38,329 bases of DNA, taken from UHGV virus genome UHGV-1488451. One strand, given 5' to 3'. The DNA comes from a virus. This document shows, one piece after another, positions 1-38,329 of the stretch. The notes beneath the pieces are model-generated. The model was not told where the DNA came from. It did no database searches and saw nothing but the letters and a program-made list of their open reading frames with translations. Within the stretch, counting starts at the first letter, position 1. Every line of letters begins with the position of its first letter. The position numbers were made by a program, and so were the translations under genes.

Positions 1-72
1 GGACACCCACGCGTCGCCGGACACCCACGCGTCGCCGAACACCCACGCGTCGCCGGACACCCACGCGTCGCC
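1..72 (-). repeat. Four more 18-bp units of the same array at the left window edge
   Basis: Units at 1-18, 19-36, 37-54 and 55-72 encode GDAWVS/GDAWVS/GDAWVF/GDAWVS on the minus strand. Confidence 0.9.
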
Positions 73-124
73 GGACAAGTTCGATTCCTTTTCAATGAAA
101 CCGCCGAGTTCGCCTTTATCCACA
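1..124. repeat. Left copy of imperfect terminal direct repeat (wrap-around of the circular map)
   Basis: nt 1-124 align base-for-base with 38206-38329. By eye there are 3 mismatches (window nt 15, 45, 69) and an exact match over 70-124. Confidence 0.9.
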
Positions 125-222
125 TATCGGCTTGGGATGTTCTCGGTGGCTTGAATACGGTACAGCGTGCGGCCAAAGACCGTGATTGTTTCGTCAGTGA
201 GGCGGTACTTTCTTTCGCTCAT
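1..222 (-). CDS. 5' portion of the same hexapeptide-repeat protein (internal-start version), truncated by the window edge
   Basis: ATG at 222 is preceded by aaaaaggaaagaata (SD-like AAGGAAAG). It encodes MSERKYRLTDETITVFGRTLYRIQATENIPSRYVDKGELGGFIEKESNLS followed by repeats. Confidence 0.75.
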   Translation of the reverse strand, partial: MSERKYRLTDETITVFGRTLYRIQATENIPSRYVDKGELGGFIEKESNLSGDAWVSGDAWVFGDAWVSGDAWVS

Positions 223-645
223 TATTCTTTCCTTTTTGGTGAATCTTTCGATGCATCGGTTGATGTCGTCGATGGTGATGTTTCCCCAGGGTTCGTTGAT
301 GTCCCTGTCAAGTTGCGGGGTTCGTGCGGGGAGTGTTCCTCCTAATGCGTATGGACGTTGGTTGTTTTTTGGGGTGAATTTCATCGGGTGCGGCATGTTG
401 GATGCGCTGGCATGGTTGCTGAAAGTTCCTGGGATGATTTGCAGCAGCCCGACCCCGTGTTCTACTGGGGCGTTTTGGTCTCGAATAGGCGCTATTGCGG
501 GGCCTGATTCGGCTTGGATTTCCTCGAGCACCCGTTTTATGTGGATTGCGTTTAGGATTCTTTGGCAAATGAGAGCTGTTGCTTTGATTTTGAGAAGTTG
601 TTGCATTGCTGTTAGCGGCTCAAAACTGCGGATGGTGTTAGGCAT
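1..645 (-). CDS. Longest version of the same ORF: an SLT-like lytic transglycosylase module (223-645) reads in frame, with no stop, into the repeat protein
   Basis: I translated the frame codon by codon and found no stop from 819 down to nt 1. ATG candidates are at 765, 645 and 606. The 645-223 segment encodes ...EEIQAESGPAIAPIRDQNAPVEHGVGLLQIIPGTFSNH...DRDINEPWGN. It shares E-S-G and the exact 12-aa string GVGLLQIIPGTF with the SLT domain of the tape measure. The true start is uncertain and the SD before 645 is poorly spaced. Confidence 0.45.
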   Translation of the reverse strand, partial: MPNTIRSFEPLTAMQQLLKIKATALICQRILNAIHIKRVLEEIQAESGPAIAPIRDQNAPVEHGVGLLQIIPGTFSNHASASNMPHPMKFTPKNNQRPYALGGTLPARTPQLDRDINEPWGNITIDDINRCIERFTKKERIMSERKYRLTDETITVFGRTLYRIQATENIPSRYVDKGELGGFIEKESNLSGDAWVSGDAWVFGDAWVSGDAWVS

Positions 646-1025
646 GCTCCGTGGATGGTGCCGATGTTGGGGTTGGGGGTGAGGGCGTTTCGAATGGGGC
701 GGGCATTTTCTTTGGTCTTTCTTTGGTAGTGGTTTTGATGGTTTGAGGCCCCCTGTGTTGTTCATCCACTGTGGGGGCTTTGTGGCGTGGCGCGGGGTTG
801 CACCGCGCTTTTGTGCTGCTCACGCCTTTGCTGTGTTCTTTCTCGTGTTCGTTCCCTCCGGTTTTTGTCCGGGTTCCTGGTGTCCTTGCCGATGCTTTGC
901 GAGAGCTTCGTCACGTTATCCCAACGTGAGGTAAGTATCTTTCACGAGGCAGCTAATTAAATTTTCACACATCATAAGGTTCTTTTTATCTTCCGCTTGT
1001 GTTGCTCTTAGCGGGCGATGACTTC

Positions 1026-1054
1026 ATTTAAGACCAGCTGATCGAATCTTGCAA
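1026..1054 (-). promoter_or_regulatory. Candidate leftward early promoter (TTGCAA-17 nt-TTAAAT on the minus strand)
   Basis: The minus strand reads ttgcaa gattcgatcagctggtc ttaaat. The call rests on a sigma-70-like pattern only. Confidence 0.35.
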
Positions 1055-1131
1055 CAGCCACCATCAAATGCCACCCCCGACCGCTACCCCCATTTGATTA
1101 AAAAACATTAATCTACCTGCCTCATTGCATA

Positions 1132-1151
1132 GTGACCTCAAATGAGGTTAC
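1132..1151. promoter_or_regulatory. Operator-like 20-bp near-palindrome gtgacctcaaatgaggttac
   Basis: It shows dyad symmetry, mismatched at 4 of 20 positions against its own reverse complement, i.e. 2 of the 10 symmetric base pairs (8 of 10 pair). It lies 10 nt upstream of the repressor ATG, with an extra half-site cctcatt at 1120-1126. Confidence 0.45.
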
Positions 1152-1160
1152 GCTGTAGGC

Positions 1161-1535
1161 ATGAGACACAAAGACTGGGTAGAAAACCTTATTGGCCCCG
1201 ACTCCATGCGCACAGCAGCAGCCAAACTTGGCCTATCCCCCGGCGCAGTGTCCCAGCAGATTAGCCGTGGAAGTTTGAAGCCAGACATGGTGATCGCGCT
1301 TTGCCGCGCTTATGGGCGGTCACCGATTGATGGGCTTGTAGAGACCGGGTTTCTTGAGCGGTTCGAGGCGGGCGCAGCTAGCCCTGCTTCGGCGCTTAGG
1401 GAGGCGACGAATCAGCAGATTCTTGGTGAGATTATGCGGCGTTCCGATGCTGATGCGGTGCGGCTATTTAGGGCTGAGGATGAGGATGTGGCGGTGTCGT
1501 CGCAGGTGAGGGCGGATGGTCCTTACAGTGATTGA
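1161..1535 (+). CDS. Immunity repressor-like HTH DNA-binding protein
   Basis: 124 aa with the HTH-like segment MRTAAAKLGLSPGAVSQQISRGSLKPDMVIALCRAYG. It is divergent from the early array and upstream of the xis/int module. A possible TTGCAT-18-TACGCT promoter would make the mRNA leaderless, which is speculative. Confidence 0.65.
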   Translation: MRHKDWVENLIGPDSMRTAAAKLGLSPGAVSQQISRGSLKPDMVIALCRAYGRSPIDGLVETGFLERFEAGAASPASALREATNQQILGEIMRRSDADAVRLFRAEDEDVAVSSQVRADGPYSD

Positions 1536-1577
1536 CTGTAGTTACCCCTTTATTGGTGGGGTTGCTGAACTGCCATC

Positions 1578-1606
1578 TTGTTAATTGCAGAGTGGCGCTG
1601 TAATAT
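1578..1606 (+). promoter_or_regulatory. Near-consensus promoter TTGTTA-17 nt-TAATAT upstream of the moron-like cassette
   Basis: ttgtta lies at 1578-1583, a 17-nt spacer follows, and taatat lies at 1601-1606. The element sits in a locally AT-rich patch after the repressor stop. Confidence 0.5.
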
Positions 1607-1664
1607 AAATCTTGTAAGGCAAACAAGCCTCACGCCCACCTCAAACCCGAAAGGACCAAGACCA

Positions 1665-2000
1665 ATGACCACCATCACCCTCAACAACCTCGACTGGAAC
1701 ATCGCCCCCGCTGAATGGGGCATCGCATACGGCGAAATGGCAAGCCTCCCCACAGAAGAATCCACCCACAACGGCCCACAGTTCATTGTCGATTTCGATC
1801 TTGACGGCACCCGCAAAGCACGCCTCGCAGTAGACCCAACCATTGCTGGAATGAGCCGCGAAAAGGGCATGGCATTCAGCGACGACACCAACGATTGGCC
1901 AGTACTCGATGCACTGTTTGGGCGCGAACAATGGCAGCAATGGCTTGCTGACAAGACCGAGGAAATGCGCGCCCTAGACTCCGAAGACCTCGACGACTAA
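1665..2000 (+). CDS. Hypothetical acidic protein (111 aa), lysogeny-region cargo
   Basis: ATG at 1665 is preceded by aaaggaccaagacca (SD AAAGGA). The track ORF at 1578 extends upstream over the promoter. I recognise no family. Confidence 0.65.
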   Translation: MTTITLNNLDWNIAPAEWGIAYGEMASLPTEESTHNGPQFIVDFDLDGTRKARLAVDPTIAGMSREKGMAFSDDTNDWPVLDALFGREQWQQWLADKTEEMRALDSEDLDD

Positions 2001-2014
2001 CCACCATGCAAACC

Positions 2015-2034
2015 CCGGGGGCTTCGGCCCCTGG
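2015..2034 (+). terminator. Stable hairpin with UUCG tetraloop after the 111-aa ORF (no clear U-tract)
   Basis: ccgggggc-ttcg-gcccctgg forms an 8-bp stem including one G-U pair. It is followed by attaagg, so terminator function is doubtful. Confidence 0.35.
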
Positions 2035-2049
2035 ATTAAGGAACCAACA

Positions 2050-2346
2050 ATGAACACCCCCTACACCTTCAAGCACGTCATGTCAGGACGCTGGGAAGTC
2101 ATCCACAAAGGCAAAGCATTCGCAGTCATCGAGAGAAGCACCTGCTATTCCTCAAAAGACGGCATCATGGAATCAGCTGAATTGTGGGTAATCATTGACC
2201 CCGTAACTGAAATTCACCAGCAAGGGAAACTCCTGAACACCCTCTACCCGACTGAGTGGGGGCACCGCACCTACCGCGAGGCAGCAGCCACTGCCTGGGA
2301 AAACTACCAGAAATACGGCGCACCTGTTCCCATCGGACGAAACTAA
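2050..2346 (+). CDS. Hypothetical protein (98 aa), lysogeny-region cargo
   Basis: ORF with SD aaggaa 6 nt upstream of the ATG. I recognise no family. Confidence 0.65.
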   Translation: MNTPYTFKHVMSGRWEVIHKGKAFAVIERSTCYSSKDGIMESAELWVIIDPVTEIHQQGKLLNTLYPTEWGHRTYREAAATAWENYQKYGAPVPIGRN

Positions 2347-2353
2347 ACCAGAC

Positions 2354-2377
2354 CCCCGCCACCATGCGGGGTTTCAT
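2354..2377 (+). terminator. Hairpin plus T-run after the 98-aa ORF
   Basis: ccccgc (2354-2359) pairs with gcgggg (2366-2371) across the loop caccat, followed by tttcat. Confidence 0.5.
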
Positions 2378-2392
2378 GAAAAGGAAGCAATA

Positions 2393-2557
2393 ATGAACTG
2401 CGATATTCTTATCCTCGTTGTTATTATATCGAACTTAGCCATGCTGGCGGTATTATATCCGCGCGAAATGGATAGGGTACTCGATTCGTATATAGAAACT
2501 ATCCGCAATTGGATTCAGGCTATCTGCAAAATTTACAGGAAGGTGCACCGTGGATAA
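2393..2557 (+). CDS. Small AT-rich ORF encoding a 54-aa predicted single-pass membrane peptide
   Basis: It is not in the ORF track because it is under 60 aa. ATG 2393 follows aaaaggaagcaata (SD AAGGAAG). The product is MNCDILILVVIISNLAMLAVLYPREMDRVLDSYIETIRNWIQAICKIYRKVHRG, with a hydrophobic N-terminus and basic C-terminus. My hand count gives about 41 percent G+C (68/165), far below the flanks. Confidence 0.55.
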   Translation: MNCDILILVVIISNLAMLAVLYPREMDRVLDSYIETIRNWIQAICKIYRKVHRG

Positions 2558-2659
2558 TCAAACCCGAAACTCTGATGGTGTTTCTCGCCACAATCCCGCT
2601 TTGCCCACCAGTTCCCCGGCGGAGCGCGGGCGCATGGTTTATGATCAGGGGTGCCGCGT

Positions 2660-2893
2660 ATGACCACCCCGCTCGTCGAAATCACGCTACCCGGCGGCGG
2701 GGTGGCCTGGTCCATCACCGCAGTGCTTGACCACACCGGCCTATCACAATCATCATTCACCGCATACGTTGCACGCGGACAAGCCCCCGCCCCCACCCAT
2801 CATGTTGAGCGCACTAGGCTATGGGACGCTAAGGAAATCAAAGCCTGGTGGGCAACCCGCCCCGGAAAACCCGGCCGCCCCGCACGAACCTAA
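2660..2893 (+). CDS. xis: AlpA/excisionase-family HTH protein, likely Xis
   Basis: TGLSQSSFTAYVARGQAPAPTHHVERTRLWDAKEIKAWW matches the AlpA/Xis pattern. It lies immediately upstream of int on the same strand. ATG 2660 is preferred over the track GTG at 2651. Confidence 0.65.
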   Translation: MTTPLVEITLPGGGVAWSITAVLDHTGLSQSSFTAYVARGQAPAPTHHVERTRLWDAKEIKAWWATRPGKPGRPART

Positions 2894-2896
2894 CCC

Positions 2897-2926
2897 AGCC
2901 CCCACCCCGCACGGTGGGGGCTTTCC
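2897..2926 (+). terminator. Hairpin (10-bp stem) plus TTTCC after xis-like gene
   Basis: agcccccacc (2897-2906) pairs with ggtgggggct (2913-2922). A second hairpin, tccgcat/atgcgga, lies at 2924-2946. Confidence 0.5.
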
Positions 2927-3010
2927 GCATGACAAAACAATGCGGACACAAAACCCCCAATAATTAAATAAAAACCACATCTGACCTGCAACAATGCAAG
3001 GACAAAAACA

Positions 3011-4135
3011 ATGGCATCAATCAAACGATATGACACCGCCAAAGGAACAAAATGGCGCGTCCAATACCGCACCCCAGACGGCAAAAGCCGCACCAAAACC
3101 GGATTCCGCACCAAAAGCGAAGCCGAAAGATGGGTGGCCACACACACCACCTCCATCATCAATGGCACCTGGGTTGACCCCAACGCAGGCAACATAACCA
3201 TCCAGGCCCTCGGCACACGATGGATGGAAACCCGCACCCACCTGAAACCCTCAACAGCACGCGTCGAAGCCCTCGACTACAAAAACCACGTCCTCCCACA
3301 CTGGGGGCACCGGCGCATCAAAACTATCAAACCGTCGGAAGTGCAAGCCTGGGTGTCAGCCAGCGCCCAATCACCCTCAACCACCAGGCACCACCATGCG
3401 ATCTTGTCGAAGATTCTAGACATGGCCGTCCTCGACAACCTCATACCCGCGAACCCGGCTAAAAGCGTCACCCTGCCCCGCAAGAACAACCCAACAAAGG
3501 TGTACCTCACCATCAGCCAATTGAAGCGCCTAGCGGACGAGGCAACGGTTCGGGGTGAGCTGATCTGGCTGTTGGGAACCACTGGCCTTAGGTGGGGTGA
3601 GGCCGCTGGCTTGCAGGCGCAAGACTTGGACCCGCTGAACGGGCGCATCAGGGTGGCGAGGAACGCAGTAACGGTAGGGGGCGAGGTGGTTGTCGGAACC
3701 CCGAAAACTCATGAGCGGCGCACAGTGGCTTGCCCTGGGCATGTGATGGGGATGCTTGAAGATGCGGCACGTGGTAAGCCGCGCACCGGGTGGTTGTGGG
3801 AGTCGCCTGCGGGCGGGCCTATGCGGCTTCCGGGGAAGGGTTCTTTTTTTCATTCGGCGTTGGGGCGCGTGCGCGCCGAAGACCCGTCGTTTCCTTCGTT
3901 GACTATTCATGGTCTTAGGCATGTGGCAGCCGGACTTTTAGTTTCGGCGGGGGCGAATGTGAAGGTGGTGCAAAAGCAGCTTGGACACAAGTCTGCGGCT
4001 ATGACGTTGGATGTGTATGCGGAGTTGTTTGACGATGACTTGGATGCGGTGCGTGGGGCGTTGGATGCTTTGGTGGGTTCTTTGGGGAATGTCGTCAAAT
4101 TGTCGTCAAATCGGGGTTTTGGTGACGCGGTTTAG
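3011..4135 (+). CDS. int: Tyrosine integrase (phage integrase family)
   Basis: 374 aa with an N-terminal SAM-like/arm-binding region (KWRVQYRTPDGKSRTKTGFRTKSEAERW). The C-terminal catalytic motifs are LRWGEA...HGLRHVAAGLL...LGHKSAAMTLDVYAELF. Confidence 0.95.
   Translation: MASIKRYDTAKGTKWRVQYRTPDGKSRTKTGFRTKSEAERWVATHTTSIINGTWVDPNAGNITIQALGTRWMETRTHLKPSTARVEALDYKNHVLPHWGHRRIKTIKPSEVQAWVSASAQSPSTTRHHHAILSKILDMAVLDNLIPANPAKSVTLPRKNNPTKVYLTISQLKRLADEATVRGELIWLLGTTGLRWGEAAGLQAQDLDPLNGRIRVARNAVTVGGEVVVGTPKTHERRTVACPGHVMGMLEDAARGKPRTGWLWESPAGGPMRLPGKGSFFHSALGRVRAEDPSFPSLTIHGLRHVAAGLLVSAGANVKVVQKQLGHKSAAMTLDVYAELFDDDLDAVRGALDALVGSLGNVVKLSSNRGFGDAV
4088..4110 (+). repeat. Arm-type repeat copy 1: aatgtcgtcaaattgtcgtcaaa (two tandem TGTCGTCAAA motifs), inside the int 3' end
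   Basis: Exact 23-bp match to 4298-4320. Confidence 0.85.
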
Positions 4136-4156
4136 GGGTTTGACCTTGGGTTTTTT

Positions 4157-4184
4157 TGGTGCCCCCAGTCGGACTCGAACCGAC
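4157..4184 (-). other. tRNA 3'-end fragment (T-arm + acceptor 3' strand + ACCA), presumed attP core; not a functional tRNA gene
   Basis: The minus strand reads gtcgg-ttcgagt-ccgac tgggggc acca. No matching 5' acceptor strand (gccccca) occurs about 70 nt upstream. Confidence 0.75.
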
Positions 4185-4297
4185 TTTCTGGGTTTTGTCC
4201 ATACCGTTGTTTACCTGCATGTTTGCTGGTCAAGTGCGGTTTTTGCCGTGTAGCAACCCTGTTGAATTTGCGTGTATTTACGTGTGTTTTAGTGTGA

Positions 4298-4320
4298 AAT
4301 GTCGTCAAATTGTCGTCAAA
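4298..4320 (+). repeat. Arm-type repeat copy 2: aatgtcgtcaaattgtcgtcaaa
   Basis: Exact 23-bp match to 4088-4110, on the other side of the tRNA-like core. Confidence 0.85.
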
Positions 4321-4340
4321 AATGACCCCACCCCGAAACG

Positions 4341-4383
4341 CAAAAAACGCCCCCGCAACCACCAACAACGGTGGCGCGGGGGC
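4341..4383 (-). terminator. Strong rho-independent terminator ending the late/lysis operon
   Basis: The minus strand reads gcccccgc..ccacc..ggtgg..gcgggggc followed by gttttttgcg. The stems are at 4349-4356 and 4376-4383. Confidence 0.8.
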
Positions 4384-4399
4384 GCATCTTCACAAGGGG

Positions 4400-4912
4400 C
4401 TAAACCTCATCACGAGCCTGCTTAGCAAGCTCCCGAATGTCCGCCTGAATTATCTGCGGAATCACCGGCAAATCATCCGGACGCTTACCCGGCCACTTCC
4501 TCGACGCCCATTCCTCACGAGCCGCGATATGCTTCACAGCCGTGCGGTGACGTTGGTTGATGTCCGTCATGCGGGTGGTCAGGTCGGTGATCTGGGTGTC
4601 TTGATTGGTTAGCTTGGTGTGCATGTCTGTGACTTGCTGTGCGAGCCGGTCATGTTGCGCGGTCACGGTGTTCAGGGTGGTTTCCATCACCCCGACGGTG
4701 GCGGTTAGGTTGTTCACAATTTGTTGTGACTCGTCCAAGACTAGGCGTCTTTCCTCCACCTTCCCGTCAGCGTGCCCTTTGCGGTGCGCTGTCCACGCGG
4801 CAAGAATCACACTCACAGCGGTGGCGATGCCACCCACCCAGCCAACGATCTCACTGATGCTCACGGCCTCAGCCACCTGCGGTGGCGGCATTTGTGCCGC
4901 CAACCACCACAT
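4400..4912 (-). CDS. Membrane-anchored coiled-coil protein, last gene of the lysis cassette (function unknown)
   Basis: 170 aa with an N-terminal TM segment (IVGWVGGIATAVSVILAAW) and a long heptad-like T/Q-rich helix. It follows the holin. Confidence 0.7.
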   Translation of the reverse strand: MWWLAAQMPPPQVAEAVSISEIVGWVGGIATAVSVILAAWTAHRKGHADGKVEERRLVLDESQQIVNNLTATVGVMETTLNTVTAQHDRLAQQVTDMHTKLTNQDTQITDLTTRMTDINQRHRTAVKHIAAREEWASRKWPGKRPDDLPVIPQIIQADIRELAKQARDEV

Positions 4913-4915
4913 GGC

Positions 4916-5263
4916 TTACCCCTGGTGAGAGTCAAACGTTGGAAGCGGTGCCTCCTGAGAAGCCGCATCAACTGCGGCTGCCTCATCAGACACACGCTCC
5001 ACAACCGACGGAGTGATGCTGCCCTTCATGGAAGCCTGAATGACAACACCTGCGGCACCTGCGATGACAGCCACGACAGCGGCAACATCAGCGGGCAGCT
5101 GGCCAGCCATGAGGCCAACAACACTCAGCACCTGCAGCACCGCCTGGGCAGCTGCGACCAGGGTGTTCTTGCGGCGCGCGAACCACGGCTGCTCAGCAAG
5201 CAGGTTCGTTGCGGCCTCTTCGATGATCTGCACGGACTTGGAATTCAGGTTATGGCGTGCCAT
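4916..5263 (-). CDS. Putative holin
   Basis: 115 aa with two hydrophobic segments (LVAAAQAVLQVLSVVGLMAG, VAAVVAVIAGAAGVVI). It lies immediately downstream of the endolysin with overlapping stop/start context. Confidence 0.65.
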   Translation of the reverse strand: MARHNLNSKSVQIIEEAATNLLAEQPWFARRKNTLVAAAQAVLQVLSVVGLMAGQLPADVAAVVAVIAGAAGVVIQASMKGSITPSVVERVSDEAAAVDAASQEAPLPTFDSHQG

Positions 5264-5264
5264 T

Positions 5265-6743
5265 TTATTTTCCCTTCATGGTTTGGATTTGCTGTTGAAT
5301 GTTGGCGATGTCGCGCCGGGCGGCGGCGACACCATCCACGAGGGTGAGGTTTTCACCCTTCGAGTTCTGGCCCAACTGCGGCCAGGGGCCAAGCTGACCG
5401 CTGATGTATTCCACTTGTTGGATTAGTCGGTCAAGCTTTTTGTTGGTTTCCTGCGCCGCGACTTTGGCGTCGTTCAGCGCGGCGACTTGCTCATGTCCGA
5501 ATAGGGACACTGGTCCTCCTTTGATTTGGATGTTTGGGTTTGCGGGTGCGGTCGAGTAGGCGTAGCCCTTCGGCAGTATCAGCGAGGCCAGCTGGTCAAG
5601 GCTGATCCAGTAGCCGTATGGGCTGAACCATGAATCCGCTATCCACACGGCACGCCCCTGGTCACCGTCTCGATATCCCATTGCGGCAATGTAGTGGTAC
5701 ACCACGCCCCCGCCATAGGCTGGGGAGACGGAGCCGTACACGCCGCGCGGGTAGTTCGACGGTGGAGCAACGATGTTGCAGATGACACCATGACCAGCTT
5801 TGACTGAGGTTTTGATGTCGTTCCACAGGCGTTCCTGCTGGTCCGCCGTTGGTGGGTCATTAGGCATCTCTACTGACTGGTATTCAGCCCCTGGGATGTG
5901 TTTGTTCAGCACCTTCGGGAAGAACCCAATCCAGTCTGTGCCGTTGACTGTGGTGCCCAGCTCCACAGCGAAATCGCCTTCCGGCTTGAGAACACCGGTG
6001 GCGGCGAACACCACAGTCTGGGTGGATGCGGGCCCGCAATTGTAGTAGGTGTCCTGTACCACGGCCTCACGGCTGTAGGGGATTTCTACTTCTTCACCAG
6101 CCTGGTTGACCAGGGTTTCACCCGCGCCGCCGCCGGTTGAACCTTCAGGAAGCAGTGACTCCCCCAAGGTCAGGCAGAAGTCGAAGCGGCGTTGCCGGTC
6201 GTCGATTCCGTTGGTTCCTCCATTGATCGCGCGGGTTGCGGCTTTGAATCCTTCGTACCGCTGCCAGCCCTCTAGGTTCGGGTCTGCTGCCTGGTCAGCA
6301 AATTCATTGAGCAGTGGCCGAGCCACCACCCAGTACCAAGCAGCAGCCATGAATCCCCACTTCGGGGTGGCCACCAAATCCGGGTCATTCACAAACAGGT
6401 TCGGGTCGCTGGTGATTCCACGATCATGGCACCATCGACCGAACGACCCGTAGTTGTTCCGTCCCGTGAGCTGTATGGGGCCGCGACCATGGAAACGTGC
6501 ACCATCACCAGGGTAGACGTTGCCGAGATCGCCACGGCCCTCATAGTTGCTGGTGAAGTAGTCATACCCGCCAAGTTCCTGCATGAATTGCAGGCCCACG
6601 GACTCATGTCCGATCTGCGCGCACCACATTGCTGCGCGCGCCACGGTCGTGATGTCCGCGAACTTCATGGCTTCATTCATGGGTTGCACAAACGCCGAAT
6701 CGACGTTGGAACCCATTGCTCGGTTAAGTGTTCCTAGGTCCAT
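5265..6743 (-). CDS. Multidomain endolysin: N-terminal GH19 (chitinase-like) muramidase plus papain/C39-like cysteine peptidase plus C-terminal tail
   Basis: GH19 motifs are QIGHESVGL and FHGRGPIQLTGRNNY. The peptidase motifs are YYNCGPAS and a later YHYIAAMGY His region. ATG 6743 follows aaaggag; the track GTG at 6749 is too close to the SD. Confidence 0.88.
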   Translation of the reverse strand: MDLGTLNRAMGSNVDSAFVQPMNEAMKFADITTVARAAMWCAQIGHESVGLQFMQELGGYDYFTSNYEGRGDLGNVYPGDGARFHGRGPIQLTGRNNYGSFGRWCHDRGITSDPNLFVNDPDLVATPKWGFMAAAWYWVVARPLLNEFADQAADPNLEGWQRYEGFKAATRAINGGTNGIDDRQRRFDFCLTLGESLLPEGSTGGGAGETLVNQAGEEVEIPYSREAVVQDTYYNCGPASTQTVVFAATGVLKPEGDFAVELGTTVNGTDWIGFFPKVLNKHIPGAEYQSVEMPNDPPTADQQERLWNDIKTSVKAGHGVICNIVAPPSNYPRGVYGSVSPAYGGGVVYHYIAAMGYRDGDQGRAVWIADSWFSPYGYWISLDQLASLILPKGYAYSTAPANPNIQIKGGPVSLFGHEQVAALNDAKVAAQETNKKLDRLIQQVEYISGQLGPWPQLGQNSKGENLTLVDGVAAARRDIANIQQQIQTMKGK

Positions 6744-6772
6744 ATTCACTCCTTTCGCTGTTGTTTGTGCTC

Positions 6773-9760
6773 CTACCCGTATTCGATGGGGAGGATGTAG
6801 TTTCCTTCACGACGCACCCATGCGATGGTTTCGCGCAGTACATCGGGGTCCGGTGCGTTGTCCCACGGGTTGTTCCATTCGGATTCACTACCCAGCTCAC
6901 CGGTGAATGTGTCAGTGGTGAGCCAGATTTGCCCAACGTTCGATACGCTGGCACGCTTGAGTACTTGTTTGGCCTGCTCAACATCGTTTACGTTGTGTAC
7001 CGCGTGCCAGAACCTCAGCGGGTTATGCCCTCTGTAGTGCCCAGGACAAATAGTCTCGTCGTCAATGTAGCGTTGCGCGGATTGTTCGAAAGCCATGAGC
7101 GTATCCGCCGCACCCAGCATGCCCTCAACAGTGTTGCCGCCCGGGTTCGCTGTGATGTAGAAGGCGCTTCCGTACTTTTTGCGGAGTTCCTGGTACAGCG
7201 TTACATAGCCTTGCACTTTGTTTGCCTGGTCGCCCCAGCCATTGACAGCCTCATCAAGGAACACACCGTGAATACGGTGACGCCCGTACCAGTCTATGAA
7301 CTGGTCGATCTCCTTGATGATCTCGGAGTGGCTGCGACCGCCCCACTGGGTGAGCACGTAGGCGATGTTGACCATGCCGAGCGCCGCAGTGGTGGTTAGC
7401 GTCAACTCGTAGTCGTTCTCTTTCTTCGTGCCCACACCACTATGAGGGTTGGCGATGAACGGCCCTGCGATCTGCGGATTGTGAAGGTAGTTGGCGGTGA
7501 CGTCGCGCGCGTGCTCAACCGCCTCCCAATATTTAGGCCAAGAATAGGTGACCGGCGCAAGCCTGCGTGCCCCACGCGTCCACAACTGGAATGGGTGAAT
7601 ATGCAAACCAGGGGTAGGCCCCTCGCGGGTTTCCAACGCTTTCAACAAAGGCGAAGCCTCACTAGCCGCCGGAGCAGGCGCGGGCGCGGGAGGAAGTTTC
7701 TTCAACCGCTCATCAACAACCTCACCAGCCAAAACCCGAACACGCTCCTCATCAGGCTTATCAAGAAGCTTCTTCCACTCCTCAATCGTGATGATCATAT
7801 CCGGGCGCGCCGGGTTGAAATTCCCATTGAAGATGAAATCCTTCTTCACAGTGCCTTCCTGGGCGTTGTTACCAATGATGGTGTTGCCGCCAACCTGCTC
7901 CTTCTTCGTTCCCTTGCGCAACACAATCTTCACCATGTGCGCGCAGTCAGCCTTGGGGTTGTCCTGCGCGTAGCTGTTGCCAATGACGGTGCAGCCGATG
8001 GGGTCTTCCAGTGCGACGGCCGCCCAGTCTTTAGGGCCGTCTGCGGGTGGGCGTAGTTGGTTTTCAAGGCCCACGTTCCAGATGTCGTTGCCTTGGATTT
8101 TTGTGCCGTGCCCGGAGCAGGCGATGCCGTGGTTCCAGGTTTCGCCGATGGTGTTGGCCATGACCACGCTGTACCCGCCCACGCTGATTCCGTTGTCCTT
8201 GGACACGGGGAGCATGTTGCCGGTGATGTTCGTGCGGTAGCACTTGATGGTGAAGCCGATAGGCTCGAAAGCGATTGACTGGTTCTCGGCCATGACCACA
8301 CTGTTCCCAGACACGAGGGTGTCTTTCGGTGCGCCCTGAATCAATGTCTCAGGCCGCAAAGCCGGGTCGGTAGTATCACGCCCACCAATGCCCATGCCGC
8401 AGGATGCGCGGCGAATCTGGTTGCCAATGATCTGGTTGCGGTTCGACTCGTCTTTGATCATGATGCCGAACCCGGATGCACCCTCCTGCGCCGTGTTCTG
8501 CTTCAAACCGCTACCATCAGTCCAGCAGTTCAGAACCAGGGAATCGTTCGTTCCGTTGCCGGTTGGCTTCTCTTTCCGCACAAACCCCTGCAAAAGGAAC
8601 GCATTTGCGCCGGAGTTCATGACCCCGATCTGAACCATCTTCACGTAATCAGCGTTCGTGATCTGCAGCGCCGTGGCAGGCCGCTCACCCGTCACCCAGT
8701 CCATGTCGATAACAAACCCGGACATGTAGCCGCGCCGCAGATTGCCGCCACTGGTTGACTGCATGGCGTTCTTCCCGACGCCGCGTTTCATCTTCAACAC
8801 CGTGGCGTCACCCTGCCCCATCATGACCTTGCCGGAAAGCTTGTCGAGGTTAATCGTGTTCGACAACCCCCACTCACCAGCAGGCAACTGGATTACCTTC
8901 TTCGACGCGTCGTTAATGGCTGCCTGCAAAGCAGTGGTGATGTCAGTGCCCTCGGCTGGTTTGACGTTGATGACACCAGCATCACCTGCGGCTGTGACGA
9001 TTTCCTTGATCTGGGTTTCCACCAGCTTCGTAACAGCCTTGTTGACTTCCTCGGAGATCTTGTTTCCAACTGCCTGCTGGATAGCCTCAGGTGTGGGGGC
9101 CGCGCCACCGCCGCCTTGCGGGTGTTGCCGGAAGTATTCTTCCACGGCCTTGCCGATTTTCTCCGGGTCAACGCCTTCGCCTGCGGGGAGCTTCCCGATT
9201 TGCCTAGTGATCTCGTCACGCACCAGGCCGCTGAGGTCGTTCATTGCCTGCTGCACAGCGTCCTGGGAGGCTGCGCTTGCGGCTTGTTTCGCCTGGTTGA
9301 CGGCTTCGCGTGCTTCGTCTCGTGCGGCGATGGTGTCTTTCTTCACCTGCTCAACCGTGCTTGCCGCCTGCTGTGCTTGGGTGACGGCTTCTTCGGCTTT
9401 GCGTTTGCTTTCCGACGCGGCGGTGGCTGCCTGCTGCGCTTCACCCACGACAGCGGGCGGGTACTCTGTTTGCGCGCCGATCAGGTTGGCTAGGTTCGCC
9501 TCACCTGATTCAGGCAGTGTCACAGTCCACGAGGTTCCATGCACAGTGCCGCCTTCAAGCGTCACTGTGACAGGCCCGGGGAACATGTCAGGGCTGCGGA
9601 AAACCCCACCGGTGCCTTCCATGTGGATTCGCCGCAGTTCCCGCGTGACCACCGTTCCACCCTCGACACGTTCACCCGATGACTGCAGCACCACATAGCA
9701 GTCAGGGCCGTCAAAAGGTTGCTTGGTGATGCTCTTCAAATCACCAGTCAAAATAGTCAT
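6773..9760 (-). CDS. Tail fibre/spike with coiled coil, pectate-lyase-like beta-helix and C-terminal spherulin-4 (GH135-like) domain
   Basis: The central region (VIQLPAGEWGLSNTINL...MGQGDATVLKM... with repeated G-N-x-I/V turns) resembles a right-handed beta-helix. The C-terminal part (FIANPHSGVG...VNIAYVLTQWGGRS...IDWYGRHRIHGVFLDE) fits the Spherulation-specific family 4 pattern. Start ATG 9760 follows taggaaggtgcta; the track ATG at 9781 abuts a terminator T-run and lacks an SD. Confidence 0.8.
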   Translation of the reverse strand: MTILTGDLKSITKQPFDGPDCYVVLQSSGERVEGGTVVTRELRRIHMEGTGGVFRSPDMFPGPVTVTLEGGTVHGTSWTVTLPESGEANLANLIGAQTEYPPAVVGEAQQAATAASESKRKAEEAVTQAQQAASTVEQVKKDTIAARDEAREAVNQAKQAASAASQDAVQQAMNDLSGLVRDEITRQIGKLPAGEGVDPEKIGKAVEEYFRQHPQGGGGAAPTPEAIQQAVGNKISEEVNKAVTKLVETQIKEIVTAAGDAGVINVKPAEGTDITTALQAAINDASKKVIQLPAGEWGLSNTINLDKLSGKVMMGQGDATVLKMKRGVGKNAMQSTSGGNLRRGYMSGFVIDMDWVTGERPATALQITNADYVKMVQIGVMNSGANAFLLQGFVRKEKPTGNGTNDSLVLNCWTDGSGLKQNTAQEGASGFGIMIKDESNRNQIIGNQIRRASCGMGIGGRDTTDPALRPETLIQGAPKDTLVSGNSVVMAENQSIAFEPIGFTIKCYRTNITGNMLPVSKDNGISVGGYSVVMANTIGETWNHGIACSGHGTKIQGNDIWNVGLENQLRPPADGPKDWAAVALEDPIGCTVIGNSYAQDNPKADCAHMVKIVLRKGTKKEQVGGNTIIGNNAQEGTVKKDFIFNGNFNPARPDMIITIEEWKKLLDKPDEERVRVLAGEVVDERLKKLPPAPAPAPAASEASPLLKALETREGPTPGLHIHPFQLWTRGARRLAPVTYSWPKYWEAVEHARDVTANYLHNPQIAGPFIANPHSGVGTKKENDYELTLTTTAALGMVNIAYVLTQWGGRSHSEIIKEIDQFIDWYGRHRIHGVFLDEAVNGWGDQANKVQGYVTLYQELRKKYGSAFYITANPGGNTVEGMLGAADTLMAFEQSAQRYIDDETICPGHYRGHNPLRFWHAVHNVNDVEQAKQVLKRASVSNVGQIWLTTDTFTGELGSESEWNNPWDNAPDPDVLRETIAWVRREGNYILPIEYG

Positions 9761-9781
9761 TAGCACCTTCCTAAAGCGCAT

Positions 9782-9816
9782 AAAAACAAGGCACCCAACT
9801 TGATTAGTGAGTGCCT
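9782..9816 (-). terminator. Hairpin plus T-run between the minor tail genes and the fibre gene
   Basis: The minus strand reads aggcac-(16 nt)-gtgcct tgttttta. The stems are at 9789-9794 and 9811-9816. Confidence 0.55.
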
Positions 9817-9842
9817 AAAATAATGAGTAGAAACAATGCGGG

Positions 9843-10568
9843 CTAGCGCGTACGCCCCGTAGCCGTTCCTTTGCCGCCGTCAATCTCCCTATTCAGGTGC
9901 CACACCATCAAGTGGTTTCTGTCAGCACCACCGTAGAACTCACGAGACAAAGATATATTGTGCGTGATAACTACCTGTACCGTGTAGCCAACATCAGGCA
10001 CAGCCACCACGGTGGACAAGATGGAATGGTCCTTCTCACGCGACGTGATGTAGCCACGCTTGACGTGCCACATTTCGCCGGTGCGAGTTTTCACTTCGAT
10101 CTGCCATTCCACCACATGGGAAGATGCGATAGCGATAAGGCCAGACACGCTAATCATGGCATCGATACGCCACACGCCTTTATCCATGAGTCGGATAGCA
10201 TGGGGAATGCGCTCAAACTCGACGCCGCGCGAACCCACAAGCATTTCGTCAAAAGGAAAAACACCATGAATACTCTTCTCCCCGCTGGACATGAACAGCG
10301 TGCCGGTCTCCTCCAGAGGGGATTTGAGTTCTTCGATGCGGCTTTGCAGCGCAGCCTGTCCATCGCGGTAGACTTGCGAAGCGCTAACAATTGGCTTGAA
10401 AATCGCCCCGCCGATGCCGCGTAGGGCGTCGCCGATGCCTTTGATGAGGCCGTTAAAACCCTGGGCTAGCAGGTTGCCCATGTCGCCGCCTGCGTGTTCC
10501 AGGGCTTTGCCCATTGTTTGTGGGGAGCCGTCCCATTTGGGTTGGTACTTGTCTGGCGAAATGCCCAT
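9843..10568 (-). CDS. Minor tail/baseplate-region protein (unknown function)
   Basis: 241-aa ORF in the tail module with a G-rich N-terminus and a beta-rich C-terminal half. I recognise no family. Confidence 0.7.
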   Translation of the reverse strand: MGISPDKYQPKWDGSPQTMGKALEHAGGDMGNLLAQGFNGLIKGIGDALRGIGGAIFKPIVSASQVYRDGQAALQSRIEELKSPLEETGTLFMSSGEKSIHGVFPFDEMLVGSRGVEFERIPHAIRLMDKGVWRIDAMISVSGLIAIASSHVVEWQIEVKTRTGEMWHVKRGYITSREKDHSILSTVVAVPDVGYTVQVVITHNISLSREFYGGADRNHLMVWHLNREIDGGKGTATGRTR

Positions 10569-10570
10569 GA

Positions 10571-11146
10571 CTATTCCTCGCTACCCTTTTCGTCACTGTT
10601 ATTTTTTTGCAGTTCCGCCAACAACAAAGCCCGCTGCTTCGCCGTCAACTTCGACACATCAATCGGAGCCGCAGCATCCTCCACAACCTGCACGGCACCT
10701 TGCCGCTCCTCCAAAGCACCAATCCAACGCCCATCCTCATTCGGGGAACCAACACCACCCAAAGCATCAAACTTGATCTGCGGCCCAACATGCACAGTCC
10801 ACGACCAAACCCCCTCAGGCAAAGTGCCCTTCATCAACCCAGTACGCGGGTCAAGCGACAACCCCGGAGGCAACACCGGACACCACACCGCAGCCAACGA
10901 ACCACCAGGAACCAACTCATCAACCTCACGCGAATCATCCCACCCACGCGAATACTCCACCGTAGTTGGCTCCTGATCATGCAACTTCACCCCCACAAGA
11001 TCAAACAAAAACCTGCACAAATCATTAATCAGATCAATGTCCATGTTGAACCCCAGGGGCTTAATCAACAAAGGCGCATACGGGTGCATGCCCTCAGGCA
11101 CCGGATAAGGCCACATGAAATCCAACTGCTTATTACCAGTAGACAC
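10571..11146 (-). CDS. Minor tail protein with putative Ig-like (He_PIG-type) segment
   Basis: 191 aa. The LPPGLSLDPRTGLMKGTLP motif is typical of putative Ig domains. The GTG start has the SD agaaggg. Confidence 0.7.
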   Translation of the reverse strand: MSTGNKQLDFMWPYPVPEGMHPYAPLLIKPLGFNMDIDLINDLCRFLFDLVGVKLHDQEPTTVEYSRGWDDSREVDELVPGGSLAAVWCPVLPPGLSLDPRTGLMKGTLPEGVWSWTVHVGPQIKFDALGGVGSPNEDGRWIGALEERQGAVQVVEDAAAPIDVSKLTAKQRALLLAELQKNNSDEKGSEE

Positions 11147-11158
11147 AACAAAACCCTT

Positions 11159-12757
11159 CTAAGGAATCAAAGTCTTAATACGATCAGTCGCCGCCGCCAA
11201 AGTCTTCAACGACCGCTCCAACGACCGTGCCGAAGACTCACGCAAACGCGGGTCACCCAACCCAATATCAACATCATCACCACCACGACCAGGCTTAATC
11301 GTCACCGACTGAACAAACGTCGCAAAGTTCACACCACGCGAACGAAACACCGCTTGATCACCCACACGATAATCACGCCCAAACAAATACGGGGAACCGT
11401 CACCAGCCTCAAAAGCCACCGACACTTTCCCCTGCGTCTCCTGCAAAGCGGTAAACGCTTGCTGCAGCGTCGACAAGCTGAAACCCTCACCAGGCTTCAC
11501 CAAACCCCGGTACCGGTATTTACCTAGCGCGTCCTCACGTGACCACGCCCGGAACTCCGACCAAGCGAACAGTTTGTCCTTCAAAGCGTTAGCTTGCAAC
11601 GTGCCCAGGAACGCGCCACCAGCAGCAGACAACGCGGCAAACGGGGGGAACAACGCCCCAATCGCCGCGCCGATACCCTGCCACAACGCCTGCGAACCAG
11701 CCGCAATGAGACTGTTCACAATCTGCGGGGACTTGCCCCCCACGATCACGGCACTATCAGTGGCCTTGCGTAGAACAACCTTCGACGACACGCCCCGCAT
11801 GTGGTCACCATCCCACACGCACCAGGCTTTAGGGTTGTCACCATTGAATGCGGTGTCGTCGATAACAATGGCCTTTGACACATTGTCACCAGCGATTTTC
11901 TCCTTCACGCCCCTGATGACGTCGCCAACCCCGCCGGTGGACGACGCAAAGTTCCTGGCCTTCACGTCAATCACAATGGTGGGGTTCTTTAACGTGGCAT
12001 GGTTCCTGAACGGCTGCGGGTCACCGGGTAGCCAGAGTTCAGCGACCAGTTGCAGCCCGGCCGCATCCAACGTTGCTTTGAACATGTCCCCAGCAATATT
12101 GAATCGACTGTCAAGCACAGTCCATTCGGTGTTTTCCGACTCGTGCACAGGGTTCACAATCAACGGCCACCACTCAGGCCGCAGGTCACGCCATGTTGAC
12201 GCTGACCATACATCCCAGTTCTTCAGCAACTGCGGCTGAAAATCCTTAGCCAGGTTGCGGAACAGGTAGTTTTTGATAACCCTGAGCGAATCACCAGCCT
12301 GCACATCCGACCATTTCAGCTGAGCCACAATCGGCGCGCCTGGTGATGCCCACAACGGCAAGTGATTAAACAGCTCCCACAAGCCTTCACCATGCACTGT
12401 GAACACGTCACCGTCAGAATCTGAGTTGATCTCCACCTCAACGACACGGTATGCGAAACGATAGTGCTTCGTTTCAACAACCACCCAAAGGGATTCATTC
12501 AACACACGGTTCAGGTCAGGGGTGTTGGTGTCCTCATCCGCGAACATCAACGTCCGCACCGCCGGGTGAGTGCCAGGCAAATCAATCTGCATCTTGCCCG
12601 GCGCGTTGCACTCGTCGCCAAACTGCGTGCCCTCGAGAAACCCAGACAGCGACACCAAAGGCTCCATGTTCTTATCGAACAGCCACACAGTGCGGCCACC
12701 GGAATCATGCACGCTTTTCTGCGACTTGCCCCAAAGCTCCCATGCGAAAGCCACCAA
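11159..12757 (-). CDS. Tail-tip protein (Tal / prophage-tail family, position-based)
   Basis: 532 aa, immediately after the Dit-like gene. The size and position are typical of a siphovirus Tal N-terminal structural module. Confidence 0.7.
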   Translation of the reverse strand: MVAFAWELWGKSQKSVHDSGGRTVWLFDKNMEPLVSLSGFLEGTQFGDECNAPGKMQIDLPGTHPAVRTLMFADEDTNTPDLNRVLNESLWVVVETKHYRFAYRVVEVEINSDSDGDVFTVHGEGLWELFNHLPLWASPGAPIVAQLKWSDVQAGDSLRVIKNYLFRNLAKDFQPQLLKNWDVWSASTWRDLRPEWWPLIVNPVHESENTEWTVLDSRFNIAGDMFKATLDAAGLQLVAELWLPGDPQPFRNHATLKNPTIVIDVKARNFASSTGGVGDVIRGVKEKIAGDNVSKAIVIDDTAFNGDNPKAWCVWDGDHMRGVSSKVVLRKATDSAVIVGGKSPQIVNSLIAAGSQALWQGIGAAIGALFPPFAALSAAGGAFLGTLQANALKDKLFAWSEFRAWSREDALGKYRYRGLVKPGEGFSLSTLQQAFTALQETQGKVSVAFEAGDGSPYLFGRDYRVGDQAVFRSRGVNFATFVQSVTIKPGRGGDDVDIGLGDPRLRESSARSLERSLKTLAAATDRIKTLIP

Positions 12758-12758
12758 A

Positions 12759-13544
12759 TCACCTCCACATCGACGTGAACAATGGGGTCACCATGCCGGT
12801 AGCCCCACCACCAAAAACCCACGTGGCCCTACCACCAGGGGGGATAGGCTGCGGAAACACACGCCCCCGCAACCTACGCCACAAATCCGGGGCGGGCTCA
12901 CCACCAACCGTGATCATTGAGGCTTTAGCCGGGTCAGTGTCCAACACCGCCACCCTGTTACCAGTGTGGGGCAATTCCACCTGCCCCACACCAGGGGCGG
13001 TCACCGTTGTAACCCCGTTGCCCTGCCACCTGACGCGCGGCCACAAAGGCAAATCACCAGGGTTATGAATCACAACCTCCCCAGTGTGGCGGGTAGTTTC
13101 ACCACGCCAACACCCCTCATAGCAGACAACAGGCACATCAACCGTGAACGACCGCAAACCCAACGTGGCGGGAGAAACCCCAGGGTCAGGCACACGGTCT
13201 TTCACCAACAACCTGCACGACAATGCTGTCTTACCGGGCACAACAACCCGCAAAACAGACTCATCAAACGGAGTCACATTCCGCACAAACAACCGCCACG
13301 ACTCCGCAAGCGGAGCATCCTCAGCATGGAAACCCAGTTTCAGGGTGCCCTCCATCTTGTCGATGCTCCACCCAATCGGCGTGGCACCCACCTGTGTTGT
13401 CGTTGCCCTGGTCTTCACGTCAACCTTCGCAGACAATTCAGGTGGCCCCATCAACCACATGCCCCTACGGCCATGCGCATACCGGGTGAGTGCCCACGTC
13501 ACCCCCGCACTATCGTCAAGTGAAACGTTGTACAGGGATTCCAT
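12759..13544 (-). CDS. Distal tail protein (Dit-like)
   Basis: About 261 aa, directly downstream of the tape measure. ATG 13544 has the SD aaggag 9 nt upstream. Confidence 0.7.
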   Translation of the reverse strand: MESLYNVSLDDSAGVTWALTRYAHGRRGMWLMGPPELSAKVDVKTRATTTQVGATPIGWSIDKMEGTLKLGFHAEDAPLAESWRLFVRNVTPFDESVLRVVVPGKTALSCRLLVKDRVPDPGVSPATLGLRSFTVDVPVVCYEGCWRGETTRHTGEVVIHNPGDLPLWPRVRWQGNGVTTVTAPGVGQVELPHTGNRVAVLDTDPAKASMITVGGEPAPDLWRRLRGRVFPQPIPPGGRATWVFGGGATGMVTPLFTSMWR

Positions 13545-13560
13545 GAACACTCACTCCTTG

Positions 13561-16500
13561 CTATGTGAGAACAGTGGGCGCGCCACCAACATGACGCTCA
13601 CCCTTGATCTTTTTCAGGTCTTTGGTGTTCACCTCGACCTTGCCCTCCACAGCCTCCACACGCTGCCGCAGGACTTCCTCACCATCCACGTTCACCACCA
13701 GGGTTAGCTGACCACCATCGCCCTTATCGGCGATTTGTTTCAGCACACCCCACTGGTCGTTAGTGAGAATCGCTTCCGGCTTGCCGGACAGGTTCACCGC
13801 CGCACCCTCATGAGGCAGCACACCGCCCTGGTCATACAGGCGTGTACCACCACGGGCACGCTGACCAGCCCAACCAGCGAGGTTCACCAACCCGTGTGCC
13901 GCGTCGATGTCCTCCATCAGGCTAGCCAAACCACCAAACCCATCATCACCACCATTAAAAGCGGCACCGAGTTCACCCCACGCGGCACCAGCATCAGCGG
14001 CCTTGTTGACAAGGAACTTGGCGCGCTCCTCACCAACAACACCAGCTGTTGCGCCGTACCCGTAGTCGCCACCGTTGAAGGCGGTCGTGAACTCCTCGGC
14101 CACGTTCGCGGCCAGGCTGTTGCGCACCATGCGGCCGAAATTACCGGTGGCGTTCACCAGTGTTTTCGCGTGCGTGTCGCCGATCAGCTGGCCGAGCCCG
14201 CCGAAGCCGTCATCACCGCCGTGGAACGCTGTTGTGAGTTCTTCACGTGCAGCATCCACGGGGTTGATCTGCGGCCCTGTTGGGTTAATGTCCTGCGGGT
14301 TTTCCGGTTTTGCGTCGGCAACTGCGGCTGCGGCACCATCAACCCCGGAAGCAGCGGTGTTAGAATCGCCTGCCTGTTTGGCCTGCTCTTCTTCCTTCTT
14401 CTTCTGGTCGCGGGTGAACCAATCCGGTACAGGCGCAAGCTTGTCCGGTGGGGTTGTGGCCAGCTTCTTGATCAGGCCGTTTCCGCCGCCGATGAACTCG
14501 AAGAACGCGTCTTGTGCAAGTGCGTCCGGGGACTTGTTGCCAAGGGTTTTCCAGAACACTTCGTTGGCGATGCCAGCGCCGTAGGCCCCGGCGTCTTGCC
14601 AGCGTTTTACTTCGTTCTGGGCGTTGACGATTCCTTGGTGTGCGGCTAGTGCCGCGACTACTGCGGGGTGGTCTTCTTCGAGGTGGGTTGCGTCTGCGCC
14701 GAGGTATTCGCCGGTGTTGATGACGTGCATGAGTGCGTCTGCGGCTTGTTTCCAGGCTGCGGGGCCTTTGTTGCCGAGTTCGACGAGGGCTGGGATTGCG
14801 TTTCGGAGGTCTCCGAAGTTGCGTTCCAGCATGTCCCACTGTTCAGCGGTTAGGACAGCCTCTGGCTTTCCTGTGTGGTTCCAGTAGGTGCCGAACCCTC
14901 CTGGGGTGGGTTTGAGCCAGCCGCCGGAATCGTAGCCATGTCCATGACCCCACATTGTGGTCAAATCAGTGCCGTACCTGCTCTTGTAGTAGCGGAGCGC
15001 GGCGTTCATATTGGCCCACGGGTCACGCCTATCGTTCGGCAATTCGGGGTCACGGTTGGCTGCGAATGTGCCGGGGATGATCTGCAGCAAGCCAACGCCC
15101 GCACTGTCGCCAGTTCCGTTGACGTCGACAATCTGCTGTGCAATACCCGGGTTGCCACCAGACTCAGACTGAATCTGGGCCAGCATGGCGTTGACCTGCG
15201 CCGGGTCATCAGCATTAAAGCCTTGACGACGCATCGCGGCCATTGCCATTTCGCGCCACGACTCGGCATTACCAGCCACACCAGCGGCACCGGAGAAGGT
15301 GCCCACCTTCGACTTGATAAAGTCCCAAGCCTTGTCAGCGAGGGTTTTAGCGATAGCTCCGGGGAGCTTGCCGAAGTCGCCGTGCTGCTCCTTGCCTGGG
15401 AAGTCGCCGATCTTATTGATCGCCGCGTCCCACAGGCCCTTGACCATTGCTCCGAGGTTGAAGCCGCCACCGCCACCAGCGCCACCTGAAATGAACTCCC
15501 CAAGGAACTCCTTCAAAGTGTAGGTGTGGTTGAACAGGCTGTTATCGGAGCCACGTGCCGCACCGCCGATCTGCACGCCGTGATCGCCCGCCGATTCCAA
15601 GTTAACCCCGTCGATAGTGCCCGCCATGTGGCCGTTCTCGCCGCCGCCTTTGCCGGACAGCACGCCAATGGTCACGCGGCCAGACAAGCCGGGGACGAAC
15701 CCGAAGTTACCAAAGTTACTTTCGGTGTTGAAGATACGTCCTGCGCGCAGCGAACCGCCGTTCAGGAACTGCGTAATGCCTGACCACAGGCCCGAGCAAT
15801 CCCAGCTGGGGTTGCCGGTGCCCCCATACTGATAGGGCTTGCCGTGCTCAGATTTGAGTTCATTGAACAAGGCCGCAATGCGCTCAGTCAGGTGATCGCG
15901 CTGATCAGTGCCGCCATTAGGGAACACGCCGCCCTTAGCGAACGCAAGGGCACGGTACACGCCGCCGCGCGCGAACGCGGCACCCTCACCCAGCATCTTC
16001 TTGACGCGGCTCACGCCACCACCAATGGCGGCTTTGTTCAGCGCATCAACAGCAGGCTTACCGCCCATAGCCTTAGTGACCTCTGGGCGCATGATCGCCT
16101 CACCGCCGGACAAGCCAAGCAGCCCGCCAGTGGGGCTGTAGAAATGGTGAATATCCTTACCAGGACTGTAACCAGGCAGGACACCACCGGTTGCGAAATG
16201 ATGCTCTGGGAGTTCACCAAGGCCAACCAGCTTGGCCACCGTGTTCCAGGCTTTCCTGATGCCACCGTTGTAGACCGTGTTGACCACGAACTCAACAGGT
16301 TTTTTCGTCTTGTCCTTGATGCCGTCCCAGATGCGGCCGATATTATCGACGGTCTGACTGAACCAGTCTTTGACTTTCGTCAACCCGTCTTTCAGCCCGT
16401 TGAACACCGGGTGCACCACATTATCAGCAACCCAGCGTATGCCGTTGCCGAGGGCTTCCCACGTTGGTTTGATGTAGCCGTTCCAGATGCTGGAGAAGAA

Positions 16501-19500
16501 GTCCCCCAACGCCTGCAAACCGGCCTGCATCAGGTTCCACGTTGGTGTAACAACCGTGTCGAACACCCACTTGATGCCAGCGCCAAGACCGTTCCACACA
16601 GCCTTGATGAACTCGACCATCGGGTTAAACACATTGTTGGCCAGCCATGTGATTCCCGCGATCATTAAATCCCAGGTGGGTTTGATGATCGTGTCCCACG
16701 CGAATCGAATGGCAAGGCTCAGGCCGTCCCACTCGAATTTGATGAAACCGAAAATCGGCATGAGGACGTTGTTCCACATGAAGTTTGCCGCGCCTTGCAG
16801 CAAATCCCACGCGGGTTTAATCACGTTGTCCCAACCAGCTTTGATGCCCCATGACAGGGCTTCCCAGGCCAGCAGCAGCGGTGTCAGCACGATCGTTCCG
16901 ATCAGCGCCAGGCCAAACTTCGCCGCGTACTCCAACGCGTCCCACGCCGGTTTGATCAGCGTGTTCCACGCCCAGGCGATGCCAGCGGAAATAGCATTCC
17001 ACGTGTCACCCAGGAACTGGATACCAACACGCACAGCATCAGCCAAGTAGTTGCCCACCCATTGGATGACCACACCAACCACACTGATTAGCGGGTTGAA
17101 ACCATTGGTGATAATCCACGACAAAATGTTCGTGGCCTGCGACAAAATCCACGCTAATCCCTCAACGGCTTTCACCGCCCCAAGGATTGCGCCCACCACC
17201 ACGCCACCAACAATGATACCGATGGTTTGCAGCACCGGCATCAGCACCGGTTCAAGCAGGTTCCACAGCTGCACAAGCAGATTCCACAAGCCTTGCAGCG
17301 CACCCCACACAGCACCCGTGATCGTCTGGCCAAGACTATTCAAAGTCGTGGCCAAGGTCGTGACAGTGTTCCACAGGCTCGTGAAAGTGCCACTCAGCGA
17401 ATCCACAATTATGCCGCGAATCCACTCCATTGCATTACCGACGGTGGTGAAAGCATCAGCAATCATCTGCGCTTTGTCCGCGCCGAAAAGGGCGGTCAGC
17501 CCGCCGATGCCAGCATCATCGCCCTGGAACGCGGCGAACAGCTCACCAATGGATGCCTTCACATTCTGGAACGCAACGCCCATGCGCTCAGCAAAATCAA
17601 CAATCGCCTGGGCTTTATCAGCCCCGAAGATCGCCATGAGGCCACCAAACCCGGCGTCGCCGCCGTTGAAAGCCTCAGTGATTTCACCCCACGCGGCTTT
17701 CAGGTTGCTGAACAGAGTGAACACCGGCTGTAGGGCTTGCCCCATGAAGCTGGTGAACTCGCCCCAAATCCGCTTGCCCGTCTCGGTCTTCGTGAAGAAC
17801 AAGACCAGGGCACCAACAACGGCGGCTATGCCAGCGACAATCAAGCCTATGGGGTTGATCAGCATGGCTGTGTTCAAGCCCATTTGTGCGGCCGTGGCCT
17901 GCAAAGTGCCCGCGCGCTGCGCCGCAAGCAGGGCAGGCAAAACTTTCATCTGCGCTGCAAACGAACTAATCGCAGACACCGCAAACAAACCAGCCTGCGC
18001 CGCCCGCAAAGCAGCCATGCCAGCAACAACACCACCAACAGCGCCGCCAATAACAACCAGCAAATCCTTATTGCGGCCCAGCCACTCAGCCACAGCAGGA
18101 AGCTGATTAGTCAACGCGCCAATGGAGTTCCCCAGACGATCACCCCACGCCGAAAGCGTAGGCTCAGCCAAGGCGTACAGCTGCAGCTGCAAATCATCAA
18201 TCGCGTTTCCGATACGGTCCATCACACCATTCAGGCCAGCGAGCTTAGCCCCCGCAGTTTCACCAGCGGAGCCTTGCCGGTCGAGAGAAGCACGCAGCTT
18301 ATCAAACCCCTCGACACCACTGTTCGCCGCAGTAGTCGCAAACGATACAGCCTCACGCCCAAACGCGGTTGCAGCAGCGGCGGTAAACGCACTCTCACCC
18401 ATGCGGTCCTGCGCGGCCGCCAGCTGCGCGGTGATTTCCCGCATACCCACGAACTTGCCTTGCGCATCGAACGCATTGACACCCATCTCAGCAAGCGCCT
18501 TAGCGCCTTCTTTTGACGGGTTAGTAAGCGACAGCAACGCCGAACGCATCGCCGTACCAGCCTCGGAACCCTTGATGCCAAGGTTGGCGAACAAGCCAAG
18601 ATACGTACTCGCATCCTGCAAAGACACACCCAGAGTGGAGGCAATAGGTGCCGTGTACTTGATGGAGTCGCCTAGCTCAGTCAAGCCTGTAGCACTGTTA
18701 TTAGCGGTGTTAGTCAACACGTCAGCAACAAGTGACGCATCCTTAGCCGCCAGGTGGAAACCATTCAACGCCGCGATCTGAATATCAGCAGCAGTGCCAG
18801 CATCAACCTGAGCAGCACCCGCAAGCTGAATGGAACCCTTTGCCGCGTCCATAGCATCAGACACCGACAAACCACCCTTAGCCAACGCCAGCATCGCATC
18901 AGTAGCAGATGCGGCACTAGTGCCAGCCAGGGTTTCATCGTTGCCAAGGTCGCGGGCACGCTGCGACACCATCTTCATAGTGTCCCCAGTCGAACCCGTC
19001 ACAGCCTGCAACGACCCCATCACCTGCGACAGCTCACGGCCTTTACCAATGGCATCACCAAAAAACGCGGCACCACCAGCAACACCAAGACCACCAGCAA
19101 TAACCCCACCAAGACGACCAACCGTCCCCACAAGGGAACTAATCTTCCCGCCCACACTATCCACATCACCAGAAAGGCTCAGCGCCCAAGCCTTCGACTT
19201 CTCAGCCGCGCCAGTGAACGTGAAACCAGTCTTCTTAACCTGGTCCCCAACATGCCCAGCAGCCTCAGCAGCCTTACGCTGCGACGCTGCGGCGTCCTCC
19301 ATTGTGGCCTTGTACAGTTTCTCCTTGGCGCTCACCTGGTCGTTGGCGTTCGCTAAATCAACCTTAGCTTTCTTAAGCTCCCCCTCCGACTTCACCAAAG
19401 CAAGTGACGCACGGTCAGACTGGCGTTTAGCAGTCTCTAGCTCACGCTCCGCGCGCTGAACCTCCTTCGAGTCAGCGTCATTAGCGTTACGCGCGTCCTG

Positions 19501-20076
19501 AAGTTTCTTCTCCGCAGCCGCGACTTTCTCATTAGCTGCGGCGACTTTATCCCGCTGCTCCCCCACAGCAAGATCAGCGGCCTTTACCTTCCCCGATGCC
19601 TCAGCTGCGGCAATACGAGCCTTCCCAAGGTTATCCTCAGTACGTGCCACCTGAGCCGCGGTTGCGACGCCGCCCTCACGAATAGCCTTAAGGTCAGTCT
19701 CACCACGTGCGACCTGGGCGGTAGCCTGATCAAGCTTGGCTTTGGCCACTGCCGCATCAGACTCCGCGCGCGCCACCTGCGACGCCGTGGCCGTGCTGCT
19801 GTTACGCGCCTGCTGCAGTCGCTCCTCAGCCACCGCAACATCCTGCGCCGCCTGCGCCTCAGCCTTACGGGCCGCAGCAACCACGCGGGTTTGCTTCTCG
19901 ACGCCCTCAGCCAGCGCGGCACCGGCGTTCTGGCCGGACTTCTCAAAGCTCTTCTCGATCAGGGCGCCAGCATCATCAGCAGCCTTCGACGCGCCCTTCA
20001 CCACCTCAGCGGCGAAACCACGCATCGAAGCATTAACCGGAACCCACACAGTAGACGCCACCGCGCCACACTCCAA
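13561..20076 (-). CDS. Tape measure protein with embedded NlpC/P60 peptidase and SLT lytic transglycosylase domains
   Basis: 2171 aa with coiled-coil Ala/Lys-rich N-terminal and TM-rich regions and W-x repeats (IKPAWD/IKPTWD). The NlpC/P60 motifs GKPYQYGGTGNPSWDCSGLW...GHMAG lie at about nt 15520-15870. The SLT motifs QSESGGNP...GVGLLQIIPGTF lie at about nt 14950-15200. There are also five AFNGGDDGFGGL-type repeats. The start may be GTG 20061. Confidence 0.93.
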   Translation of the reverse strand: MECGAVASTVWVPVNASMRGFAAEVVKGASKAADDAGALIEKSFEKSGQNAGAALAEGVEKQTRVVAAARKAEAQAAQDVAVAEERLQQARNSSTATASQVARAESDAAVAKAKLDQATAQVARGETDLKAIREGGVATAAQVARTEDNLGKARIAAAEASGKVKAADLAVGEQRDKVAAANEKVAAAEKKLQDARNANDADSKEVQRAERELETAKRQSDRASLALVKSEGELKKAKVDLANANDQVSAKEKLYKATMEDAAASQRKAAEAAGHVGDQVKKTGFTFTGAAEKSKAWALSLSGDVDSVGGKISSLVGTVGRLGGVIAGGLGVAGGAAFFGDAIGKGRELSQVMGSLQAVTGSTGDTMKMVSQRARDLGNDETLAGTSAASATDAMLALAKGGLSVSDAMDAAKGSIQLAGAAQVDAGTAADIQIAALNGFHLAAKDASLVADVLTNTANNSATGLTELGDSIKYTAPIASTLGVSLQDASTYLGLFANLGIKGSEAGTAMRSALLSLTNPSKEGAKALAEMGVNAFDAQGKFVGMREITAQLAAAQDRMGESAFTAAAATAFGREAVSFATTAANSGVEGFDKLRASLDRQGSAGETAGAKLAGLNGVMDRIGNAIDDLQLQLYALAEPTLSAWGDRLGNSIGALTNQLPAVAEWLGRNKDLLVVIGGAVGGVVAGMAALRAAQAGLFAVSAISSFAAQMKVLPALLAAQRAGTLQATAAQMGLNTAMLINPIGLIVAGIAAVVGALVLFFTKTETGKRIWGEFTSFMGQALQPVFTLFSNLKAAWGEITEAFNGGDAGFGGLMAIFGADKAQAIVDFAERMGVAFQNVKASIGELFAAFQGDDAGIGGLTALFGADKAQMIADAFTTVGNAMEWIRGIIVDSLSGTFTSLWNTVTTLATTLNSLGQTITGAVWGALQGLWNLLVQLWNLLEPVLMPVLQTIGIIVGGVVVGAILGAVKAVEGLAWILSQATNILSWIITNGFNPLISVVGVVIQWVGNYLADAVRVGIQFLGDTWNAISAGIAWAWNTLIKPAWDALEYAAKFGLALIGTIVLTPLLLAWEALSWGIKAGWDNVIKPAWDLLQGAANFMWNNVLMPIFGFIKFEWDGLSLAIRFAWDTIIKPTWDLMIAGITWLANNVFNPMVEFIKAVWNGLGAGIKWVFDTVVTPTWNLMQAGLQALGDFFSSIWNGYIKPTWEALGNGIRWVADNVVHPVFNGLKDGLTKVKDWFSQTVDNIGRIWDGIKDKTKKPVEFVVNTVYNGGIRKAWNTVAKLVGLGELPEHHFATGGVLPGYSPGKDIHHFYSPTGGLLGLSGGEAIMRPEVTKAMGGKPAVDALNKAAIGGGVSRVKKMLGEGAAFARGGVYRALAFAKGGVFPNGGTDQRDHLTERIAALFNELKSEHGKPYQYGGTGNPSWDCSGLWSGITQFLNGGSLRAGRIFNTESNFGNFGFVPGLSGRVTIGVLSGKGGGENGHMAGTIDGVNLESAGDHGVQIGGAARGSDNSLFNHTYTLKEFLGEFISGGAGGGGGFNLGAMVKGLWDAAINKIGDFPGKEQHGDFGKLPGAIAKTLADKAWDFIKSKVGTFSGAAGVAGNAESWREMAMAAMRRQGFNADDPAQVNAMLAQIQSESGGNPGIAQQIVDVNGTGDSAGVGLLQIIPGTFAANRDPELPNDRRDPWANMNAALRYYKSRYGTDLTTMWGHGHGYDSGGWLKPTPGGFGTYWNHTGKPEAVLTAEQWDMLERNFGDLRNAIPALVELGNKGPAAWKQAADALMHVINTGEYLGADATHLEEDHPAVVAALAAHQGIVNAQNEVKRWQDAGAYGAGIANEVFWKTLGNKSPDALAQDAFFEFIGGGNGLIKKLATTPPDKLAPVPDWFTRDQKKKEEEQAKQAGDSNTAASGVDGAAAAVADAKPENPQDINPTGPQINPVDAAREELTTAFHGGDDGFGGLGQLIGDTHAKTLVNATGNFGRMVRNSLAANVAEEFTTAFNGGDYGYGATAGVVGEERAKFLVNKAADAGAAWGELGAAFNGGDDGFGGLASLMEDIDAAHGLVNLAGWAGQRARGGTRLYDQGGVLPHEGAAVNLSGKPEAILTNDQWGVLKQIADKGDGGQLTLVVNVDGEEVLRQRVEAVEGKVEVNTKDLKKIKGERHVGGAPTVLT

Positions 20077-20502
20077 TCAGATTTCAAGACTCTTCAAATA
20101 CGCAAGTGCCTCCTCCTGGGTGTGATCACCCAGGGAACCAATGCGTGAAGAATTAGCGTTCTTAATCTCCGACCACGGATAGGCAGGTGTTTCTTCGGCC
20201 GGCATTTTTGCTTTGCTGTTTCCGTTCACGCGGGCCAGCAAAACCTGTGTTTCCCACGTCGCCCACAACAGCCGCCACAACAGGGAGTCGGTAATGCCGT
20301 AGGGCTTGCCGTCGGTTTGATGCCAACGCGCCGGGGAATCCTTAGGCAGGTTCTCAACAAGGACGCGGAGTTTCCGCAAGGTGATCTCACCCCGCCAGAA
20401 CTCCGCCATAACATCCCTGTGGTACGCCTGCTCTAGTGACGCTTCGAGGACTTCCGCGCCACCGCACGACGCTGCAAGCGATTCAACGGTGAAGATTTTC
20501 CC
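20077..20502 (-). CDS. Tail assembly chaperone extension (GT-like), reached by -1 frameshift from the upstream ORF
   Basis: The downstream ORF is in the -1 frame relative to the G-like ORF. That frame is open from the slippery site through 20077, which I checked codon by codon. Confidence 0.75.
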   Translation of the reverse strand, partial: GKIFTVESLAASCGGAEVLEASLEQAYHRDVMAEFWRGEITLRKLRVLVENLPKDSPARWHQTDGKPYGITDSLLWRLLWATWETQVLLARVNGNSKAKMPAEETPAYPWSEIKNANSSRIGSLGDHTQEEALAYLKSLEI

Positions 20503-20795
20503 TCACTGTTGACAGCCTCCATAGCTTTGCGATGCTCAGCGAACACCAAGCCCCACAGAGACGACGAGCCACCAGCCTCGAGGAACCGGTCGTACTCTTC
20601 CTCACCCATGAACCAGGCACACAAATCAGGCCCGTACTCTGGCAGGTCATTCAGCTCATCCAACTGGGCATCATTCAGGAACATCGGGTCAGCGAAAGTA
20701 AAGGTTTCACCCTTGAATGTGAAGGCGATACGGTCACCCTCAATGCCGGTGGCTTCCTTCCGCTGAGCGATCAAAGTATCCAAATCATAGGACAT
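20433..20795 (-). CDS. Tail assembly chaperone (G-like)
   Basis: 120 aa from ATG 20795 (SD ggaagggg), located between the major tail and tape measure genes and acidic. Confidence 0.8.
   Translation of the reverse strand: MSYDLDTLIAQRKEATGIEGDRIAFTFKGETFTFADPMFLNDAQLDELNDLPEYGPDLCAWFMGEEEYDRFLEAGGSSSLWGLVFAEHRKAMEAVNSEGKSSPLNRLQRRAVARKSSKRH
20496..20502 (-). promoter_or_regulatory. Programmed -1 frameshift slippery heptamer G GGA AAA
   Basis: The minus strand reads gggaaaa in X XXY YYZ register within the G-like ORF (gaG GGA AAA tct). It is analogous to the lambda G/GT site GGGAAAG. Confidence 0.7.
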
Positions 20796-20883
20796 GGCAG
20801 ACCCCTTCCAAAGTCTCACAAGCAGGCCAAACAACAAAAGGTTGGTGGGGGCGGGCCTGCCAAACACTCCCCCACCACCACCT

Positions 20884-20914
20884 AAAATGCTGGCCTTTGA
20901 TAACCCGGGGCCAG
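20884..20914 (-). terminator. Hairpin plus short T-run after the major tail gene (possible attenuator)
   Basis: The minus strand reads ctggcc-(13 nt)-ggccag cattttagg. A second hairpin, ggtggggg/cccccacc, lies at 20845-20876. Confidence 0.35.
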
Positions 20915-20947
20915 CAAGAAACCGGGGATTCGAACAACAATCAGACG

Positions 20948-21865
20948 CTAAGCATCAGCAATGACAAGCTGCAGTTTCTGCGTCGCAGTGCGCTTTTTAC
21001 CATCCTCCACCTTGAAGGTGATCTCAGTGGTACTAGCAGCCGTCGGGCTGCCCGTGATCTTGCCGTCCTTGTTCAGACTCAGGCCAGCGGGCAGGGCGGG
21101 CGTGCCGTCAACAGACCAGTTGTAGGGGGCCTCACCACCAAGTGCAGCAAGGGTGACGGAATACTCCTGGCCCTTCGTGCCAGCAGGCAGCTGCTGGGTC
21201 TGCACCTTAAGCGGCACAGCACCATCATCAGATGAAGACGTGGCGCCCTTAGCGCCGGAACCATCCCAGCCAGCGGAGAACAGCCACCGCGCGGTCTTGC
21301 CGGACAGCTGCTGATCTGCGTATTCCTTGCCAGCGGGGAAACCAGTCAGGGTGATTTCCAGGCCGATAGCGTCTTCACGCTTGAACGTCATGCCGGAGCG
21401 GCCGGTAACCTGAGCATCAAGCAGGGTGATGCGCATGGCCTTGTCGCCGTCAACGACGTCGAGCACGCACTGTTGGTGCTCAAACTCAGGCAGGTTGCCT
21501 TCATCGAAGTACCAGGAACCGTCGTCGTTGACCTTGATCTGACCACCGGGGACACCAAAGTACAGGCTCGCGTTGTCACGCGTGAACTGCCACAGAGTGA
21601 CCTTGATTGCCTTCACAGACTTCGTGATGTCACGACGAATAGGCAGGGCCTCCTGCCACGGAATGAACTCGTTAGTGTCCTCGTCGAAACTGATTTCCAC
21701 ACCATCCGGGCTGATGTAACCACGGTTCAGGTAGATGCTGGTGTCGTACTTTTCCTTGAAATCGGTCATGACTTTGGTGCCGATTGCTGCGGTTCGCAGC
21801 GCACCGGTGACACCGACGCGCAGGGCGGCGGCTTCGAATCCTTCGAGGGTTGCCTGTTCGGCCAT
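20948..21865 (-). CDS. Major tail protein with C-terminal Ig-like domain
   Basis: 305 aa from ATG 21865 (SD aggagg). The C-terminus reads LPAGTKGQEYSVTLAALGGEAPYNWSVDGTPALPAGLSLNKDGKITGSP, a putative Ig domain. Confidence 0.85.
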   Translation of the reverse strand: MAEQATLEGFEAAALRVGVTGALRTAAIGTKVMTDFKEKYDTSIYLNRGYISPDGVEISFDEDTNEFIPWQEALPIRRDITKSVKAIKVTLWQFTRDNASLYFGVPGGQIKVNDDGSWYFDEGNLPEFEHQQCVLDVVDGDKAMRITLLDAQVTGRSGMTFKREDAIGLEITLTGFPAGKEYADQQLSGKTARWLFSAGWDGSGAKGATSSSDDGAVPLKVQTQQLPAGTKGQEYSVTLAALGGEAPYNWSVDGTPALPAGLSLNKDGKITGSPTAASTTEITFKVEDGKKRTATQKLQLVIADA

Positions 21866-21932
21866 TTGTTTTCCTCCTGTTGCGGAATGCCCCACCCGGG
21901 TTTCGGATGGGGCGTAGATTTGCTTACTTTCT

Positions 21933-22337
21933 CTATGTGGGCACGTGAAGTGTCACTGTGACACCAAGGCGGCGTATGTGCGGGTTGTAGTCAGGCCGCG
22001 TCGAGAACCCGGGGCAATCAACATAAGTCACATTCGCCCCTGCATAGTTCGGGAGATTATGCATCAACTGCCTAATCAAAACCCCAGTGGGATGAGCCAA
22101 CGCCCGCGACGCCGCGAACACGTCAATGTCCAACACGACGAAATCCCGAACGGGCCCACGCCCACCCCACGCGACAACCTCCTCACCTGGGAGCAGGTCA
22201 ACCATCACATACGGCAACTGCTGGTCAAGCTCCCCAGGCGGGGGCATACGGTCAGCCACAGTCACATCAGGCAAGGTGGAGGAAAGCATCTCAATCACCA
22301 TGCGCAAAGTATCTGACCAGGCGCGATCATTCATCAA
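21933..22337 (-). CDS. Tail terminator / tail-completion protein (position-based)
   Basis: 134-aa ORF directly upstream of the major tail gene. Confidence 0.6.
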   Translation of the reverse strand: MMNDRAWSDTLRMVIEMLSSTLPDVTVADRMPPPGELDQQLPYVMVDLLPGEEVVAWGGRGPVRDFVVLDIDVFAASRALAHPTGVLIRQLMHNLPNYAGANVTYVDCPGFSTRPDYNPHIRRLGVTVTLHVPT

Positions 22338-22338
22338 C

Positions 22339-22629
22339 TTACTTCACCTCCCTTGCCGCACGCCGTAAGGCGCGTATGCGCTTCTTCTCCGACGTGCCGT
22401 ACTCTTCATCGCTTTCGGAAACCACGTCGTATGAGGCACGGCCGTTCGCGTGGTATCGACGCCGAACATCAATGACGGCTTCACCGCCTTCACGCAGGGT
22501 TATTTGCCTAGCGCGCGCCGCGATCTTCGCTGCCTGCTGCTCAGTGCCACCCACAACCTGATCTGTATCCATGACCTGCTTGAACAGGTCATCTAGGTCA
22601 AGCTCAACCCGGGTTGATTCCCTACCCAT
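22339..22629 (-). CDS. Head-tail joining protein (HK97 gp10-like position)
   Basis: 96-aa ORF in the neck module, with start/stop coupling to its neighbours. Confidence 0.55.
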   Translation of the reverse strand: MGRESTRVELDLDDLFKQVMDTDQVVGGTEQQAAKIAARARQITLREGGEAVIDVRRRYHANGRASYDVVSESDEEYGTSEKKRIRALRRAAREVK

Positions 22630-22978
22630 GAATCACCTTCAACCTGGCCTCCACATGATGCACCCGGCCAGTAAACGGGTCAGGCCATTTCATCGGAGTG
22701 CCGTCGACATCCAACACCAGTGAGCCACCAACCCGCACACGGTCACCCGCCCGCAGGTCAATATCAAACCCAATCTGGGTGTACAGCATGAACACCGTTG
22801 TCAGAGTGCCAGCACGGCCAGAATCCTCCGACGTGGAAACCGGCTGCACACTCACCAAATGCGGATACGCGATAACCTCCGGGTCGTCAAACGACGCGGT
22901 TCCACGCTTCGGGTTATAAGGGTCTCGCACCAACTTGGGGCGCAGAACCTCCACCGACTGATTGAAAATCAAGCTCAT
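22622..22978 (-). CDS. Head closure / head-tail adaptor protein
   Basis: 118 aa. The pattern VEVLRP...DPYN...VQP...DRV resembles the Phage_H_T_join family. Confidence 0.7.
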   Translation of the reverse strand: MSLIFNQSVEVLRPKLVRDPYNPKRGTASFDDPEVIAYPHLVSVQPVSTSEDSGRAGTLTTVFMLYTQIGFDIDLRAGDRVRVGGSLVLDVDGTPMKWPDPFTGRVHHVEARLKVIHG

Positions 22979-23478
22979 GGCAACGGCCCCAACTTATACA
23001 GGTCAACGATGCGCCACTCCGACGACTGCGGCGTCGCACCAGTCGCAGCACCAACACTGATACTGCCAACACTGATGTTCCCCGCAGGGCGCATGGACCT
23101 AGCTGCCATTTCCAACGCCACAGCTGCTAAATCAGGTGCCGCATCATGACCGTGCGTAATCGTCACGGCGACATTCCTGAACCCACATGGGAAACCCCCA
23201 CGCCGATGCAGCAGACCATCATCCGACCAGCCGATCTTATCGATGCCAATCTGTTCACCATTCACAGTGAGCGCCGTGACGTCGACGAGTCGTTTCGTTG
23301 GGAGAATCATGGTCTCATCCCCAGTGCCGTCTAAGCGCAGGGTTTCCGTTCGGCGTGGCCACACATGCCAGCCGCAGAGTTGCCGGATGGTGGCCACGGC
23401 CTTGTCGATCTGGTCTTGTGTGGGGCGTTCACCGCCAACAGCCGTGGCCATGCTTGGGATTAGACCGTGGTCATTCAC
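22975..23478 (-). CDS. Head-tail connector (gp6-like) protein
   Basis: 167 aa with a strong SD (aaggaggtg). It is the first neck gene after the capsid region. Confidence 0.65.
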   Translation of the reverse strand: MNDHGLIPSMATAVGGERPTQDQIDKAVATIRQLCGWHVWPRRTETLRLDGTGDETMILPTKRLVDVTALTVNGEQIGIDKIGWSDDGLLHRRGGFPCGFRNVAVTITHGHDAAPDLAAVALEMAARSMRPAGNISVGSISVGAATGATPQSSEWRIVDLYKLGPLP

Positions 23479-23489
23479 CCCACACCTCC

Positions 23490-23723
23490 TTACTCGGCGG
23501 CCTCAGCCTCAGCATCAGTAGTGTCTGCGGCTGCGGCTGCTTTCTTGGTTGTACGTTTCGGGGTTGCCTCCACTGGCTCAGTAACCTCAGCCTCCGCCGG
23601 TGCCGCAGAGGAATCATCCTCAACCAGCACAGCATCAGGGAAATCACGCTGCTGGTGAATCTCAGTCAGCAGCAGCACCGTCTCAAACCCATCATGAAAC
23701 GTCACACGATACGGACGCAACAT
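23490..23723 (-). CDS. Small hypothetical protein after the capsid gene (Ala/Glu-rich tail)
   Basis: 77-aa ORF tightly coupled to the capsid stop. Confidence 0.55.
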   Translation of the reverse strand: MLRPYRVTFHDGFETVLLLTEIHQQRDFPDAVLVEDDSSAAPAEAEVTEPVEATPKRTTKKAAAAADTTDAEAEAAE

Positions 23724-23725
23724 GA

Positions 23726-24940
23726 CTACGCACCCGCCGTCAGCGTCACCTTGACGAAAGCCGAAGGCAGCGGAACCATCAGACCGATACGCTCCTCAGC
23801 ACGCAAAGTAACAAGGTTCTTCTCGAAATCATCAGCGTTGGTGTTCGAGGAATCCACACGCAAACCACCCTTGCGGAGGATGGTGGAACCCTGACGGAAC
23901 GCACCCACAAGGGCGGTACCCTTCGGAATGTTGTTCGTCACAACAGTACGGTAGCCCCACACCGGCGGGTCAACCAGAATGCCACCAACACCGTACTGAC
24001 CCTGGAACGGGCCACCAGCAATGTACTGGCCGTTACCGTCCTTAGCGAGACGCAGAACCTCATAGTCAGCGGTGTTCATGATGATGCCGTCAGCAGTCAG
24101 CGGGGTTGCCTGAGCAACCTTAGAGATCGCACTGTACAGGTCATCAAACCAATTGGCTTTCTTAGCAGACGTCACCGTCTGAATGCCGGAGCGGTTCAGG
24201 ATGCCACGCACATTGCTGCCCGTGCCGTCGCCGCTGATCAGCTGCTTTTCCTCCACAACGGAAAGCTCGTAGATGAGCTGGTTGTTAATCCAGTCAGCCA
24301 CGAACCCGAAGTCCGCGATCATCTCGTCGGAAAGCTTCGTCAACGCGGCGATCTTCGACAGAGATTCAGTCACAATGTCAAGATCAGCGAACCGGACATA
24401 GGGTTTCTGCGCCCCCTCAGCCACAGACGCAGGCGCACCCTCGGCGATGCGGTTGGCCTTCTCCACCAAATATTTGATGGTGGGGAGGTCCACATTCGCG
24501 GAACCCATCAGGTCAGCGGCAACCAGCTTCTCACGACGCTGGTTAACAATGCTGCGCTGGTACATGGTGCCGAAACCATCAACCAGCGGGGTTGTCTTAG
24601 CCGGGTCGCCAGCGGCCTTGAACTCAGGTGCGGAAATCTCCAGGCGTCGGGAACCTTGCTGCTTAAGGCTTTCGCCAGCAGACTTCACGAAATGCTCACC
24701 CAGGGATTTAGCCTCAGGCTGCAGCGGGGTTTCACCGGTGTCGATGTTGCGCAGCTTCTCGAAAACCGAGTTGGCTTCCTTCACCTTTGCAAGTTCAGCG
24801 TCGAGGGCTTCGGCCTCGTGGAGGGCTTCTTTCAGTTCGGCGAGCTGCGCATCTGTCACCTCCTCGCCAAACTGCGAGTAGAGGCTTTTTGCATGGTCAA
24901 ACGCGGCGTCACGACGCTTACGCAGGGTTTTGTTACCCAT
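23726..24940 (-). CDS. Major capsid protein, HK97 fold, with N-terminal delta/scaffold-like domain
   Basis: 404 aa. The first ~100 aa are coiled-coil-like and the remainder is typical of the HK97 family (e.g. LISGDGTGSNVRGILN, RAEERIGL). Confidence 0.93.
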   Translation of the reverse strand: MGNKTLRKRRDAAFDHAKSLYSQFGEEVTDAQLAELKEALHEAEALDAELAKVKEANSVFEKLRNIDTGETPLQPEAKSLGEHFVKSAGESLKQQGSRRLEISAPEFKAAGDPAKTTPLVDGFGTMYQRSIVNQRREKLVAADLMGSANVDLPTIKYLVEKANRIAEGAPASVAEGAQKPYVRFADLDIVTESLSKIAALTKLSDEMIADFGFVADWINNQLIYELSVVEEKQLISGDGTGSNVRGILNRSGIQTVTSAKKANWFDDLYSAISKVAQATPLTADGIIMNTADYEVLRLAKDGNGQYIAGGPFQGQYGVGGILVDPPVWGYRTVVTNNIPKGTALVGAFRQGSTILRKGGLRVDSSNTNADDFEKNLVTLRAEERIGLMVPLPSAFVKVTLTAGA

Positions 24941-25629
24941 TAGTGTTTCTCCTTTTCCAAGATCATGAGGCGGGCACCCAGCTTGTTCAGGGCGCCCTGG
25001 TTATCGCCGCTCTTCTTGGCGGCATGAGAAAACCCCGGGGGTGGTGTTCCCTCGGGGCTAGTGTCGTTTCCGGTCAGCGCGTCACGCATTGATTTCAGCA
25101 TCAACGCCATTGCCTTCGACATTTCCGCGCCGGACTCGGCGGCTTTCACCGCGAGCACTTCGGTTTCCTGGTTCGCGCCGATAGGAACGACACTGACCTC
25201 GTACAGGCGCACCTTGCGAATCTCGAAAACCCAATTGTCGTTGTCTTTCATTTCCGCGCCTTCGACAACATCAAACGCGAAACTCATTTGCGACAAGCGG
25301 CGCTCTTTCAGCAGACGGTAAACCTGGCTAGCTTTCTCATTATCCAGGTCAAGCTTCGCACGGATTTTCAAACCATGATCATCCTCAACAGCCTCAACCA
25401 CCGTGCCAATATTGCTGAACGGGTCTCGGAAATCATGGCCATACAGCAAAGGCAGCTGATTACCGGATTCCTCCCACTCCTTCAACGTGTCCGCAAACGC
25501 GCCCTTACGGATAACATCACCGTAAGAATCCACATTATCGAACACACTTGCATAGGCGACAATCTCGCCCGCCTCAACCTCAACATCATCAGGCTCTTTA
25601 ACCCGAACCTTCAAATCCTTCAACTTCAT
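24940..25629 (-). CDS. Prohead (HK97-type, S78) maturation protease, internal-start product
   Basis: ATG 25629 is preceded by gagaaaggaggtgttgccctt, a strong SD. The product is MKLKDLKVRVKEPDD...AYASVFDNVDSYGDVIRKGAF...LLYGHD... Confidence 0.88.
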   Translation of the reverse strand: MKLKDLKVRVKEPDDVEVEAGEIVAYASVFDNVDSYGDVIRKGAFADTLKEWEESGNQLPLLYGHDFRDPFSNIGTVVEAVEDDHGLKIRAKLDLDNEKASQVYRLLKERRLSQMSFAFDVVEGAEMKDNDNWVFEIRKVRLYEVSVVPIGANQETEVLAVKAAESGAEMSKAMALMLKSMRDALTGNDTSPEGTPPPGFSHAAKKSGDNQGALNKLGARLMILEKEKH

Positions 25630-26088
25630 AAGGGCAACACCTCCTTTCTCACCCCCAGGCAACTCCGGGGGATTCTCATACCAAGCATCAATCCGCGCCA
25701 ACACATCATCAGACGCGCCAGCCTCAGTAGCACGCTCCACACAAACATCGCGCCCAGGGTCAACCAAATGGAACACCGCACCAGCCCCCTCAAACTTGCT
25801 GACAAGCGCAGCAGGTGGATTCTCCGACACAAACCACAACTCATCAACAATCGTCTCAGGGTCAAGCAGCCACCCCACCAAGCCCCTACGCATAGCCAAC
25901 ACCGCATCAACAACACCAGGCGGAACATCAGCCTCCGGCTTGTCGACGCCCCCCACCACCGCAGCAACCGCATCAAAATCAAAACGCGGCACCCCAGCGC
26001 TAGCATTCTCCGCAACAAACACAGACTTGCCAGCAAACGGGGGGCCAACCACAACGTTAACCGCCACCGTCATCACCTCCATCAACAC
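24940..26088 (-). CDS. Full ORF: N-terminal P-loop NTPase domain (~150 aa) fused in frame to the prohead protease
   Basis: A single 382-aa ORF with no stop. It has Walker A VVVGPPFAGKS and a Walker-B-like ELWFVSE. The start GTG 26088/ATG 26082 follows aggag and overlaps the portal 3' end. Confidence 0.6.
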   Translation of the reverse strand: MLMEVMTVAVNVVVGPPFAGKSVFVAENASAGVPRFDFDAVAAVVGGVDKPEADVPPGVVDAVLAMRRGLVGWLLDPETIVDELWFVSENPPAALVSKFEGAGAVFHLVDPGRDVCVERATEAGASDDVLARIDAWYENPPELPGGEKGGVALMKLKDLKVRVKEPDDVEVEAGEIVAYASVFDNVDSYGDVIRKGAFADTLKEWEESGNQLPLLYGHDFRDPFSNIGTVVEAVEDDHGLKIRAKLDLDNEKASQVYRLLKERRLSQMSFAFDVVEGAEMKDNDNWVFEIRKVRLYEVSVVPIGANQETEVLAVKAAESGAEMSKAMALMLKSMRDALTGNDTSPEGTPPPGFSHAAKKSGDNQGALNKLGARLMILEKEKH

Positions 26089-27310
26089 TAGGGGGCTCCT
26101 CCCCCGGGTCCACCGCAGTGTTCAACGGCACCAACAAATCATCCCCACCGTCAACCGAAGGCAGGTTGTTCATCGCACGCGCCTCATTACGTGTCATCCA
26201 CGGGCCACCAACAGCGGTACTGGTGACCTGCGCCTTTTCCTCAAACGAGGCGCGCAGCTTCTCCTCAATGTTGAACTCAAAGTAAACGTCGTCTTCAACG
26301 CCGAGCTTTTCCAGCAGGAACACGTTCAGCGTGTCCTCAATCTGTTTGATGATCGGGCCGAGGGAATCCCCGTAGAGACTCTTCCGAAACTCCCTGACGT
26401 TTGAATAGTTCGCATTATCCAGCAAACCAACCATCGTCGGATTGACCTGGAAAACACTAGCCACCGTCGCAAGGGACAACTTGGCCACATCAACGACATC
26501 CTCATCAGACGCTTTAAGATGCATCGACTTGAAAGACATGCCGTCCTCAAGAATCGGAGTGCCACCCGCACCAGAACCACGCCCCGAATACTGCGACTGC
26601 CAAGCCGCCTTAAACCGGCGACGGTCCATACCCTCCCAACGCGGAGCACCCGCAGGACGCTCAATCACACCACTAATACGCGGCCCGTTCTTCCACAACT
26701 GACCACGATACGCAGCAGATTCCAACTGCTCCTTAAGCAAGTCTTTCAGCGTGCGCACCTTCGAAGCACCACGTTTATAACTCCCCGGGGAATAGCCATG
26801 CACACGAATGATCTTCTCCGCCGGAATCTCCAACGGCTCACCAGTCTTATCATCCGTAATCACAATGGATTTCAACGTCCATTTATCTTCCCACCGCAGA
26901 CGATGAACCCACGTCGGAGAAACAGGGTAAATCTCCGGGCCGTCACCAGCGTCACTGATCACCCAAATGAACTCGTCATACAGGCACAGGTCCATGACAG
27001 ACGCATACAGCAGATCATAGAAAACCTGCCCCGCATTGGCCTTCTTCACTAGCCTCGCCAGCGGGCCGGTTCGCACACGCTCACGCCCACCATCCTCAGC
27101 ATGACGATAAACATGAACCCCAATCGACGCGATATTCCGGGCAATGAAATCCGTGACCGTCCGAAGGTGCGGTTGGGAATCCCAAAGCTGCTCCACACTG
27201 AAACCATCAATCGACGCCGCCAACGATTCAAGAATCGGCAACGCCAAACCCTCAGGCTCAGGAACAGACACCGCCGTCGGAAGAAACCCCAAACGCTGCA
27301 AAATCCCCAC
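26057..27310 (-). CDS. Portal protein (HK97 family)
   Basis: 417 aa between TerL and the protease. GTG start with the SD aggaggtga. Confidence 0.92.
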   Translation of the reverse strand: MGILQRLGFLPTAVSVPEPEGLALPILESLAASIDGFSVEQLWDSQPHLRTVTDFIARNIASIGVHVYRHAEDGGRERVRTGPLARLVKKANAGQVFYDLLYASVMDLCLYDEFIWVISDAGDGPEIYPVSPTWVHRLRWEDKWTLKSIVITDDKTGEPLEIPAEKIIRVHGYSPGSYKRGASKVRTLKDLLKEQLESAAYRGQLWKNGPRISGVIERPAGAPRWEGMDRRRFKAAWQSQYSGRGSGAGGTPILEDGMSFKSMHLKASDEDVVDVAKLSLATVASVFQVNPTMVGLLDNANYSNVREFRKSLYGDSLGPIIKQIEDTLNVFLLEKLGVEDDVYFEFNIEEKLRASFEEKAQVTSTAVGGPWMTRNEARAMNNLPSVDGGDDLLVPLNTAVDPGEEPPSVDGGDDGGG

Positions 27311-27323
27311 CAGAAATCACCTC

Positions 27324-28943
27324 CTAAACAATCAACAAATAATCATCATCACTATCATCTTCACCAGCGTAAATATCATCGAAATCAGGCTCCTCACCCC
27401 CAAAGAAATCCTCATCCGCATACGCCGAACGCCGCTCCTCAGGCTCATGCCCAAGCAACCACCACGCCACATTGCACGCCACCAAAGGCGAAACATCATT
27501 ACGACTACCCGACCTATCCCAAATGAACAGGTCACCAGCCTTCTTATCCTGCGCACCCTCAACAGCCAGATCAAGAACAGGCTGCGAACGATGCCGAAGC
27601 TCACCAGTCGCAATCGCATCAAAAAACCCAAGCACAGACGAAGACATATCCCCACCCTGCCAAGGCACCACCGTCAAACCAGCCTCCTCCAACAACGGAG
27701 CCAAACCAGCAGCCGGAGCACCCTTCACCTGCATTGCTACACGACCATCAAACCAATCGACGGCCCCAACACGAGCTGCGAACCACTCGGCAACCCATCT
27801 AAAACCGGCTCGTTGGGCGACGACTTCAACGTGCGTTCGCCCATCATCACGAACACCAGCGACCGCGACATAGGCGAACTTGCCGTCCACCGCGACATCA
27901 ACCGCCGCCGCCACAGGATTCCCCTCCGCAACACGGGAACCAGCATCAGCGCAAGCACCCCACACGTCAGCAGGAATCTTCCCCGGCTCCAGGGACTCCA
28001 CCCACACACACATTTTCTCAGTGCGGAAACCATCGGGATTCTTCGTCTCCTTCGCCTCAGCCAACAAATTCTTCAAAGTGATGCCGCCCCAACCCATCGA
28101 CGGGTTAGCCTGACGCAGCGCATCAACGTCCGTTATCTCCGCGTCCTGCGACGCTGACCACGAGAACAACGCCGTGGCCATGTCCTCAGTGTCCCCAAGG
28201 TTGATGCGCTCAACCGCTGAATCACGCAGGGATTTCAGCACAATCGAGCGGGCGTCACCAGCGTTGGAGAACCCCCACAATTGCGACTCTGGGCGCGCCG
28301 CAATGGTTGGCTCAATCGAGTTCCAGCCGTCCCACGTAAGCAGCTCACGCATCTCATCAATGAATGCCGTGTCAGCCGAAGCTGAACGCCCACCTTTACG
28401 GTCAGCAGTAGTCACCGACCATGTGGGCAAAGTGCCGAACACATCCAAGCGGCCAGGCACAGGAACCTTGCACAACTCAATCTGCTTGCTACCGTTCGTT
28501 TCCCGCATCCAAGCGCCGTTGAACTCGTTGTCCTTCGGCCTCGGGTCGTTCGGCAAGTACTCACGTAGCACCTCATTATGAGCGGCGATCTTAAACGCGT
28601 CTTTCAACGTGTCCTCAGCAACAGTAAGTTTCTGAGCTGCGGAAACAATCTCCGATGCGCCGAACACAAACAAACGCCACAAGCCGATCACAACCATCAG
28701 CGTTGTCTTGCCGTTCTGGCGGGCCACCTCAACTATGACGCGCTTAAACCGGAAGTCAGTGCCGTCGAGGTTCAGTTCCAGGCCGTGAATCAACAGCCAT
28801 TTTTGCCACGGGTACAGGCGAATACCTAGGAACTCCGCAAACTCAATGGCCTCAAACCCCTTCGACGTCTCCGGGGTTAGTGGGCGCAACGGCGGGGGAA
28901 ACAGGCGCGGCTGCTCGAAGCCCTTAACCTGCTCGACCACCAC
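27324..28943 (-). CDS. terL: Terminase large subunit
   Basis: 539 aa with an ATPase Walker A-like VARQNGKT, a Walker B-like AFIDE, and a C-terminal nuclease region. Confidence 0.93.
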   Translation of the reverse strand: MVVEQVKGFEQPRLFPPPLRPLTPETSKGFEAIEFAEFLGIRLYPWQKWLLIHGLELNLDGTDFRFKRVIVEVARQNGKTTLMVVIGLWRLFVFGASEIVSAAQKLTVAEDTLKDAFKIAAHNEVLREYLPNDPRPKDNEFNGAWMRETNGSKQIELCKVPVPGRLDVFGTLPTWSVTTADRKGGRSASADTAFIDEMRELLTWDGWNSIEPTIAARPESQLWGFSNAGDARSIVLKSLRDSAVERINLGDTEDMATALFSWSASQDAEITDVDALRQANPSMGWGGITLKNLLAEAKETKNPDGFRTEKMCVWVESLEPGKIPADVWGACADAGSRVAEGNPVAAAVDVAVDGKFAYVAVAGVRDDGRTHVEVVAQRAGFRWVAEWFAARVGAVDWFDGRVAMQVKGAPAAGLAPLLEEAGLTVVPWQGGDMSSSVLGFFDAIATGELRHRSQPVLDLAVEGAQDKKAGDLFIWDRSGSRNDVSPLVACNVAWWLLGHEPEERRSAYADEDFFGGEEPDFDDIYAGEDDSDDDYLLIV

Positions 28944-29232
28944 CGGCCGCCTTCATACGCTCCATCACCGAAACAACCGCCACAGGGCGGTCACGGTCCT
29001 CAGGAATTCCCCGCGCCTCCGGCGTGCACCCCAACGCCCCCAACGCCTTCAACAAATGAGGCCCCAAATACAACGCCTTTGTGCGGTCATACCCAGCATC
29101 AACAGGCACGAAATCAATCTGCCGAGCATACGACAGCGCCAGCTCCTGCAATGCCTTATCTGCACCGGTGACGTTCTCGCCACGCGCCTCAATTGAATCA
29201 AGTACAGCCTGTTCAAGCGGCCCAACAGTCAT
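28924..29232 (-). CDS. terS: Terminase small subunit (position-based)
   Basis: 102 aa from ATG 29232 (SD ggaaggag). It overlaps the terL start by 20 nt. The track start at 29319 lacks an SD. Confidence 0.7.
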   Translation of the reverse strand: MTVGPLEQAVLDSIEARGENVTGADKALQELALSYARQIDFVPVDAGYDRTKALYLGPHLLKALGALGCTPEARGIPEDRDRPVAVVSVMERMKAAGGGRAG

Positions 29233-29364
29233 GATTAAAGCTCCTTCCAGAAACCAGGTCTTGCGCGCGCGATACCCCCAAAAACGAGTGGGGGGAGAGG
29301 ACAGGCCCACCCGGCTCAAATGTCCTGGTCAGGTGTGCTGGTGATTTGCTACCCCCTACCGTTG

Positions 29365-29649
29365 TTACCAGGTTTGGCTGGGTTGTCCGAGGGTTGGTTG
29401 GGGTGGTTGGTTGTGGCGTGCGCGGTTGCAGTTGGTGTGTGTTGGTTTGATGTTGTTGGGGTCGTTTTCGAGGTGTGGGTGTGTGCTTGTGGGGTGGATG
29501 TGGTCGAGGTCGCATGCGTTTGGGGTGTGTGGTGGTGCGGTGTAGTCGATTGGTTGGCCGCAGAGGTAGCAGGGGGTGTTGTTTTCTGCGTGTTGTTGGC
29601 GGAGTTGTTGGCGGAGTTTTTTGTTTGCGCGGGTTTCTTTGAATGGCAT
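29365..29649 (-). CDS. HNH endonuclease (terminase-associated type)
   Basis: 94 aa with CYLCGQPI...DLDHIHP...NIKPTHTNCN. It lies adjacent to the terminase genes, as in cos-type HK97-like phages. Confidence 0.88.
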   Translation of the reverse strand: MPFKETRANKKLRQQLRQQHAENNTPCYLCGQPIDYTAPPHTPNACDLDHIHPTSTHPHLENDPNNIKPTHTNCNRARHNQPPQPTLGQPSQTW

Positions 29650-29669
29650 GGGGTTTTGGGGGTTGATAT

Positions 29670-29700
29670 GGGTAAACCCCCATGCTTTTTGGCATGGGGG
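29670..29700 (-). terminator. Rho-independent terminator separating the early/middle genes from the HNH-terminase late block
   Basis: The minus strand reads cccccatgc-caaaaa-gcatggggg followed by tttaccc. The stem is 9 bp. Confidence 0.7.
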
Positions 29701-29740
29701 TTGTCTGCGACTGAGTTTAGCAGTGTGGTTGCCCGTTTTG

Positions 29741-30310
29741 TCAATGTGACAGTTTTTTATCTATGTCTGTTTGTGAGTATTTGAGTGTGCCGTCGAGGCT
29801 GTGGTGTGCTCTGATGTGTCCTCGTGCTCTCCAGTGGTGGATTTGTTTGCGGGTGATGTTGTGGCCTTGTTGCCATGCGTGGTCGATGGCTTGTTGGATG
29901 GTGAGCCATTGGCCGTGGGGGTTGATGGGTGGTTCGCGGTGGTGGCGTTGGGTGAGGTCTTGTTCGATGGTGCGTAGTCCTTGTTCGATGGTGTCGGGTT
30001 CGGGGTGGTGGTTGATGAGGTGGGTGTTGTGGCTGAGCCAGGTGCACCAGCGTGAGAGTGGTTGGTTGGCTGCGCTGGCTGGGAGGTGGATGTTTGCGTG
30101 TTTGAGGATTTGGTGGATGATGTCGCGGAGTTCGTCTTCGGTGGTGATTTTGTTTTCGAGTTGGGTGAGGTTGAGGGGTGGGCGTGGTCCGGGGGTGGTG
30201 TGGCCTCCTTCTTTGGGGATGGTGGAGTCGATGTGTGTGGGGTGGAGGTCGGTTTCGAGTTCGTGGGTGAGGGTGGCGAGGTTGGTGAGGATTTTGTTGA
30301 TGGTGATCAT
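29741..30310 (-). CDS. Hypothetical protein with C-terminal MerR/excisionase-type HTH
   Basis: 189 aa. The C-terminus WLTIQQAIDHAWQQGHNITRKQIHHWRARGHI...YSQTDI fits HTH_17-like proteins. The composition is His/Thr/Pro-rich. Confidence 0.6.
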   Translation of the reverse strand: MITINKILTNLATLTHELETDLHPTHIDSTIPKEGGHTTPGPRPPLNLTQLENKITTEDELRDIIHQILKHANIHLPASAANQPLSRWCTWLSHNTHLINHHPEPDTIEQGLRTIEQDLTQRHHREPPINPHGQWLTIQQAIDHAWQQGHNITRKQIHHWRARGHIRAHHSLDGTLKYSQTDIDKKLSH

Positions 30311-30558
30311 GGTTTGGGTTCTTGGAGTTCTTTGGTGGCTTTGGTGGTGAGGATGATGGAGCCGTAGGTGTCGAAGGCTAGGTATCCGTGGTCGATGAGG
30401 ATGTTGGTCATGGTGTGGTTGATGCGTTTGCCGGAGGCGAAGCGTCGGAGGGCGTTGATGTGGTTGGGGGTCATTGGTTTGTGTCTTTCTTGGTGGTGAG
30501 GTGGGTGATTGTTCCGGGGTGGGTGAGGGTGCTTATGGCGGTGGTGATGATGATGCAC
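30307..30558 (-). CDS. Small hypothetical protein (start uncertain: 30558 or 30474)
   Basis: The 83-aa ORF has a first 28 aa (MHHHHHRHKHPHPP...) that may be untranslated leader. The ATG at 30474 gives a 55-aa product. Confidence 0.5.
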   Translation of the reverse strand: MHHHHHRHKHPHPPRNNHPPHHQERHKPMTPNHINALRRFASGKRINHTMTNILIDHGYLAFDTYGSIILTTKATKELQEPKP

Positions 30559-30574
30559 GCGATGATGGTGAGGG

Positions 30575-31108
30575 TCATTGTTCGTCTTTCTGGATTTCGT
30601 ATCGTTCTTCTTGGTGGTCGCGTTCGAGCCTGTCTGCGCGTTCCCAGTCTGGGAGGGTGTCGTCGTTGGTGTCGTCGTGGGGGTAGGGGTGTGCCATGTG
30701 GGTTTCTTTCTGGGTGAGGTGGATGTGTGCGCCGGGTGTTTCGCCGGGGTGTGCGTAGCGTTTGTGGGTTATCCAGGTTGTGATTTGGCTGTCGTCGTTG
30801 ATTGCTCCTGATTGGGTGAGGGCGTCGCCGAGGGCGCGTTGTAGTTTGTCGAGGTCGGGGGTTTTGGTGTGTGGTTCGGTTTTGTTTTTGAGGCGTTTGG
30901 GGCGGGGGAAGATGAAGATTGCGGTGATGGTGATTGGTCCTTGGATTGGGGGTTTGTGGTTGTGGGTGAGGGTTGCGGTTTGGGTGAGGGCTTTGCGCCA
31001 GGCGGGTAGGTGTTTGCTGGATTCGATACTGCGGCCGCCGCCGATGTAGCGTTTGGAGCCTTGGGGTCTGGGGGTGCCTGGGGTGAAGAATGTGAGCGTT
31101 TGGGTCAT
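30575..31108 (-). CDS. rusA: RusA-family Holliday junction resolvase
   Basis: 177 aa with FFTPGTPRPQGSKR...PDLDKLQRALGDALTQSGAINDDSQI, typical RusA motifs. Confidence 0.88.
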   Translation of the reverse strand: MTQTLTFFTPGTPRPQGSKRYIGGGRSIESSKHLPAWRKALTQTATLTHNHKPPIQGPITITAIFIFPRPKRLKNKTEPHTKTPDLDKLQRALGDALTQSGAINDDSQITTWITHKRYAHPGETPGAHIHLTQKETHMAHPYPHDDTNDDTLPDWERADRLERDHQEERYEIQKDEQ

Positions 31109-31238
31109 TGGAACATGCTTTCTATGTGGGGGTGGTGGTTTGTTTTGGGTTGGGGGTGGGTGTTATTTTCGCGCGTGAGGCTTGGGGCGGGTTGGTGGCG
31201 CCTGGTGGCCTGTTGGGCGGAGCGTGGTCACAACAGTC

Positions 31239-32378
31239 TCAAAACGGGGGTTTTGCGGCGTTGGAATTGCCGAACCATACACGACTACCCGCCGAGGGGT
31301 TTTCGGGCGTGTGAGGCGGCAATGAGGGCGGATTTGGGGCATTCTCGTTTCGTCTGGCCGCCCGGAGTTGAGCGTATTCCGGTGGGAGGTCCACCGGCTC
31401 GGGGGGTGTCCGATGGTCGCATTTGCGGGCTACGCTGCGGTTTTCCGGCGAATCCGGGTCGATTCCTCGGGTCGGGACCAGGACAAAACCCCGCTCGTCG
31501 CACCACGGGCAAGCGTCGATTTCGGCGCGTCGTGCCTGCTTGGCTTGGGTTTTCTGGTCCTGGAACCAGCGTCTGGCGGCTGCGCAGGCCCCGCAGGGTG
31601 GCACCTGGTCGCGTGGCAGCCCGGCGTGTTCGCGGCATCGGGGGTCATCCGGCGTGGACCAATCGGCGGGTGTGTCGCCGGTCACGGTTGGGGTGTTGGG
31701 GGGCGGCGCGTCAGCGGCCGCCGAACCCTGGTCGAAACTCGGGGCGGGGGCGTGTGCGCTTGCGCTCTCGCTCGGAAGATTTTCTCTCTTAAGCTCCCCT
31801 TTATTGGTATTGGTCGGGCGCAGGTCCGGGCGCGCGCGTCGCGCGCGAGGAGTGGACATGCGGGTGGCGTCCGGGGTGGACATTTCGGCGTTTTCGCTGG
31901 TAGAGGAAAAATCGCTCGACCTATTCGGATTCATTTCGTTTTCATTTCGATTTCGATTCGCGTTCGATTCGGATTCATTTCGATTTCGATTCGGATTCAT
32001 TTCGCGTTCGGATAGGTCGAGCCTCCCTGTTTCAGTATCGGCGTTGCAGCCCCTCCTGCGGGCCTTTGACTCGCGTTCAATACGGCGTCGATTCGAGCGT
32101 TGTTCGCGGGTCTGCTGATAGTCCCCCCAGTCCCTAAAAGTGAACACGATCACACCATTTTCATTGACTGATTGCGTCCACAACCCCGCATCAACAAGCG
32201 CCTGAATCTGAACCGCGCTCCCCCGCAAAGCCCGCACCTGCTGACGAGGAATCACCCCATCAGTCTCAAATTCAGCGCACCAACTCCCAGCCTTCGCCCA
32301 TAAACCCACCGCAGCATTAGGAAGGGAGGAAATCTTAGGATGCGCATGAAAACGGTCGTCAATCATGAACCAGCTCAT
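31239..32378 (-). CDS. Putative replication initiator / DNA-binding protein with internal iteron-encoding low-complexity linker and Cys-rich C-terminus
   Basis: About 379 aa from ATG 32378 (MSWFMIDDRFHAHPK...GLWAKAGSWCAE... wHTH-like N-terminus). The linker is NPNRNRNESESNANRNRNENEMNPNR, and the C-terminus carries CGAC...CPWC motifs. Confidence 0.65.
   Translation of the reverse strand: MSWFMIDDRFHAHPKISSLPNAAVGLWAKAGSWCAEFETDGVIPRQQVRALRGSAVQIQALVDAGLWTQSVNENGVIVFTFRDWGDYQQTREQRSNRRRIERESKARRRGCNADTETGRLDLSEREMNPNRNRNESESNANRNRNENEMNPNRSSDFSSTSENAEMSTPDATRMSTPRARRARPDLRPTNTNKGELKRENLPSESASAHAPAPSFDQGSAAADAPPPNTPTVTGDTPADWSTPDDPRCREHAGLPRDQVPPCGACAAARRWFQDQKTQAKQARRAEIDACPWCDERGFVLVPTRGIDPDSPENRSVARKCDHRTPPEPVDLPPEYAQLRAARRNENAPNPPSLPPHTPENPSAGSRVWFGNSNAAKPPF
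31923..32010. repeat. Iteron-like repeats with 22-bp phasing (candidate origin of replication inside the replication gene)
   Basis: The 16-mer attcggattcatttcg occurs at 31923, 31967 and 31989 (spacing 44 and 22 nt). Degenerate copies and two cgcgttcg motifs lie between them. Confidence 0.6.
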
Positions 32379-32540
32379 TACGCACCGAGTCCAACATTCA
32401 AGCAGACAACACTGATTGACCTGCACGTTTCCTTATCCAGGAACAAGCCGTACCGGCGAACAGCGAAAATGGCGATGCCTTGCGGCGTGAACAAATTCAC
32501 CCATTCAGGTTTCGGGGCATTCATTTCCCTTATCTTTCAT

Positions 32541-32575
32541 CAAAACCACCCCCACAACACACGCTGCGGGGGTGG
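32541..32575 (-). terminator. Rho-independent terminator after ssb
   Basis: The minus strand reads ccaccccc-(14 nt)-gggggtgg followed by ttttg. Confidence 0.7.
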
Positions 32576-32590
32576 CAAAAACAAATACTG

Positions 32591-33028
32591 TTAGAACGGA
32601 GGTTCGCCCGTATCCTGCGGGGTGGCCGGGGGTGAAGAACCCCACGCGCCCCCCTGCTGAGAAGGCGCATACCCAGGGCGCGCCTGCGAACCAGCAACCT
32701 CAACATCAGCCACAGACTGCAACGCATCAACCGCCATGACCTTAATCATCGACCGTTGACTACCGTCCTTGGCTTCCCACTCCTCAGTGACCAGCTTTCC
32801 AACCACCGTGACCTTAGAACCCTTCCTCAGGTAGGACATTGGTTCAGCAGCCTCACCCCACAAGGTGACTTGGATGAACAACTGGTTTGTGGTCTCCCAC
32901 TCACCAGTCGGGGTTTTCCTGCTGTCGGAGCACGCGAGGCGGAAGGTGCTGCATGGTTTGCCGTTGGAGGTGAACCGGAGTTCAGGGTCGCTGACCAGTC
33001 TTCCGGGGAAATGCTGGTACGGAATCAT
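32591..33028 (-). CDS. ssb: Single-stranded DNA-binding protein
   Basis: 145 aa with OB-fold motifs (GRLVSDPELRFTSNGKP...VTLWGEAAE), a Gly/Pro/Gln-rich tail and a terminal acidic EPPF tip. Confidence 0.92.
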   Translation of the reverse strand: MIPYQHFPGRLVSDPELRFTSNGKPCSTFRLACSDSRKTPTGEWETTNQLFIQVTLWGEAAEPMSYLRKGSKVTVVGKLVTEEWEAKDGSQRSMIKVMAVDALQSVADVEVAGSQARPGYAPSQQGGAWGSSPPATPQDTGEPPF

Positions 33029-33894
33029 GGCATGCCTCCCTCGGCTTCGGCCGCGAGGGCTTCCATCTCAGCAAGGGTGTTGTAGCGCTCACTGTAGGCG
33101 TGCTCTGCGGCTTCGCGCTGCGGGTGATCGGCGGGGATTCCCCTGGCTTGCTCGGCCACCGTGTTCAGGTCGTCGATGCTGGCTGCGGTGTTGAATGCCG
33201 CGATGATGCTGTCAACGTCGATCTGTGGTGCCTGCTTGGATTCGAGGGCGGCTTTCACGCCTGAGGCGCCGCGCTGCTGGCGGGGCTTGTCGAGGCGTGT
33301 GGCCTTGGCCTGCACGCGGCTTTCCTCGAGCTGCAAATCCTCAGCCGTGTAGGTGATTCCCAACAACACGTCGGGGGCCAGTTTGCGGCACACCTCGGAT
33401 AGTGCCTTGGCGTAAAGCATGGCTTGCGGGTCGCTTTGGTACTTCTTGTTTGAGGTGTAGCCTGCACGCTTTGCCCGGTCGATGGTCCATGTACTGGTTT
33501 CCTGCTCACCCTTCGGCGAGGTTCCAGTCACCGTGACGCTTTCATCTGTGGACTCAATGGTGTCAAACCTGTAGCCGCGCGCCTTCAAAAGCCCAGACAT
33601 AGTGCGCGCGTAGATCGCGGGTGTGCCGTGCACAACGAAAATCTGCTGCAGGGACTGCAGGGGCTTCAACCCCAATTCAGCACCGTAGAGTATTGCCGCT
33701 GCTCCGTTTTCCGGCTTGCCCTTGTAGGTCTGTGGCACCATGTCGGTGCTGCACAATGCCACCGCTAGTTTGTGGGCGGTTTCCATTGCCTGTGCTTGCC
33801 GCATTAGCAGGTCTATGGCGTCGTCACTGACGTCGCCGGTGGGCATTACCTCAGCCTCGGCGGGTGGGGTGATGCGGTCGATTTCCTGGCTCAC
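33025..33894 (-). CDS. recT: RecT-family single-strand annealing recombinase
   Basis: 289 aa with VPQTYKGKPENGAAAILYGAELGLKPLQSLQQIFVVHGTPAIYA, typical of RecT. Confidence 0.88.
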   Translation of the reverse strand: MSQEIDRITPPAEAEVMPTGDVSDDAIDLLMRQAQAMETAHKLAVALCSTDMVPQTYKGKPENGAAAILYGAELGLKPLQSLQQIFVVHGTPAIYARTMSGLLKARGYRFDTIESTDESVTVTGTSPKGEQETSTWTIDRAKRAGYTSNKKYQSDPQAMLYAKALSEVCRKLAPDVLLGITYTAEDLQLEESRVQAKATRLDKPRQQRGASGVKAALESKQAPQIDVDSIIAAFNTAASIDDLNTVAEQARGIPADHPQREAAEHAYSERYNTLAEMEALAAEAEGGMP

Positions 33895-34322
33895 TGGTTG
33901 CCCTCCTTATTGGGGTTTACGACGTAGATTTCGTAGCCTCGGCCGTAGAACCCGTTGTCTTCGTAGCCTTTGGCGGTGATGATTTCGGTGGCCTTGACTT
34001 CAGACTCTGCCCACACGAACACTCGAACGATGTGGTCGCCGATTGCGTTGTAATCCTGGGTGAGGTCTTCTTCGGCGATCTTCACGCCGGTGATTGCATG
34101 GTCGTAGGGCGCAAGGCGGCTTATCCACCAGTTCCCCGCGCTGCAGCCTCCGCAGCCCTCGTTGCCTACGGTGTAAAGTCGGACACCGTTGTCGAGGATG
34201 AGGGCTTCATCGTCGTCATCGACTTCAACGATTTTACGGCCGATGAGAAGTTCTTTGAGGTCTTCGAGGCTTTCACCATCGATTTTCTTATCCCAGTCGC
34301 CTTCGTAGTGGTTGAAGGTCAT
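33891..34322 (-). CDS. Hypothetical protein (143 aa, CGGC motif)
   Basis: ORF with the SD aaaggag, lying between the exonuclease and recT. I recognise no family. Confidence 0.6.
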   Translation of the reverse strand: MTFNHYEGDWDKKIDGESLEDLKELLIGRKIVEVDDDDEALILDNGVRLYTVGNEGCGGCSAGNWWISRLAPYDHAITGVKIAEEDLTQDYNAIGDHIVRVFVWAESEVKATEIITAKGYEDNGFYGRGYEIYVVNPNKEGNQ

Positions 34323-34579
34323 TGTTCAAGCTCCTTTGCTTCCGTAATGCCGTCTTTGGTGAGCAGGTGGGTTACACCACGGGGGTGGTTGTCCATGTTG
34401 ATTGCGGCGGGCTGGAAAATCCCCACCCATTCGCCGCTTATGTGCTTTTTCACCAGGTCTTGGCACTGCATGTACGTTTCGGCCTGCACCGCCAAGATCA
34501 TGTCAGGGTGGGCGGGCGCCCACTCAGGGTGCGTGTTTTTACGGTACTTCTCGTGAAATATCACGTAAAGGGTTTTCAT
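34319..34579 (-). CDS. Hypothetical protein (86 aa)
   Basis: ORF translationally coupled to its neighbours. I recognise no family. Confidence 0.55.
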   Translation of the reverse strand: MKTLYVIFHEKYRKNTHPEWAPAHPDMILAVQAETYMQCQDLVKKHISGEWVGIFQPAAINMDNHPRGVTHLLTKDGITEAKELEQ

Positions 34580-35586
34580 AGCTTTGCTTTCAGGTTCGGG
34601 CGCAGCATGACCCCACCGCGTGAGGTTGCTGCGCGGGTAGCGATGGTGGTTTCACCCATGAGGGCTTTTTTGGCGTTGCCCATGCGGTCAAGCAGCCTGG
34701 TTTTCGCCGCTGTCGCTGCCTGCGCGGCGGCTTTCTCCATGCGCAGGGCGGTGAGGATTTCTTCGGCCTCGGCAGGGGTGAGCTGCACTTCCTCATCCGG
34801 GTTGATGTCCGTATGCAGGCCCCGCACTGTTTGGTAGGTGCTGGTCGTGTCATCAAGCGGCGGCGGAGTGTCTTCCTGCAGGGATGCCCACCAGCCTTTG
34901 GCCACGTCCACCAGCCCGTCGAACAGGTCAGCGTCCCAGGGGATTTCATGTTCCTCGGCTTGGTGGAACGGCCCCAGCACAAGAACACTTGCCTGGTGAA
35001 TGCCGCTGACTCCCATTTGCCACACCACTTGCGTGTGGTAATCCGCTGGCACACTGTCTGGTTCGCCGGGTTTCCCCCAGTCGTCGAGGCTTCTAGCGGT
35101 TTTGCATTCCAGGATTCGGAATGCCCTGCCCCTGCGTGCCCTGCGGTCGAGTGTGGCCAGGTTGGGGAATGGCAGGTCATCACGGGTGTAGGCGACTTCC
35201 CCGGCGTTTAGTTGCCATGTTTTGGGTTGGCGGCGTGCCCACCAGTCAGCTAGCGCCAACTCGGCGGCGTGCCCCCAGTCCGCAATGTCTTGTTTCATCG
35301 GGGTTGGCGGGATTCGGCCGGCCATTTCGTGCCACAGGGTGTATTGGCTGGTGAATCTGCTGACTCCGAGGATTGCTGGGATTTTCGACGCGGTGATCAT
35401 TCCCCGCCATTCGTCGGAGCCTGGCGGCGGGGGATTCTTGACGGTTCGGCTTGTCATCGTCACAGCACCAGGATTAGCGACAGTGTGAAGATCAGGGTGC
35501 ATAGCGCACCGAGGATTGCGATGCTGATGACTGGTGGTGGTTCTTGGAATCGTTGTGGGGGTTTGCGGTGGGTCATAGTAGTTCAC
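34576..35586 (-). CDS. YqaJ/lambda-exonuclease-like PD-(D/E)xK recombination exonuclease (start uncertain)
   Basis: GSDEWRGMITASKIPAILGVS...WGHAAE...LDRR...ILECKT motifs are present. The N-terminal ~45 aa of the track ORF look like low-complexity leader; the internal Met at aa 44 is possible. Confidence 0.85.
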   Translation of the reverse strand: MNYYDPPQTPTTIPRTTTSHQHRNPRCAMHPDLHTVANPGAVTMTSRTVKNPPPPGSDEWRGMITASKIPAILGVSRFTSQYTLWHEMAGRIPPTPMKQDIADWGHAAELALADWWARRQPKTWQLNAGEVAYTRDDLPFPNLATLDRRARRGRAFRILECKTARSLDDWGKPGEPDSVPADYHTQVVWQMGVSGIHQASVLVLGPFHQAEEHEIPWDADLFDGLVDVAKGWWASLQEDTPPPLDDTTSTYQTVRGLHTDINPDEEVQLTPAEAEEILTALRMEKAAAQAATAAKTRLLDRMGNAKKALMGETTIATRAATSRGGVMLRPNLKAKL

Positions 35587-35848
35587 CTACTTCGAATGTG
35601 CGGTCAATGTATTTGGTGGGGTTGAGTACGACATCGGCTAGGGTGTCGTGAAAGCCGCAGAGGAACAGGTCACTGTCCGGGGCTTGTTTGCGGTCGCAGC
35701 CGGTGTAACAGCATGTCTTCTCCTCTGCCCCTGGTTTTGGGCAGGGGTTGGGGGCTAGCATGAGTTCGATTTTCCGGCGGATTGCGGCTACCCTGCTCGG
35801 GGCTATTACCCTGCGCCCTGGGCGTTGGGGTGCCTCGTCGTCTAGCAT
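35573..35848 (-). CDS. Small Cys-rich hypothetical protein
   Basis: 91-aa ORF with C-x-(7)-CC-x3-C...C-x2-H, possibly zinc-binding. Confidence 0.55.
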   Translation of the reverse strand: MLDDEAPQRPGRRVIAPSRVAAIRRKIELMLAPNPCPKPGAEEKTCCYTGCDRKQAPDSDLFLCGFHDTLADVVLNPTKYIDRTFEVGELL

Positions 35849-35985
35849 GCTGTGAGGTCTTCCATGTGCAGCACGTCTATGAGGTTAACCAGGGCGTTTT
35901 TGATGTTCTGGTTGCTGTCGATCTCCGGCTGGTACACCTTGTGGAGGATGTGCACGGCGTCTTGGAGCTGTTCGAGTTTGCTCAT
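35842..35985 (-). CDS. Small hypothetical ORF (47 aa), not in the track
   Basis: It fills the gap between neighbouring genes. The product is MSKLEQLQDAVHILHKVYQPEIDSNQNIKNALVNLIDVLHMEDLTAC. Its stop overlaps the next ATG (atgctag). Confidence 0.45.
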   Translation of the reverse strand: MSKLEQLQDAVHILHKVYQPEIDSNQNIKNALVNLIDVLHMEDLTAC

Positions 35986-35988
35986 CAC

Positions 35989-36249
35989 TTATCCCACCCA
36001 CTCCCTGGCCATGAGGCCGAGCATGAACGCGACCAGCACCATCGCCCCGATGCTGAGTGCCCCGAGGATTTCCCCCACGGTCATTTCCTCATTGGTGGAG
36101 CCGTGTTTCGGTGCGCGGCTTTCGCGTTCGGTGAGCACCCCAACCGCGCGGGCAAGCGCGGTTTCCGGGTCGTTTTCTTTCGCCCTCATGGCTTGCCCCG
36201 CAGGGTGCCGAAGACGGGCAAGCTCATACTCAAACTGCTTATCGGTCAT
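35989..36249 (-). CDS. Small protein with C-terminal transmembrane segment
   Basis: 86 aa with the SD gaaggaa. The C-terminus ILGALSIGAMVLVAFMLGLMA is hydrophobic. Confidence 0.6.
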   Translation of the reverse strand: MTDKQFEYELARLRHPAGQAMRAKENDPETALARAVGVLTERESRAPKHGSTNEEMTVGEILGALSIGAMVLVAFMLGLMAREWVG

Positions 36250-36473
36250 GCTGTTTCCTTCATGTATTCAATGGCTGTGCGGTAGCTGATCAGGATGCGC
36301 GCTCCGGGGCGGCGTTGGCTTGCGGGGAGTTCGCCGGAGCGAATCAGGTTGCGGATGGTGCTGTGGTGGAACCCGGTTAGCCTGCAGAACTCTCCGACGG
36401 TGAGCCATGTTTTCTTTTCCCCGAACAGGGCTTCAATGTCGTCGAGGGTTTGCTTTTCGATTTGGTCTAGCAT
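36246..36473 (-). CDS. Excisionase-family helix-turn-helix DNA-binding protein (early operon)
   Basis: 75 aa. WLTVGEFCRLTGFHHSTIRNLIRSGELPA...ILISYRTAIEYM matches the excisionase-type HTH pattern. Confidence 0.75.
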   Translation of the reverse strand: MLDQIEKQTLDDIEALFGEKKTWLTVGEFCRLTGFHHSTIRNLIRSGELPASQRRPGARILISYRTAIEYMKETA

Positions 36474-37390
36474 TAGTTGCTCTCCTCAAACATGTCGTTG
36501 ATTGCGAAGAAGCCTTGGTTGCGTTCGATTGGGAGGTTTTTGCGTTCCCCGATGTTTTCCCGCCGGACTGTGACCGTGCCGAAGCAGTCGCCGTTGTTGG
36601 CGACGAATGGTGTGAGGGTGCTTTCGGTTGAGGTGGTGAGGATGGTGGCGTCTTTGATGTGCTTGATGCGTGTGGTGTTGATGCGCATTGGGGGCACAAT
36701 ATCGGGGGCTTTGGCGTTGAATGCGGCTTGCGCTCGGTGGATTACACCATCAATCCAGTCGTGTTTGCTTGCCCGGAACACGCGGTATTTCATTTGGTGT
36801 TTGGTTGCGGCGATGAGTTTACGGCGCGTGACGAACAGGGTGATTGACTGTTTTGATTTGGGGATTTTCGCCACCCATGTGTTGAGGATGTGCAGCTCTT
36901 CGGCGGGTAGCAGGATTTCCGTGTCGTGTGGGAGGCTGTCGTCAAGCATCCCCACCCTGTGTGTCACTGTGACGTTTTTATCTGTGGCGATGATGAACGC
37001 CTCGGAGTCCTTCACTATGAGCTTCATCTGCTGAACTTCATCATCCCCGTCGGTTTCCTTCGACGTCGCAACCGGATACACCGCAGCCAAAGCCTGCTTC
37101 AAAACCGGCTGCTCGCACCGCACAATCGCAAACCCGCGATCAAGGTTCTTGTCCTCCAGATCGCCCCGGAGAACCGCCCACTCGAACACCCCTTGCAGGT
37201 GCTCGAAGCGCGCGTCGATGAACTGCTTGCACTCGTCAGGCAGCATGCCGCGTTCAATCAGTTTGCCGGGGTTGTTCATCACCCATTGTTGAATGATCTT
37301 CTCGATGTCTTCGGTTTGGATGTTGAGCTTTGGGTATGCGCTTCGGAAGGCTTCGAGTGTTTCTTCGGTGGTGTAGGTATAGTGGGGCAT
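36473..37390 (-). CDS. Hypothetical early protein (305 aa); weak by-eye resemblance to a sliding-clamp-like repeated beta domain
   Basis: ATG 37390 follows a strong SD (ccaaggaggagaca). The track start at 37495 overlaps the terminator. The functional guess is low confidence. Confidence 0.6.
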   Translation of the reverse strand: MPHYTYTTEETLEAFRSAYPKLNIQTEDIEKIIQQWVMNNPGKLIERGMLPDECKQFIDARFEHLQGVFEWAVLRGDLEDKNLDRGFAIVRCEQPVLKQALAAVYPVATSKETDGDDEVQQMKLIVKDSEAFIIATDKNVTVTHRVGMLDDSLPHDTEILLPAEELHILNTWVAKIPKSKQSITLFVTRRKLIAATKHQMKYRVFRASKHDWIDGVIHRAQAAFNAKAPDIVPPMRINTTRIKHIKDATILTTSTESTLTPFVANNGDCFGTVTVRRENIGERKNLPIERNQGFFAINDMFEESN

Positions 37391-37407
37391 TGTCTCCTCC
37401 TTGGAGT

Positions 37408-37456
37408 CGAAAAGGGCACCTGAACCAGTGATTGGCGTTACAAGTTTCAGGTGCCC
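37408..37456 (-). terminator. Strong rho-independent terminator early in the early operon
   Basis: The minus strand reads gggcacctgaa-(21 nt)-ttcaggtgccc, an 11-bp perfect stem at 37414-37424 and 37446-37456, followed by ttttcgac. Confidence 0.8.
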
Positions 37457-37481
37457 GCGTTTGTGTGTGAAGGGTTTTAGG

Positions 37482-37727
37482 TTAGATGTTGACAAGATCG
37501 AACCACCCGACCAGGTAGTCTGAGTCGCCCATCATGGTTGCAATGCGGAGGGCGTCGGCGGCGGTGACGTATTTCCGGCCATGCCTAAAAAGCTCCAAAT
37601 CCGATACCTGGTATCCGAGTGTGGCCGCCAACCGTTCATCGGTGTTCAGGTTCAGCATGTGCGCAATGTTTTCTAGCGCGCCGCGCCGGAATCGGTATTT
37701 AGGCGCGGTCATTGTCATCACTGTCAT
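37482..37727 (-). CDS. Small HTH-like early regulator (Cro/antirepressor-position)
   Basis: 81 aa with the SD aaaggagaag. NLNTDERLAATLGYQVSDLELFRHGRKYVTAADALRIATMMG looks XRE-like. Confidence 0.6.
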   Translation of the reverse strand: MTVMTMTAPKYRFRRGALENIAHMLNLNTDERLAATLGYQVSDLELFRHGRKYVTAADALRIATMMGDSDYLVGWFDLVNI

Positions 37728-38329
37728 TGGCTTCTCCTTTGTCTTCCTTCTCTGGTTTCCATGATTCGGCGCGAATGGCGATCATGTCGTGGATTGCTTG
37801 GTATTCGGCTTGCCAGCGTTCTTGTGTGGCTTCGTCGTGGCGCTTCCAGTAGTTGGCGCGGCGTTCGGCGACGGCTTGCATCATTGTGGTTAGGGTGCCT
37901 TCCCAGCATCCGATGCAGACGAATATTTCATCGGTTCCGGTGTGCGCCGCAGTTACCCAGCGGCTTTCTACTCCTGCAGGGCCAGCAACGAAGATGTGTT
38001 GTTTTTGGAACACCTCCGCGTTGCCGGACACCCGCGCGTTGCCGGACACCCACGCGTTGCCGGACACCCGCGCGTTGCCGGACACCCACGCGTTGCCGGA
38101 CACCCGCGCGTCGCCGGACACCCACGCGTTGCCGGACACCCACGCGTCGCCGGACACCCACGCGTCGCCGAACACCCACGCGTCGCCGAACACCCGCGCG
38201 TCGCCGGACACCCACGCGTTGCCGGACACCCACGCGTCGCCGAACACCCGCGCGTCGCCGGACACCCACGCGTTGCCGGACAAGTTCGATTCCTTTTCAA
38301 TGAAACCGCCGAGTTCGCCTTTATCCACA
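37699..38329 (-). CDS. Hexapeptide-repeat (beta-solenoid-like) protein of unknown function, 3' portion; the 5' end lies across the window wrap
   Basis: This is a 209-aa ORF running off the window edge. It has the lead-in DKGELGGFIEKESNLS, then 15 hexapeptide repeats, then a non-repeat C-terminal domain with a CIGCW motif. This repeat architecture with an N-terminal YRLTDETI...LYRI lead-in recurs in phage proteins usually annotated as hypothetical or polymer-forming; that statement is from recall, not a search. Confidence 0.8.
   Translation of the reverse strand, partial: VDKGELGGFIEKESNLSGNAWVSGDARVFGDAWVSGNAWVSGDARVFGDAWVFGDAWVSGDAWVSGNAWVSGDARVSGNAWVSGNARVSGNAWVSGNARVSGNAEVFQKQHIFVAGPAGVESRWVTAAHTGTDEIFVCIGCWEGTLTTMMQAVAERRANYWKRHDEATQERWQAEYQAIHDMIAIRAESWKPEKEDKGEANDSDDNDRA
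38008..38277 (-). repeat. 15 x 18-bp head-to-tail tandem repeat array, in-frame coding (hexapeptide G-D/N-A-W/R-V-S/F)
   Basis: The plus-strand unit is ggacacccacgcgtcgcc. 14 of 15 units differ only at unit positions 2 (g/a), 9 (a/g) and 15 (c/t). The last unit, gaacacctccgcgttgcc, encodes GNAEVF. Confidence 0.95.
38206..38329. repeat. Right copy of imperfect terminal direct repeat
   Basis: Counterpart of nt 1-124. The mismatches fall only at the variable positions of the 18-bp repeat unit. Confidence 0.9.

What the first reader, a model, noticed from the sequence alone, without database searches (positions are those of the whole stretch)
1..38329. Block-wise flips of G+T vs A+C strand skew that ignore coding strand: two codon dialects in one genome
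Seen directly: the plus strand alternates between strongly A+C-rich and strongly G+T-rich blocks.

My hand counts of G+T per 60-nt line:
- A+C-rich lines: 11/60 at 19081-19140, and 14/60 at both 27301-27360 and 13921-13980.
- G+T-rich lines: 49/60 at 30061-30120, 47/60 at 4021-4080, and 42/60 at 181-240.

Approximate plus-strand G+T-rich blocks are 130-930, 1265-1600, 3540-4315, 4550-4745, 5230-5580, 9100-9500, 14200-14900, 29320-32120, 32860-37030 and 37260-37990. Most of the remainder is A+C-rich, notably 1620-3535, 10570-13980, 17900-20070, 25300-29300 and 32120-32860. Some stretches are mixed, such as the endolysin and mid tape measure.

Nearly all genes from 4400 onward are on the minus strand. 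The same coding strand is therefore written with C/A-ending codons in some blocks and G/T-ending codons in others. Amino-acid composition follows the skew: proteins at 29365-30558 are His/Thr/Pro/Asn/Gln-rich. Adaptation to one host codon usage cannot explain both dialects.

Strand-specific depletion of C and A is the signature expected from C-to-T plus A-to-G deamination of a strand exposed as ssDNA, as established for vertebrate mtDNA heavy/light strands. Here, however, the polarity alternates.

Inference: either this is a mosaic of segments exchanged between relatives with opposite skew polarity, or single-strand exposure differs by region (replication, transcription, RecT recombination).
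Basis: partly seen in the sequence, partly recalled or inferred. Interest (0 to 1): 0.75.

Follow-up and report, generated by a model that had tools for sequence, protein, structure and literature searches.

The report
Intense strand-skew blocks in a corynephage
A temperate Corynebacterium-type phage writes neighbouring genes on the same strand in two opposite codon dialects (almost only A/C-ending, or mostly G/T-ending); the switch falls where the genome is cut for packaging, and variation among present-day relatives shows the bias is still being maintained, so this phage could be used to study a known but unexplained kind of skew (GRINS).

Summary
All six hand counts are exact. Plus-strand G+T in 300-nt windows runs from 0.28 to 0.81.

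At four-fold degenerate sites of minus-strand genes, G+T is:
- 0/42, 1/83, 0.11 and 1/85 in four adjacent genes (HNH, DUF3853-like, an 83-aa ORF, RusA; 29365-31108);
- 0.72-0.82 in the next genes downstream (terS, TerL, portal);
- 0.93 in the gene at 10571-11146.

A synonymous-shuffle null is rejected (sum z² = 1489 for 46 genes).

The closest known phenomenon is GRINS (Nivina 2021). It has intense, correlated GC and TA skews of both signs on one strand, strongest at codon position 3. Here r = 0.77, but there is no duplication, so this is a single-copy phage variant.

New findings:
- The cumulative keto-skew minimum is at 29320. This is the probable cos site, between HNH and terS. The same switch occurs in three other corynephage lineages.
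- Among 15 natural variants, A<->C polymorphism at four-fold sites is identical in the block and in the control region (0.184). G/T variants are ten-fold depleted (0.027 vs 0.282, p = 8e-19). This points to an active filter, not a relic or simple deamination.

I propose, as inference only, strand-specific recombination tails filtered by the host's NucS, which recognises only G/T, G/G and T/T mismatches.

The parts
29321..31220 (-). Extreme A+C-dialect block. It holds HNH endonuclease (29365-29649), a DUF3853/phrog_12885 protein (29741-30310), a His-rich 83-aa ORF (30307-30558) and a RusA resolvase (30575-31108), plus their spacers.
   Evidence: The change-point segment has plus-strand G+T 0.78. 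Four-fold-site G+T on the sense strand is 0/42, 1/83, 0.11 and 1/85. The codon table shows GAG 0 vs GAA 26, AAG 1 vs AAA 29, and one Val codon in about 540. The spacers are 62-77% A+C on the minus strand. Pfam and PHROG hits are on the minus strand only.
29287..29364 (.). Probable cos site (physical genome end) and the exact point where the skew changes sign, between HNH and terS.
   Evidence: The cumulative keto-skew minimum is at 29320. Contigs from independent assemblies end or begin at 29287-29328. Corynephage BFK20 has the same order, HNH - 3'-protruding cos - terS. The location is inferred, not mapped.
24940..29319 (-). G+T-dialect packaging and head genes: terS (28924-29319), TerL (27324-28943), portal (26057-27310) and prohead protease (24940-26088).
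   Evidence: Four-fold-site G+T is 0.72, 0.75, 0.82 and 0.73, with shuffle z scores of +4.6 to +11.2. Pfam identifies Terminase_6, TerL_ATPase, Phage_portal and Peptidase_S78.
10571..13550 (-). Strongest G+T-dialect tail genes: 191-aa (four-fold G+T 0.93), 532-aa (0.75) and 263-aa (0.74).
   Evidence: The change-point segment 10611-14040 has plus-strand G+T 0.39. The drop to 0.51 in the next gene (9843-10568) falls at the gene boundary.
13561..24940 (-). Moderate G+T-dialect tail and head genes: tape measure, tail tube, capsid and others. There are internal patches, for example 14200-14900 inside the tape-measure gene with the opposite sign.
   Evidence: Four-fold-site G+T is 0.54-0.76. Pfam identifies PhageMin_Tail, Phage_TTP_17 and Phage_capsid. 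Paralogous tape-measure repeats are recoded A<->G (family D4).
31239..38205 (-). Early operon with a mild A+C dialect (four-fold G+T 0.15-0.42 in most genes). Neutral exceptions are Rep (0.48), SSB (0.61) and two small ORFs. The region contains the recombination module: SSB (32591-33028), RecT (33025-33894) and YqaJ exonuclease (34576-35586).
1..799 (-). Start of the early operon, which continues across the circular junction: the 5' part of a hexapeptide-repeat protein and a 62-aa ORF, both in the A+C dialect.
   Evidence: Four-fold G+T is 0.35 and 0.29. Positions 1-124 repeat 38206-38329 at 98% identity, and the relatives' contigs run across this junction.
1665..3520 (+). Plus-strand lysogeny genes (111-aa, 98-aa, Xis-like 80-aa) and the N-terminal domains of the integrase, all in the A+C dialect in their own sense strand.
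   Evidence: Four-fold G+T is 0.13, 0.22 and 0.23. The change-point segment 1621-3520 has plus-strand G+T 0.38.
3521..4315 (+). Integrase catalytic domain and the attP-side spacer, G+T-rich. The sign flips inside the integrase gene at the boundary between the N-terminal and catalytic domains.
   Evidence: Plus-strand G+T is 0.64 over 3540-4315. The Pfam domain limits are residues 14-152 versus 184-339.
4400..10568 (-). Lysis and distal tail genes with near-neutral composition (four-fold G+T 0.45-0.60). This includes an endolysin that is swapped for a different allele in some relatives.
   Evidence: L146 and L147 are 50-82% identical to the window over about 5400-7400.
31912..32032 (.). Eight 11-nt iterons inside the Rep initiator gene. 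This is the probable replication origin, 2.6 kb from the skew switch.
   Evidence: family D2; the phrog_2447 replication-initiator hit is.

Best explanation
What is shown:
- This is a circularly assembled, roughly 38.2-kb temperate siphovirus of a Corynebacterium-like host. One source sample is labelled a human oral metagenome.
- It carries single-copy, GRINS-like regions of intense keto/amino skew.
- The sign is organised around one point, 29320, which is the probable cos site. On both sides of it, the strand that would remain as the 3' single-stranded tail after 5'->3' resection of the cut ends is the A+C-rich one. To the right that is the minus (sense) strand of the block, at 78% A+C. To the left it is the plus (antisense) strand of terS-TerL-portal, at about 62% A+C.
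- The composition is actively maintained. G/T variants on the sense strand of the block are kept out, while A<->C variants drift freely.

What is inferred (mechanism):
- The phage's own YqaJ exonuclease, RecT and SSB repeatedly turn cos-proximal DNA into 3' tails. These anneal with related genomes from co-infecting phages or resident prophages.
- In actinobacterial hosts the only mismatch surveillance is NucS/EndoMS. It recognises G/T, G/G and T/T mismatches, but not A/C, A/A or C/C.
- Heteroduplexes in which the incoming tail carries G or T at a variant site are therefore cut or repaired back. Those in which it carries A or C survive.
- This is a strand-specific biased gene conversion that behaves like selection for A and C on the tail strand. 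It would be strongest at the free (right) end.
- Genes imported recently (Rep-SSB, lysis and tail-fibre genes, the repressor) have not yet been converted.
For: Geometry:
- The cumulative keto-skew minimum is at 29320 and the raw maximum at 1601.
- Contigs end at 29287-29328.
- BFK20 has the order HNH - 3'-overhang cos - terS.
- The same A+C to G+T switch sits at the start of the packaging genes in L131 (four-fold G+T 0.11-0.28 then 0.77-0.82; minimum at 15815), L004 (0.35-0.40 then 0.68-0.72; minimum at 9665) and L134 (minimum at 20242, 14 nt before the terminase gene).

Filter:
- Across 15 lineages, at four-fold sites whose major allele is A or C, a minor A/C allele occurs at 0.184 in the block and 0.184 in the early control (p = 1.0).
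- A minor G/T allele occurs at 0.027 in the block versus 0.282 in the control (p = 8e-19), and 5 of the 6 block cases are singletons.
- A three-lineage polarised count gives 1 A/C-to-G/T change where about 27 are expected.
- A weaker filter of the opposite sign is seen in the cos-proximal late genes and fades with distance.

Keto/amino nature: GC and TA skews correlate at r = 0.77.

Recombination genes are present: YqaJ, RecT, SSB and RusA.

Literature:
- C. glutamicum EndoMS cleaves only G/T, G/G and T/T mismatches (PMC6159521).
- In M. smegmatis, NucS repairs exactly those mismatches when they are delivered by oligo recombineering (PMC11551767).
- Loss of NucS raises homeologous recombination about 10-fold at 90% identity (PMC8228993).
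- GRINS are most widespread in Actinobacteria, are linked to gene conversion, and overlap endonuclease, integrase and phage genes (PMC8256042).
Against: - No experiment or direct measurement of recombination supports the mechanism, and the cos position is inferred.
- The inner edge of the block (31220) is a step, not a gradient. It needs the extra assumption that Rep-SSB is a later import.
- Strong skew also occurs far from cos: the lysogeny genes 1665-3520, the tail genes 10571-13550, and a sign flip inside the integrase gene.
- The beta-like corynephage LGCM-V6 shows a gene-by-gene patchwork unrelated to cos. Its regulator gene has four-fold G+T 0.02 and its integrase 0.23.
- The virulent C. 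glutamicum phages BFK20 and phi674 have the same cos layout and a NucS-positive host, yet show no skew.
- GRINS are also reported in phyla that use MutS/MutL.
- NucS is known to act with the beta-clamp at replication forks. Action on phage recombination heteroduplexes is untested.
- Polarised substitutions in the late region show no current net push towards G+T (139 keto-to-amino versus 103 amino-to-keto).
Confidence: 0.35

Rival explanations
1. Direct selection for structure-free nucleic acid. An A+C-only strand cannot base-pair with itself. Selection could therefore keep the cos-proximal 3' tails (as recombination or circularisation intermediates), or the mRNA of these genes, unstructured. 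It could equally keep the duplex free of palindromes and hence of most restriction sites.
For: The filter acts on base class, not on codon. A<->C changes are free while G/T is excluded, and the non-coding spacers in the block are also 62-77% A+C. The geometry is the same as in the main model, because both predicted 3' tails are A+C-rich. Selection with a scaled coefficient of about 4-5 per site would give the observed 1-2% G/T (my calculation).
Against: There is no evident reason why only 1.9 kb should be nearly pure, or why the late mRNAs should be G+U-rich instead. An mRNA-level benefit would not predict a switch at cos in four lineages. Palindrome avoidance would not fix the sign. BFK20 and phi674 lack the skew.
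Confidence: 0.2
2. Strand-asymmetric mutation. One version is deamination of a strand exposed during replication or strand displacement. Another is G.T-mispair errors during repair synthesis primed from the cos nicks or an origin near cos. Either would give an origin-type polarity at 29320.
For: The polarity at 29320 is what a bidirectional origin would give, with the leading strand G+T-rich. The keto/amino form of the skew is the signature of transitions. Four lineages share the switch.
Against: - A-to-G and C-to-T variants on the sense strand are ten-fold depleted in the block, while A<->C diversity is unchanged. A mutator raises the reverse rate and does not remove forward variants, unless the asymmetry is about 250-fold on one strand of 1.9 kb.
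- Four-fold sites at 0-1% G/T are far beyond the slight chromosome-scale replication skews described for bacteria.
- The iteron origin lies at 31912-32032, not at 29320.
- The block edges are steps at gene boundaries.
- Deamination of 3' tails produced by 5'->3' resection would give the wrong sign.
Confidence: 0.15
3. Inherited mosaic. Each gene or cassette keeps the composition it had in an earlier genomic context or donor, and module shuffling placed opposite dialects side by side.
For: Four of 7 change points lie within 50 nt of a gene boundary, against 16% for random positions. The integrase flip is at a domain boundary. LGCM-V6 shows a gene-level patchwork. The regions with neutral composition are the ones typically exchanged (lysis, tail fibre, Rep, repressor), and an endolysin swap is seen directly.
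Against: This only moves the question to how the dialects arose. No breakpoint coincides with a skew boundary among the 15 lineages. Homologues of the block genes elsewhere have neutral composition. The polymorphism data show the bias is being enforced now, in place. The sign is tied to map position in four lineages with different gene content.
Confidence: 0.15
4. Translational selection. A/C-ending codons pair by Watson-Crick geometry with GNN and UNN anticodons, so the two dialects would reflect different tRNA use in different gene classes.
For: Third positions carry the strongest signal.
Against: Codon positions 1 and 2 and the amino-acid content shift as well: sense-strand G+T at position 1 is 0.23-0.33, and Val is 0.2%. 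The spacers are skewed too. C- and T-ending codons are generally read by the same tRNA (general knowledge). AAA, GAA and CAA replace the G-ending codons that I recall being preferred in corynebacteria (from memory, not checked here).
Confidence: 0.03

Closest known systems
[quoted passage not shown]
   Same: Both show intense GC and TA skews that are positively correlated (G with T). Both signs occur on one coding strand with abrupt changes. The skew is strongest at third codon positions. Gly/Val/Cys/Trp are enriched in one sign and Pro/Thr/His/Gln in the other. GRINS are most widespread in Actinobacteria and are reported to overlap endonuclease, integrase and phage genes. The mechanism is unknown, and single-copy skewed regions are mentioned.
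   Different: GRINS are defined as duplicated regions longer than 500 bp with more than 80% identity, and were studied in polyketide synthase genes. Here there is no duplication. The element is a phage genome. The skew is more extreme (four-fold sites 0-1% G/T), its sign is anchored to the packaging end, and there is population evidence for an active filter.
Replication-associated strand skew of bacterial chromosomes (leading strand G+T-rich, switching at ori and ter)
   Same: The skew is of the keto/amino type, the circle divides into two domains, and there is an origin-type switch at 29320 and a terminus-type switch at about 1600.
   Different: The magnitude is far larger. There is gene-level patchiness. 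The switch is not at the iteron origin in the Rep gene. The polymorphism pattern indicates a filter rather than a mutational asymmetry.
Heavy/light strand asymmetry of vertebrate mitochondrial DNA
   Same: The sense strand is A+C-rich, G is rare at third positions, and the proteins shift towards Thr/Pro/His.
   Different: mtDNA has one polarity and a gradient attributed to time spent single-stranded (general knowledge). Here two polarities meet at a point, the edges are steps, and forward variants are depleted rather than reverse mutations being in excess.
cos-focused Red (Exo/Beta) recombination of phage lambda
   Same: A phage-encoded 5'->3' exonuclease and an annealing protein act from the cut cos site, mainly from the free right end. 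This matches the stronger skew on the right-end side. The lambda facts are from my own knowledge and were not checked here.
   Different: I know of no compositional footprint of this kind reported for lambda, whose host uses MutS/MutL. The link to skew is my inference.
NucS/EndoMS non-canonical mismatch repair of Actinobacteria
   Same: The enzyme recognises only keto-keto mismatches (G/T, G/G, T/T), which has the same base-class symmetry as the skew. It rejects such mismatches from RecT-annealed DNA in vivo and limits homeologous recombination.
   Different: It has never been linked to compositional skew or to phage evolution. No NucS gene is in the window, because it would be a host function.

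Membership tests
GRINS (Nivina et al. 2021) | Mean absolute GC skew and mean absolute TA skew both above 0.15 over the region | tested here: met
   In the block, mean GC skew is 0.54 and mean TA skew 0.57. Over the whole window the mean absolute values are 0.18 and 0.24 (150-nt windows, 30-nt step).
GRINS (Nivina et al. 2021) | GC and TA skews correlated (r about 0.70 in GRINS, 0.09 outside) | tested here: met
   Pearson r = 0.77 over the window, against -0.004 +/- 0.05 in shuffles.
GRINS (Nivina et al. 2021) | Length above 500 bp | tested here: met
   The block is 1.9 kb. Other segments are 1.9-3.9 kb.
GRINS (Nivina et al. 2021) | Duplicated: more than 80% DNA identity to another region of the same cluster or genome | tested here: not met
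   No direct or inverted repeat longer than 124 nt was found. The longest is the assembly overlap, and the others are 11-nt, 18-nt and 46-56-nt motifs.
GRINS (Nivina et al. 2021) | Skew strongest at third codon positions, with a Gly/Val/Cys/Trp versus Pro/Thr/His/Gln shift | tested here: met
   In the block, sense-strand G+T is 0.02-0.14 at position 3, against 0.23-0.33 at position 1 and 0.27-0.36 at position 2. His, Thr and Pro are raised, and Val and Gly lowered.
Replication-driven strand skew | Polarity switch located at the replication origin | tested here: inconclusive
   The switch is at 29320. The only origin-like feature (eight 11-nt iterons in the Rep gene) is at 31912-32032, inside the G+T-rich side. 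The origin has not been mapped.
Replication-driven strand skew | Skew follows the DNA strand regardless of gene identity, with roughly uniform magnitude per replication arm | tested here: not met
   Four-fold G+T jumps from 0.01 to 0.48 and from 0.93 to 0.51 between adjacent co-oriented genes.
Transcription-associated skew (sense strand G+T-rich) | Sense strand enriched in G+T in transcribed genes | tested here: not met
   The late genes fit, but the early genes, the block genes and the lysogeny genes have A+C-rich sense strands in both orientations.
ssDNA-deamination asymmetry (mtDNA type) | Excess of C-to-T and A-to-G changes on the exposed strand drives the bias | tested here: not met
   The block shows balanced polarised transitions (G>A 10, A>G 11, T>C 3, C>T 6). 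It also shows a ten-fold deficit of variants in the disfavoured direction at unchanged A<->C diversity.
Temperate cos siphovirus with HNH-assisted terminase (BFK20-like layout) | Gene order HNH - cos - terS - TerL - portal, with integrase and repressor present | tested here: met
   Pfam and PHROG hits, the BFK20 annotation, and contig ends at 29287-29328. The overhang itself cannot be tested here.

The most novel reading that the evidence does not exclude
The keto/amino 'intense skews' of Actinobacteria, GRINS included, may be the footprint of NucS/EndoMS. NucS sees only G/T, G/G and T/T mismatches. Any recombination in which the same strand is always the incoming single strand then transmits that strand's A and C alleles and blocks its G and T alleles. 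A phage with fixed cos ends and its own exonuclease/RecT module gives that process a constant polarity. The result would be a near-pure A+C sense strand on one side of cos and a G+T sense strand on the other.
Probability: 0.2. Interest if true: 0.85.

Novelty: new variant of a known kind. Interest (0 to 1): 0.68.

Why it matters
Intense two-signed nucleotide skews that recode working proteins were described in 2021 (GRINS), with no mechanism.

This phage is a compact natural case:
- It has four genes with essentially no G or T at silent sites, next to genes written the opposite way.
- The reference point, the packaging cut, is fixed.
- Its protein clusters hold about 130 public variant sequences, many on contigs of about 38 kb.
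- Its variation shows the bias is enforced today by something that acts on base class rather than on codons.

That turns an open question into crosses and recoding experiments that can actually be done.

If the NucS-filtered conversion idea holds, it would link a repair enzyme's mismatch specificity to genome composition, protein composition and gene-conversion hot spots across Actinobacteria.

There is also a practical consequence. Such blocks have all six reading frames open, and they mislead gene callers: an antisense 154-164-aa ORF was called in place of HNH in several public assemblies.

Tried and rejected
- Megablast of the whole window against the phage collection found only short tape-measure and small hits, so there is no close annotated relative.
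- A peptide-pattern scan for RusA in IMG/VR found nothing. tblastn of the DUF3853-like protein against annotated phages found nothing. tblastn of RusA gave only hits below 45% identity.
- Plus-strand ORFs in the block (154, 195, 109 and 260 aa) have no family hits and are artefacts of stop-codon depletion.
- A three-lineage polarised substitution spectrum had too few events in the block to be decisive. I replaced it with the 15-lineage polymorphism test.
- The first MAFFT --auto run timed out.
- The promoter/terminator scan around the block gave counts no higher than in shuffles. ARAGORN found no tRNA.
- Looking for host flanks through a 51-kb scaffold only gave a concatemeric assembly of the same circle, so the host species is not identified.
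- Comparing the size of the cos-side switch across prophages with related TerL gave a weak result. Other Actinomycetia averaged +0.034 (sd 0.049, n = 26) and Collinsella -0.008, but the Collinsella loci are essentially one prophage family.
- Literature searches on phage or actinobacteriophage strand skew returned mostly mitochondrial and bacterial work. GRINS was the only close match.
- I also considered Rho/rut sites, R-loops, Chi-like sites, alkylation damage and DNA-entry order. I did not pursue them, because none explains both the G/C and the T/A asymmetry with the observed signs.

Full report
**1. What the window is**

The 38,329-nt window is a circularly assembled phage genome.
- Its first 124 nt repeat its last 124 nt at 98% identity, across an 18-nt tandem array, and the relatives' contigs run across this junction.
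- Exact protein look-ups place it among metagenome-derived 'Caudoviricetes sp.' records. The TerL and integrase clusters hold 127 and 132 variant sequences, many on contigs of about 38.0-38.5 kb. One source sample is labelled a human oral metagenome.
- The nearest RusA homologues are from Corynebacteriaceae. The nearest TerL homologues are from a beta-like tox+ corynephage (54% identity) and from C. glutamicum phages (45-47%). The host is therefore very probably a Corynebacterium, but the species was not identified.

The gene map rests on Pfam and PHROG hits.
- A plus-strand lysogeny module runs from the repressor-like gene (1161-1535) to the integrase (3011-4135).
- Everything else is on the minus strand.
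- The early operon runs from about 800, across the junction, down to 29365. It includes YqaJ exonuclease, RecT, SSB, a Rep initiator with eight 11-nt iterons, RusA, two small or unknown ORFs, and HNH.
- The late operon runs from terS at 29319 down to the lysis genes at 4400.

**2.

- All six hand counts are exact, and all fifteen listed blocks have the stated sign.
- Plus-strand G+T in 300-nt windows spans 0.28-0.81. In base shuffles the maximum never exceeds 0.62.
- Sense-strand GT3 of co-oriented genes ranges from 0.02 to 0.88.
- At four-fold degenerate sites, G+T is 0/42 (HNH), 1/83, 0.11 and 1/85 (RusA). In the next genes downstream it is 0.72, 0.75 and 0.82 (terS, TerL, portal). In gene 10571-11146 it is 0.93.
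- A synonymous-codon shuffle gives z scores from -13.6 to +11.2, and sum z² = 1489 for 46 genes.
- Change-point detection isolates 29321-31220 (plus-strand G+T 0.78), with ends 1 and 19 nt from gene boundaries.
- The pressure is not limited to silent sites. The four block proteins contain one Val codon in about 540 (0.2%, against 9.6% in late proteins). They have 10.5% His, 11.2% Thr and 9.6% Pro. The spacers between the genes are also 62-77% A+C on the minus strand.
- The plus-strand ORFs in the block have no homologues. They exist only because stop codons are depleted on both strands.

**3. What kind of thing it is**

GC skew and TA skew are tightly and positively correlated (r = 0.77), and their mean absolute values exceed 0.15. 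This matches the signature of GRINS (Nivina et al. 2021):
- intense, correlated GC and TA skews;
- both signs on one strand;
- abrupt changes;
- strongest at third positions;
- Gly/Val/Cys/Trp versus Pro/Thr/His/Gln shifts.

GRINS are most widespread in Actinobacteria. They overlap endonuclease, integrase and phage genes, and their mechanism is unknown. The GRINS definition also requires duplication (>500 bp at >80% identity). That is absent here. The authors do mention single-copy skewed regions. I therefore file this as a single-copy, phage-borne variant of that phenomenon, not as a member in the strict sense.

**4. Organisation**

- The cumulative keto skew has its minimum exactly at 29320 and its raw maximum at 1601. 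The plus strand is G+T-rich from 29320, across the junction, to about 1620, and A+C-rich or neutral elsewhere.
- Position 29320 lies between HNH and terS. Corynephage BFK20 has the order HNH, 3'-protruding cos, terS.
- Contigs from many independent assemblies end or start at 29287-29328. This is therefore the probable cos site, by inference.
- The same A+C to G+T switch sits at the start of the packaging genes in three other corynephage lineages with different gene content:
  - L131: four-fold G+T 0.11-0.28, then 0.77-0.82; minimum at 15815.
  - L004: 0.35-0.40, then 0.68-0.72, decaying to about 0.5; minimum at 9665.
  - L134: minimum 14 nt before the terminase gene.

The pattern is not universal. 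The virulent phages BFK20 and phi674 show none. The beta-like prophage LGCM-V6 shows a gene-by-gene patchwork instead. Its regulator has four-fold G+T 0.02 and its integrase 0.23, each A+C-rich in its own sense strand. Distant TerL relatives give at most a weak effect.

**5. Acquired in place, not inherited**

Homologues of the block genes in other corynephages are compositionally neutral:
- RusA has four-fold G+T 0.23-0.48.
- The DUF3853-like gene has 0.36-0.54.
- The 83-aa ORF has 0.56.
- HNH has 0.34-0.35.

Replacements against 61-65%-identical RusA proteins run V->I, A->T and R->K/H, which is G->A on the sense strand.

TerL homologues range from 0.36 to 0.75.

Among about 15 lineages that differ by 3-5%, identity is even across the skew boundaries. 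The one clear module swap (endolysin, about 5400-7400) lies in unskewed DNA.

**6. The bias is enforced now**

I used 15 distinct natural variants. At four-fold sites whose major allele is A or C:
- A minor A/C allele occurs at 41/223 = 0.184 in the block and at 96/521 = 0.184 in the adjacent early genes (p = 1.0).
- A minor G/T allele occurs at 6/223 = 0.027 against 147/521 = 0.282 (p = 8e-19). Five of the six block cases are singletons.

A three-lineage polarised count gives 1 change from A/C to G/T where about 27 are expected.

Neutral diversity is therefore normal, but variants towards keto bases on the sense strand do not persist. A process that merely raised G->A and T->C mutation would not remove A->G and C->T variants. 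It could do so only if it were roughly 250 times faster than the reverse, on one strand of 1.9 kb (my estimate).

In the cos-proximal late genes there is a weaker filter of the opposite sign, which fades with distance:
- At G/T-major sites, the ratio of minor A/C to minor G/T alleles is 1.24 near cos and 1.67 further away, against 2.15 in the early control.
- At A/C-major sites, the ratio of minor G/T to minor A/C alleles is 3.05 and 2.5, against 1.53.

Polarised singletons in the late region show no net push towards G+T. The strong driver seems confined to the right-end block.

**7. Mechanism (inference)**

On both sides of 29320, the A+C-rich strand is the one that 5'->3' resection of the cut ends would leave as a 3' tail. 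That is the minus strand to the right and the plus strand to the left. The phage encodes the enzymes that make and anneal such tails: YqaJ exonuclease, RecT and SSB.

Corynebacterium has NucS/EndoMS rather than MutS/MutL. The literature shows the following:
- NucS cleaves only G/T, G/G and T/T mismatches (PMC6159521).
- It repairs exactly those mismatches when RecT-type recombineering delivers them in M. smegmatis (PMC11551767).
- It suppresses homeologous recombination (PMC8228993).

If the incoming strand is always the same, its G and T alleles create keto-keto mismatches and are rejected. Its A and C alleles create A/C, A/A, C/C, A/G or C/T mismatches and pass. The result would be a strand-specific biased conversion towards A+C on the tail strand. 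That would account for:
- the keto/amino form of the skew;
- the positive GC-TA correlation;
- free A<->C exchange;
- the sign on both sides of cos;
- the selection-like polymorphism pattern;
- the greater strength at the right end, if (as I recall for lambda) terminase protects the left end.

Deamination of the same tails would give the opposite sign.

Weak points:
- The inner edge is step-like.
- Strong skew occurs far from cos and within the integrase gene, where the flip at about 3520 lies at the boundary between the N-terminal and catalytic domains.
- LGCM-V6 shows a patchwork unrelated to cos.
- BFK20 and phi674 show no skew.
- GRINS are reported in non-actinobacterial phyla.

Direct selection for structure-free tails or mRNA fits the same geometry, and I cannot separate it from conversion with these data.

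**8. Verdict**

The finding is real, extreme and statistically secure. The deamination and swap-mosaic readings are not supported. The closest known phenomenon is GRINS. This is a new single-copy, phage-borne variant anchored at the probable cos site, with the first population-level evidence I know of that such skew is actively maintained.

Noticed in passing
window 1-124 and 38008-38329: The window is a circular assembly with a 124-nt terminal overlap (98% identity). The overlap lies inside an 18-nt tandem array (GGACACCCACGCGTCGCC, about 4 copies at the start and 12 or more at the end). On the minus strand the array encodes a Gly-Asp-Ala-Trp-Val-Ser hexapeptide repeat in an early protein. 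Many public contigs break in this array.
   Followed up: partly
window 31912-32032: Eight 11-nt iterons (consensus about ATTCGGATTCA / TTTCGATTTCG) lie inside the Rep initiator gene, where they encode an Asn/Arg/Glu-rich low-complexity stretch. This is the probable replication origin, 2.6 kb from the skew switch.
   Followed up: partly
window 29320-29784 (+) and loci L129, L148-L152, L155, L157: Because stop codons are depleted in all six frames of the block, gene callers in several public assemblies called an antisense 154-164-aa ORF in place of the 94-aa HNH gene. HNH is called correctly on the short contigs.
   Followed up: partly
window about 4150-4185 (minus strand): Downstream of the integrase there is a sequence resembling the 3' end of a tRNA (GGTTCGAGTCCGACTGGGGGCACCA). 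It may be the attP core. ARAGORN finds no complete tRNA in the window.
   Followed up: partly
window about 5400-7400 versus L146 and L147: The endolysin region is only 50-82% identical in two relatives that are otherwise about 94% identical (464-aa versus 494-aa enzyme). This is a recent module swap within the species-level cluster.
   Followed up: partly
L129 (= L140) 10001-10339: In one relative the RusA gene is frameshifted, giving a 112-aa product that diverges after residue 74, at the KRLK-N/K-K lysine-rich stretch. It could be an assembly error or a pseudogene.
   Followed up: no
window 13931-13986, 14198-14253, 17501-17556, 17642-17697: A motif repeated within the tape-measure gene occurs in copies that differ mostly by A<->G changes on the plus strand. 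These are paralogous copies written in different dialects within one gene.
   Followed up: no
L145 (Corynebacterium phage LGCM-V6) 6112-6348, 1279-2544, 28360-29142: This tox+ beta-like corynephage has a gene-level patchwork of the same dialects. Its regulator gene has four-fold G+T 0.02, its integrase 0.23, and one tail-region gene 0.18 between neighbours at 0.35-0.43.
   Followed up: partly
L105 (Leucobacter sp. OH1287 prophage), whole 21.5-kb locus: The sense strand is 60-70% G+T across the entire locus, apart from a single 500-nt window at 33%. This is another strongly skewed actinobacterial prophage.
   Followed up: no
L090 (CAVCBD010000009.1): An unrelated contig labelled Acutalibacteraceae, carrying a TerL 36% identical to the query TerL, happens to be exactly 38,329 nt long, the same length as the window. 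Its gene coordinates differ, so I treated this as coincidence.
   Followed up: no

Follow-up and report, generated by a model that had tools for sequence, protein, structure and literature searches.

The minus-strand frame 606-235 of the virus genome analysed here (38,329 nt, the window) probably constitutes a real, translated and clade-restricted gene, derived from the SLT core of a tape-measure protein and joined by chance to a beta-solenoid cassette; judged from sequence comparison, this reading has a probability of roughly 0.7. The SLT (GH23 lytic-transglycosylase) core would have been captured or duplicated from actinophage tape-measure proteins and kept under purifying selection at the helix-Glu-Ser, GLLQIIPGTF and [DE]PW.N motifs. 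It would have gained a 29-residue loop and lost the last third of the domain, and the missing end appears to coincide with a recombination joint. There, the SD of a mobile YdcK-like beta-solenoid cassette would mark the point of joining, the two frames happening to match with no stop between them. In most genomes, initiation at ATG 606 would then yield a module-solenoid fusion of about 340 aa, and initiation at the internal SD/ATG 222 the solenoid alone. Since three lineages split the two ORFs by different frameshifts in the last ~15 nt, selection would act on the module peptide itself and not on its linkage to the solenoid.

For the selection tests, the window was compared with nine other distinct relatives, 10 contigs being aligned; 11 related contigs served for the junction.

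The SLT-like module and its tape-measure counterpart

The features relevant to the module and to the tape-measure protein are as follows.

235-606, minus strand: SLT-like module core ORF, 124 codons, from ATG 606-604 to K124 at 237-235, delimited by dN/dS (omega), indels, start and periodicity
505-510, minus strand: putative catalytic Glu-Ser motif of SLT/GH23 (E33-S34), invariant in 10 members and aligned to the tape-measure ES
421-456, minus strand: SLT motif II, GVGLLQIIPGTF, corresponding to tape-measure aa 1660-1671; near-invariant, with one L-to-P change in contig L003
319-420, minus strand: region with the 29-residue insertion relative to the tape-measure SLT (approximately aa 63-96), a 29-column gap in hhalign
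13561-20076, minus strand: tape-measure gene carrying the SLT domain, about 13 kb away from the module
14932-15234, minus strand: tape-measure SLT domain, paralogue of the module, at aa ~1615-1715 of 2171, with a PF01464 match over aa 1631-1715 (E 3.6e-6)

Translation of the module gives ...EEIQAESG...GVGLLQIIPGTF...EPWGN..., as the first-pass annotation had read it, and the tape-measure parallel that it drew, AQIQSESGG...GVGLLQIIPGTF...DPWAN, is found at aa 1634-1689 of the tape-measure protein. The spacers, however, are shorter than first stated, at 15 aa instead of 20 in the module and 18 aa instead of 22 in the tape-measure protein. BLASTP of the module against the window's tape-measure protein gave E=4e-8 with 33/93 identities, the 12-mer being identical. 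As had been noticed, the codons of this 12-mer differ: it is encoded by GGGGTCGGGCTGCTGCAAATCATCCCAGGAACTTTC in the module (456-421) and by GGCGTTGGCTTGCTGCAGATCATCCCCGGCACATTC in the tape-measure gene (15099-15064), with 8 of the 36 bases different and all changes synonymous. Since an identical peptide is written with different synonymous codons, a constraint at the protein level is indicated.

Several comparisons make the homology of the module to the tape-measure SLT core appear solid and agree with the proposal of a diverged relative. Alignment of the module family with the tape-measure SLT family by hhalign reached 96.5% probability (E 8.4e-10; 59 columns at 47% identity), and the N-terminal helices of both were also paired by MAFFT. 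In a tblastn search of 50,697 phage genomes at E<=10, 93 records matched (best E 1e-4), and the 25 of these that were listed all fall within annotated tape-measure genes. Among the PHROGs, the module weakly matched phrog_7025, a tape-measure family.

General profile searches did not detect this relationship. The absence of a significant SLT profile hit had been named beforehand as an argument against the proposal, and PF01464 indeed gave no match even at E<=1. More broadly, hmmscan against Pfam found no family at E<=1 for 223-645 or 223-819; the tape-measure protein, used as a control, reached 27 bits (E 3.6e-6). NCBIfam and PADLOC scans of the module were without match, a PDB sequence search with the module family profile returned a chance match only (E 0.96), and a scan of genome contigs for the module found none. 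A phmmer search of 1.84 billion representatives recovered the module's own family and two repeat-driven artefacts (P0041 and P0042), and a profile search of 5.8 billion proteins its own family only. AlphaFold2 models of the module had a pLDDT of 49.1 with a 6-sequence alignment and 49.2 with a 17-sequence alignment.

The module follows the same order of motifs as the tape-measure SLT/GH23 domains compared, namely the window's own and those of Gordonia, Rhodococcus, Tsukamurella, Nocardia, Arthrobacter and Corynebacterium phages: a helix, E-S, a loop of 15-18 residues, G-V-G-L-L-Q-I-I-P-G-T-F, R.P.L..D..[DE]PW.N and a helix. Residues G53-L54-L55-Q56-I57-I58-P59 match a GLMQ-type motif II. In contrast to these domains, the module is a 124-aa frame heading an early operon and not part of a virion protein, carries the 29-residue insertion after motif II, and ends about 14 residues past PW.N, so that ...RYG.DL..MWG.GHGY... 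is missing. Motif III and the C-terminal lobe thus have no counterpart in the module, which lacks the last third of the domain and ends in ...CIERFTK; relative to the PF01464 SLT family, the motif III/IV lobe with its AYNxG-type segment and conserved Tyr is absent. The PF10145/tail-operon context of the tape-measure-embedded subfamily is also absent, the module lying instead in an operon divergent from a repressor gene. The insertion region is rich in P, N, H, T, K and Q and is the most variable part of the module, with an omega of 0.50 versus 0.26-0.29 in its flanks; contig L004 has an 8-codon deletion inside it. The inserted loop is probably disordered.

The module, below any Pfam threshold, also differs from the tape-measure domains by its A/C-ending codons: the A3+C3 fraction is 0.80 in the module, 0.41 in the whole tape-measure gene and 0.48 in its SLT segment. 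Ongoing mutation pressure was rejected as the source of this richness, singleton substitutions in the relatives running 22 away from A/C and 11 towards it. By these sequence criteria, the module is an altered version of a known SLT domain, set up as a clade-restricted gene.

Junction with the solenoid cassette

Downstream of the module, three further segments have to be considered.

223-234, minus strand: junction, codons K-E-R-I without a stop, holding the SD of the next gene, GGAAAG (232-227); presumed recombination joint with the solenoid cassette
1-222, minus strand: 5' part of the YdcK-like beta-solenoid gene (18-nt / hexapeptide repeat), start ATG 222-220, tandem repeat over 1-77
37699-38329, minus strand: remainder of the solenoid gene, with 14.8 copies of the 18-nt repeat, the C-terminal domain and stop TAA 37701-37699; 38206-38329 duplicate 1-124

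The window is a circularised contig whose ends overlap by 124 nt (121/124 identical). Since this overlap lies inside the 18-nt tandem repeat, the solenoid gene continues at 38329 across the contig junction. Its full product of 212 aa is represented by P0006, which is 98% identical over the covered part of the query and matches PF18836 with 48.2 bits (cut-off 30; E 5e-13).

The module does run in frame into ATG 222-220, as the first-pass annotation described: the sequence reads ...F T K K E R I and then ATG, with GGAAAG at 232-227 before it. This read-through without a stop is present in eight of the 11 related contigs, and all of them keep the internal SD and ATG of the solenoid gene. Both observations would suit a designed two-domain protein, composed of an SLT-like N-terminal domain and a beta-solenoid, in which the conserved internal start gives long and short isoforms. 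Furthermore, the mutations differ among the three separated forms (3/11), so that parsimony makes the fused form ancestral in the clade. Such a design nevertheless seems unlikely. The three separations are independent frameshifts located exactly at the junction, in the last ~15 nt (about 226-238): a -1 in the A-run of L003 giving ATGA, a -2 in L004, and the loss of one C in L158 giving TAATG. No frameshift is found in the 372-nt module body.

Moreover, in seven related phages of ~50 kb, the module is absent and the solenoid gene stands alone with a terminator and its own strong SD upstream; a hairpin with a T-run and AAGGAGAGG precede its ATG. It is likewise autonomous in many more distant loci. 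Homology of the ~50-kb phages with the window begins at ~234, i.e. at the solenoid SD, and this break at the SD marks a cassette joint. Depending on the relative, the upstream module is thus fused, separate or missing, and the nested-start architecture does not hold as a conserved design. The stop-less run into the next gene appears to have arisen by accident of recombination and to be tolerated, rather than to be designed as a fusion.

The locus shares some features with in-frame nested phage gene pairs, as the internal SD/ATG (232-220) is in frame in 8/11 contigs. Since this start lies in frame inside the longer frame, two products with a common C-terminus are possible. In contrast to such pairs, the in-frame relation is not conserved here and coincides with the joint of the cassette, and the domain encoded upstream has a separate origin and does not extend the solenoid protein itself. 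The downstream partner belongs to the moron-type cassettes (terminator, SD, single gene) with a YdcK-like solenoid (PF18836; phrog_7964 / phrog_5070), but in the window's clade the terminator and spacer are gone and the cassette directly adjoins the module coding sequence. Mosaic recombination at an SD could, in this way, yield stop-less in-frame fusions that are later resolved by small frameshifts.

Operon context and possible roles

One divergently transcribed gene bears on the nature of the module operon.

1161-1535, plus strand: HTH repressor-like gene, divergent from the module operon (phrog_16278 at E 8.5e-22, further repressor PHROGs and a weak HTH_3 match)

The module, first described as the first large ORF of an early operon, is the first ORF of the operon diverging from this gene, and the operon is presumed, from the divergent repressor-like gene, to be the early lytic one. 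The neighbouring genes comprise the repressor, a Cro-like HTH gene, an excisionase-like gene and a RecE/YqaJ exonuclease. Early expression of the module is suggested by its position only.

Most likely, the module would act in this operon as a glycan-strand/peptidoglycan-binding or weakly muralytic protein, a property passed down from the tape-measure domain. Inspection of its N-terminus, MQQLLKIKATALICQRILNAIHIK, reveals no clear signal peptide, nor is a membrane segment evident, and the early-operon protein would thus carry no visible export signal. Resuscitation-promoting factors (Rpf) of Actinobacteria and their phages possess a roughly 100-aa GH23-like domain with a catalytic Glu. The module resembles them as a small GH23-like domain with such a Glu, which is a general likeness and not a specific similarity; indeed, Rpf proteins are secreted and have their own Pfam family, whereas the module matches no family at E<=1 and has no visible signal peptide.

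A real gene with another role is also conceivable, in which the module acts as a non-enzymatic mimic or decoy of the tape-measure protein. It could bind the incoming tape-measure protein, or the partner that the SLT domain of that protein recognises, and so keep superinfecting phages out or alter penetration of the wall. Superinfection-exclusion proteins are known to target tape-measure proteins. The only relatives of the module, among the listed tblastn matches and by hhalign, are tape-measure domains; it is truncated, devoid of motif III and of an export signal, unlike a normal secreted enzyme, and it adjoins the immunity region together with a moron-type cassette. This evidence is indirect, and PADLOC gave no match. 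In addition, a pure decoy could dispense with the catalytic Glu-Ser, yet this motif is invariant, and the presumed lytic operon is not obviously expressed in lysogeny. We therefore regard the decoy role as improbable. A broader version, slightly less so but still quite doubtful, is that the phage copied the SLT core into the immunity-proximal early region as a mimic which, alone or tethered to the solenoid, would block or modulate entry of superinfecting genomes or tune wall remodelling from inside. If true, a defence or accessory function would have evolved from a virion part.

Literature searches turned up no earlier example of an early-operon SLT gene derived from a tape-measure protein. 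If the module is expressed as in the preferred reading, it shows that the functional core of a virion protein can leave its parent gene, move into the early region and persist there under selection as a small protein in its own right, which would clearly exemplify the recycling of domains within one phage genome. The module is also a simple candidate for testing tape-measure-derived domains in exclusion or wall remodelling.

Coding evidence, start codon and leader

Within the segment 223-645 singled out by the first-pass annotation, only 606-235 is coding. Purifying selection acts in exactly the frame that had been claimed, with an omega of 0.30 (bootstrap 0.23-0.48) among the window and its nine relatives; since these are only 4-12% divergent and not independent, the value rests on few events. 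In the other two minus-strand frames, omega was 0.82 and 1.19, and 0.49 in the best plus frame. Variable sites of the module are distributed as 31/22/51 over codon positions 1/2/3. Its indels, of 24, 3 and 3 nt, are all multiples of 3; those upstream of 645 measure 1, 1, 29, 11, 37, 30 and 1 nt and are not. The 3-base periodicity of composition, with T concentrated at codon position 2, is strong inside the module (p=3e-6) and stops upstream of 606 (p=0.45 and 0.68).

The minus-strand frame is stop-free from 819 to 1, as first reported, and its closest in-frame stop upstream is at 822. The minus strand is poor in T, 15% in 223-645 and 5.5% in 646-900. In shuffled sequences, the given frame stayed open in 0.4% of cases for 223-645 and in 36% for 646-819 (T = 5.5%), where two of the three real frames are open. 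Composition therefore explains why the frame is open upstream of the module, but does not explain its opening within the module; opening of 646-819 is as expected from T depletion alone. In T-depleted sequence, long open frames are thus uninformative for annotation, and the true start has to be sought by selection tests.

These data also bear on the possibility that the module is a decaying, untranslated copy of tape-measure DNA in a long A/C-rich leader, open only through T depletion. The T-poor strand and the chance opening of 646-819 agree with it, as do the lack of an SD at ATG 606, of a Pfam match and of a confident fold, and the unstable 3' junction. Decay is nonetheless hardly compatible with a low omega specific to the module frame, with indels that are all in frame, with strong codon periodicity that keeps T at position 2, with the 0.4% of open shuffles, or with a 12-residue motif that stays intact although 8 synonymous changes set its codons apart from those of the tape-measure gene; it is most improbable as an explanation. 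Still further from plausible, and rejected, is the antisense plus-strand ORF 167-682 as the true gene: although it spans 171 codons and shares its wobble positions with the module frame, so that its third positions are the variable ones, its omega of 0.49 exceeds that of the minus frame, most relatives carry internal stops or frameshifts in it (12 stops in L003, 4 each in L002, L004 and L008), the G/V/F/L/S/C-rich translation is an artefact of the antisense reading, and the ORF runs across the well-supported start of the solenoid gene. By sequence evidence, the module is a real gene, restricted to one small clade of Corynebacterium-type temperate phages, and its translation is predicted.

Upstream of the coding part, the following elements were delimited.

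607-940, minus strand: putative untranslated leader, A/C-rich, T-poor and also G-poor, extending from the presumed early promoter region to ATG 606, without periodicity and with non-triplet indels
858-872, 790-808 and 748-778, minus strand: hairpins within the leader

The start codon, previously left between 765, 645 and 606, could be settled for ATG 606, which is present in 10/10 aligned contigs and is the sole start common to all. ATG 645 was rejected as a universal start, being absent from six of the 10, and so was ATG 765, in frame in eight but deleted in one contig and out of frame in another. An SD could not be recognised ahead of ATG 606. The ten codons upstream of it (TIRSFEPLTA) are conserved, with an omega of about 0.4 on very few sites; since these codons are conserved and ATG 765 is in frame in 8/10, the true N-terminus could sit further upstream in some genomes. 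The earlier suggestion that the module might be an untranslated leader is therefore retained for the sequence upstream of 606, which lacks codon periodicity, but not for 606-235, which is coding.

Positions 720-1000 are near-invariant among the relatives, with 1-4 variable sites per 50 nt over 801-1000. The folding z-score of the leader RNA was -0.78, and its alignment, too conserved for covariation, contained 1 compensatory pair among 77. An Rfam scan of 1-3200 gave nothing credible, and a tRNA scan found none. As a separate observation on the window, a scan with the integrase pointed to the host at the level of phylum only; the strongest full-length match, with 60% identity and E 2e-133, lies in a Corynebacterium sp. 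genome.

Relatives and coding status of the upstream frame

The protein search returned five clusters carrying the module, an SLT-like minus-strand ORF lying ahead of the solenoid gene, and many with the solenoid protein alone. Loci were taken from viral and metagenome contigs, together with an exact-protein look-up, and fall into two groups.

Group A, with the module: L001/L087, L002/L086, L003, L004, L005, L006, L007, L008, L012 and L158 (916 nt, added later by exact-protein look-up); the complete contigs are ~38-kb genomes
Group B, solenoid gene only: L009-L011, L013, L014, L084 and L088; most are ~50-kb genomes

Except for L158, the group-A contigs match window 1-1200 over its whole length or almost, at 88-96% identity. 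Group B resembles the window only leftwards from ~234, that is, over the solenoid gene with its SD. The terminase is closest to Corynebacterium prophages of the LGCM-V series (54%) and the strongest full-length match of the integrase is in a Corynebacterium sp. genome (60% identity, E 2e-133), matches that point to an actinobacterial host, probably Corynebacterium.

Translation confirms the stop-free minus-strand frame reported from 819 to 1 (273 codons), the closest upstream in-frame stop being at 822. The frame encodes ...IKRVLEEIQAESG-PAIAPIRDQNAPVEH-GVGLLQIIPGTF...DINEPWGNITIDDINRCIERFTKKERI and continues without a break into ATG 222-220; GGAAAG lies ahead of this ATG, at 232-227. The first-pass annotation had described this sequence accurately apart from the spacer lengths, given as 20 and 22 aa but actually 15 (module) and 18 aa (tape-measure). 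The minus strand is very A/C-rich over 223-900, with 15% T at 223-645 and 5.5% at 646-900. Upon shuffling, a given frame was open in 36% of cases over 646-819, where two of the three frames are open, versus 0.4% over 223-645, where one is. From these frequencies, the open frame upstream of the module is a composition artefact, whereas the module part is not.

The coding tests rest on the group-A alignment. Indels inside 606-235 measure 24, 3 and 3 nt, those upstream of 645 measure 1, 1, 29, 11, 37, 30 and 1 nt. Among the three starts previously left in the balance, only ATG 606 is universal, being kept in every aligned group-A contig; ATG 645 is missing from L002, L003, L005, L006/L007 and L012, and ATG 765 is lost by deletion from L005 and lies in another frame in L012. 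As a caveat on the start, the ten codons preceding ATG 606 (TIRSFEPLTA) are also conserved. Variable sites at codon positions 1/2/3 number 31/22/51, and pooled Nei-Gojobori omega over 606-235 is 0.30 in the claimed frame (bootstrap interval 0.23-0.48) against 0.82 and 1.19 for the two remaining minus frames, so that purifying selection in relatives is frame-specific. Split by subregion, the omega values are 0.26 (aa 1-62), 0.50 (insertion) and 0.29 (C-terminal part). Base composition in 606-235 shows codon periodicity (p=3e-6; T counts at codon positions 1, 2 and 3 of 10, 34 and 9), which is absent from 765-607 (p=0.45) and 930-766 (p=0.68). Collectively, indels, starts, omega and periodicity argue that 606-235 is a protein-coding gene and that the sequence upstream of 606 is an untranslated leader; the earlier suggestion that the module might itself be leader would hold upstream of 606 but not for 606-235. 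A plus-strand ORF, 167-682, was rejected as a candidate: it has wobble positions in common with the module and an omega of 0.49, and in most relatives it is broken by stops or frameshifts.

Between the repressor gene and ATG 606, ~280 nt (minus strand, 720-1000) are almost invariant across the alignment of 10 group-A contigs (at 801-1000, 1-4 sites vary in each 50 nt), compared to 4-12% variation in flanking coding DNA. In this stretch lie a palindrome, TCACGTT...AACGTGA (929-911), and three hairpins (858-872, 790-808 and 748-778); it has no Rfam match and its folding energy is not unusual. The invariant stretch might serve as operators, as a promoter or as a leader with a function of its own; nut-like hairpins combined with a C-rich zone for Rho loading are one speculative possibility. 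Read on the plus strand, antisense to the early leader, 789-813 gives a hairpin resembling a terminator, GGCGCGG-GGTTGCA-CCGCGC(T), with TTTTG after it; this is the same hairpin as 790-808 minus. Terminator-like matches (7 found vs 2.3 expected) are inflated because the plus strand is T-rich.

Likeness to the tape-measure SLT core

Both SLT domains and the SLT motifs of tape-measure proteins are well known. The gene of reference in the window is:

13561-20076, minus strand: tape-measure protein, 2171 aa, with a Pfam SLT domain at aa 1631-1715 holding AQIQSESGG-(18 aa)-GVGLLQIIPGTF...DPWANM

The module matches this protein by BLASTP (E 4e-8), including the identical 12-mer. The first-pass annotation had noticed its different synonymous codons; the two 36-nt codings differ at 8 positions, all synonymous. 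Alignment of the module family to the tape-measure SLT family by hhalign gives 96.5% probability and E 8.4e-10 over 59 columns, with 47% identity and one 29-column gap, and in a joint MAFFT alignment the N-terminal helix region and the [DE]PW.N helix are paired as well. A tblastn search of 50,697 phage genomes yielded 93 records at E<=10 (best E 1e-4), with matches spanning module aa 19-109; all of the 25 matches listed lie in annotated tape-measure genes of Gordonia or Rhodococcus phages, and the full 93 also include Tsukamurella, Nocardia, Arthrobacter, Staphylococcus and Corynebacterium phages. A weak match to tape measure also came from PHROGs. The Glu-Ser pair and the GLLQI motif of the module are (nearly) invariant among relatives.

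The proposed SLT-likeness therefore stands as tape-measure homology by hhalign and tblastn, but not as a Pfam assignment, since no family was matched there even at E<=1. Likewise, no family was matched in NCBIfam or PADLOC and no relative in a PDB sequence search, and searches of 1.84 and 5.8 billion proteins returned the module's own tiny family only. AlphaFold2 gave a pLDDT of 49 in two runs. Because the module ends at ...CIERFTK, the C-terminal RYG.DL..MWG.GHGY of the tape-measure domain has no counterpart in it. Homology of the module to the tape-measure SLT core is nevertheless well supported at the sequence level. No other tape-measure-type SLT core that is truncated and kept as a small early gene turned up among cultured phages, by tblastn of the 50,697 genomes, or in the literature searched, and the module family is confined to one clade.

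Junction with the solenoid gene

The run-through of the module into the solenoid gene, proposed for the window, occurs in eight contigs (window, L001, L002, L005, L006, L007, L008 and L012), which read K-K-E-R/I-I/T-M straight into the next gene. In three others the two are separated:

L003: one A of the A-run lost; ends ...RKEQ, with the stop TGA overlapping the ATG (ATGA)
L004: 2 nt lost; enters the next gene for 10 codons in another frame
L158: C lost; ends ...RKE, with the stop TAA overlapping the ATG (TAATG)

These frame-breaking mutations are all different and all within the last ~15 nt of the module; among the contigs compared, no frameshift is found in its 372-nt body. If frameshifts were neutral over the whole length, three of three would fall in that stretch with a chance of (15/385)^3, ~6e-5. 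The three junction frameshifts, together with the homology break at the SD, indicate that cassette recombination produced the stop-less fusion incidentally, and that selection keeps the module peptide but not the fusion. The junction at 226-240 (minus strand, ACC AAA AAG GAA) holds an A-rich, slippery-like run (C AAA AAG), at or within a few bases of which the three relatives changed length.

The window is a circularised contig, 1-124 repeating 38206-38329 (121/124 identical) inside an 18-nt tandem array; the repeat protein starting at ATG 222 thus resumes at 38329 and terminates at 37699. In full length it is P0006, a 212-aa YdcK-type beta-solenoid (PF18836, E 5e-13). In group B, where the phage backbone is a different one, the solenoid gene lies downstream of a methyltransferase-like ORF and is preceded by a hairpin with a T-run and then a strong SD, AAGGAGAGG; these upstream elements mark it as a moron-type self-contained cassette (terminator, SD, gene). 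Many unrelated viral contigs carry more distant homologues (50-60% identity in the first 50 aa), which makes the gene a widely travelling moron. The 18-nt repeat (window 1-77 and 38017-38282) encodes the hexapeptide G-[DN]-A-[WRE]-V-[SF]. Its copy number differs greatly between near-identical phages, with products of 163 to 247 aa, and is uncertain in the window, since the contig is cut inside the array.

Operon setting and codon endings

The module, a 124-codon selected frame, comes first in an operon divergent from the repressor gene; the genes assigned in this context are the repressor, a Cro-like HTH (37482-37727), an excisionase-like gene and RecE/YqaJ. The product started at ATG 606 would be a fusion of ~340 aa in most genomes and a shorter protein of ~128 aa in three, and ATG 222 would separately provide the solenoid protein. 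The module product may still bind glycan or be weakly muralytic; a role as a tape-measure mimic or in exclusion is conceivable, though unsupported.

Third-position composition splits the genes into two classes, almost all encoded by the minus strand; the exception is the lysogeny genes at 1161-4135, encoded by the plus strand:

Early and lysogeny genes: A3+C3 0.50-0.94, >0.6 in 8 of the 13 ORFs listed
30575-31108: RusA (PF05866 confirmed), A3+C3 0.94
Structural genes: G3+T3 0.42-0.88, >0.6 in 13 of the 20 ORFs listed
10571-11146: structural example, G3+T3 0.88

With an A3+C3 of 0.80, the module belongs to the early class; the tape-measure gene has 0.41 as a whole and 0.48 in its SLT segment. 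The synonymous-codon difference of the shared 12-mer fits this split. The first early regulator gene of a cultured corynephage, LGCM-V4, shares this extreme bias (0.92). The split could be caused by selection for unstructured early mRNA, by Rho loading or by module origin; singleton substitutions in relatives reveal no present push towards A/C.

Coding-strand extremes are A/C-rich at 29300-31100, 223-900 and 35573-36473 and G/T-rich at 10571-11146 and 24940-28943, with sharp class boundaries, e.g. around 29200-29300. An HNH endonuclease-like ORF (29365-29649) shares the A/C-rich patch of RusA. Within ORF 31239-32426 (minus strand, a 395-aa early protein), degenerate 11/22-nt tandem repeats at 31923-32010 encode ...NPNRNRNESESNANRNRNENEMNPNR...; they are iteron-like and may point to a replication origin lying inside an initiator-like gene. 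The repressor-integrase interval of temperate actinophages often holds lysogenically expressed accessory genes. Here, it contains plus-strand ORFs of 140 and 98 aa (1578-2000 and 2050-2346), which have no match in Pfam, PHROGs or PADLOC and an A3+C3 of ~0.72.

Follow-up and report, generated by a model that had tools for sequence, protein, structure and literature searches.

The interval between the repressor gene and the xis and integrase genes of this phage (positions 1578 to 2557 of the window, that is, of the whole stretch of 38,329 nucleotides analysed) is, judging from sequence comparison, an accessory-gene slot within the lysogeny module, composed of two independently acquired modules. 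It had originally been predicted to be a single three-ORF cassette, running from a promoter to a hairpin; such a unit was not found, as ORF1 and ORF2 travel together, while ORF3 is separate and joined to xis, so that the region is better described as a composite accessory ("moron-type") one. The reading tentatively preferred here, with somewhat less than even confidence, is that the region encodes putative small-protein inhibitors of an accessory kind, for which a role in counter-defence is somewhat likelier than one in defence.

The window corresponds to a complete temperate siphophage of about 38 kb, assembled as a circle from human oral metagenomes, whose host is probably a Corynebacterium-like actinobacterium; no near-identical DNA was found among cultured or deposited phages. 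ORF1, ORF2 and ORF3 lie on the strand of the repressor and integrase genes, and all lytic genes on the opposite one. The upstream border of the region is the gene of a putative CI-type repressor of 124 aa (1161-1535, plus strand), with a helix-turn-helix (HTH) at residues 15-55, which matches PHROG 16278 'HTH DNA binding protein' (E 8.5e-22) and, more weakly, repressor PHROGs, and is 29% identical to a CI-like 102-aa protein of the relatives designated type-2 phages. Downstream of xis lies the gene of a tyrosine integrase of 374 aa (3011-4135, plus strand), with Pfam Phage_integrase, SAM-like and arm-binding domains. The attP site was placed at 4083-4320, where a fragment from the 3' end of a tRNA (minus strand, about 4158-4200) lies between two copies of the arm-type repeat ATGTCGTCAAATTGTCGTCAAA (direct repeat D1). 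A 25-mer of this tRNA end is kept in all type-1 relatives of the window; no intact tRNA was found in the window, and when the fragment was used to look for the host, type-1 phages were the only ones matched among the loci compared.

The three small same-strand ORFs described at the outset, of 111 (acidic), 98 and 54 aa (membrane), were found again with the same coordinates and sizes, and the family searches agree that they belong to no recognised family. On the comparative evidence all three are taken to be real genes. ORF1 (1665-2000, plus strand) encodes a soluble protein with a pI of 4.06 and an acidic C-terminal tail, ORF2 (2050-2346, plus strand) a protein with a pI of 7.9, and all three ORFs are preceded by a good Shine-Dalgarno sequence. 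The dN/dS values against relatives are 0.08-0.26 for ORF1, 0.09-0.36 for ORF2 and 0.3-0.8, on few sites, for ORF3, which has the same length in relatives and a diverged homologue with identical architecture. The view that the ORFs are chance frames or decaying remnants devoid of function is barely tenable, and for ORF1 and ORF2 it is already contradicted: the failure to match known families would agree with it, as would a promoter and a second hairpin (see below) that are each within chance expectation, but the dN/dS values of ORF1 and ORF2 are well under 1, the frames are kept, even where identity falls to 47-58%, in more than 20 contigs belonging to three phage types, and the family of ORF1 counts at least 51 clusters.

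Remote homology searches of the three products, and structure comparison, revealed neither a family nor homology to housekeeping functions. No usable match was obtained from Pfam, PHROGs, PADLOC or NCBIfam, no match from a PDB sequence profile search, and none among cultured phages or plasmids; a structure search of BFVD matched only an uncharacterised protein. PADLOC-DB 2.0 gave no match for the three proteins or their diverged homologues, and for their neighbours in type-2 and type-3 phages it gave generic HTH matches only. Pfam, PHROGs, PADLOC and structure comparison detected no resemblance of the proteins, either in sequence or reliably in fold, to Acr, Aca, anti-restriction or defence proteins. 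Iron_traffic, MACPF_D3 and a PHROG match at E 0.001 were among the sub-threshold hits that were discarded.

Module A (about 1578-2374, plus strand) comprises a candidate promoter, a conserved 5' UTR, ORF1, a first hairpin (hp1), ORF2 and a second hairpin (hp2). Three phage types that differ in their integrases and immunity regions carry both ORF1 and ORF2; homology among the three starts about at the ORF1 promoter, and homology to type-2 phages stops at about 2366-2374, just past hp2. ORF2 is restricted to three oral phage lineages and is accompanied by ORF1 in every compared locus reaching far enough. ORF3 is not linked to this pair in other phages.

The same genes are differently arranged in the sister phages. 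In type-2 phages, ORF1 and ORF2 are found on the other side of attP, at a great distance from the immunity region, and ORF1 heads an operon, with boundaries inferred and not mapped, which ends in an HTH paralogue and includes other cargo genes in between. A 22-bp palindrome, CTACTAGACATATGTCGCGTAG, overlaps the -35 box and is present in exactly two copies per locus, one upstream of ORF1 and the other upstream of a second operon, which is composed of other small genes and closes with the paralogous HTH gene. In type-3 phages, ORF1 and ORF2 are 2 kb apart, each preceded by the same 170-bp repeat, which carries an 18-bp palindrome over the -35, and each followed by an identical hairpin repeat.

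The candidate promoter of module A, of the sigma-A/sigma-70 type (1578-1606, plus strand), consists of TTGTTA (1578-1583), a spacer of 17 nt and TAATAT (1601-1606). The site is present after the repressor gene as predicted, but its description as near-consensus was overstated, because it matches 4+4 of 12 consensus positions (8/12), below the 9/12 threshold of the promoter scan, by which it was not reported, and because the scan was no richer in the region than in shuffled sequences (2 sites found, 2.7 expected). Support for the promoter comes instead from position, since in each of three phage backgrounds a -35/-10-like pair stands equally far upstream of ORF1 (TAGACA, 17 nt, TATATT in type-2 phages, and an equivalent pair in type-3). 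Transcription would be expected to start near 1612-1614, so that the 5' UTR would measure about 52 nt. A block kept with ORF1 in the alignment of the three phage types (1611-1664, plus strand; AAGGCAAACAAGCC ... CCGAAAGGACC) includes the Shine-Dalgarno sequence GAAAGGA. No convincing palindrome or operator was found at the ORF1 promoter of the window. From the repressor gene to ORF1 there is just one weak stem (z -1.6), and a strong terminator is absent.

Module B (2386-2557, plus strand) consists of a Shine-Dalgarno sequence and ORF3 (2393-2557), inserted before xis. ORF3 is regarded as a separate insertion because it moves independently of ORF1-ORF2 and differs in composition: third-position A+C and GC content shift at the module borders, A+C being 0.45 in the ORF3 module (GC 0.42-0.45) versus 0.72-0.73 in ORF1 and ORF2. 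A blastn match to locus L052 (11211-11378) is limited to positions 2386-2553 of the window, and in type-2 phages ORF3 is located about 2.5 kb from ORF2, overlapping the start of a 139-aa HTH gene. Its product is a predicted single-pass membrane peptide (pI 8.8), with an N-terminal hydrophobic helix of about 20 residues and a basic C-terminus ending in KIYRKVHRG; it has neither lipobox nor signal peptide. A candidate coding frame of 37 codons (2550-2663, plus strand), beginning with GTG, spans the gap from ORF3 to xis. It shares bases at its 5' end with the stop codon of ORF3 (GTGGATAA) and at its 3' end with the ATG of xis (ATGA), and it is open in the window and in three type-1 relatives despite substitutions. 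The xis gene (2660-2893, plus strand) encodes an excisionase-like HTH protein of 77 aa, matching PHROG 597 (E 3e-12), PHROG 66 'excisionase' (E 3e-5) and, weakly, Phage_AlpA. ORF3 is apparently coupled to xis in translation through the 37-codon ORF.

These overlapping start and stop codons would suit a control of lysis-lysogeny or excision by the phage itself, in which, for example, ORF1 modulates an HTH regulator, as an anti-repressor or co-regulator, and ORF3, together with the 37-codon ORF, tunes xis. Genes of the ORF1 family do nearly always adjoin an HTH gene (the repressor here, XRE-type genes elsewhere), and the spacer of the ORF1 promoter resembles ATTGCAKAGTGRC, upstream of the repressor gene. 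This likeness is not significant, however (3 matches versus 3.1 expected), and an action of the CI repressor on the ORF1 promoter via the shared motif was rejected. The occurrence of ORF1-ORF2 with unrelated repressors and integrases, and beyond attP in type-2 phages, further makes such a role improbable, as does the absence of both ORF2 and ORF3 from most phages carrying an ORF1-family gene.

Hairpins had been predicted after ORF1, ORF2 and xis, and all are present. The first, hp1 (2015-2034, plus strand), lies between ORF1 and ORF2 and has an 8-bp GC-rich stem and a UUCG loop (-17.9 kcal/mol, z -2.4). Most type-1 and type-2 relatives have exactly this stem, one type-2 relative differs from it by one change, and in loci L013 and L047 two other hairpins take the place of hp1. 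The second, hp2 (2354-2371, plus strand), follows ORF2 with a 6-bp stem, CCCCGC...GCGGGG, and then TTTCAT; it is kept in type 1 and in most type-2 relatives, and its energy (about -12 kcal/mol) has a z of -1.5 and is therefore not beyond chance. The third, hp3 (2897-2946, plus strand), is a double hairpin after xis, with stems at 2897-2922 and 2924-2946 which together reach -32.1 kcal/mol (z -6.0). No T-run, and hence no U-tract, is present after any of the three. They are not established as terminators for this reason, though a canonical hairpin does occur in the same genome; it lies behind the lysis cassette on the minus strand (4343-4392, z -5.7), with U6 after it. The role of hp1-hp3 may be to attenuate transcription or to stabilise 3' ends, short of full termination.

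Lambdoid morons are promoter-gene-terminator units inserted between conserved genes. Module A is like them in its promoter-like site, trailing hairpins, varied positions and composition unlike that of its flanks, and relocation among related phages, accompanied by a distinct composition, was observed both for ORF1-ORF2 and for ORF3. It is unlike them in that the promoter of the relatives is operator-controlled, not constitutive, and in that its hairpins lack the U-tract of intrinsic terminators. The behaviour of ORF1-ORF2, which pass from phage to phage together with a promoter-like region and hairpins, is moron-like.

The ORF1 family is, as far as sequence similarity can tell, an undescribed family of actinobacterial temperate phages. 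Its members are soluble, very acidic proteins of about 100 aa, sharing the motif DWPxLDxxFGRxxWQxFL, with acidic tails and tandem or fused forms, and their genes are usually found at the junction between integrase/attP and lysis genes. Pfam and PHROGs searches of 32 members gave nothing usable, and the extra part of extended or fused proteins holds no recognisable domains. By tblastn, ORF1, ORF2 and a distant family member had no match in INPHARED, and ORF1 and the distant member none among PLSDB plasmids; neither a pattern scan of 185,579 species genomes nor a scan of JGI metagenome contigs found any relative of ORF1. The gene directly 3' of a distant family member carries an HTH in 6 out of 8 loci; two of the six have homologues in the 142-aa and 139-aa HTH paralogues of type-2 phages. 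A palindrome upstream of ORF1-like genes is not general, being present only in type-2 and type-3 phages and in locus L069. A 119-aa gene adjoining a distant ORF1-like gene was considered as a relative of ORF2 and rejected as not related.

Two adjacent and co-occurring genes of about 100 aa, one product acidic and the other near neutral, might also form a toxin-antitoxin or abortive-infection pair, stabilising the prophage or killing infected cells, and in distant relatives the ORF1-like gene does precede an XRE-HTH gene, as in HigBA-type modules. This is nevertheless very unlikely. A toxin or antitoxin domain or fold was looked for and not found, and ORF1 and ORF2 are separated by a stable hairpin in the window and by 2 kb in type-3 phages, with separate promoter repeats and downstream hairpins; in addition, the ORF1 family is widespread without ORF2, and type-2 phages have other cargo between ORF1 and the HTH gene.

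The arrangement in the relatives was compared with the documented acr-aca architecture (Aca1, Aca2 and others; PMC6765145, PMC9410906). Points in common are the short operons of sister phages, with interchangeable small genes and a terminal HTH gene, the inverted repeat covering the -35 of their promoter, the use of the same promoter/operator for a second operon with other cargo, the small and very acidic lead protein encoded by ORF1, its location at a (pro)phage accessory hot spot, and small cargo proteins with no Pfam, PHROG or NCBIfam match. The window itself is unlike acr-aca loci in that ORF1 is followed by ORF2, ORF3 and xis with no immediate HTH (aca) gene and no palindrome, in that homology to known Acr or Aca proteins is limited to generic HTH, and in that intergenic hairpins and co-orientation with repressor and integrase are atypical of acr loci.

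In the preferred reading, ORF1, with ORF2, would encode small stoichiometric inhibitors, binding a host or competitor protein. We infer, besides such an inhibitory function and such a target, that the genes are expressed. The proteins would more likely serve in counter-defence or host takeover, in the manner of acr-aca systems, than as defence effectors, because of the operon logic of the relatives, with their HTH partner and palindromic operator. In the lineage of the window, module A would have lost both the HTH partner and the operator and would now stand directly behind the repressor gene; its own promoter, read-through from the repressor gene, or both, would probably drive it, given this loss and the adjoining repressor. 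Several points speak against counter-defence: the HTH partner and a clear operator are absent from the copy of the window, and inhibitors are not alone in being acidic and small. Adjacency to the repressor and co-orientation with repressor and integrase fit lysogenic expression, as in prophage defence genes (PMC6426596).

Prophage-expressed defence or superinfection exclusion, with ORF3 at the membrane and the products of ORF1 and ORF2 as cytoplasmic sensors or blockers, is possible but doubtful. The original prediction had taken the interval for the likeliest site of such a function, and its place in an accessory slot on the lysogeny strand agrees with this, as do the neighbourhood shared with repressor and integrase, the absence of more than a weak stem before ORF1, the promoter-like site of ORF1 itself and the nature of ORF3 as a small membrane peptide. 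The precedent invoked, lysogenically expressed defence genes near repressor and integrase in actinobacteriophages, holds (PMC6426596): such genes are found in cluster N mycobacteriophages, as gp30/gp31 in Sbash and in Gordonia phage CarolAnn, near prophage ends (PMC6426596, PMC6426606). The interval is like these loci in having small, uncharacterised genes, differing from one related phage to the next, near the integrase, the repressor and the prophage ends, and the format of a soluble protein plus a small membrane protein recalls the RexAB-like Sbash gp30/gp31. It is unlike them in that ORF1-ORF3 have neither sequence similarity to these genes nor a DUF4747 or RexA-like domain, and ORF3 has a single helix and is unlinked to ORF1-ORF2 in other phages.

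The evidence from families and relatives weighs against a defence role. No defence family was matched by the three proteins in PADLOC, in which the neighbours in sister phages give generic HTH only; neither ORF1 nor ORF2 has a membrane segment or an enzymatic motif; and ORF3 is apparently tied to xis, a gene expected to be silent in lysogens. The operator-bearing promoters, HTH-ended operons and interchangeable small cargo of the relatives are a layout typical of counter-defence, so that this context points at least as strongly to counter-defence as to the predicted defence function. In Gram-positive temperate phages, superinfection-exclusion genes do occupy the integrase-repressor interval (lactococcal Sie2009, S. 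thermophilus TP-J34 Ltp). The interval shares with them the slot and strand of lysogeny genes and, in ORF3, a small membrane-associated product, but ORF3 has no homology to them, lacks both a lipobox and a signal peptide and is tied to xis instead of the repressor gene, and the products of ORF1 and ORF2 are cytoplasmic.

A more specific version of the counter-defence reading is itself rather unlikely: the ORF1 family would comprise new anti-defence proteins of Corynebacterium-like phages, for example DNA- or protein-mimic inhibitors of CRISPR-Cas or restriction, normally under the control of a new Aca-like family of XRE-HTH regulators that work through palindromic operators, with ORF2 and the other small genes of the operons as further inhibitors, and the copy of the window would have escaped to the control of the immunity region. 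To our knowledge, almost no counter-defence genes are known in phages of oral and other actinobacteria. If the likeness to acr-aca loci is borne out, the ORF1 family and its HTH partner would provide a guilt-by-association handle on such genes in actinobacterial phages, and entire operons of candidate inhibitors would be picked out in the sister phages by their duplicated promoter/operator. If defence is the true function, new exclusion genes of oral Corynebacterium-type prophages would be gained. In either case the immediate value is modest, the set being three more uncharacterised phage accessory genes, ordinary in kind, although the family of ORF1, one of phage proteins not yet described, may have a part in countering host defences; for them, module borders, a family and testable regulatory sites are now defined.

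Apart from these modules, composition changes from gene to gene in an extreme mosaic: third codon positions are rich either in A/C or in G/T. The repressor gene has a third-position A+C of 0.62 in its N-terminal part and 0.15 in its C-terminal part. Within the integrase gene, codons switch from A/C-ending to G/T-ending at about 3540 (A+C 0.78 before, 0.25 after), where the N-terminal domains give way to the catalytic domain.

The same proteins as those of the window are encoded by ~38-kb contigs from human oral metagenomes, and an 18-bp tandem array joins the two ends of the window, which is thus a temperate siphophage genome assembled as a full circle. The early genes lie on the minus strand, separated by an intergenic switch region from a plus-strand gene for a CI-like HTH repressor (1161-1535). 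On the same strand follow ORF1 (1665-2000, 111 aa), ORF2 (2050-2346, 98 aa) and ORF3 (2393-2557, 54 aa), an excisionase-like gene (xis, 2660-2893), the tyrosine integrase gene (3011-4135) and then attP, whose arm repeats (4083-4110 and 4293-4320) flank a partial tRNA 3' end. Lysis and tail genes lie beyond attP and converge on the repressor-integrase block. The repeat of the array, CGCGTTGCCGGACACCCA, is present in at least 15 copies (38017-38282 and 1-77) within a minus-strand ORF adjoining the immunity region, and the protein encoded across it varies from 200 to 242 aa among near-identical relatives.

None of the cultured phages compared with the window was similar. The closest integrase found in a genome is from Corynebacterium sp. 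(60% identity), and the endolysin contains an Rv3766_C domain; together they suggest a Corynebacterium-like host. A 102-kb contig (BNJS01003369.1, NCBI GCA_015473145.1) carries copies of ORF1, ORF2, ORF3 and the lysis genes at 9600-15500, split over several frames, likely by indel errors of long-read assembly rather than by decay; the contig could contain an integrated prophage, and hence reveal the host.

The original prediction had described ORF1, ORF2 and ORF3 as one cassette, bounded by a promoter and hairpins and a candidate for prophage-expressed defence or exclusion. All three ORFs were found as predicted, each preceded by a good ribosome-binding site. Compared with relatives, dN/dS is 0.08-0.26 for ORF1, 0.09-0.36 for ORF2 and 0.3-0.8, from very few sites, for ORF3. 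The length of ORF3 is constant in relatives, and a diverged homologue is built in the same way, with a membrane helix, a stretch of acidic residues and IRKIYRKVHRG as C-terminus. The three ORFs are real coding genes, and the notion that they are junk, which such selection contradicts, can be practically dismissed. ORF1 is strongly acidic (pI 4.06, 23 D/E versus 8 K/R), ORF2 near neutral, and ORF3 hydrophobic and basic. Close homologues (21 for ORF1, 6 for ORF2) come from metagenomic sources only.

The boundaries of the proposed cassette were confirmed in part. The promoter, considered near-consensus, exists (TTGTTA, 17 nt, TAATAT), but matches just 8 of 12 consensus positions, and a promoter scan with a threshold of 9 of 12 revealed no excess of promoter-like sites in the region over shuffles. 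The hairpins following ORF1 (2015-2034, -17.9 kcal/mol, UUCG loop, z -2.4) and xis (2897-2946, a double hairpin, -32 kcal/mol, z -6.0) are real, as is the one following ORF2 (2354-2371), which is weak (z -1.5); no T-run is found 3' of any of the three. The same phage has a canonical intrinsic terminator on the minus strand (4343-4392), right after the lysis cassette and adjoining attP, where a strong hairpin (-47.5 kcal/mol for the folded 78-nt stretch 4325-4402, z -5.7) is followed by UUUUUU. The three hairpins should therefore not yet be named terminators. The hairpin after ORF1 is identical in most relatives of type 1 (window-like) and type 2 (phages on ~51-kb contigs), with a single stem change in one type-2 relative; two relatives carry two different, stronger hairpins in its place, which indicates that a stem-loop is kept despite sequence exchange.

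Three phage backgrounds were distinguished by whole-neighbourhood tblastn against all fetched loci. Type-1 phages have the order repressor, ORF1, ORF2, ORF3, xis, integrase. In type 2, an integrase unrelated to that of the window (26% identity) and a putative attP are followed by ORF1, ORF2, seven more plus-strand genes and the lysis cassette. Type-3 phages contain homologues of ORF2 (47% identity) and ORF1 (58%), ~2 kb apart, each lying between two repeats, one of ~170 bp upstream and one of ~75 bp, with a hairpin, downstream. The two homologues share both repeats, and the duplicated expression frames thus hold different genes. The ~2-kb distance, the hairpin between ORF1 and ORF2 in the window, and the lack of any toxin or antitoxin fold among the search results make it very improbable that the two genes form a toxin-antitoxin pair. 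In one type-3 locus (L054) the repeats occupy 5519-5691 and 7857-8025 upstream, extending across the ribosome-binding site and start codon, and 5973-6048 and 8343-8419 downstream. A similar duplicated 5' region is found in a more distant locus (L070) at 4245, before a 119-aa gene which adjoins one ORF1-like gene on its upstream side, and at 5680, before a second ORF1-like gene.

Upstream of ORF1, the three types can be aligned from about the -35/-10 elements onwards, including a conserved 5' UTR with its ribosome-binding site, and are unrelated farther upstream; at the other end, type-2 homology stops just 3' of the hairpin following ORF2. ORF3 behaves differently: its match to type-2 DNA is confined to 2386-2553, its type-2 homologue, ~2.5 kb away from ORF2, runs into the start of the gene for a 139-aa HTH protein, some carriers of ORF1-ORF2 do not have it, and it departs from its neighbours in GC content (0.42-0.45) and in third codon positions. 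A 37-codon ORF (2550-2663), open in the window and in three type-1 relatives, has a GTG start overlapping the ORF3 stop and a stop overlapping the xis ATG; it may serve for coupling or encode a micro-protein. Because of these overlapping stops and starts, ORF3 seems tied to xis and not to ORF1-ORF2. The single cassette is thus not upheld, and the region is, by homology and composition, best described as two mobile modules, one including promoter, 5' UTR, ORF1, ORF2 and their hairpins (~1578-2374), the other ORF3 (2386-2557). As a variable, compositionally distinct insert it has one of the hallmarks of a moron, others being a promoter and a terminator of its own; in kind it is an ordinary accessory gene region of a temperate phage.

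A profile search over 1.8 billion representatives assigned at least 51 clusters to the ORF1 family, made of ~100-aa acidic proteins with the common motif DWPxLDxxFGRxxWQxFL and a D/E-rich C-terminus. Variants include tandem duplications and proteins lengthened at the N- or C-terminus, by extension or fusion, in which no recognisable domain was found. None of 32 members matched Pfam, one gave a marginal PHROG match, and tblastn with ORF1 and one distant member did not detect the family in deposited phages or plasmids. The family, undescribed so far, is a reasonable candidate for a counter-defence role.

Synteny is conserved in this family: in six of the eight distant loci examined (L056, L057/58, L060, L069, L070, with two pairs, and L079) an HTH gene lies directly 3' of the ORF1-like gene, the pair typically lying at a prophage end or between integrase and lysis cassette. 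Type-2 phages have two paralogous XRE-type proteins (142 and 139 aa) to which the HTH proteins of L056 and L060 are homologous, and their genes end two successive gene groups. The 142-aa HTH gene closes a group consisting of ORF1, ORF2 and a 116-aa gene, the 139-aa HTH gene a group of 112-aa, 148-aa and 217-aa genes and the ORF3 homologue. Both groups share a promoter at their head (TAGACA, 17 nt, TATATT or TATAGT), set within the 22-bp palindrome CTACTAGACATATGTCGCGTAG, which overlaps the -35 element. Each of the five type-2 loci (L012, L047, L049, L050, L052) contains this palindrome exactly two times; in L012, the copies at 9909-9930 and 11662-11683 each head a predicted operon made up of small genes of unknown kind and closed by one of the paralogous XRE-HTH genes. 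In type-3 phages the palindrome is another one, GCGTGGCCAC(G/A)C, which precedes the homologues of ORF2 and ORF1 and one small operon, and recurs at a further site. The small operon may contain an HTH gene, as a protein it encodes weakly resembles the HTH region at the C-terminal end of the L069 protein; this presumed HTH gene has no Pfam match. Operators are thus borne by the promoters of relatives.

The downstream HTH gene and operator of the relatives recall acr-aca operons, which are defined by interchangeable small cargo, a conserved terminal HTH gene and a promoter overlaid by an inverted repeat (PMC6765145, PMC9410906). The window copy differs in two of these defining features: neither a palindrome at its promoter nor a partner HTH gene in the window was found. 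It retains the 5' UTR and ORF1-ORF2, while the -35 element and spacer differ from those of relatives. A 13-nt likeness of the promoter spacer to a site 5' of the repressor gene was not significant. The favoured reading, held at a little under even confidence, is that ORF1 and ORF2 would encode small stoichiometric inhibitors in an accessory operon of counter-defence logic; in the lineage of the window, the module would have lost its own regulator and then come to lie immediately after the repressor gene. Involvement in how the phage controls its own switch or excision, suggested by the HTH genes constantly close by and the ORF3-xis coupling, is improbable, as the module moves across unrelated immunity systems. 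Prophage-expressed defence or exclusion, as originally proposed, is a serious rival, if an unlikely one: strand, position and actinophage precedent (PMC6426596) agree with it, but no defence family is matched by the three ORF products, in an HMM test for known defence systems, or by the equivalent slot in relatives.

The genome is also a gene-by-gene mosaic, in which the coding strand has either A/C or G/T at nearly all synonymous and non-coding sites of a given segment, with sharp borders (segments 1540-3540, 3540-4150, 10571-11146, 25626-28943 and 29370-31200). The last, containing RusA and neighbours, is the most extreme: third positions are 94-95% A+C in the genes at 29741-30310 and 30575-31108 (RusA). 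In the gene at 10571-11146 they are 88% G or T and 12% A+C. Third positions flip from A/C to G/T at a domain border in both integrase (at ~3540, A+C 0.78 then 0.25) and repressor (at ~1300, 0.62 then 0.15), which suggests recombination joints at domain boundaries. The bias stays with each gene across phage types, and it shifts where homology places the module borders, providing independent support for two modules. No description of such a mosaic was found in literature searches. It could originate from strand-specific deamination history and mosaic recombination, or from selection for G/U-poor (unstructured, palindrome-free) mRNA and DNA. In close relatives, transitions are roughly symmetric and A-C transversions several-fold commoner than other transversions, an excess hinting at selection against coding-strand G and T rather than pure deamination. 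Immediately past the extreme A+C patch, four copies of the 22-nt repeat ATTCGGATTCATTTCGCGTTCG (31923-32010), inside a 395-aa early ORF (31239-32426), resemble iterons and may mark the replication origin.

Follow-up and report, generated by a model that had tools for sequence, protein, structure and literature searches.

The integrase locus

The window analyzed here is the whole 38,329-nucleotide stretch of UHGV virus genome UHGV-1488451. It is a ~38-kb circular temperate phage whose genome is a mosaic of mirror-image skew domains. We focus on its integrase gene and adjoining attachment site, where strand composition reverses within a reading frame. The features of this part of the window are as follows.

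3011 to 4135, plus strand: tyrosine integrase gene, an intact open reading frame of 374 amino acids with Pfam domains; GT3, the G+T fraction at third codon positions, is ~0.1 where the gene begins and climbs to ~0.85 by its 3′ end
3460 to 3600: reversal zone within the integrase, with a local minimum of cumulative G+T minus A+C at 3546 and a fitted midpoint at codon ~170
3521 to 4320: domain that is G+T-rich on the plus strand, spanning all of attP together with the 3′ half of the integrase, strongest at 4021-4140
4028 to 4042: inverted copy of the attP arm-type repeat (inverted repeats I2/I3)
4083 to 4110, plus strand: attP arm-type repeat on the P side (TGTCGTCAAA twice; 28-nt direct repeat D1), overlapping the integrase 3′ end
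4158 to 4200, minus strand: probable attP core, resembling a tRNA 3′ end (T-arm, acceptor stem, and CCA) as read from the sequence
4293 to 4320, plus strand: attP arm-type repeat on the P′ side (28-nt direct repeat), whose last base is also the last base of the G+T-rich domain
4343 to 4385, minus strand: putative intrinsic terminator of the minus-strand late/lysis operon, read as a G+C hairpin followed by a T-run

The integrase has the full architecture of a tyrosine recombinase. Its Pfam domains are Arm-DNA-bind_4, Phage_int_SAM_3 (SAM-like/central), Phage_int_M, and Phage_integrase (residues 184-339), comprising N-terminal arm-binding and core-binding domains together with an R-K-H-R-H-Y catalytic domain. 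All six catalytic residues (R194, K232, H300, R303, H326, and Y336) are invariant columns in an alignment of 24 integrase sequences. The neighboring region has the layout of an attP, with arm-type repeats on both sides of a tRNA-3′-like segment that probably serves as the core. ARAGORN called no complete tRNA at this segment, and a consensus terminator scan did not list the hairpin at 4343-4385.

The integrase gene changes strand composition midway. G+T per 60 nt is 20 at 3421-3480 and 19 at 3481-3540, then 40 at 3541-3600 and 47 at 4021-4080. GT3 is 0.22 at 3011-3538 and 0.75 at 3539-4135; the best change point falls at 3520-3547 with a log-likelihood ratio of 56, a value reached by 0 of 2000 permutations. 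Base frequencies at four-fold sites are A.26, C.56, G.10, and T.08 in the 5′ block, and A.10, C.15, G.47, and T.28 in the 3′ half. Codon position 2 is nearly constant across the switch, and the shift is thus mostly synonymous. An earlier note, made from the sequence alone, had described this switch and a similar one in the repressor-like gene. Its per-60-nt counts were all reproduced in both genes, the third-position difference proved highly significant, and the integrase frame and catalytic motifs are undisturbed, as it had said. Its argument that a boundary inside a functional reading frame cannot be an inversion also holds.

The amino acid composition of the two integrase domains was considered as a cause and contributes little: position 2 is near-constant, and GT3 is flat in the homologues of other genera. 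Window-specific amino acid replacements lean weakly to A+C codons in the N-terminal half (14 versus 5), a difference from the C-terminal half that is not significant by Fisher's test.

The integrase transition appears graded and is not demonstrably sharp. Modeled as a logistic curve ~45 codons wide with its center at codon 170, it fits better than a step by 4.2 log-likelihood units, and a linear ramp from 0.07 to 0.93 matches the step in quality of fit. At the far side of attP, the composition falls off a cliff at 4320/4321, from 40/60 to 15/60 G+T.

Skew domains across the phage genome

The lysogeny region upstream of the integrase contains further domains of alternating polarity.

1161 to 1535, plus strand: repressor-like helix-turn-helix gene, 124 amino acids, matching PHROG HTH/repressor families (E = 8.5e-22)
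1261 to 1601: G+T-rich domain, comprising the 3′ part of the repressor and the downstream spacer, ending abruptly at ~1601-1620
1602 to 3520: domain that is A+C-rich on the plus strand (HMM segments with a keto fraction of 0.29-0.44; gene GT3 of 0.26-0.27)
2660 to 2893, plus strand: excisionase-like gene, with PHROG hits

The repressor reverses in the same direction as the integrase. Its GT3 rises from 0.23 over the first ~32 codons to 0.81, with a change point at nt 1256 (log-likelihood ratio 17.3; 0 of 2000 permutations), close to the nt 1260 given in the earlier note; G+T is 22/60 at 1201-1260 and 35-43/60 per line from 1261 on. The G+T-rich domain that follows ends at the global maximum of cumulative skew, and just past this edge the next 60 nt hold only 11 G+T. 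The A+C-rich domain at 1602-3520 spans the plus-strand lysogeny operon (orf111, orf98, orf54, and the excisionase-like gene) and the first ~170 integrase codons, and its A+C richness peaks at 1602-1780 and 2730-3520. In the early region, GT3 varies from gene to gene (0.22, 0.51, 0.31, and 0.22 within 900 nt).

The most extreme composition is found beside the packaging genes.

28924 to 29319, minus strand: small terminase gene (terS; PHROG terminase small subunit), whose start codon abuts the skew minimum at 29320
29321 to 31228: extreme domain, 78% G+T on the plus strand, in which the synonymous sites of minus-strand genes are 98-99% A or C
29365 to 29649, minus strand: HNH gene, in the extreme domain
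29741 to 30310, minus strand: gene for a 189-aa protein, in the extreme domain
30575 to 31108, minus strand: RusA gene (Pfam), in the extreme domain
31239 to 32366, minus strand: replication initiation protein gene (phrog_2447, E = 1e-37), directly flanking the extreme domain
31923 to 32010, inside the replication initiation gene: iteron-like tandem repeat of four 22-nt units (Tandem Repeats Finder)

The global minimum of cumulative skew lies exactly at 29320, the terS/HNH junction, and a broad maximum lies on the far side of the circle. Based on the gene order HNH-terS-terL, this junction is probably cos. The minimum and the initiator gene, which holds the iteron-like repeats, lie 1.9-2.7 kb apart. 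Two replichores would give exactly two changes of polarity; beyond the dominant V at 29320, we find at least a dozen further reversals with a prominence of 40 or more. Domains are 0.15-2 kb long, and several reversals fall inside genes. The domains also coincide with points where the assemblies of relatives break.

On one and the same coding strand, some genes have 98-99% A/C at synonymous sites and others have 88-93% G/T. Third positions of the RusA and 189-aa genes are A.30, C.64, G.045, and T.01, and those of the gene at 10571-11146, likewise coded on the minus strand, are A.04, C.08, G.52, and T.36. These compositions are mutually complementary, and intergenic DNA carries the same skew as genes. 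This points to a strand-specific process rather than codon selection. Third-position G+C stays at 0.63-0.74 despite the skew. The pressure appears to shift amino acid composition in the RusA and 189-aa genes, whose first and second codon positions have a G+T fraction of 0.26-0.36; in the integrase, such a shift is not significant.

The jump at terS is also seen in an unrelated phage, L214, where GT3 goes from 0.11-0.24 to 0.80, and weakly in L129 and IME1320_01. A search of IMG/VR for this RusA allele found nothing, and its closest relatives (61-65%) are too distant to polarize changes in the extreme block.

The integrase gradient recurs throughout a phage family

The pattern is common to a whole family of Corynebacterium-type phages. 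At all 79 family loci, GT3 is lower on the 5′ side of the best change point than on the 3′ side. Among 60 lineage representatives, 59 have a higher GT3 in the last third of the gene than in the first, with a mean difference of +0.285. The mean for 22 homologues from other actinobacterial genera is −0.008 (Mann-Whitney p = 1e-10 versus the family). Family mean GT3 ramps from ~0.3 to 0.8 along the integrase, also at four-fold sites; the mean profile does not come down until ~200 nt beyond the stop codon, where it drops sharply and reaches its minimum directly afterwards. A graded fit is better in 10 of 16 relatives and a step equally good in the other 6. Change points range from codon 43 to codon 260. 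The earlier note had placed the switch roughly at the junction of the N-terminal and catalytic regions, which is where it lies in some lineages only.

The skew process belongs to the phage, since host genes flanking lysogens are flat (GT3 0.40-0.56). Divergence is 0.3% at prophage ends versus 1.9-2.2% in the host flank. Host replication direction was rejected as a cause: in a complete genome, host replication runs head-on into the integrase, so that the 3′ half of the gene should have the opposite sign, and host genes deviate by only ~±0.05. A fixed ~1.9-kb tract measured from the operon start was likewise discarded, as the A+C block upstream of the integrase varies from 0.2 to 2 kb across lineages. 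Nor is the pattern an artifact. The identical integrase occurs on independent assemblies from several samples, in the form of circularly permuted ~38-kb contigs, and prophages in isolate genomes and in complete genomes show the pattern as well. Bisulfite-like conversion of reads does not fit either: both C and G are still there, and A/T are altered too.

The switch is unlikely to be a recombination joint

The earlier note offered, as one of two options, replacement of part of the gene by an allele of opposite mutational history. According to this explanation, the integrase and the repressor each combine a 5′ part and a 3′ part from oppositely biased alleles, joined by homologous recombination. 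Temperate phages are mosaic, and several observations are in line with exchange in this family: a swap of the lysin module is visible in the relative L007 at 5400-6700, early-region skew changes gene by gene, and alleles of the L066-L092 group, 93-95% identical, differ by clustered, strand-coordinated third-position transitions shuffled as haplotype blocks. Because close alleles exchange such blocks, recombination shuffles the skew pattern, and history contributes to it as well as position.

The integrase itself, however, lacks the marks of a joint. When its halves were searched separately, the nearest deposited phage for both was IME1320_01 (44.9% and 46.4%), followed by the Gordonia phages Schmidt, Finkle, and Gsput1; a DNA search with the integrase region returned no match among deposited phages. 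Among 120 database homologues, one 96% protein is best for both halves, and all others are 47-66% identical to either half. Identity among the window, L006, and L007 (92-97% identical overall) runs uniformly across nt 3530, at 0.87-0.99 per 150 nt. Within the family, a strong intragenic identity breakpoint was found in 5 of 114 pairs at least 70% identical, and 4 of these 5 involve the 3′ end of one sequence, near codon 312. A graded transition also fits the integrase better than the step expected of a joint. The halves thus have the same relatives, and their identity profiles give no sign of incongruence, an outcome that the earlier note had named as one that would refute replacement. Furthermore, independent recombination events would not yield the same polarity in 59 of 60 lineages, which argues against a one-off allele replacement. 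Even if a joint were present, the source of the opposite skews would be left unexplained. We consider this origin improbable.

Transcription, selection, and deamination

A transcription-linked bias could in principle reverse inside a gene. The RNA-like strand would be A+C-rich near promoters, antisense transcription (tRNA or late-operon read-through) would dominate the 3′ half of the integrase, and the reversal would mark the balance point. The A+C block does start at the beginning of a plus-strand operon, both in the window (1602) and in L118, and the putative late terminator lies within ~20 nt of the point where the late-gene regime stops. In L211, too, a minus-strand gene set among plus-strand genes has an A+C-rich coding strand like that of its neighbors. 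Against this, adjacent opposite-strand genes in general correlate at r = −0.12 and not positively, so that skew is neither purely position-linked nor purely sense-linked. A transcription-coupled skew should follow the coding strand with one polarity, yet GT3 of minus-strand genes ranges from 0.05 to 0.88, and late genes show the opposite polarity on the same coding strand. Transcribed host genes beside the prophage are flat. Classical deamination bias of the non-template strand has the reverse of the polarity observed in the phage.

Gene orientation around attP provides a further comparison. The attP-adjacent tRNA is convergent with the integrase in the window and co-directional in L073, with an unchanged gradient; for this reason, tRNA read-through into the integrase in lysogens was rejected. 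Similarly, the gene beyond attP is on the minus strand in the window and on the plus strand in L052, and in both the plus strand turns A+C-rich after attP. Skew is therefore not tied to the orientation of neighboring genes. Overall, a transcriptional origin is unlikely, if slightly less so than a recombination joint.

Selection on RNA or DNA properties offers a different kind of explanation. Messages made of A and C only would be unstructured, C-rich, and G-poor, would suit Rho loading, and could insulate and silence prophage genes; alternatively, palindromic restriction sites could not occur in strongly skewed DNA. Transcripts entering the prophage from either end would indeed be A+C-rich (3521-4158 leftwards and 4321-4541 rightwards), and the pattern is clade-specific. 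But the regimes are exact mirror images. Depletion is greatest for T in one and for A in the other, the outcome that a single mutational process would give if it could act on either strand, and not one that selection on RNA would predict. Loss of U is not needed for Rho loading, and bias at 98-99% of synonymous and intergenic positions would demand implausibly strong selection per site. We regard selection as very improbable.

Equally remote is hypermutation of single-stranded phage DNA by a deaminase of the host or a competitor, leaving strand-coordinated patches that survive selection, in the manner of APOBEC editing of retroviruses or kataegis. The patches in the phage are strand-coordinated, sharp-edged, and 140-2000 nt long, the phage alone is affected, and the lack of bias among recent substitutions would be compatible with episodic bursts. 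Nevertheless, no 5′-neighbor motif is found for either C→T or A→G (converted fractions 0.55-0.65 and 0.77-0.95, respectively), and a 3′-neighbor effect is also present in neutral genes. Adenine loss is at least as large as cytosine loss and G+C is preserved, so two activities would be needed. Intact frames and protein function at near-saturation indicate long-term filtering rather than bursts, and 98%-identical alleles of the extreme block differ without directionality.

A probable strand-asymmetric pressure organized around fixed sites

The best explanation, to which we assign a probability of roughly 0.55 as a whole, is a positional, phage-intrinsic, strand-asymmetric substitution pressure caused by replication or recombination. 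Its descriptive part, that the bias is positional, phage-intrinsic, and strand-specific rather than a recombination joint, we hold with considerable confidence. Replication or recombination as the cause is a tentative attribution, at somewhat less than even odds. Of the earlier note's second option, a mutational process with sharp spatial limits, the process is favored by the evidence, while the limits inside the integrase appear graded.

Under this explanation, a single process would make one strand richer in G and T, and its partner correspondingly in A and C, acting on the plus strand in some domains and on the minus strand in others. It would work mainly via A→G and C→T, plus some gain of C/G. 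Intragenic switches would then be zero-crossings between neighboring polarity domains, which are 0.15-2 kb long and arranged with respect to fixed sites. One is the terS/HNH junction (29320, probable cos), from which the G+T-rich strands lead away in the 5′→3′ direction. At the three lysogeny-region sites, ~1000 (the divergent promoter/operator region), ~1610, and 4320 (the outer edge of attP), the G+T-rich strands are those that lead 5′→3′ towards the site, with the skew peaking beside it. The repressor lies between ~1000 and ~1610 and the integrase between ~1610 and 4320, which would explain why the skew crosses zero inside both. Because the integrase always adjoins attP, the same gradient from 5′ A+C to 3′ G+T appears in every family member.

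We infer that the domains may record which strand is preferentially single-stranded or resynthesized during replication or recombination of episomal phage DNA. Candidate events are synthesis or end-processing that starts at cos, and fork arrest or strand-specific repair at protein-bound sites (the Int-attP complex and operators). Genes for RecT, a YqaJ exonuclease, SSB, and RusA are present in the phage, which would rely on these functions in a host clade, the Actinobacteria, not known to possess MutS/L mismatch repair. No established process alone accounts for all the landmarks. Bidirectional replication from cos fits the large-scale V and not the A+C-rich block at 1602-3520, and since cos and attP have opposite polarities, they cannot both be sites of one break-and-resection process. 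The implied asymmetry at synonymous sites (A/G ratios of 13-64 and C/T ratios of 4.5-7) far exceeds known replication asymmetries. Substitutions polarized among three close relatives run towards neutrality (151 versus 102, p = 0.0025). The skew bias may be episodic or past, and may not be acting now.

A more specific but unlikely version, with about the same standing as a transcriptional origin, is an undescribed strand-specific drive in Corynebacterium-type temperate phages, anchored on the phage recombination sites, cos and Int-bound attP. For each side of a fixed end, single-strand annealing by RecT/YqaJ would always draw on one particular strand. NucS, the mismatch endonuclease of actinobacteria, is reported to recognize only G/T, G/G, and T/T mismatches. 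It would thereby reject heteroduplexes with G or T on the incoming strand, and A and C alleles would be transmitted preferentially. If true, such a drive would explain the keto/amino axis, the confinement to phage DNA, the near-symmetric recent spectrum, and, given standard 5′→3′ resection, the polarity seen at cos. It would also explain the extra gain of C at four-fold sites, where A.26 and C.73 compare with.43/.57 expected from transitions alone. Alone, it explains neither the opposite polarity at attP nor the flat prophages of other NucS-bearing genera.

Comparison with known systems

The phage pattern shares its axis, G+T versus A+C, with replication-associated skew (GC/AT or keto), in which the leading strand is rich in G+T and the cumulative plot is V-shaped. 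The cumulative plot likewise has one deep V, at 29320, and a broad far-side maximum, and composition follows the strand rather than the codon. However, synonymous sites reach 98-99% in the phage versus the usual few per cent, many reversals are added at the 0.15-2 kb scale, several of them intragenic, the minimum is at the packaging site and not at the iteron-bearing initiator gene, and the pattern is absent from adjacent host DNA.

Vertebrate mitochondrial DNA, in which the asymmetry forms a gradient with the time a strand is exposed as single-stranded in strand-displacement replication, provides a second parallel, with near-saturated synonymous bias, a sense strand that is A+C-rich and G-poor in some genes, graded change with position, and both A→G and C→T on one strand. 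In the phage, which is a double-stranded DNA virus of siphovirus type, the sign reverses repeatedly. Furthermore, C→T dominates the strand asymmetry of vertebrate mitochondrial DNA, a deamination pattern, whereas the A↔G asymmetry in the phage (13-64 fold) exceeds that of C↔T (4.5-7 fold).

Kataegis at resected breaks or in break-induced replication, and APOBEC gradients in retroviruses, which are bounded by priming sites, share with the phage single-strand tracts of kb and sub-kb length, a defined polarity switch, and an effect that is strongest beside foci. The phage differs from these in having no deaminase motif and in a composition that is equilibrium-like and selection-filtered, not a cluster from one generation; the opposite polarities at cos and attP also cannot both follow a single break-and-resection rule. 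Lastly, the phage shares with mosaic (modular) evolution of temperate phages, in which Rad52-like recombinases carry out relaxed homologous recombination, the RecT, YqaJ exonuclease, SSB, and RusA genes, as well as module swaps and haplotype-block shuffling, whereas its integrase reversal has no marks of a mosaic joint and keeps one polarity across the family.

Full-text literature searches did not find the phenomenon described, only the general observation, already known, that prophage skews differ from those of their hosts (PhiSpy paper, PMC3439882).

Implications

Skew domains of this kind have practical consequences for sequence analysis. They create long spurious antisense reading frames, and they imitate signals of recombination or horizontal transfer in composition-based tools. 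They would also offer a remarkably clear example from nature of codon preference being overridden by mutation bias, with 98-99% of synonymous sites fixed in some genes. If the domains record strand-specific events on phage DNA, their edges would map functional landmarks in uncultured phages from sequence only: where the packaging site lies, how far attP extends, and which control regions are bound by protein.

Intragenic skew switches in the lysogeny module

The integrase and the repressor-like gene each flip from A- or C-ending to G- or T-ending codons partway along their length. Both lie in what is essentially the complete genome of a temperate siphovirus-type phage. The same integrase, residue for residue, occurs on independent human oral metagenome assemblies of 38.2-38.3 kb, which are circular permutations of each other. 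Its nearest named relatives are Corynebacterium prophage integrases (52-60%), and the nearest deposited phage is Corynebacterium phage IME1320_01 (46%). The minus strand carries the early genes (in order, YqaJ exonuclease, RecT, SSB, replication initiator, RusA and HNH), followed by terS, terL, portal, capsid, tail genes, tape measure, tail fibre, endolysin and holin. The plus strand carries the lysogeny module only:

1161-1535, plus strand, repressor-like HTH gene of the lysogeny module
Three small ORFs, plus strand, lysogeny module
2660-2893, plus strand, excisionase-like gene of the lysogeny module
3011-4135, plus strand, intact integrase with all catalytic residues
4083-4110 and 4293-4320, 28-nt arm-type repeats of attP (which follows the integrase), either side of the core
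Near 4158-4200, tRNA-3'-like probable attP core, between the arm-type repeats

The switches are real, and the integrase switch is probably graded. On recount, every G+T tally of the earlier note proved exact, and the integrase reading frame is intact, as it had said. The G+T fraction at third codon positions (GT3) rises from 0.22 upstream of nt 3538 to 0.75 downstream in the integrase, and from 0.23 to 0.81 at nt 1256 in the repressor; neither observed likelihood ratio was reached in 2000 permutations. The best integrase change point falls at 3520-3547. Second codon positions are nearly unchanged across the integrase switch, and the effect is also present at four-fold degenerate sites. A transition about 45 codons wide beats a step by 4.2 log-likelihood units, while a plain linear ramp fits as well as the step. 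Among 16 relatives, the graded model was better in 10 and equal in 6.

The integrase is overlapped on the minus strand by long antisense ORFs (115-130 aa, 2890-3922). The two searched against protein families (2890-3237 and 3277-3648) gave no matches. They look like by-products of skew, because the A-poor strand has few stop codons; such regions could mislead gene callers.

Allele replacement is not supported. The earlier note had offered two readings: homologous replacement of part of each gene, or a mutational process with sharp spatial limits. We split the integrase at the switch and searched the halves separately, as it proposed. Both halves share their best relatives, among 120 homologues from a 5.8-billion-protein search and also among deposited phages. 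Three relatives with 92-97% DNA identity carry the switch too, with no change of identity across it and similar densities of substitutions in the two halves. In 114 family pairs at least 70% identical, repeated strong intragenic breakpoints came from the 3' end of one sequence only, at codon 312. Within one sub-group, alleles 93-95% identical show up to 41 versus 2 keto-directed (G+T) changes, in the form of clustered transitions at third positions that travel together in haplotype blocks. Recombination reshuffles the skew finely and shifts its boundaries, but does not create its polarity. The reading as a spatially limited mutational process is supported once modified: the process would be graded, shared across the family and tied to phage landmarks.

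Recurrence across the integrase family

The switch recurs with fixed polarity. We analysed 79 loci of the integrase family from IMG/VR, representing 60 lineages at 97% nucleotide identity. GT3 was lower 5' of the best change point in all 79, with change points ranging from codon 43 to codon 260 and 3'-half GT3 reaching 0.99 in some lineages. The last third of the integrase exceeded the first in 59 of the 60 representatives (mean +0.285), compared with a mean of -0.008 for 22 homologous integrases from Mycobacterium, Rhodococcus, Glutamicibacter, Microbacterium and other genera (p = 1e-10). Averaged over the family, GT3 climbs smoothly along the gene, from about 0.3 to 0.8, and four-fold sites do the same. 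Anchored on the gene, mean plus-strand G+T drifts slowly down through the 3-4 kb before the integrase, is 0.40 where the gene starts, reaches 0.63-0.66 at its end and stays near 0.6 across about 200 nt of attP. It then drops abruptly to 0.42-0.44, returning to 0.5 within about 1 kb.

The pattern is not tied to host, tRNA or neighbouring gene orientation. Host genes beside lysogens have flat skew, with an abrupt change at the prophage border. Host replication would predict the wrong sign for the 3' half in a complete genome where the integrase is head-on. We rejected tRNA read-through, since in the window the tRNA remnant and the integrase converge, and in the group of locus L073 a tRNA-Arg runs in the same direction as the integrase. 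Orientation of the next gene was also rejected: it differs between the window and locus L052, yet in both the plus strand is A+C-rich after attP. Family-wide, coding GT3 of adjacent genes correlates on the same strand (r = 0.56) and not on opposite strands (r = -0.12). Neither coding sense alone nor position alone accounts for the pattern.

The tRNA context itself varies. One sub-family has an entire tRNA-Arg(TCT) gene (L073, 11092-11165) immediately 3' of the integrase on the same strand; the window has only a tRNA 3' fragment, on the opposite strand. Among Corynebacterium lysogens (L206-L213), the integrase-bearing prophage end (locus 9000-11200) is 0-0.3% divergent versus 1.9-2.2% for the adjacent chromosome (11241-21101). 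Such low divergence marks these ends as far younger than the chromosome around them and points to recent horizontal prophage spread into the same attachment site.

A genome-wide mosaic anchored on phage landmarks

The whole window is a mosaic of plus-strand G+T-rich and A+C-rich domains. In RusA and the adjacent 189-aa gene, GT3 is 0.05-0.06, four-fold sites are A.26, C.73, G.01 and T.00, and two-fold codons end in 79 C versus 2 T (pyrimidine codons) and 62 A versus 2 G (purine codons). GT3 is 0.88 in a tail gene (10571-11146) that shares their coding strand. The regimes are complementary (T is the scarcest base in one, A in the other), and both extend into intergenic DNA, as one substitution process acting strand-specifically on either strand would produce and codon selection would not. 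By base composition, A and G are more unequal (13-64 fold) than C and T (4.5-7 fold). No deaminase-type neighbouring-base motif was found in the skewed DNA.

The 1.9-kb block at 29321-31228 has a plus strand of 78% G+T, and its minus-strand genes (HNH, 189-aa protein and RusA) have 98-99% of synonymous sites A- or C-ending. It is bounded by the terS start and by the 3' end of the replication initiator gene. Strongly skewed patches of 140-290 nt also lie within single genes, namely the tape measure gene and the 170-aa gene beside holin (14604-14810, 17958-18155, 18984-19273 and 4542-4683), two of them (14604-14810 and 4542-4683) opposite in polarity to surrounding DNA. These are smaller versions of the integrase case.

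The skew extremes adjoin landmarks. The lowest point of cumulative G+T minus A+C in the whole window is exactly 29320, the junction of the HNH gene and the terS start codon, and the strongest skews flank it on either side. This junction is the usual place of cos in phages of such layout, and gene order makes 29320 the probable cos. Contigs of several relatives end at or near it. In an unrelated phage (L214) the picture is alike: GT3 drops to 0.11-0.24 where the early region draws to a close and jumps to 0.80 at terS; locus L129 and IME1320_01 show weaker versions of this jump. Three sites of the opposite type, G+T-rich to the left and A+C-rich to the right with extremes adjoining the site, lie in the lysogeny region at about 1000, 1610 and 4320. 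At 4320, the site and the end of the outer attP arm repeat fall on exactly the same base. The repressor lies in the interval from about 1000 to 1610, and the integrase in the next one, up to 4320; therefore, each gene contains a skew zero-crossing.

The replication initiator directly flanks the most extreme domain. Inside its gene, a 22-nt repeat in four tandem copies (ATTCGGATTCATTTCGCGTTCG, 31923-32010) is a candidate iteron-type origin, and a local G+T to A+C reversal lies beside it at ~32122.

Assemblies of close relatives (L003, L126, L127 and L131) tend to break in or beside the extreme block, with one contig end at ~29328 and another inside RusA. Coordinate arithmetic, rather than alignment, suggests that roughly 27860-31389 is absent from one viral contig of 34.8 kb. 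Genuine genome ends at cos, differences between strains or problems of coverage could each account for these observations. Elsewhere, an 18-nt tandem repeat of about 15 + 4 copies (38017-38282 and 1-77) spans the window's ends within a minus-strand gene, thus encoding a 6-residue protein repeat; offset BLAST matches suggest that its copy number varies among relatives. Compared with locus L007, window 5400-6700 has flanks 91-99% identical and most of the endolysin gene only ~50%, a clear signature of module replacement.

Possible mechanism and significance

We show that the pattern is strand-specific, mostly synonymous, phage-intrinsic and clade-specific, and that it recurs with fixed polarity, anchored on the putative cos and the attP edge. 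We could not find a single textbook process that fits all features, and the very large implied asymmetry counts against one. Bidirectional replication from cos would not account for the A+C block at 1602-3520; cos and attP have opposite skew polarity. Substitutions polarised among three close relatives lean towards neutrality (151 versus 102, p = 0.0025), and the bias may be episodic, or act at transmission rather than mutation. A role for the keto-mismatch specificity of NucS, rejecting RecT/YqaJ-annealed heteroduplexes whose incoming strand carries G or T, is speculative.

The G+T-rich domain is unbroken across the attP core up to the outer arm site, which hints that the process acts on contiguous attP in the excised phage and not on the integrated prophage. 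The phage encodes RecT, YqaJ exonuclease, SSB, RusA and an initiator with iteron-like repeats. The pattern may record which strand is preferentially single-stranded or resynthesised during replication and recombination of the episomal phage.

Full-text literature searches found no description of this skew pattern; they yielded just the broad statement that the skew of a prophage is unlike that of its host (PMC3439882). Strand compositional asymmetry is itself a known feature; what stands out here is how large it is, that it reverses inside genes and that it is anchored on the putative cos and on attP.

Follow-up and report, generated by a model that had tools for sequence, protein, structure and literature searches.

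The window, which is the whole 38,329-nt stretch of DNA analysed (UHGV-1488451), is a circularly permuted circular genome of a temperate Corynebacterium-type phage of about 38.2 kb, with a GC content of 57%. Circularity follows from the overlap of its ends, where positions 1–124 match positions 38206–38329 at 121 of 124 nucleotides. No close relative was found by megablast against the phage set. The lytic genes form a single co-directional array of about 35 kb, and the main genes and sites at its ends and in the packaging region are as follows:

37699..38329, minus strand, 3' part of the gene for a 242-aa YdcK-type beta-solenoid protein (PF18836, 1.8e-18; phrog_7964, 2e-65)
37482..37727, minus strand, 81-aa HTH gene (phrog_638, transcriptional regulator, 4.7e-6)
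971..976, minus strand, -10 hexamer TATGAT of a candidate early lytic promoter (promoter scan, consensus-only, weak)
1161..1535, plus strand, repressor candidate of 124 aa with HTH (PHROG repressor/HTH families; weak Pfam HTH_3 match)
3011–4135, plus strand, tyrosine integrase (Pfam Phage_integrase)
~4162–4192, minus-strand reading, attP core resembling a tRNA 3' end (visible T-arm/acceptor-like sequence)
29365..29649, minus strand, HNH endonuclease of 94 aa (MPFKETR...), read from the sequence, with no Shine-Dalgarno
29233..29364, minus strand, non-coding gap between HNH and TerS, read from the sequence
29232–28924, minus strand, TerS (Pfam Terminase_6/TerL_ATPase search)
28943–27324, minus strand, TerL (same search)

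Owing to the circular permutation, the array begins upstream of the HTH gene that the sequence-only reading had taken as its first. The beta-solenoid gene starts at the ATG at 222, runs across the circular junction to its end at 37699, and precedes the HTH gene. Back-to-back with the TATGAT hexamer lies a plus-strand TTCACA-17-TATCTT (964–992), which would serve the repressor-like gene. At the other end, the integrase/attP block (3011..4192) is convergent with the lytic array, and ARAGORN found no complete tRNA at the attP core. The TerS/TerL block (27324..29232) opens the packaging and structural genes; the labels given earlier to ssb, terminase, fibre and lysis genes were borne out by Pfam and PHROGs. 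The HNH endonuclease shares its N-terminus and position with the gp55 HNH of corynephage BFK20, and the gap between HNH and TerS, equivalent in position to the annotated 3'-protruding cos site of BFK20, is probably the cos region. A hairpin with five Ts in this gap (29313–29277) was discarded as a terminator; it folds no better than shuffles (z -0.1, d -12.8) and is probably part of cos.

Six hairpin sites punctuate the array:

37410..37456, minus strand, T1, 11-bp perfect stem with a 21-nt loop and tail TTTTCGAC (TTTT)
32538..32575, minus strand, T2, 13-bp GC-rich stem with tail TTTTGATG, after ssb
29674..29702, minus strand, T3, AACCCCCATGC-caaaaa-GCATGGGGGTT followed by T(ACC)
20832..20916, minus strand, tandem hairpins after the major tail gene, at 20916–20888 (tail TTTTAGG) and 20879–20840 (tail TTTTGTTGTTT)
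9782..9816, minus strand, T4, 8–10-bp stem with tail TTGTTTTTAT
4341..4384, minus strand, T5, 16-bp bulged GC stem followed by TTTTTTG

T1 to T5 had been picked out beforehand, and all five are present on the minus strand where they had been placed, folding better than dinucleotide-shuffled sequences (z -2.8 to -8.0; 200 shuffles per hairpin). The tandem site after the major tail gene was absent from that list. The description of the five as canonical, strong terminators holds for T5 and T2 and not for the others. By the d'Aubenton-Carafa discriminant (d>0 denotes a terminator, with a threshold trained on E. coli), the positive sites of the array are T5 (+49.9; 4384–4348), T2 (+26.4; 32575–32546) and the major-tail site 20879–20840 (+12.7). 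T3 (-0.7), T4 (-5.6) and T1 (-12.1) are at or below threshold, although they are stable hairpins (z -2.8 to -4.8). A simple terminator scanner reported none of the five, whose loops or bulges its rules do not allow.

T1 (-22.4 kcal/mol, z -3.9) has the perfect stem ascribed to it and lies 17 nt before the Shine-Dalgarno and ATG (37390) of the next gene. Its hairpin is 100% conserved in near relatives, and the 30 nt upstream of it are variable. The proposed likeness of T1 to lambda tR1 is weak, given its sub-threshold d and its position after the second or third gene rather than the first. T2 (-31 kcal/mol, z -8.0) is a strong terminator lying within the early region, followed by a 213-nt gap free of TANNNT up to the rep gene (ATG 32377). 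The major-tail hairpins lie inside a true 152-nt gap before the tail chaperone gene (ATG 20795), and their fold z is only -1.6 despite the positive d. T4 (-14.1 kcal/mol, z -2.8) occupies a 61-nt gap before the fibre gene (ATG 9781). It is kept in relatives of 94–98% identity, where a T-to-C change makes the stem perfect, is absent in relatives of ~75% identity, and is lineage-specific. T5 (-37 kcal/mol, z -6.4), after the holin/endolysin-associated genes and beside attP/integrase, is a plain end-of-operon terminator. Folding of the gaps 35849–35988 and 31109–31238 gave no significant structure, and the first of these is filled by a small ORF.

Multiple internal promoters had been offered as one explanation for such an interrupted array. 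The promoter scan does not support it: from none of T1, T2, the major-tail hairpins and T4 to the gene that follows was a SigA-type -10 found, and the genes behind these hairpins therefore require read-through. Among all gaps of the array, the sole good promoter-like site is TTGACA-19-TGcTAAACT, upstream of T3. It stands directly after a gene for a possible regulator:

29741..30310, minus strand, 189-aa protein, candidate late regulator (phrog_12885, 4.6e-22)
29714..29744, minus strand, candidate late promoter with -35 TTGACA at 29744–29739, a 19-nt spacer and the -10 hexamer at 29719–29714

The -35 overlaps the stop codon of the 189-aa gene, the -10 is extended (TGcTAAACT), and T3 begins about 5 nt past the predicted transcription start. 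T3 (-20.7 kcal/mol, z -4.8) has a tail of only TTTACC; on the plus strand its d is +4.4. It is the only strong structure within a block of extreme strand skew (29365..31240, minus strand), in which the mRNA strand is 34% A, 43.5% C, 13% G and 9% T. The placement of T3 like lambda tR', proposed from its position at the early/late boundary, is strengthened by the good promoter upstream of it, by the adjoining regulator gene and by the conservation of all three elements described below. More than a mere terminator before terminase, T3 forms the second half of a late-operon leader that is conserved.

The 189-aa protein consists of an N-terminal helical bundle and a C-terminal Xis/MerR-like winged HTH, and Foldseek matched it to BFK20 Gp54 (E 6e-6). 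The gp54-like family to which it belongs has 30 members of about 180–200 aa, with the motifs GPxPP, WCxWL and a C-terminal GHxV(T/S)xxxLRxWxxRGHI...Y, and is encoded just upstream of the packaging module in 13 loci. The corresponding phrog_12885 is uncharacterised. As noted before, no N- or Q-like protein is recognizable, and the 189-aa protein has neither sequence similarity to N or Q nor fold likeness to N or any Q family (Q-lambda, Q21, Q82). Searches against Pfam, PHROG and NCBIfam gave no match to RinA, ArpU or LtrC-type families, Pfam MerR did not match, and a genome-contig search with the protein found nothing. A family member in the 'Pasteurella phage' PMP-GADVASU-IND stands without the promoter and hairpin.

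The trio of family gene, promoter and hairpin with T-run, followed by packaging genes, occurs in 12 diverged corynephage genomes (the window, L052, L143–L146, L148, L149, L151, L152, BFK20 and phi673), whose sequences share descent and are not fully independent. The promoter precedes the hairpin in 12/12 modules, never the reverse. The family gene is the last one ahead of the packaging module, and its stop codon is overlapped or followed by the promoter. The -10 is an invariant TANNNT in the relatives, and the hairpin follows it by 8–35 nt, starting at about +5 to +28. A -35 of TTGAC type with a 19-nt spacer is found in five modules (window, L152, L148, BFK20 and phi673), and no conserved dyad was seen in this spacer. 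The perfect or near-perfect -35 and/or extended -10 elements make the module promoters look activator-independent. Across 116.7 kb of sense strand, 21 hairpins of terminator grade were counted, 11 of them of the module class. TANNNT, mostly with the extended -10 TG, lies 8–35 nt upstream of 10 of these 11, against one weak case among the other 10 (one-sided Fisher p about 3e-4, hand-computed, with classes defined post hoc).

All module hairpins fold with z of -3.1 to -6.8. The stem interiors differ and still pair (ATGC/GCAT, TAGGGAC/GTCCCTG, GCGCAC/GTGCGAC, GGCAC/GTGC, AAGGCAAGGG/CCCTTGCCTT and CCTGTGCC/GGTACAGG), as judged by per-sequence folds, the inner stems being of unequal length and out of register under MAFFT. 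Significant folds with differing, still paired interiors point to constraint on RNA-level structure. The T3 counterparts in the relatives have d of +2 to +31 and are canonical in L151 (+31), L149 (+29), BFK20 (+19.9), L052 (+15.9) and L148 (+14); a short TTTAC tail conserved in five genomes suggests modest termination. Moron insertions (L143, L144, L146) have not parted the module from the packaging genes, and in BFK20 the family gene adjoins the start of the late operon even with the replication genes on the opposite strand. The only other terminator-grade hairpins on the BFK20 late strand are the annotated operon-end terminator and one weak match (d -2.1; 37408–37432), opposite the leftward replication genes.

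Some further motifs were seen around the promoters. A conserved ACTGTCAC motif lies 9–11 nt upstream of the -10 in L143, L144, L145 and L149 (GTGTCAC in L151) and 26 nt upstream of it in the window, and could be a binding site. A 13-bp palindrome, TGTCAMTGTGACA, is present four times, once at the late-promoter -35 (10 matches vs 2.2 expected); it was rejected as an operator or stoperator-like set, since neither ~95%-identical relatives nor other family loci retain the sites. Comparison of primers showed that the published strong 'F1' promoter of BFK20 differs in sequence from the gp54-HNH promoter.

Hairpins that interrupt a co-directional phage array are nothing unusual; the noteworthy feature is the conserved trio of HTH protein, late promoter and promoter-proximal terminator. 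We tentatively favour for it, at somewhat less than even chances, a logic like that of lambda PR'-tR' and Q, served by a non-homologous factor. The late promoter would fire constitutively, and its transcripts (~33 nt in the window), together with read-through from the early operon, would stop at T3. Once the 189-aa protein had accumulated, it would render RNA polymerase from the late promoter termination-resistant, and that polymerase would pass T3, the major-tail hairpins and T4 on its way to T5. A bolder and rather doubtful proposition is that the gp54/189-aa proteins make up a novel class of Q-like processive antiterminator with no structural relation to Q-lambda, Q21 or Q82. Such a protein would load on RNA polymerase at the extended -10 or 19-bp-spacer late promoter of corynephages and carry the enzyme through the promoter-proximal and internal terminators of the late operon. 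Antitermination itself we infer, and leaky attenuation is equally compatible with the sequence.

The main rival, which we regard as quite possible while giving it less than even chances, dispenses with antitermination and combines leaky attenuators with a late activator. The hairpins would act as partial terminators and RNA 3' or 5' stabilisers, tuning gene dosage so that the major tail protein is made at a high level and the chaperone, tape measure, fibre and lysis genes are expressed at lower ones, and would insulate the late genes from early read-through. The discriminant values of T1, T3 and T4 in the window and the loss of T4 outside its near-identical lineage agree with this, as do the many terminators inside phage genomes reported in available portions of transcriptome surveys (PMC11512511, PMC9163698). 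So does the fact that roughly half of the modules have their hairpin beginning no more than 5 nt past the predicted transcription start, although a 5' stabiliser would not need the conserved T-run. Unregulated read-through would moreover make a canonical terminator behind a late promoter wasteful, and in BFK20, L149, L151, L052 and L148 canonical terminators (d +14 to +31) stand directly behind the sole candidate late promoter. The 189-aa protein would in this rival activate the late promoter by binding DNA, possibly re-phasing the 19-bp spacer in the manner of MerR, with T3 passing a fixed fraction of transcripts and protecting the 5' end of the long late mRNA. The 19-nt spacers with perfect or near-perfect -35 elements and the Xis/MerR-like winged HTH are in keeping with such a role; the core promoter elements, however, are good, as is not typical of late promoters that depend on an activator, the HTH sits at the C-terminal end, and no architecture of MerR type, for dimerisation or for effectors, was found in the protein.

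Several properties go against the Q-like reading in their own right. The protein resembles neither N nor any Q family in sequence or fold; no -10-like pause element stands between promoter and hairpin; the T-run of the window is only TTT; a hairpin start within 5 nt, seen in roughly half of the modules, would suit a stem-loop that stabilises the 5' end; the modules are related by descent; and the 19-nt spacers of the five TTGAC-type promoters fit MerR-like activation as well as constitutive firing.

It is improbable that promoter and hairpin form a small-RNA gene or a pure RNA-stability or processing element, with the late genes transcribed from elsewhere. Formally, a promoter with a hairpin and T-run 8–35 nt behind it makes up a gene for a ~35–65-nt RNA, comparable to the lambda 6S or StxS-type RNAs from PR'-tR', and the terminated PR' transcript of Stx phages is described, in the accessible part of the source, as a functional sRNA (PMC7547250). 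In most modules, however, the RNA would comprise little beyond the terminator hairpin, with no seed region left; the stem sequence is not conserved; and no alternative late promoter was found in the gaps of the window or before the late genes of BFK20. A role of T3 as a DNA palindrome, bound by the HTH protein or serving packaging (cos) or replication, is decidedly improbable. T3 does lie <350 nt from the probable cos region, and its outer arms AACCCC/GGGGTT are conserved in 8/12 genomes. Against this, the outer arms stand at variable distances of 14–20 bp, with inner arms that co-vary so as to preserve pairing, which fits a folded single strand and not a duplex dimer site; the BFK20 and phi673 stems are unrelated in sequence; and the BFK20 cos is annotated ~400 nt further on, beyond HNH. 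Chance structures without function are very hard to credit: a permissive scan does give many weak hairpin-plus-T sites in this 57% GC genome, and the simple scanner found no excess over shuffles in 18330–38329 (19 vs 21.8), but each of the six sites falls, on the sense strand, in one of the few true intergenic gaps, with z down to -8 and conservation in relatives.

The trio is a concrete candidate for the switch-on of late genes in corynephages and perhaps in other actinophages, for which no late-switch mechanism was found in the literature searched. BFK20 and phi673 are cultured phages of the genetically tractable Corynebacterium glutamicum and carry the module, which makes it directly testable. 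Were it Q-like, promoter-loaded antitermination would have been invented independently once more, and C. glutamicum biotechnology would gain a compact, orthogonal on-switch; were antitermination by the gp54 family true, it would be, to our knowledge, the first phage-encoded processive antitermination switch defined in Actinobacteria. An activator with an attenuator would still give a role to phrog_12885, a family of unknown function.

Several known systems resemble parts of this arrangement. Lambda N/nut and HK022 put bring about read-through of tR1-like terminators in early operons, an analogy for T1 and T2. The window differs in having no N-like protein and in the position of T1 in its operon, and nut-like elements near the terminators, which had been suggested, did not emerge: boxA matches in the window are at chance level (25 vs 19.7 expected), and Rfam, run over the entire window at E<=1, gave only a spurious snoRNA match, the presence of a put model in Rfam being unconfirmed. 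Late activators of the RinA, ArpU and LtrC types are encoded just upstream of terS in Gram-positive phages. They share with the module a small DNA-binding protein encoded immediately upstream of the packaging genes, and differ in that they are not known to have a terminator after the promoter. The 19-bp spacer of the five modules resembles that of MerR-regulated promoters, which measures 19–20 bp and carries a dyad, whereas MerR activators have an N-terminal winged HTH, a coiled-coil dimer and an effector domain. Both kinds of activator system differ from the module in that its promoters have a good -35 or extended -10.

ConAn, a bipartite processive antitermination system of Gram-positive conjugative plasmids, likewise serves a very long co-directional operon with internal terminators. 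According to the portion of the account available, its factor, encoded at the operon start, allows RNA polymerase read-through, gives differential expression and suppresses spurious transcription; it consists of a large RNA element and a protein, whereas here there is a single-hairpin leader and the proteins are unrelated (PMC8191782). In mycobacteriophage L5, an actinobacteriophage, the late transcripts start near the cos-proximal end according to RNA-seq and, as in the case of T5, end at a strong stem-loop terminator beside the integrase; late control is tied to repressor 'stoperator' sites, and the available part of the L5 account does not describe a promoter-proximal hairpin or a gp54-like gene (PMC5712189).

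The lambdoid Q systems (lambda, 82, 21 and Stx; Q gene, PR', qut, tR') differ from the module in several respects. The 189-aa protein is unlike Q in sequence and fold, the host here is an actinobacterium, and a reading of the module sequences revealed no TANNNT or other -10-like pause-inducing element downstream of the -10, in the initially transcribed stretch ahead of the hairpin. The module hairpin is also much closer to the start, at about +5 to +28, than lambda tR'. The transcript ending at tR' is the 194-nt 6S RNA. The module has the look of a lambda-Q-style late-gene switch, of a kind so far undescribed for corynephages. In the accessible part of one account, PR' is always active and is terminated immediately downstream in lysogens (PMC7547250). 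The order of elements is the same: the regulator gene stands last before the late genes, a strong-looking late promoter follows it directly, and a terminator separates that promoter from the first late gene (in the window and 11 further genomes, with activities predicted from sequence), ahead of a long late operon that, in the window, carries further hairpins downstream.

The hairpin array of the sequence-only reading is partly confirmed. All five minus-strand hairpins (T1-T5) are present, each folding better than its dinucleotide shuffles (z). By the E. coli-trained d'Aubenton-Carafa discriminant (d, positive for a terminator), the description as canonical, strong terminators holds for T2 and T5; T3 is borderline, and T1 and T4 score below threshold.

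37456-37414, minus strand: T1, after the 81-aa HTH gene; z -3.9, d -12.1
32575-32546, minus strand: T2, after ssb; z -8.0, d +26.4
29700-29677, minus strand: T3, before HNH/terminase; z -4.8, d -0.7
9815-9790, minus strand: T4, before the fibre gene; z -2.8, d -5.6
4384-4348, minus strand: T5, end of the lysis genes; z -6.4, d +49.9

Owing to its limits on loops and bulges, a simple terminator scanner lists none of the five. A sixth site was missed: the true 152-nt gap after the major tail gene holds a tandem pair of hairpins, of which the second scores d +12.7.

The window covers a whole phage genome in circularly permuted form (57% GC). Positions 1-124 are repeated at 38206-38329 (121/124 identical); the record thus represents a ~38,205-bp circular assembly, and anything close to an end has to be read through the junction. 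All genes other than the repressor-like HTH gene and the integrase are on the minus strand.

1161-1535, plus strand: repressor-like HTH gene
3011-4135, plus strand: tyrosine integrase
~4162-4192, after the integrase: tRNA 3'-end-like attP core (no full tRNA by ARAGORN)
ATG 222, across the junction, to stop 37699, minus strand: YdcK-type beta-solenoid gene (242 aa)
29649-29365, minus strand: HNH, a 94-aa ORF (corrected gene call)

The minus-strand order is that of an ordinary phage: beta-solenoid, 81-aa HTH, 305-aa, excisionase-type HTH, YqaJ exonuclease, RecT, SSB, replication initiator with internal 11-bp repeats, RusA, 83-aa gene, 189-aa gene, HNH, TerS, TerL, portal, protease, capsid, major tail protein, chaperones, tape measure, minor tail proteins, fibre, endolysin, holin, and 170-aa gene. 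The 81-aa HTH gene, taken earlier as the first, is preceded by the beta-solenoid gene. A 132-nt gap precedes TerS (start 29232), in the place of the cos site annotated in BFK20. By TerL, Corynebacterium phages are the closest in culture (45-54% identity). The 189-aa family has named members from Corynebacterium durum and C. macclintockiae, and near-identical contigs are from human-associated metagenomes.

The beta-solenoid protein consists of 18-bp (6-aa) tandem repeats (tandem repeat at 38008-38329), and one short stretch shares 83% identity with gene 64 of Mycobacterium phage Boilgate. Its frame is open upstream to ATG 606, and the extension has a lytic-transglycosylase-like motif (ES...GLLQIIPGT). 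The stretch of ~940 nt that separates the first lytic gene from the repressor-like gene (223-1160), A/C-rich on the minus strand, lacks a convincing ORF. It carries candidate back-to-back promoters (plus, 964-992; minus, -10 at 976-971) and a plus-strand hairpin with a T-run at 785-808.

Every array gap was searched for TANNNT, the core -10 of actinobacteria, together with its best -35 at a spacing of 16-19 nt. No TANNNT-type promoter was found between T1 and the next gene (17 nt to the Shine-Dalgarno sequence), between T2 and the rep gene (213 nt), after the major-tail hairpins, or after T4. Multiple internal promoters, offered earlier as an alternative, are thus unsupported, no SigA-type site lying behind these hairpins, and read-through of them is required; both statements are valid for sigma-A-type promoters only, and other types are possible. 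The single good promoter, TTGACA-19 nt-TGcTAAACT (29744-29714), lies upstream of T3, with a -35 that overlaps the 189-aa gene's stop codon; the predicted transcription start falls ~5 nt before the T3 hairpin.

The untranslated gap from T2 to the rep start (32378-32590, 213 nt; ATG 32377, no clear Shine-Dalgarno sequence) contains no -10 motif and no ORF >11 aa. Inside the replication-initiator gene, about eight tandem 11-bp repeats of ATTCGGATTCA and TTTCGATTTCG types (31912-32032) are probably iterons, i.e., an origin embedded in rep.

A word-indexed search with the 189-aa protein (BFK20 gp54-like) returned one near-identical homolog only; exhaustive HMMER and profile searches gave a family of ~30 proteins of 180-210 aa. 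Genomic contexts were compared for 13 members (L052, L143-L152, and the cultured Corynebacterium phages BFK20 and phi673). In 13/13 nothing but morons or tRNA genes, if anything, stands between the family gene and the packaging module. A promoter-like site with a stable hairpin and T-run 8-35 nt downstream is found in 12 genomes (the window and 11 of the 13 contexts); L147 has the hairpin without the promoter, and L150 the promoter followed by tRNA genes. TANNNT is invariant in the 12 promoter-like sites, an extended -10 TG occurs in most, and a TTGAC-type -35 in five. Late-leader stem interiors differ in sequence with pairing kept, and every late-leader hairpin beats its own shuffles (z -3.1 to -6.8). 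The hairpins score as follows.

L151: d +31
L149: d +29
BFK20: d +19.9
L052: d +15.9
L148: d +14
L144: d +8.9
L143: d +7
phi673: d +4.8
L152: d +3.8
L146: d +2
window: d -0.7
L145: d -1.5

As a background control, 116.7 kb of sense strand from the family loci was scanned. It contains 21 terminator-grade hairpins, 11 of the late-leader class; 10 of these 11 have an upstream promoter, against a single weak case in the remaining 10. Inserted morons precede the module in L143, L144, and L146, where it adjoins the packaging genes. In some relatives moron-like genes (SocA_Panacea, DUF3800) or tRNA genes separate the family gene from the late leader or packaging genes (L144 3662-4144; L146 3657-4106; L147 3751-4662; L150 ~1000-1300). 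BFK20 is a cultured lytic phage of different overall architecture, and its late strand has three terminator-grade hairpins only: that of the late leader, the annotated operon-end terminator, and a weak one (37408-37432, d -2.1) that lies outside the late operon, on the strand opposite the leftward replication genes. The BFK20 record annotates neither this promoter nor this hairpin, and no published account of them was found in the literature searched.

Several further features surround the late leader. The motif ACTGTCAC, a candidate that may bind the HTH protein, precedes the late -10 hexamer by 9-11 nt in L143 (~2340-2365), L144 (~4535-4560), L145 (~3575-3600), L149 (~1910-1935), and, as GTGTCAC, L151 (~3590-3610), and by 26 nt in the window (29746-29753). 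A 13-bp palindrome, TGTCA(A/C)TGTGACA with <=1 mismatch (9560-9572, 21951-21963, 29739-29751, 36962-36974), gives 10 strand-matches against 2.2 expected, one copy overlapping the late -35; the sites are probably not functional, as they are not conserved in ~95% relatives. The HNH gene has no Shine-Dalgarno sequence (upstream sequence aacccccaaaacccc, window 29650-29700), and an ATG at 29695 in the T3 5' arm opens a spurious 160-aa ORF in another frame. A 1.9-kb minus-strand block (29365-31240; rep-RusA gap, RusA, 83-aa, 189-aa, HNH) has an extreme strand bias, its mRNA strand being A 34%, C 43.5%, G 13%, and T 9%; such a strand is hardly able to form palindromes or RNA structure. This bias flips abruptly at the HNH-TerS (cos) gap and recurs in the family genes of L152 and L145, not of BFK20, L148, L149, and L151; possible causes are mutational bias, a requirement that the mRNA be unstructured, or avoidance of restriction sites at the cos-proximal end.

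T1, with its 21-nt loop and the following Shine-Dalgarno sequence, is identical in the sole available relatives (L129, L156, and L157), an identity uninformative for covariation. The 30 nt just upstream (37457-37486; HTH gene end and spacer) are hypervariable, carrying 12 substitutions in genomes that otherwise share ~96% identity. The 94-98% relatives retain T4, with its stem made perfect by a T-to-C change; the ~75% relatives lack it and have a plain 60-nt gap.

The module architecture, its conservation, the lack of re-initiation promoters, and the constraint on T3 at the RNA level are shown by the sequences. The sequence-only reading, an antiterminator or late activator with T1 and T3 placed like lambda tR1 and tR', is partly supported; T1 receives far less support than T3 and the 189-aa protein. 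Tentatively, the late leader may follow lambda PR'-tR'/Q-like logic, favoured by the promoter-then-terminator order, core promoter elements of good quality, and canonical terminators in several relatives. The late promoter and T3 terminator would then be active, and the adjacent 189-aa protein, which has no similarity to Q, N, RinA/ArpU, or sigma factors, would control passage through the terminator. A late activator acting with leaky attenuators is the main rival and a serious if doubtful one: T3 is near the transcript 5' end, where a stabiliser would sit; five genomes keep a short TTTAC tail; promoter spacers are 19 bp; and the window's T1, T3, and T4 have weak scores. A role as an sRNA or stability element is unlikely, and a DNA-level palindrome is slightly less likely still. 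Chance hairpins are very improbable.

The module is testable in BFK20 or phi673 with C. glutamicum. T5 resembles the strong late-operon terminator beside the integrase gene of mycobacteriophage L5, as described in PMC5712189. The late-leader module and its protein family would represent an undescribed variant of known regulatory logic.

Follow-up and report, generated by a model that had tools for sequence, protein, structure and literature searches.

Fungal Sph3 is a retaining endo-alpha-1,4-N-acetylgalactosaminidase (PMC9860509) whose putative catalytic residues are Asp-166, Glu-167 as well as Glu-222 (PMC10485009), and its D166A mutant is inactive (bioRxiv 10.1101/113696). The characterised GH135 members that we found are fungal only, and within the family this N-acetylgalactosaminidase activity is known just for Sph3. 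Phage depolymerases are mostly beta-helices, while TIM-barrel types are rare and essentially unstudied; in the DepoScope survey they made up ~1% (10/984) of phage polysaccharide-degrading folds and were excluded from its model (PMC11326577). The known beta-helix depolymerases, including the P22, Sf6, HK620 and Det7 tailspikes, the K1 and K5 lyases and the Klebsiella and Acinetobacter depolymerases, have a single catalytic domain that lies within the helix. Proteins of Atacama soil viruses named 'spherulation-specific family 4 (SSF)', on average 1,265 aa long, have been read as sporulation genes (PMC8269230). Our literature searches on GH135, Spherulin4 or Sph3 together with phage turned up no tail protein like the one presented here.

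We analysed a window of 38,329 nucleotides, the whole stretch of DNA of the viral genome UHGV-1488451, and focused on a minus-strand gene contained in an open reading frame at 6773..9781. Its true start is almost certainly ATG 9760, because AGGAAGG precedes this codon and the relative P0001 (97% identical) is also 995 aa long; the coordinates of the original prediction, 6773-9760, were thereby confirmed. The encoded protein has five parts, namely a phage-specific N-terminus, an Ala/Gln/Glu-rich stalk, a beta-helix, a PAPAPAPA linker and a Spherulin4/GH135 barrel. The features are as follows.

9782..9816, minus strand: terminator-like hairpin (9789-9816) with T-run TGTTTTT (9782-9788), from sequence and fold
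9766..9772, minus strand: Shine-Dalgarno sequence AGGAAGG, 5 nt upstream of ATG 9760
6773..9760, minus strand: gene for the tail fibre (995 aa), ending in TAG at 6773-6775; from the ORF list, with start and Shine-Dalgarno sequence checked
9476..9760, minus strand: N-terminal region, aa 1-95, presumed baseplate anchor judging from its position
8996..9475, minus strand: Ala/Gln/Glu-rich helical stalk, aa 96-255, from composition and a heptad scan
7790..8974, minus strand: right-handed parallel beta-helix, aa 263-657
8264..8266, minus strand: codon of E499 (AFEPIGFT), invariant carboxylate of the beta-helix family
8195..8197, minus strand: codon of D522 (SKDNGIS), likewise invariant, at 23 residues or about one coil beyond E499
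7667..7690, minus strand: Pro-Ala linker PAPAPAPA, aa 691-698, recombination boundary
6776..7603, minus strand: Spherulin4/GH135-like (beta/alpha)8 domain, aa 720-995, from Pfam, profile, AF2 and Foldseek
7250..7255, minus strand: codons of D836-E837 (GVFLDE), equivalents of Sph3 D166/E167 in alignments
7085..7087, minus strand: codon of E892 (MAFEQS), equivalent of Sph3 E222 in alignments

Judged by profiles and a structural model, the C-terminal domain is a member of the Spherulin4/GH135 family. It scored 88.4 bits against PF12138 (gathering cutoff 30.2, E 6.8e-25), and a 40-sequence family profile matched Sph3 5c5g with an E-value of 7.3e-29. The AF2 model of the domain (pLDDT 89.6, pTM 0.89) returned Sph3 5d6t/5c5g as the top Foldseek matches (E 5.5e-12, TM 0.70-0.72); the next match, at E 4e-5, trailed by seven orders of magnitude. 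We also found the motifs NPHSGVG, AYVLTQWGGRS and GVFLDE, from which a C-terminal Spherulation-specific family 4 domain had originally been proposed. The Asp and Glu residues that align with the putative catalytic residues of Sph3 are intact, and the spacing from the Asp to E892 is 56 residues, identical to Sph3. Among non-redundant relatives, the equivalent of D836 was kept in 150/150 (100%), that of E837 in 142/150 (95%) and that of E892 in 148/150 (99%); all three putative catalytic positions were retained in 15/15 viral sequences. The checks that had been proposed for this domain, profile and fold support together with catalytic residues, were thus borne out. From its homology to Sph3, we infer that the GH135-like domain has glycosidase activity. 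Its substrate could differ from that of Sph3, because only fungal GH135 enzymes have been characterised and these have 16% identity to the phage domain.

The second large domain has a right-handed parallel beta-helix fold of the pectate-lyase-like superfamily. The window sequence reached 18.5-20.5 bits against PF12708 (threshold 27), and two homologues, P0030 (29.9) and P0019 (27.4), exceeded the PF13229 threshold of 25.9; the family profile gave no match when compared with PDB sequences. Structural matches at 10-18% identity comprised hydrolases, lyases, epimerases and one adhesin, and most of the top matches were glycan-active enzymes or phage depolymerases. We observed that E499 is invariant in 17 non-redundant sequences, at identities down to 31%, and that D522 and the residues N523 (adjacent to it) and N543 are likewise invariant. 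Spacing and secondary structure suggest that E499 and D522 stack on neighbouring coils, where they would form a candidate active site. Searches for a specific enzyme family (GH87, GH28, PL or AlgE-type epimerase) yielded no catalytic motif or core profile match. An identity as a GH87 alpha-1,3-glucanase was rejected, as the PF22816 matches are sub-threshold and cover only profile positions 7-51, the N-terminal cap. Catalysis by the beta-helix is only suggested, because it could not be assigned to an enzyme family and because PfbA, an adhesin without enzymatic activity, ranks second among the structural matches. The ~400-aa beta-helix of the original prediction is genuine as a fold.

The N-terminal aa 1-95 are common only to the window protein and P0001, are missing in P0002-P0005 and gave no match in cultured phages. 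Weak PHROG tail-fibre matches overlap aa 58-172, and these matches and the gene position are what points to the tail-attachment region that had been proposed here, which has no homologue in cultured phages. The stalk is composed of 19% A, 11% Q and 11% E, and heptad-compatible 28-residue windows starting at aa 103-139 span approximately aa 103-166. The Ala/Gln-rich stretch of the original prediction, compatible with a coiled coil, and its PAPAPAPA linker were thus recovered. The stalk presumably trimerises, and we assume a trimeric state throughout.

The hairpin separates the fibre gene from a 241-aa gene upstream of it, and its fold has a centroid energy of -14.1 kcal/mol. It was not picked up by a consensus terminator scan, and the fold of the whole hairpin region was no better than that of shuffles (z -1.2). 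The hairpin is kept in ~94% identical phages (L005 and L015-L017) and is missing in more distant relatives. It had been taken as the gene's own terminator and a mark of a swapped module. The hairpin and the swapping are both real, but we rejected the one as a sign of the other, given that the hairpin is kept only among these near-identical phages and the mosaic boundaries are intragenic.

Gene order in the window runs from TMP (13561-20076) through a 263-aa Dit-like gene, a Tal carrying Sipho_Gp37 (E 2.6e-32) and two small genes to the fibre gene, followed by a lysin (GH19 + C39-like), holin-like genes and an integrase. The fibre gene is the last structural gene, directly before the lysin. Its relatives keep the same order in the tail module, and Corynebacterium phage phi673 has a gene annotated as tail fibre in the corresponding slot. 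This location, downstream of TMP, Dit and Tal, is that of a tail fibre or tailspike. Gene position thus suggests a distal side fibre, or receptor-binding protein, of a temperate siphovirus. In other phages the related genes follow the capsid gene or the tail-tube gene, or belong to the lysis cassette, so that attachment to the baseplate in the virion cannot be taken for granted across the family.

We searched 50,697 cultured-phage records and found the Spherulin4 domain in three phages, Rothia phage Spartoi (gp21), Streptococcus phage VA460 (AUN43448) and Virus Rctr41k, where it is in each case annotated as hypothetical. In IMG/VR it occurs on at least 111 contigs. A GH135-like domain on a virion, originally called uncommon, is so among cultured phages but not among uncultured ones. 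Megablast of the gene, and of 25 kb from the window, against the same 50,697 records gave nothing useful, and by this comparison the phage is without a close cultured relative. The best matches of Tal are Corynebacterium phages (40-44% identity), nearly all of its 1128 matches are phages of Mycobacteriales, and among genome-encoded homologues of the domain the closest belongs to a Corynebacterium sp. TAE3-ERU16 prophage. A mycolic-acid actinobacterium of the Corynebacterium type is the most likely host. A pattern search of genome contigs, using a 7-sequence alignment, detected only three loci, in an S. oralis MAG, a Cardiobacteriaceae MAG and Rothia amarae, and was not decisive for the host; the assignment of the first of these to S. 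oralis probably reflects an error of binning. A streptococcal origin of the low-GC (42-44%) phages in which the Spherulin4 domain precedes the beta-helix was rejected, since the lysin of L033 (M23 + GH25 + DUF4185) has Gordonia lysin A as its best matches. DUF4185 is a domain family identified among D-arabinan-degrading enzymes, and its occurrence in the lysin of a phage with this domain order also speaks for hosts of the Corynebacterium type.

We counted 85 Spherulin4 ORFs from 80 IMG/VR loci, three genome loci and two cultured phages. The beta-helix preceded the Spherulin4 domain in 24/85 and followed it in 21/85, so that the pair was present in 45/85. Cluster representatives at 50% identity (P0019, P0024-26, P0029, P0030 and P0103) also pair both domains, in both orders. 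Each domain is found alone as well, and more distant Spherulin4 domains have other partners such as collagen; the pairing with the beta-helix is therefore clade-specific. The recurrence of this beta-helix family with this Spherulin4 clade in many uncultured phage genomes is new here. Because the same two families recur fused in both orders across many phages, their distribution argues for a functional, cooperating pair, acting most simply on one glycan system. Identities to P0002-P0005 were 54-69% for the beta-helix and 25-86% for the Spherulin4 domain, with discordant rankings, and DNA similarity to the phages L007 and L018 begins at 7635, just downstream of the linker. These comparisons locate recombination boundaries within the coding sequence, one by the Pro-Ala linker and one by the N-terminal anchor, and the module swapping of the original prediction is upheld by them.

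We propose, with slightly better than even confidence, that the fibre is the receptor-binding protein of a Corynebacterium-type phage in which the beta-helix and the GH135-like glycosidase work as one cooperating cassette. The phage-specific N-terminus would dock the fibre on the baseplate, and the Ala/Gln-rich coiled-coil stalk, presumably trimeric, would project the tailspike-like beta-helix. The beta-helix would bind a surface glycan and probably also cleave it. The flexible Pro-Ala linker would tether the (beta/alpha)8 glycosidase, which by homology to Sph3 may be a retaining endo-alpha-glycosidase on an alpha-1,4-linked GalNAc-type or related polymer. Both modules would then act on the outer glycan layer of the host and clear a path for the tail tip. 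A more specific version, which we hold only tentatively, is a dedicated two-enzyme cassette in phages of mycolata hosts (many in seemingly human-associated samples) that breaches one outer-envelope or matrix glycan, sequentially or synergistically. Candidate glycans are an alpha-1,4-linked GalNAc/Pel-like polymer and an alpha-glucan/arabinomannan outer layer.

The GH135-like domain might instead be the only enzyme, with the beta-helix as receptor-binding domain and trimer scaffold in the manner of PfbA and inactive tailspikes. We find this rather doubtful: the invariant E499 and D522 lie one coil apart and are accompanied by N523 and N543 down to 31% identity, the structural matches of the helix are mostly glycan-active enzymes or phage depolymerases, and P0018 and P0020 are separate phage proteins that have the beta-helix only. 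The original prediction raised tandem depolymerases against two host glycans, a reading in which the two are independent, may even serve different hosts and were fused through a chance recombination. The folds are indeed unrelated and joined by a flexible linker, and the domains recombine independently and also occur alone. Chance fusion would not be expected to produce both orders in 45/85 loci, nor in several representatives of 50%-identity clusters; the pairing is also clade-specific, distant Spherulin4 domains having other partners, and we consider two separate targets unlikely.

We regard it as highly improbable that the protein is absent from the virion, whether as an auxiliary 'sporulation' gene or as a release factor acting from within at lysis. 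Viral SSF proteins have been called sporulation genes (PMC8269230), the VA460 homologue lies between holin and lysin, and the window gene itself adjoins the lysin. Against this stand the fusion of the domain to a coiled-coil stalk and a tailspike-type beta-helix, and the tail-fibre slot after Tal; moreover Sph3, the one characterised member that we found described, is an extracellular glycoside hydrolase and not a sporulation regulator. The GH135-like domain with its intact triad, repeatedly fused to one beta-helix family in either order, represents a widespread, hitherto unrecognised, predicted receptor-destroying module in uncultured phages. It offers an entry point to the surface glycans crossed by phages of Corynebacterium-type bacteria, and predicts candidate enzymes for dispersing GalNAc-type (Pel/GAG-like) biofilms. 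If the two-enzyme version is true, this would be the first viral GH135-type depolymerase, GH135 would no longer be limited to fungal GAG, and the receptors of these phages, largely unknown, would become directly approachable.

Compared with Aspergillus Sph3 (GH135; PDB 5C5G/5D6T), the phage domain has PF12138, the (beta/alpha)8 fold and the motifs NP.SG.G, YV.T, G.F.DE, NPG and D....FE in common, at ~16% identity. Sph3 is a fungal enzyme anchored in the membrane and encoded in a biosynthetic cluster for an EPS, galactosaminogalactan, whereas the phage domain is a C-terminal tail-fibre module fused to a beta-helix, in a phage with a probable actinobacterial host. Its surroundings are phage tail and lysis genes, with no uge3, gtb3, agd3 or ega3-type neighbours, and the phage protein is a Spherulin4 family member, not an Sph3 orthologue. 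The hydrolase domain of PelA (GH166) and further hydrolases of alpha-1,4-GalNAc polymers, employed against Pel and GAG biofilms, are functional analogues only, cellular and biosynthesis-associated, for which we claim no sequence kinship. The GalNAc-rich, Pel-like aggregates that Streptococcus intermedius, a Gram-positive commensal, forms are disrupted by Sph3 as well as by PelA (PMC12345266), and such substrates therefore exist on Gram-positive commensals.

Among cultured phages, the Spherulin4 domains of Spartoi gp21, VA460 and Rctr41k are 27-33% identical to that of the window, in shorter proteins (362-429 aa) without a beta-helix. The Spartoi homologue lies between minor tail genes and the lysin, and that of VA460, a S. 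thermophilus phage, in the lysis region. The Atacama SSF proteins, like the window protein, are large viral proteins carrying PF12138. The stalk, beta-helix and intact triad within a tail module argue that such viral SSF genes encode receptor-binding or depolymerase proteins, which would correct the misleading labels of 'sporulation' auxiliary gene and 'hypothetical protein'. Unlike the known beta-helix tailspikes, the window protein carries a second, unrelated glycosidase fold after a linker.

We observed a single long ORF in the region. Its first ATG (9781) lacks a ribosome-binding site and falls in the T-run of a hairpin 5' of the gene. AGGAAGG stands just 5' of the next ATG (9760), at 9766-9772, and a 97%-identical metagenomic homologue is likewise called at 995 aa; for these two reasons we place the start at 9760, in agreement with the originally proposed 6773-9760. 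The features, all on the minus strand, are:

5265-6749, minus: lysin, GH19 plus C39-like
6773..9781, minus: fibre ORF
aa 700-995, minus: Spherulin4/GH135-like domain (Pfam, profile, model)
aa 691-698 (nt 7667-7690), minus: PAPAPAPA linker
aa 255-690, minus: beta-helix (predicted structure)
9789-9816, minus: terminator-like hairpin, with TGTTTTT at 9782-9788, 5' of the fibre gene
11159-12757, minus: Tal with Sipho_Gp37
between tape measure and Tal, minus: Dit-like gene, 263 aa
13561-20076, minus: tape measure

The fibre gene comes last among the structural genes in a morphogenesis operon on the minus strand, which runs from terminase and capsid through tape measure, Dit-like gene, Tal and two small genes. 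Beyond it lie the lysin, two small holin-like genes and an integrase on the opposite strand. The adjoining lysin would also suit an unlikely alternative, a protein that stays outside the virion as an auxiliary or lysis-stage enzyme. A place on the virion is favoured by the position at the end of the structural genes, by the same gene order around the fibre gene in relatives and by Corynebacterium phage phi673, where the equivalent slot carries a tail fibre annotation. Elsewhere in the window, the tape measure ORF encodes 2,171 aa, which implies an unusually long tail, and has short DNA-level matches to tape measure genes of Gordonia and Rhodococcus phages. At 29000-32000 the GC skew is strongly positive (maximum +0.57) and the AT skew negative, the reverse of the structural module, which probably reflects a change to early genes on the plus strand.

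The C-terminal domain is a member of the Spherulin4/GH135 family, as the original prediction had proposed. Pfam Spherulin4 scores 88.4 bits (cutoff 30.2), and a 40-sequence profile matches Aspergillus clavatus Sph3 at E 7e-29. The domain model (pLDDT 89.6) has Sph3 (5d6t/5c5g) as its top structural matches (E 5.5e-12, TM 0.72), and the runner-up reaches E 4e-5. The putative catalytic residues, whose presence had been left to be checked, are in place: D836, E837 and E892 align to those of Sph3 (D166, E167 and E222; PMC10485009) with an identical 56-residue spacing. Among non-redundant relatives, the first is kept in 150/150, the second in 142/150 and the third in 148/150, and all three positions in 15 of 15 viral ones. 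In Sph3, D166A is inactive (bioRxiv 10.1101/113696).

For the beta-helix, the proposed fold was recovered (pLDDT 85.6, pTM 0.85, from a 9-sequence alignment), and sequence profiles gave no enzyme family: its Pfam matches in the window's own protein were all under threshold, and the family profile had zero matches among PDB sequences. GH87 (PF22816) was rejected, its matches being restricted to a cap motif. Structural matches are 10-18% identical and include hydrolases, lyases and epimerases as well as one adhesin, so the chemistry is not assignable from them; a domain that only binds is a less probable alternative. Cleavage is suggested by E499 and D522, 23 residues or about one coil apart, which do not vary across 17 non-redundant members of the family with identities as low as 31%, nor do N523 and N543 on the following rungs; this is the pattern expected for a catalytic groove. 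Among cultured phages, the single remote match to the family is the Bacillus phage Finn tailspike.

Residues 1-95 have no family match and no homologue among cultured phages, and are common only to the 97%-identical relative, which would fit a phage-specific baseplate anchor. The Ala/Gln-rich stretch and the linker were both found as predicted: the stalk (aa 96-255), a putative coiled coil, contains Ala at 19% and Gln and Glu at 11% each, with heptad-compatible 28-residue windows beginning at aa 103-139 and covering ~aa 103-166. The gene was also said to follow its own terminator, as expected of a swapped module. A hairpin with a T-run does precede it and is kept in ~94%-identical relatives, but it has little bearing on module exchange; remoter relatives show another intergenic hairpin or lack one, and a consensus terminator scan did not pick it up. 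In the adjacent lysin gene, window 5509-6740 (its 5' part) is replaced in contigs L005 and L016 by a cassette with M23 peptidase and GH25 between 92-94% identical flanks, so that lysin catalytic domains are swapped beside the fibre gene. Rv3766_C is recorded for the L005 cassette; contig L015, like the window, has GH19 plus a C39-like peptidase.

An exhaustive HMMER search returned 1,593 cluster representatives at E <=0.001, many of them multidomain proteins of 500-1,500 aa, and two narrow peptide patterns alone retrieved 111 viral contigs from IMG/VR. In 50,697 phage records, only three cultured phages carry the Spherulin4 domain (Rothia phage Spartoi gp21, S. thermophilus phage VA460 and Virus Rctr41k), each time labelled 'hypothetical protein'. 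ORFs were profiled at 80 retained IMG/VR loci and 3 genome loci and in 2 cultured phages: in 24/85 the beta-helix precedes Spherulin4, as in the window, in 21/85 it follows, and 40/85 lack this beta-helix; 50%-identity cluster representatives likewise include either order. Against homologues P0002-P0005, the beta-helix is 54-69% identical and Spherulin4 25% to 86%, with discordant rankings, and in two 52-kb phages (L007, L018) DNA similarity starts at nt 7635, immediately past the linker. By these sequence comparisons, each domain recombines independently of the other. In more distant viral proteins, Spherulin4 is joined to different partners (e.g. collagen repeats) or to none recognisable. 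The clade-specific pairing persists through permutation and recombination, and is best explained by functional cooperation; the two unrelated glycan specificities first proposed are thus disfavoured.

Relatives also occupy other genomic positions. A 39%-identical full-length homologue (P0005, L001:10001-12643) lies on a myovirus-like contig of ~112 kb that encodes a sheath, so the cassette crosses phage morphotypes; its gene adjoins a ribonucleotide reductase gene, outside any obvious baseplate cluster. At L096:8001-10250, L041:5461-7995 and L097:8001-9536, a reverse-order or beta-helix-only gene has the tail-tube gene on one side and the tail chaperones and tape measure on the other. This position, away from the tail-module end, suggests attachment elsewhere than the baseplate tip. 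In the cultured dairy Streptococcus phage vB_SthS_VA460 (L014:6866-8155), the Spherulin4 gene lies between holin and lysin, and may encode an enzyme that acts at lysis or degrades EPS, not a fibre.

In the cooperative reading, the fibre would be anchored at the baseplate, presumably as a trimer, with the beta-helix binding and probably also cutting a surface glycan. The tethered GH135-like barrel would act as a retaining alpha-glycosidase on the same glycan system, and together they would clear the host's outer envelope layer. The fungal Sph3, an endo-alpha-1,4-N-acetylgalactosaminidase (PMC9860509), can disperse a Pel-like, GalNAc-rich polymer made by the Gram-positive commensal S. intermedius (PMC12345266), which makes a GalNAc-type polymer a reasonable first substrate candidate; at only 16% identity to Sph3, the specificity may differ.

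No close cultured relative was found among the 50,697 phage records searched. Tal has its best matches in Corynebacterium phages (40-44% identity), and nearly all of its 1,128 matches are phages of Mycobacteriales. The nearest genome-encoded Spherulin4 homologue (43% identity) lies in a Corynebacterium sp. TAE3-ERU16 prophage. This stand-alone 324-aa protein (P0016, L012:10001-10975, JAHUTN010000001.1) is a prophage gene, not a cellular one; it directly follows the major capsid gene and precedes head-tail connector genes, an unusual location for a glycosidase, and could be a head decoration or moron. The lysin of one 97% relative includes an Rv3766_C domain, and a 44%-GC viral contig of reverse domain order (L033) encodes, at 1760-4075, an M23 + GH25 + DUF4185 lysin whose best matches are Gordonia lysin A. 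The DUF4185 family was identified among D-arabinan-degrading enzymes (PMC10115798), so this endolysin would include a domain that cuts arabinogalactan. From the Tal matches, the prophage homologue and these two lysins, we infer a Corynebacterium-type host.

Tailspike depolymerases built on a beta-helix are textbook knowledge, but a fibre that also carries a GH135-type domain with predicted catalysis is not. Our literature search found no description of GH135/Spherulin4 tail proteins, and one virome study with viral Spherulin4 proteins read them as sporulation genes (PMC8269230). In DepoScope, TIM-barrels make up ~1% of phage polysaccharide-degrading folds and were excluded from the model (PMC11326577). 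In conclusion, the beta-helix plus GH135 fibre is a well-supported prediction with a wide distribution among uncultured phages.
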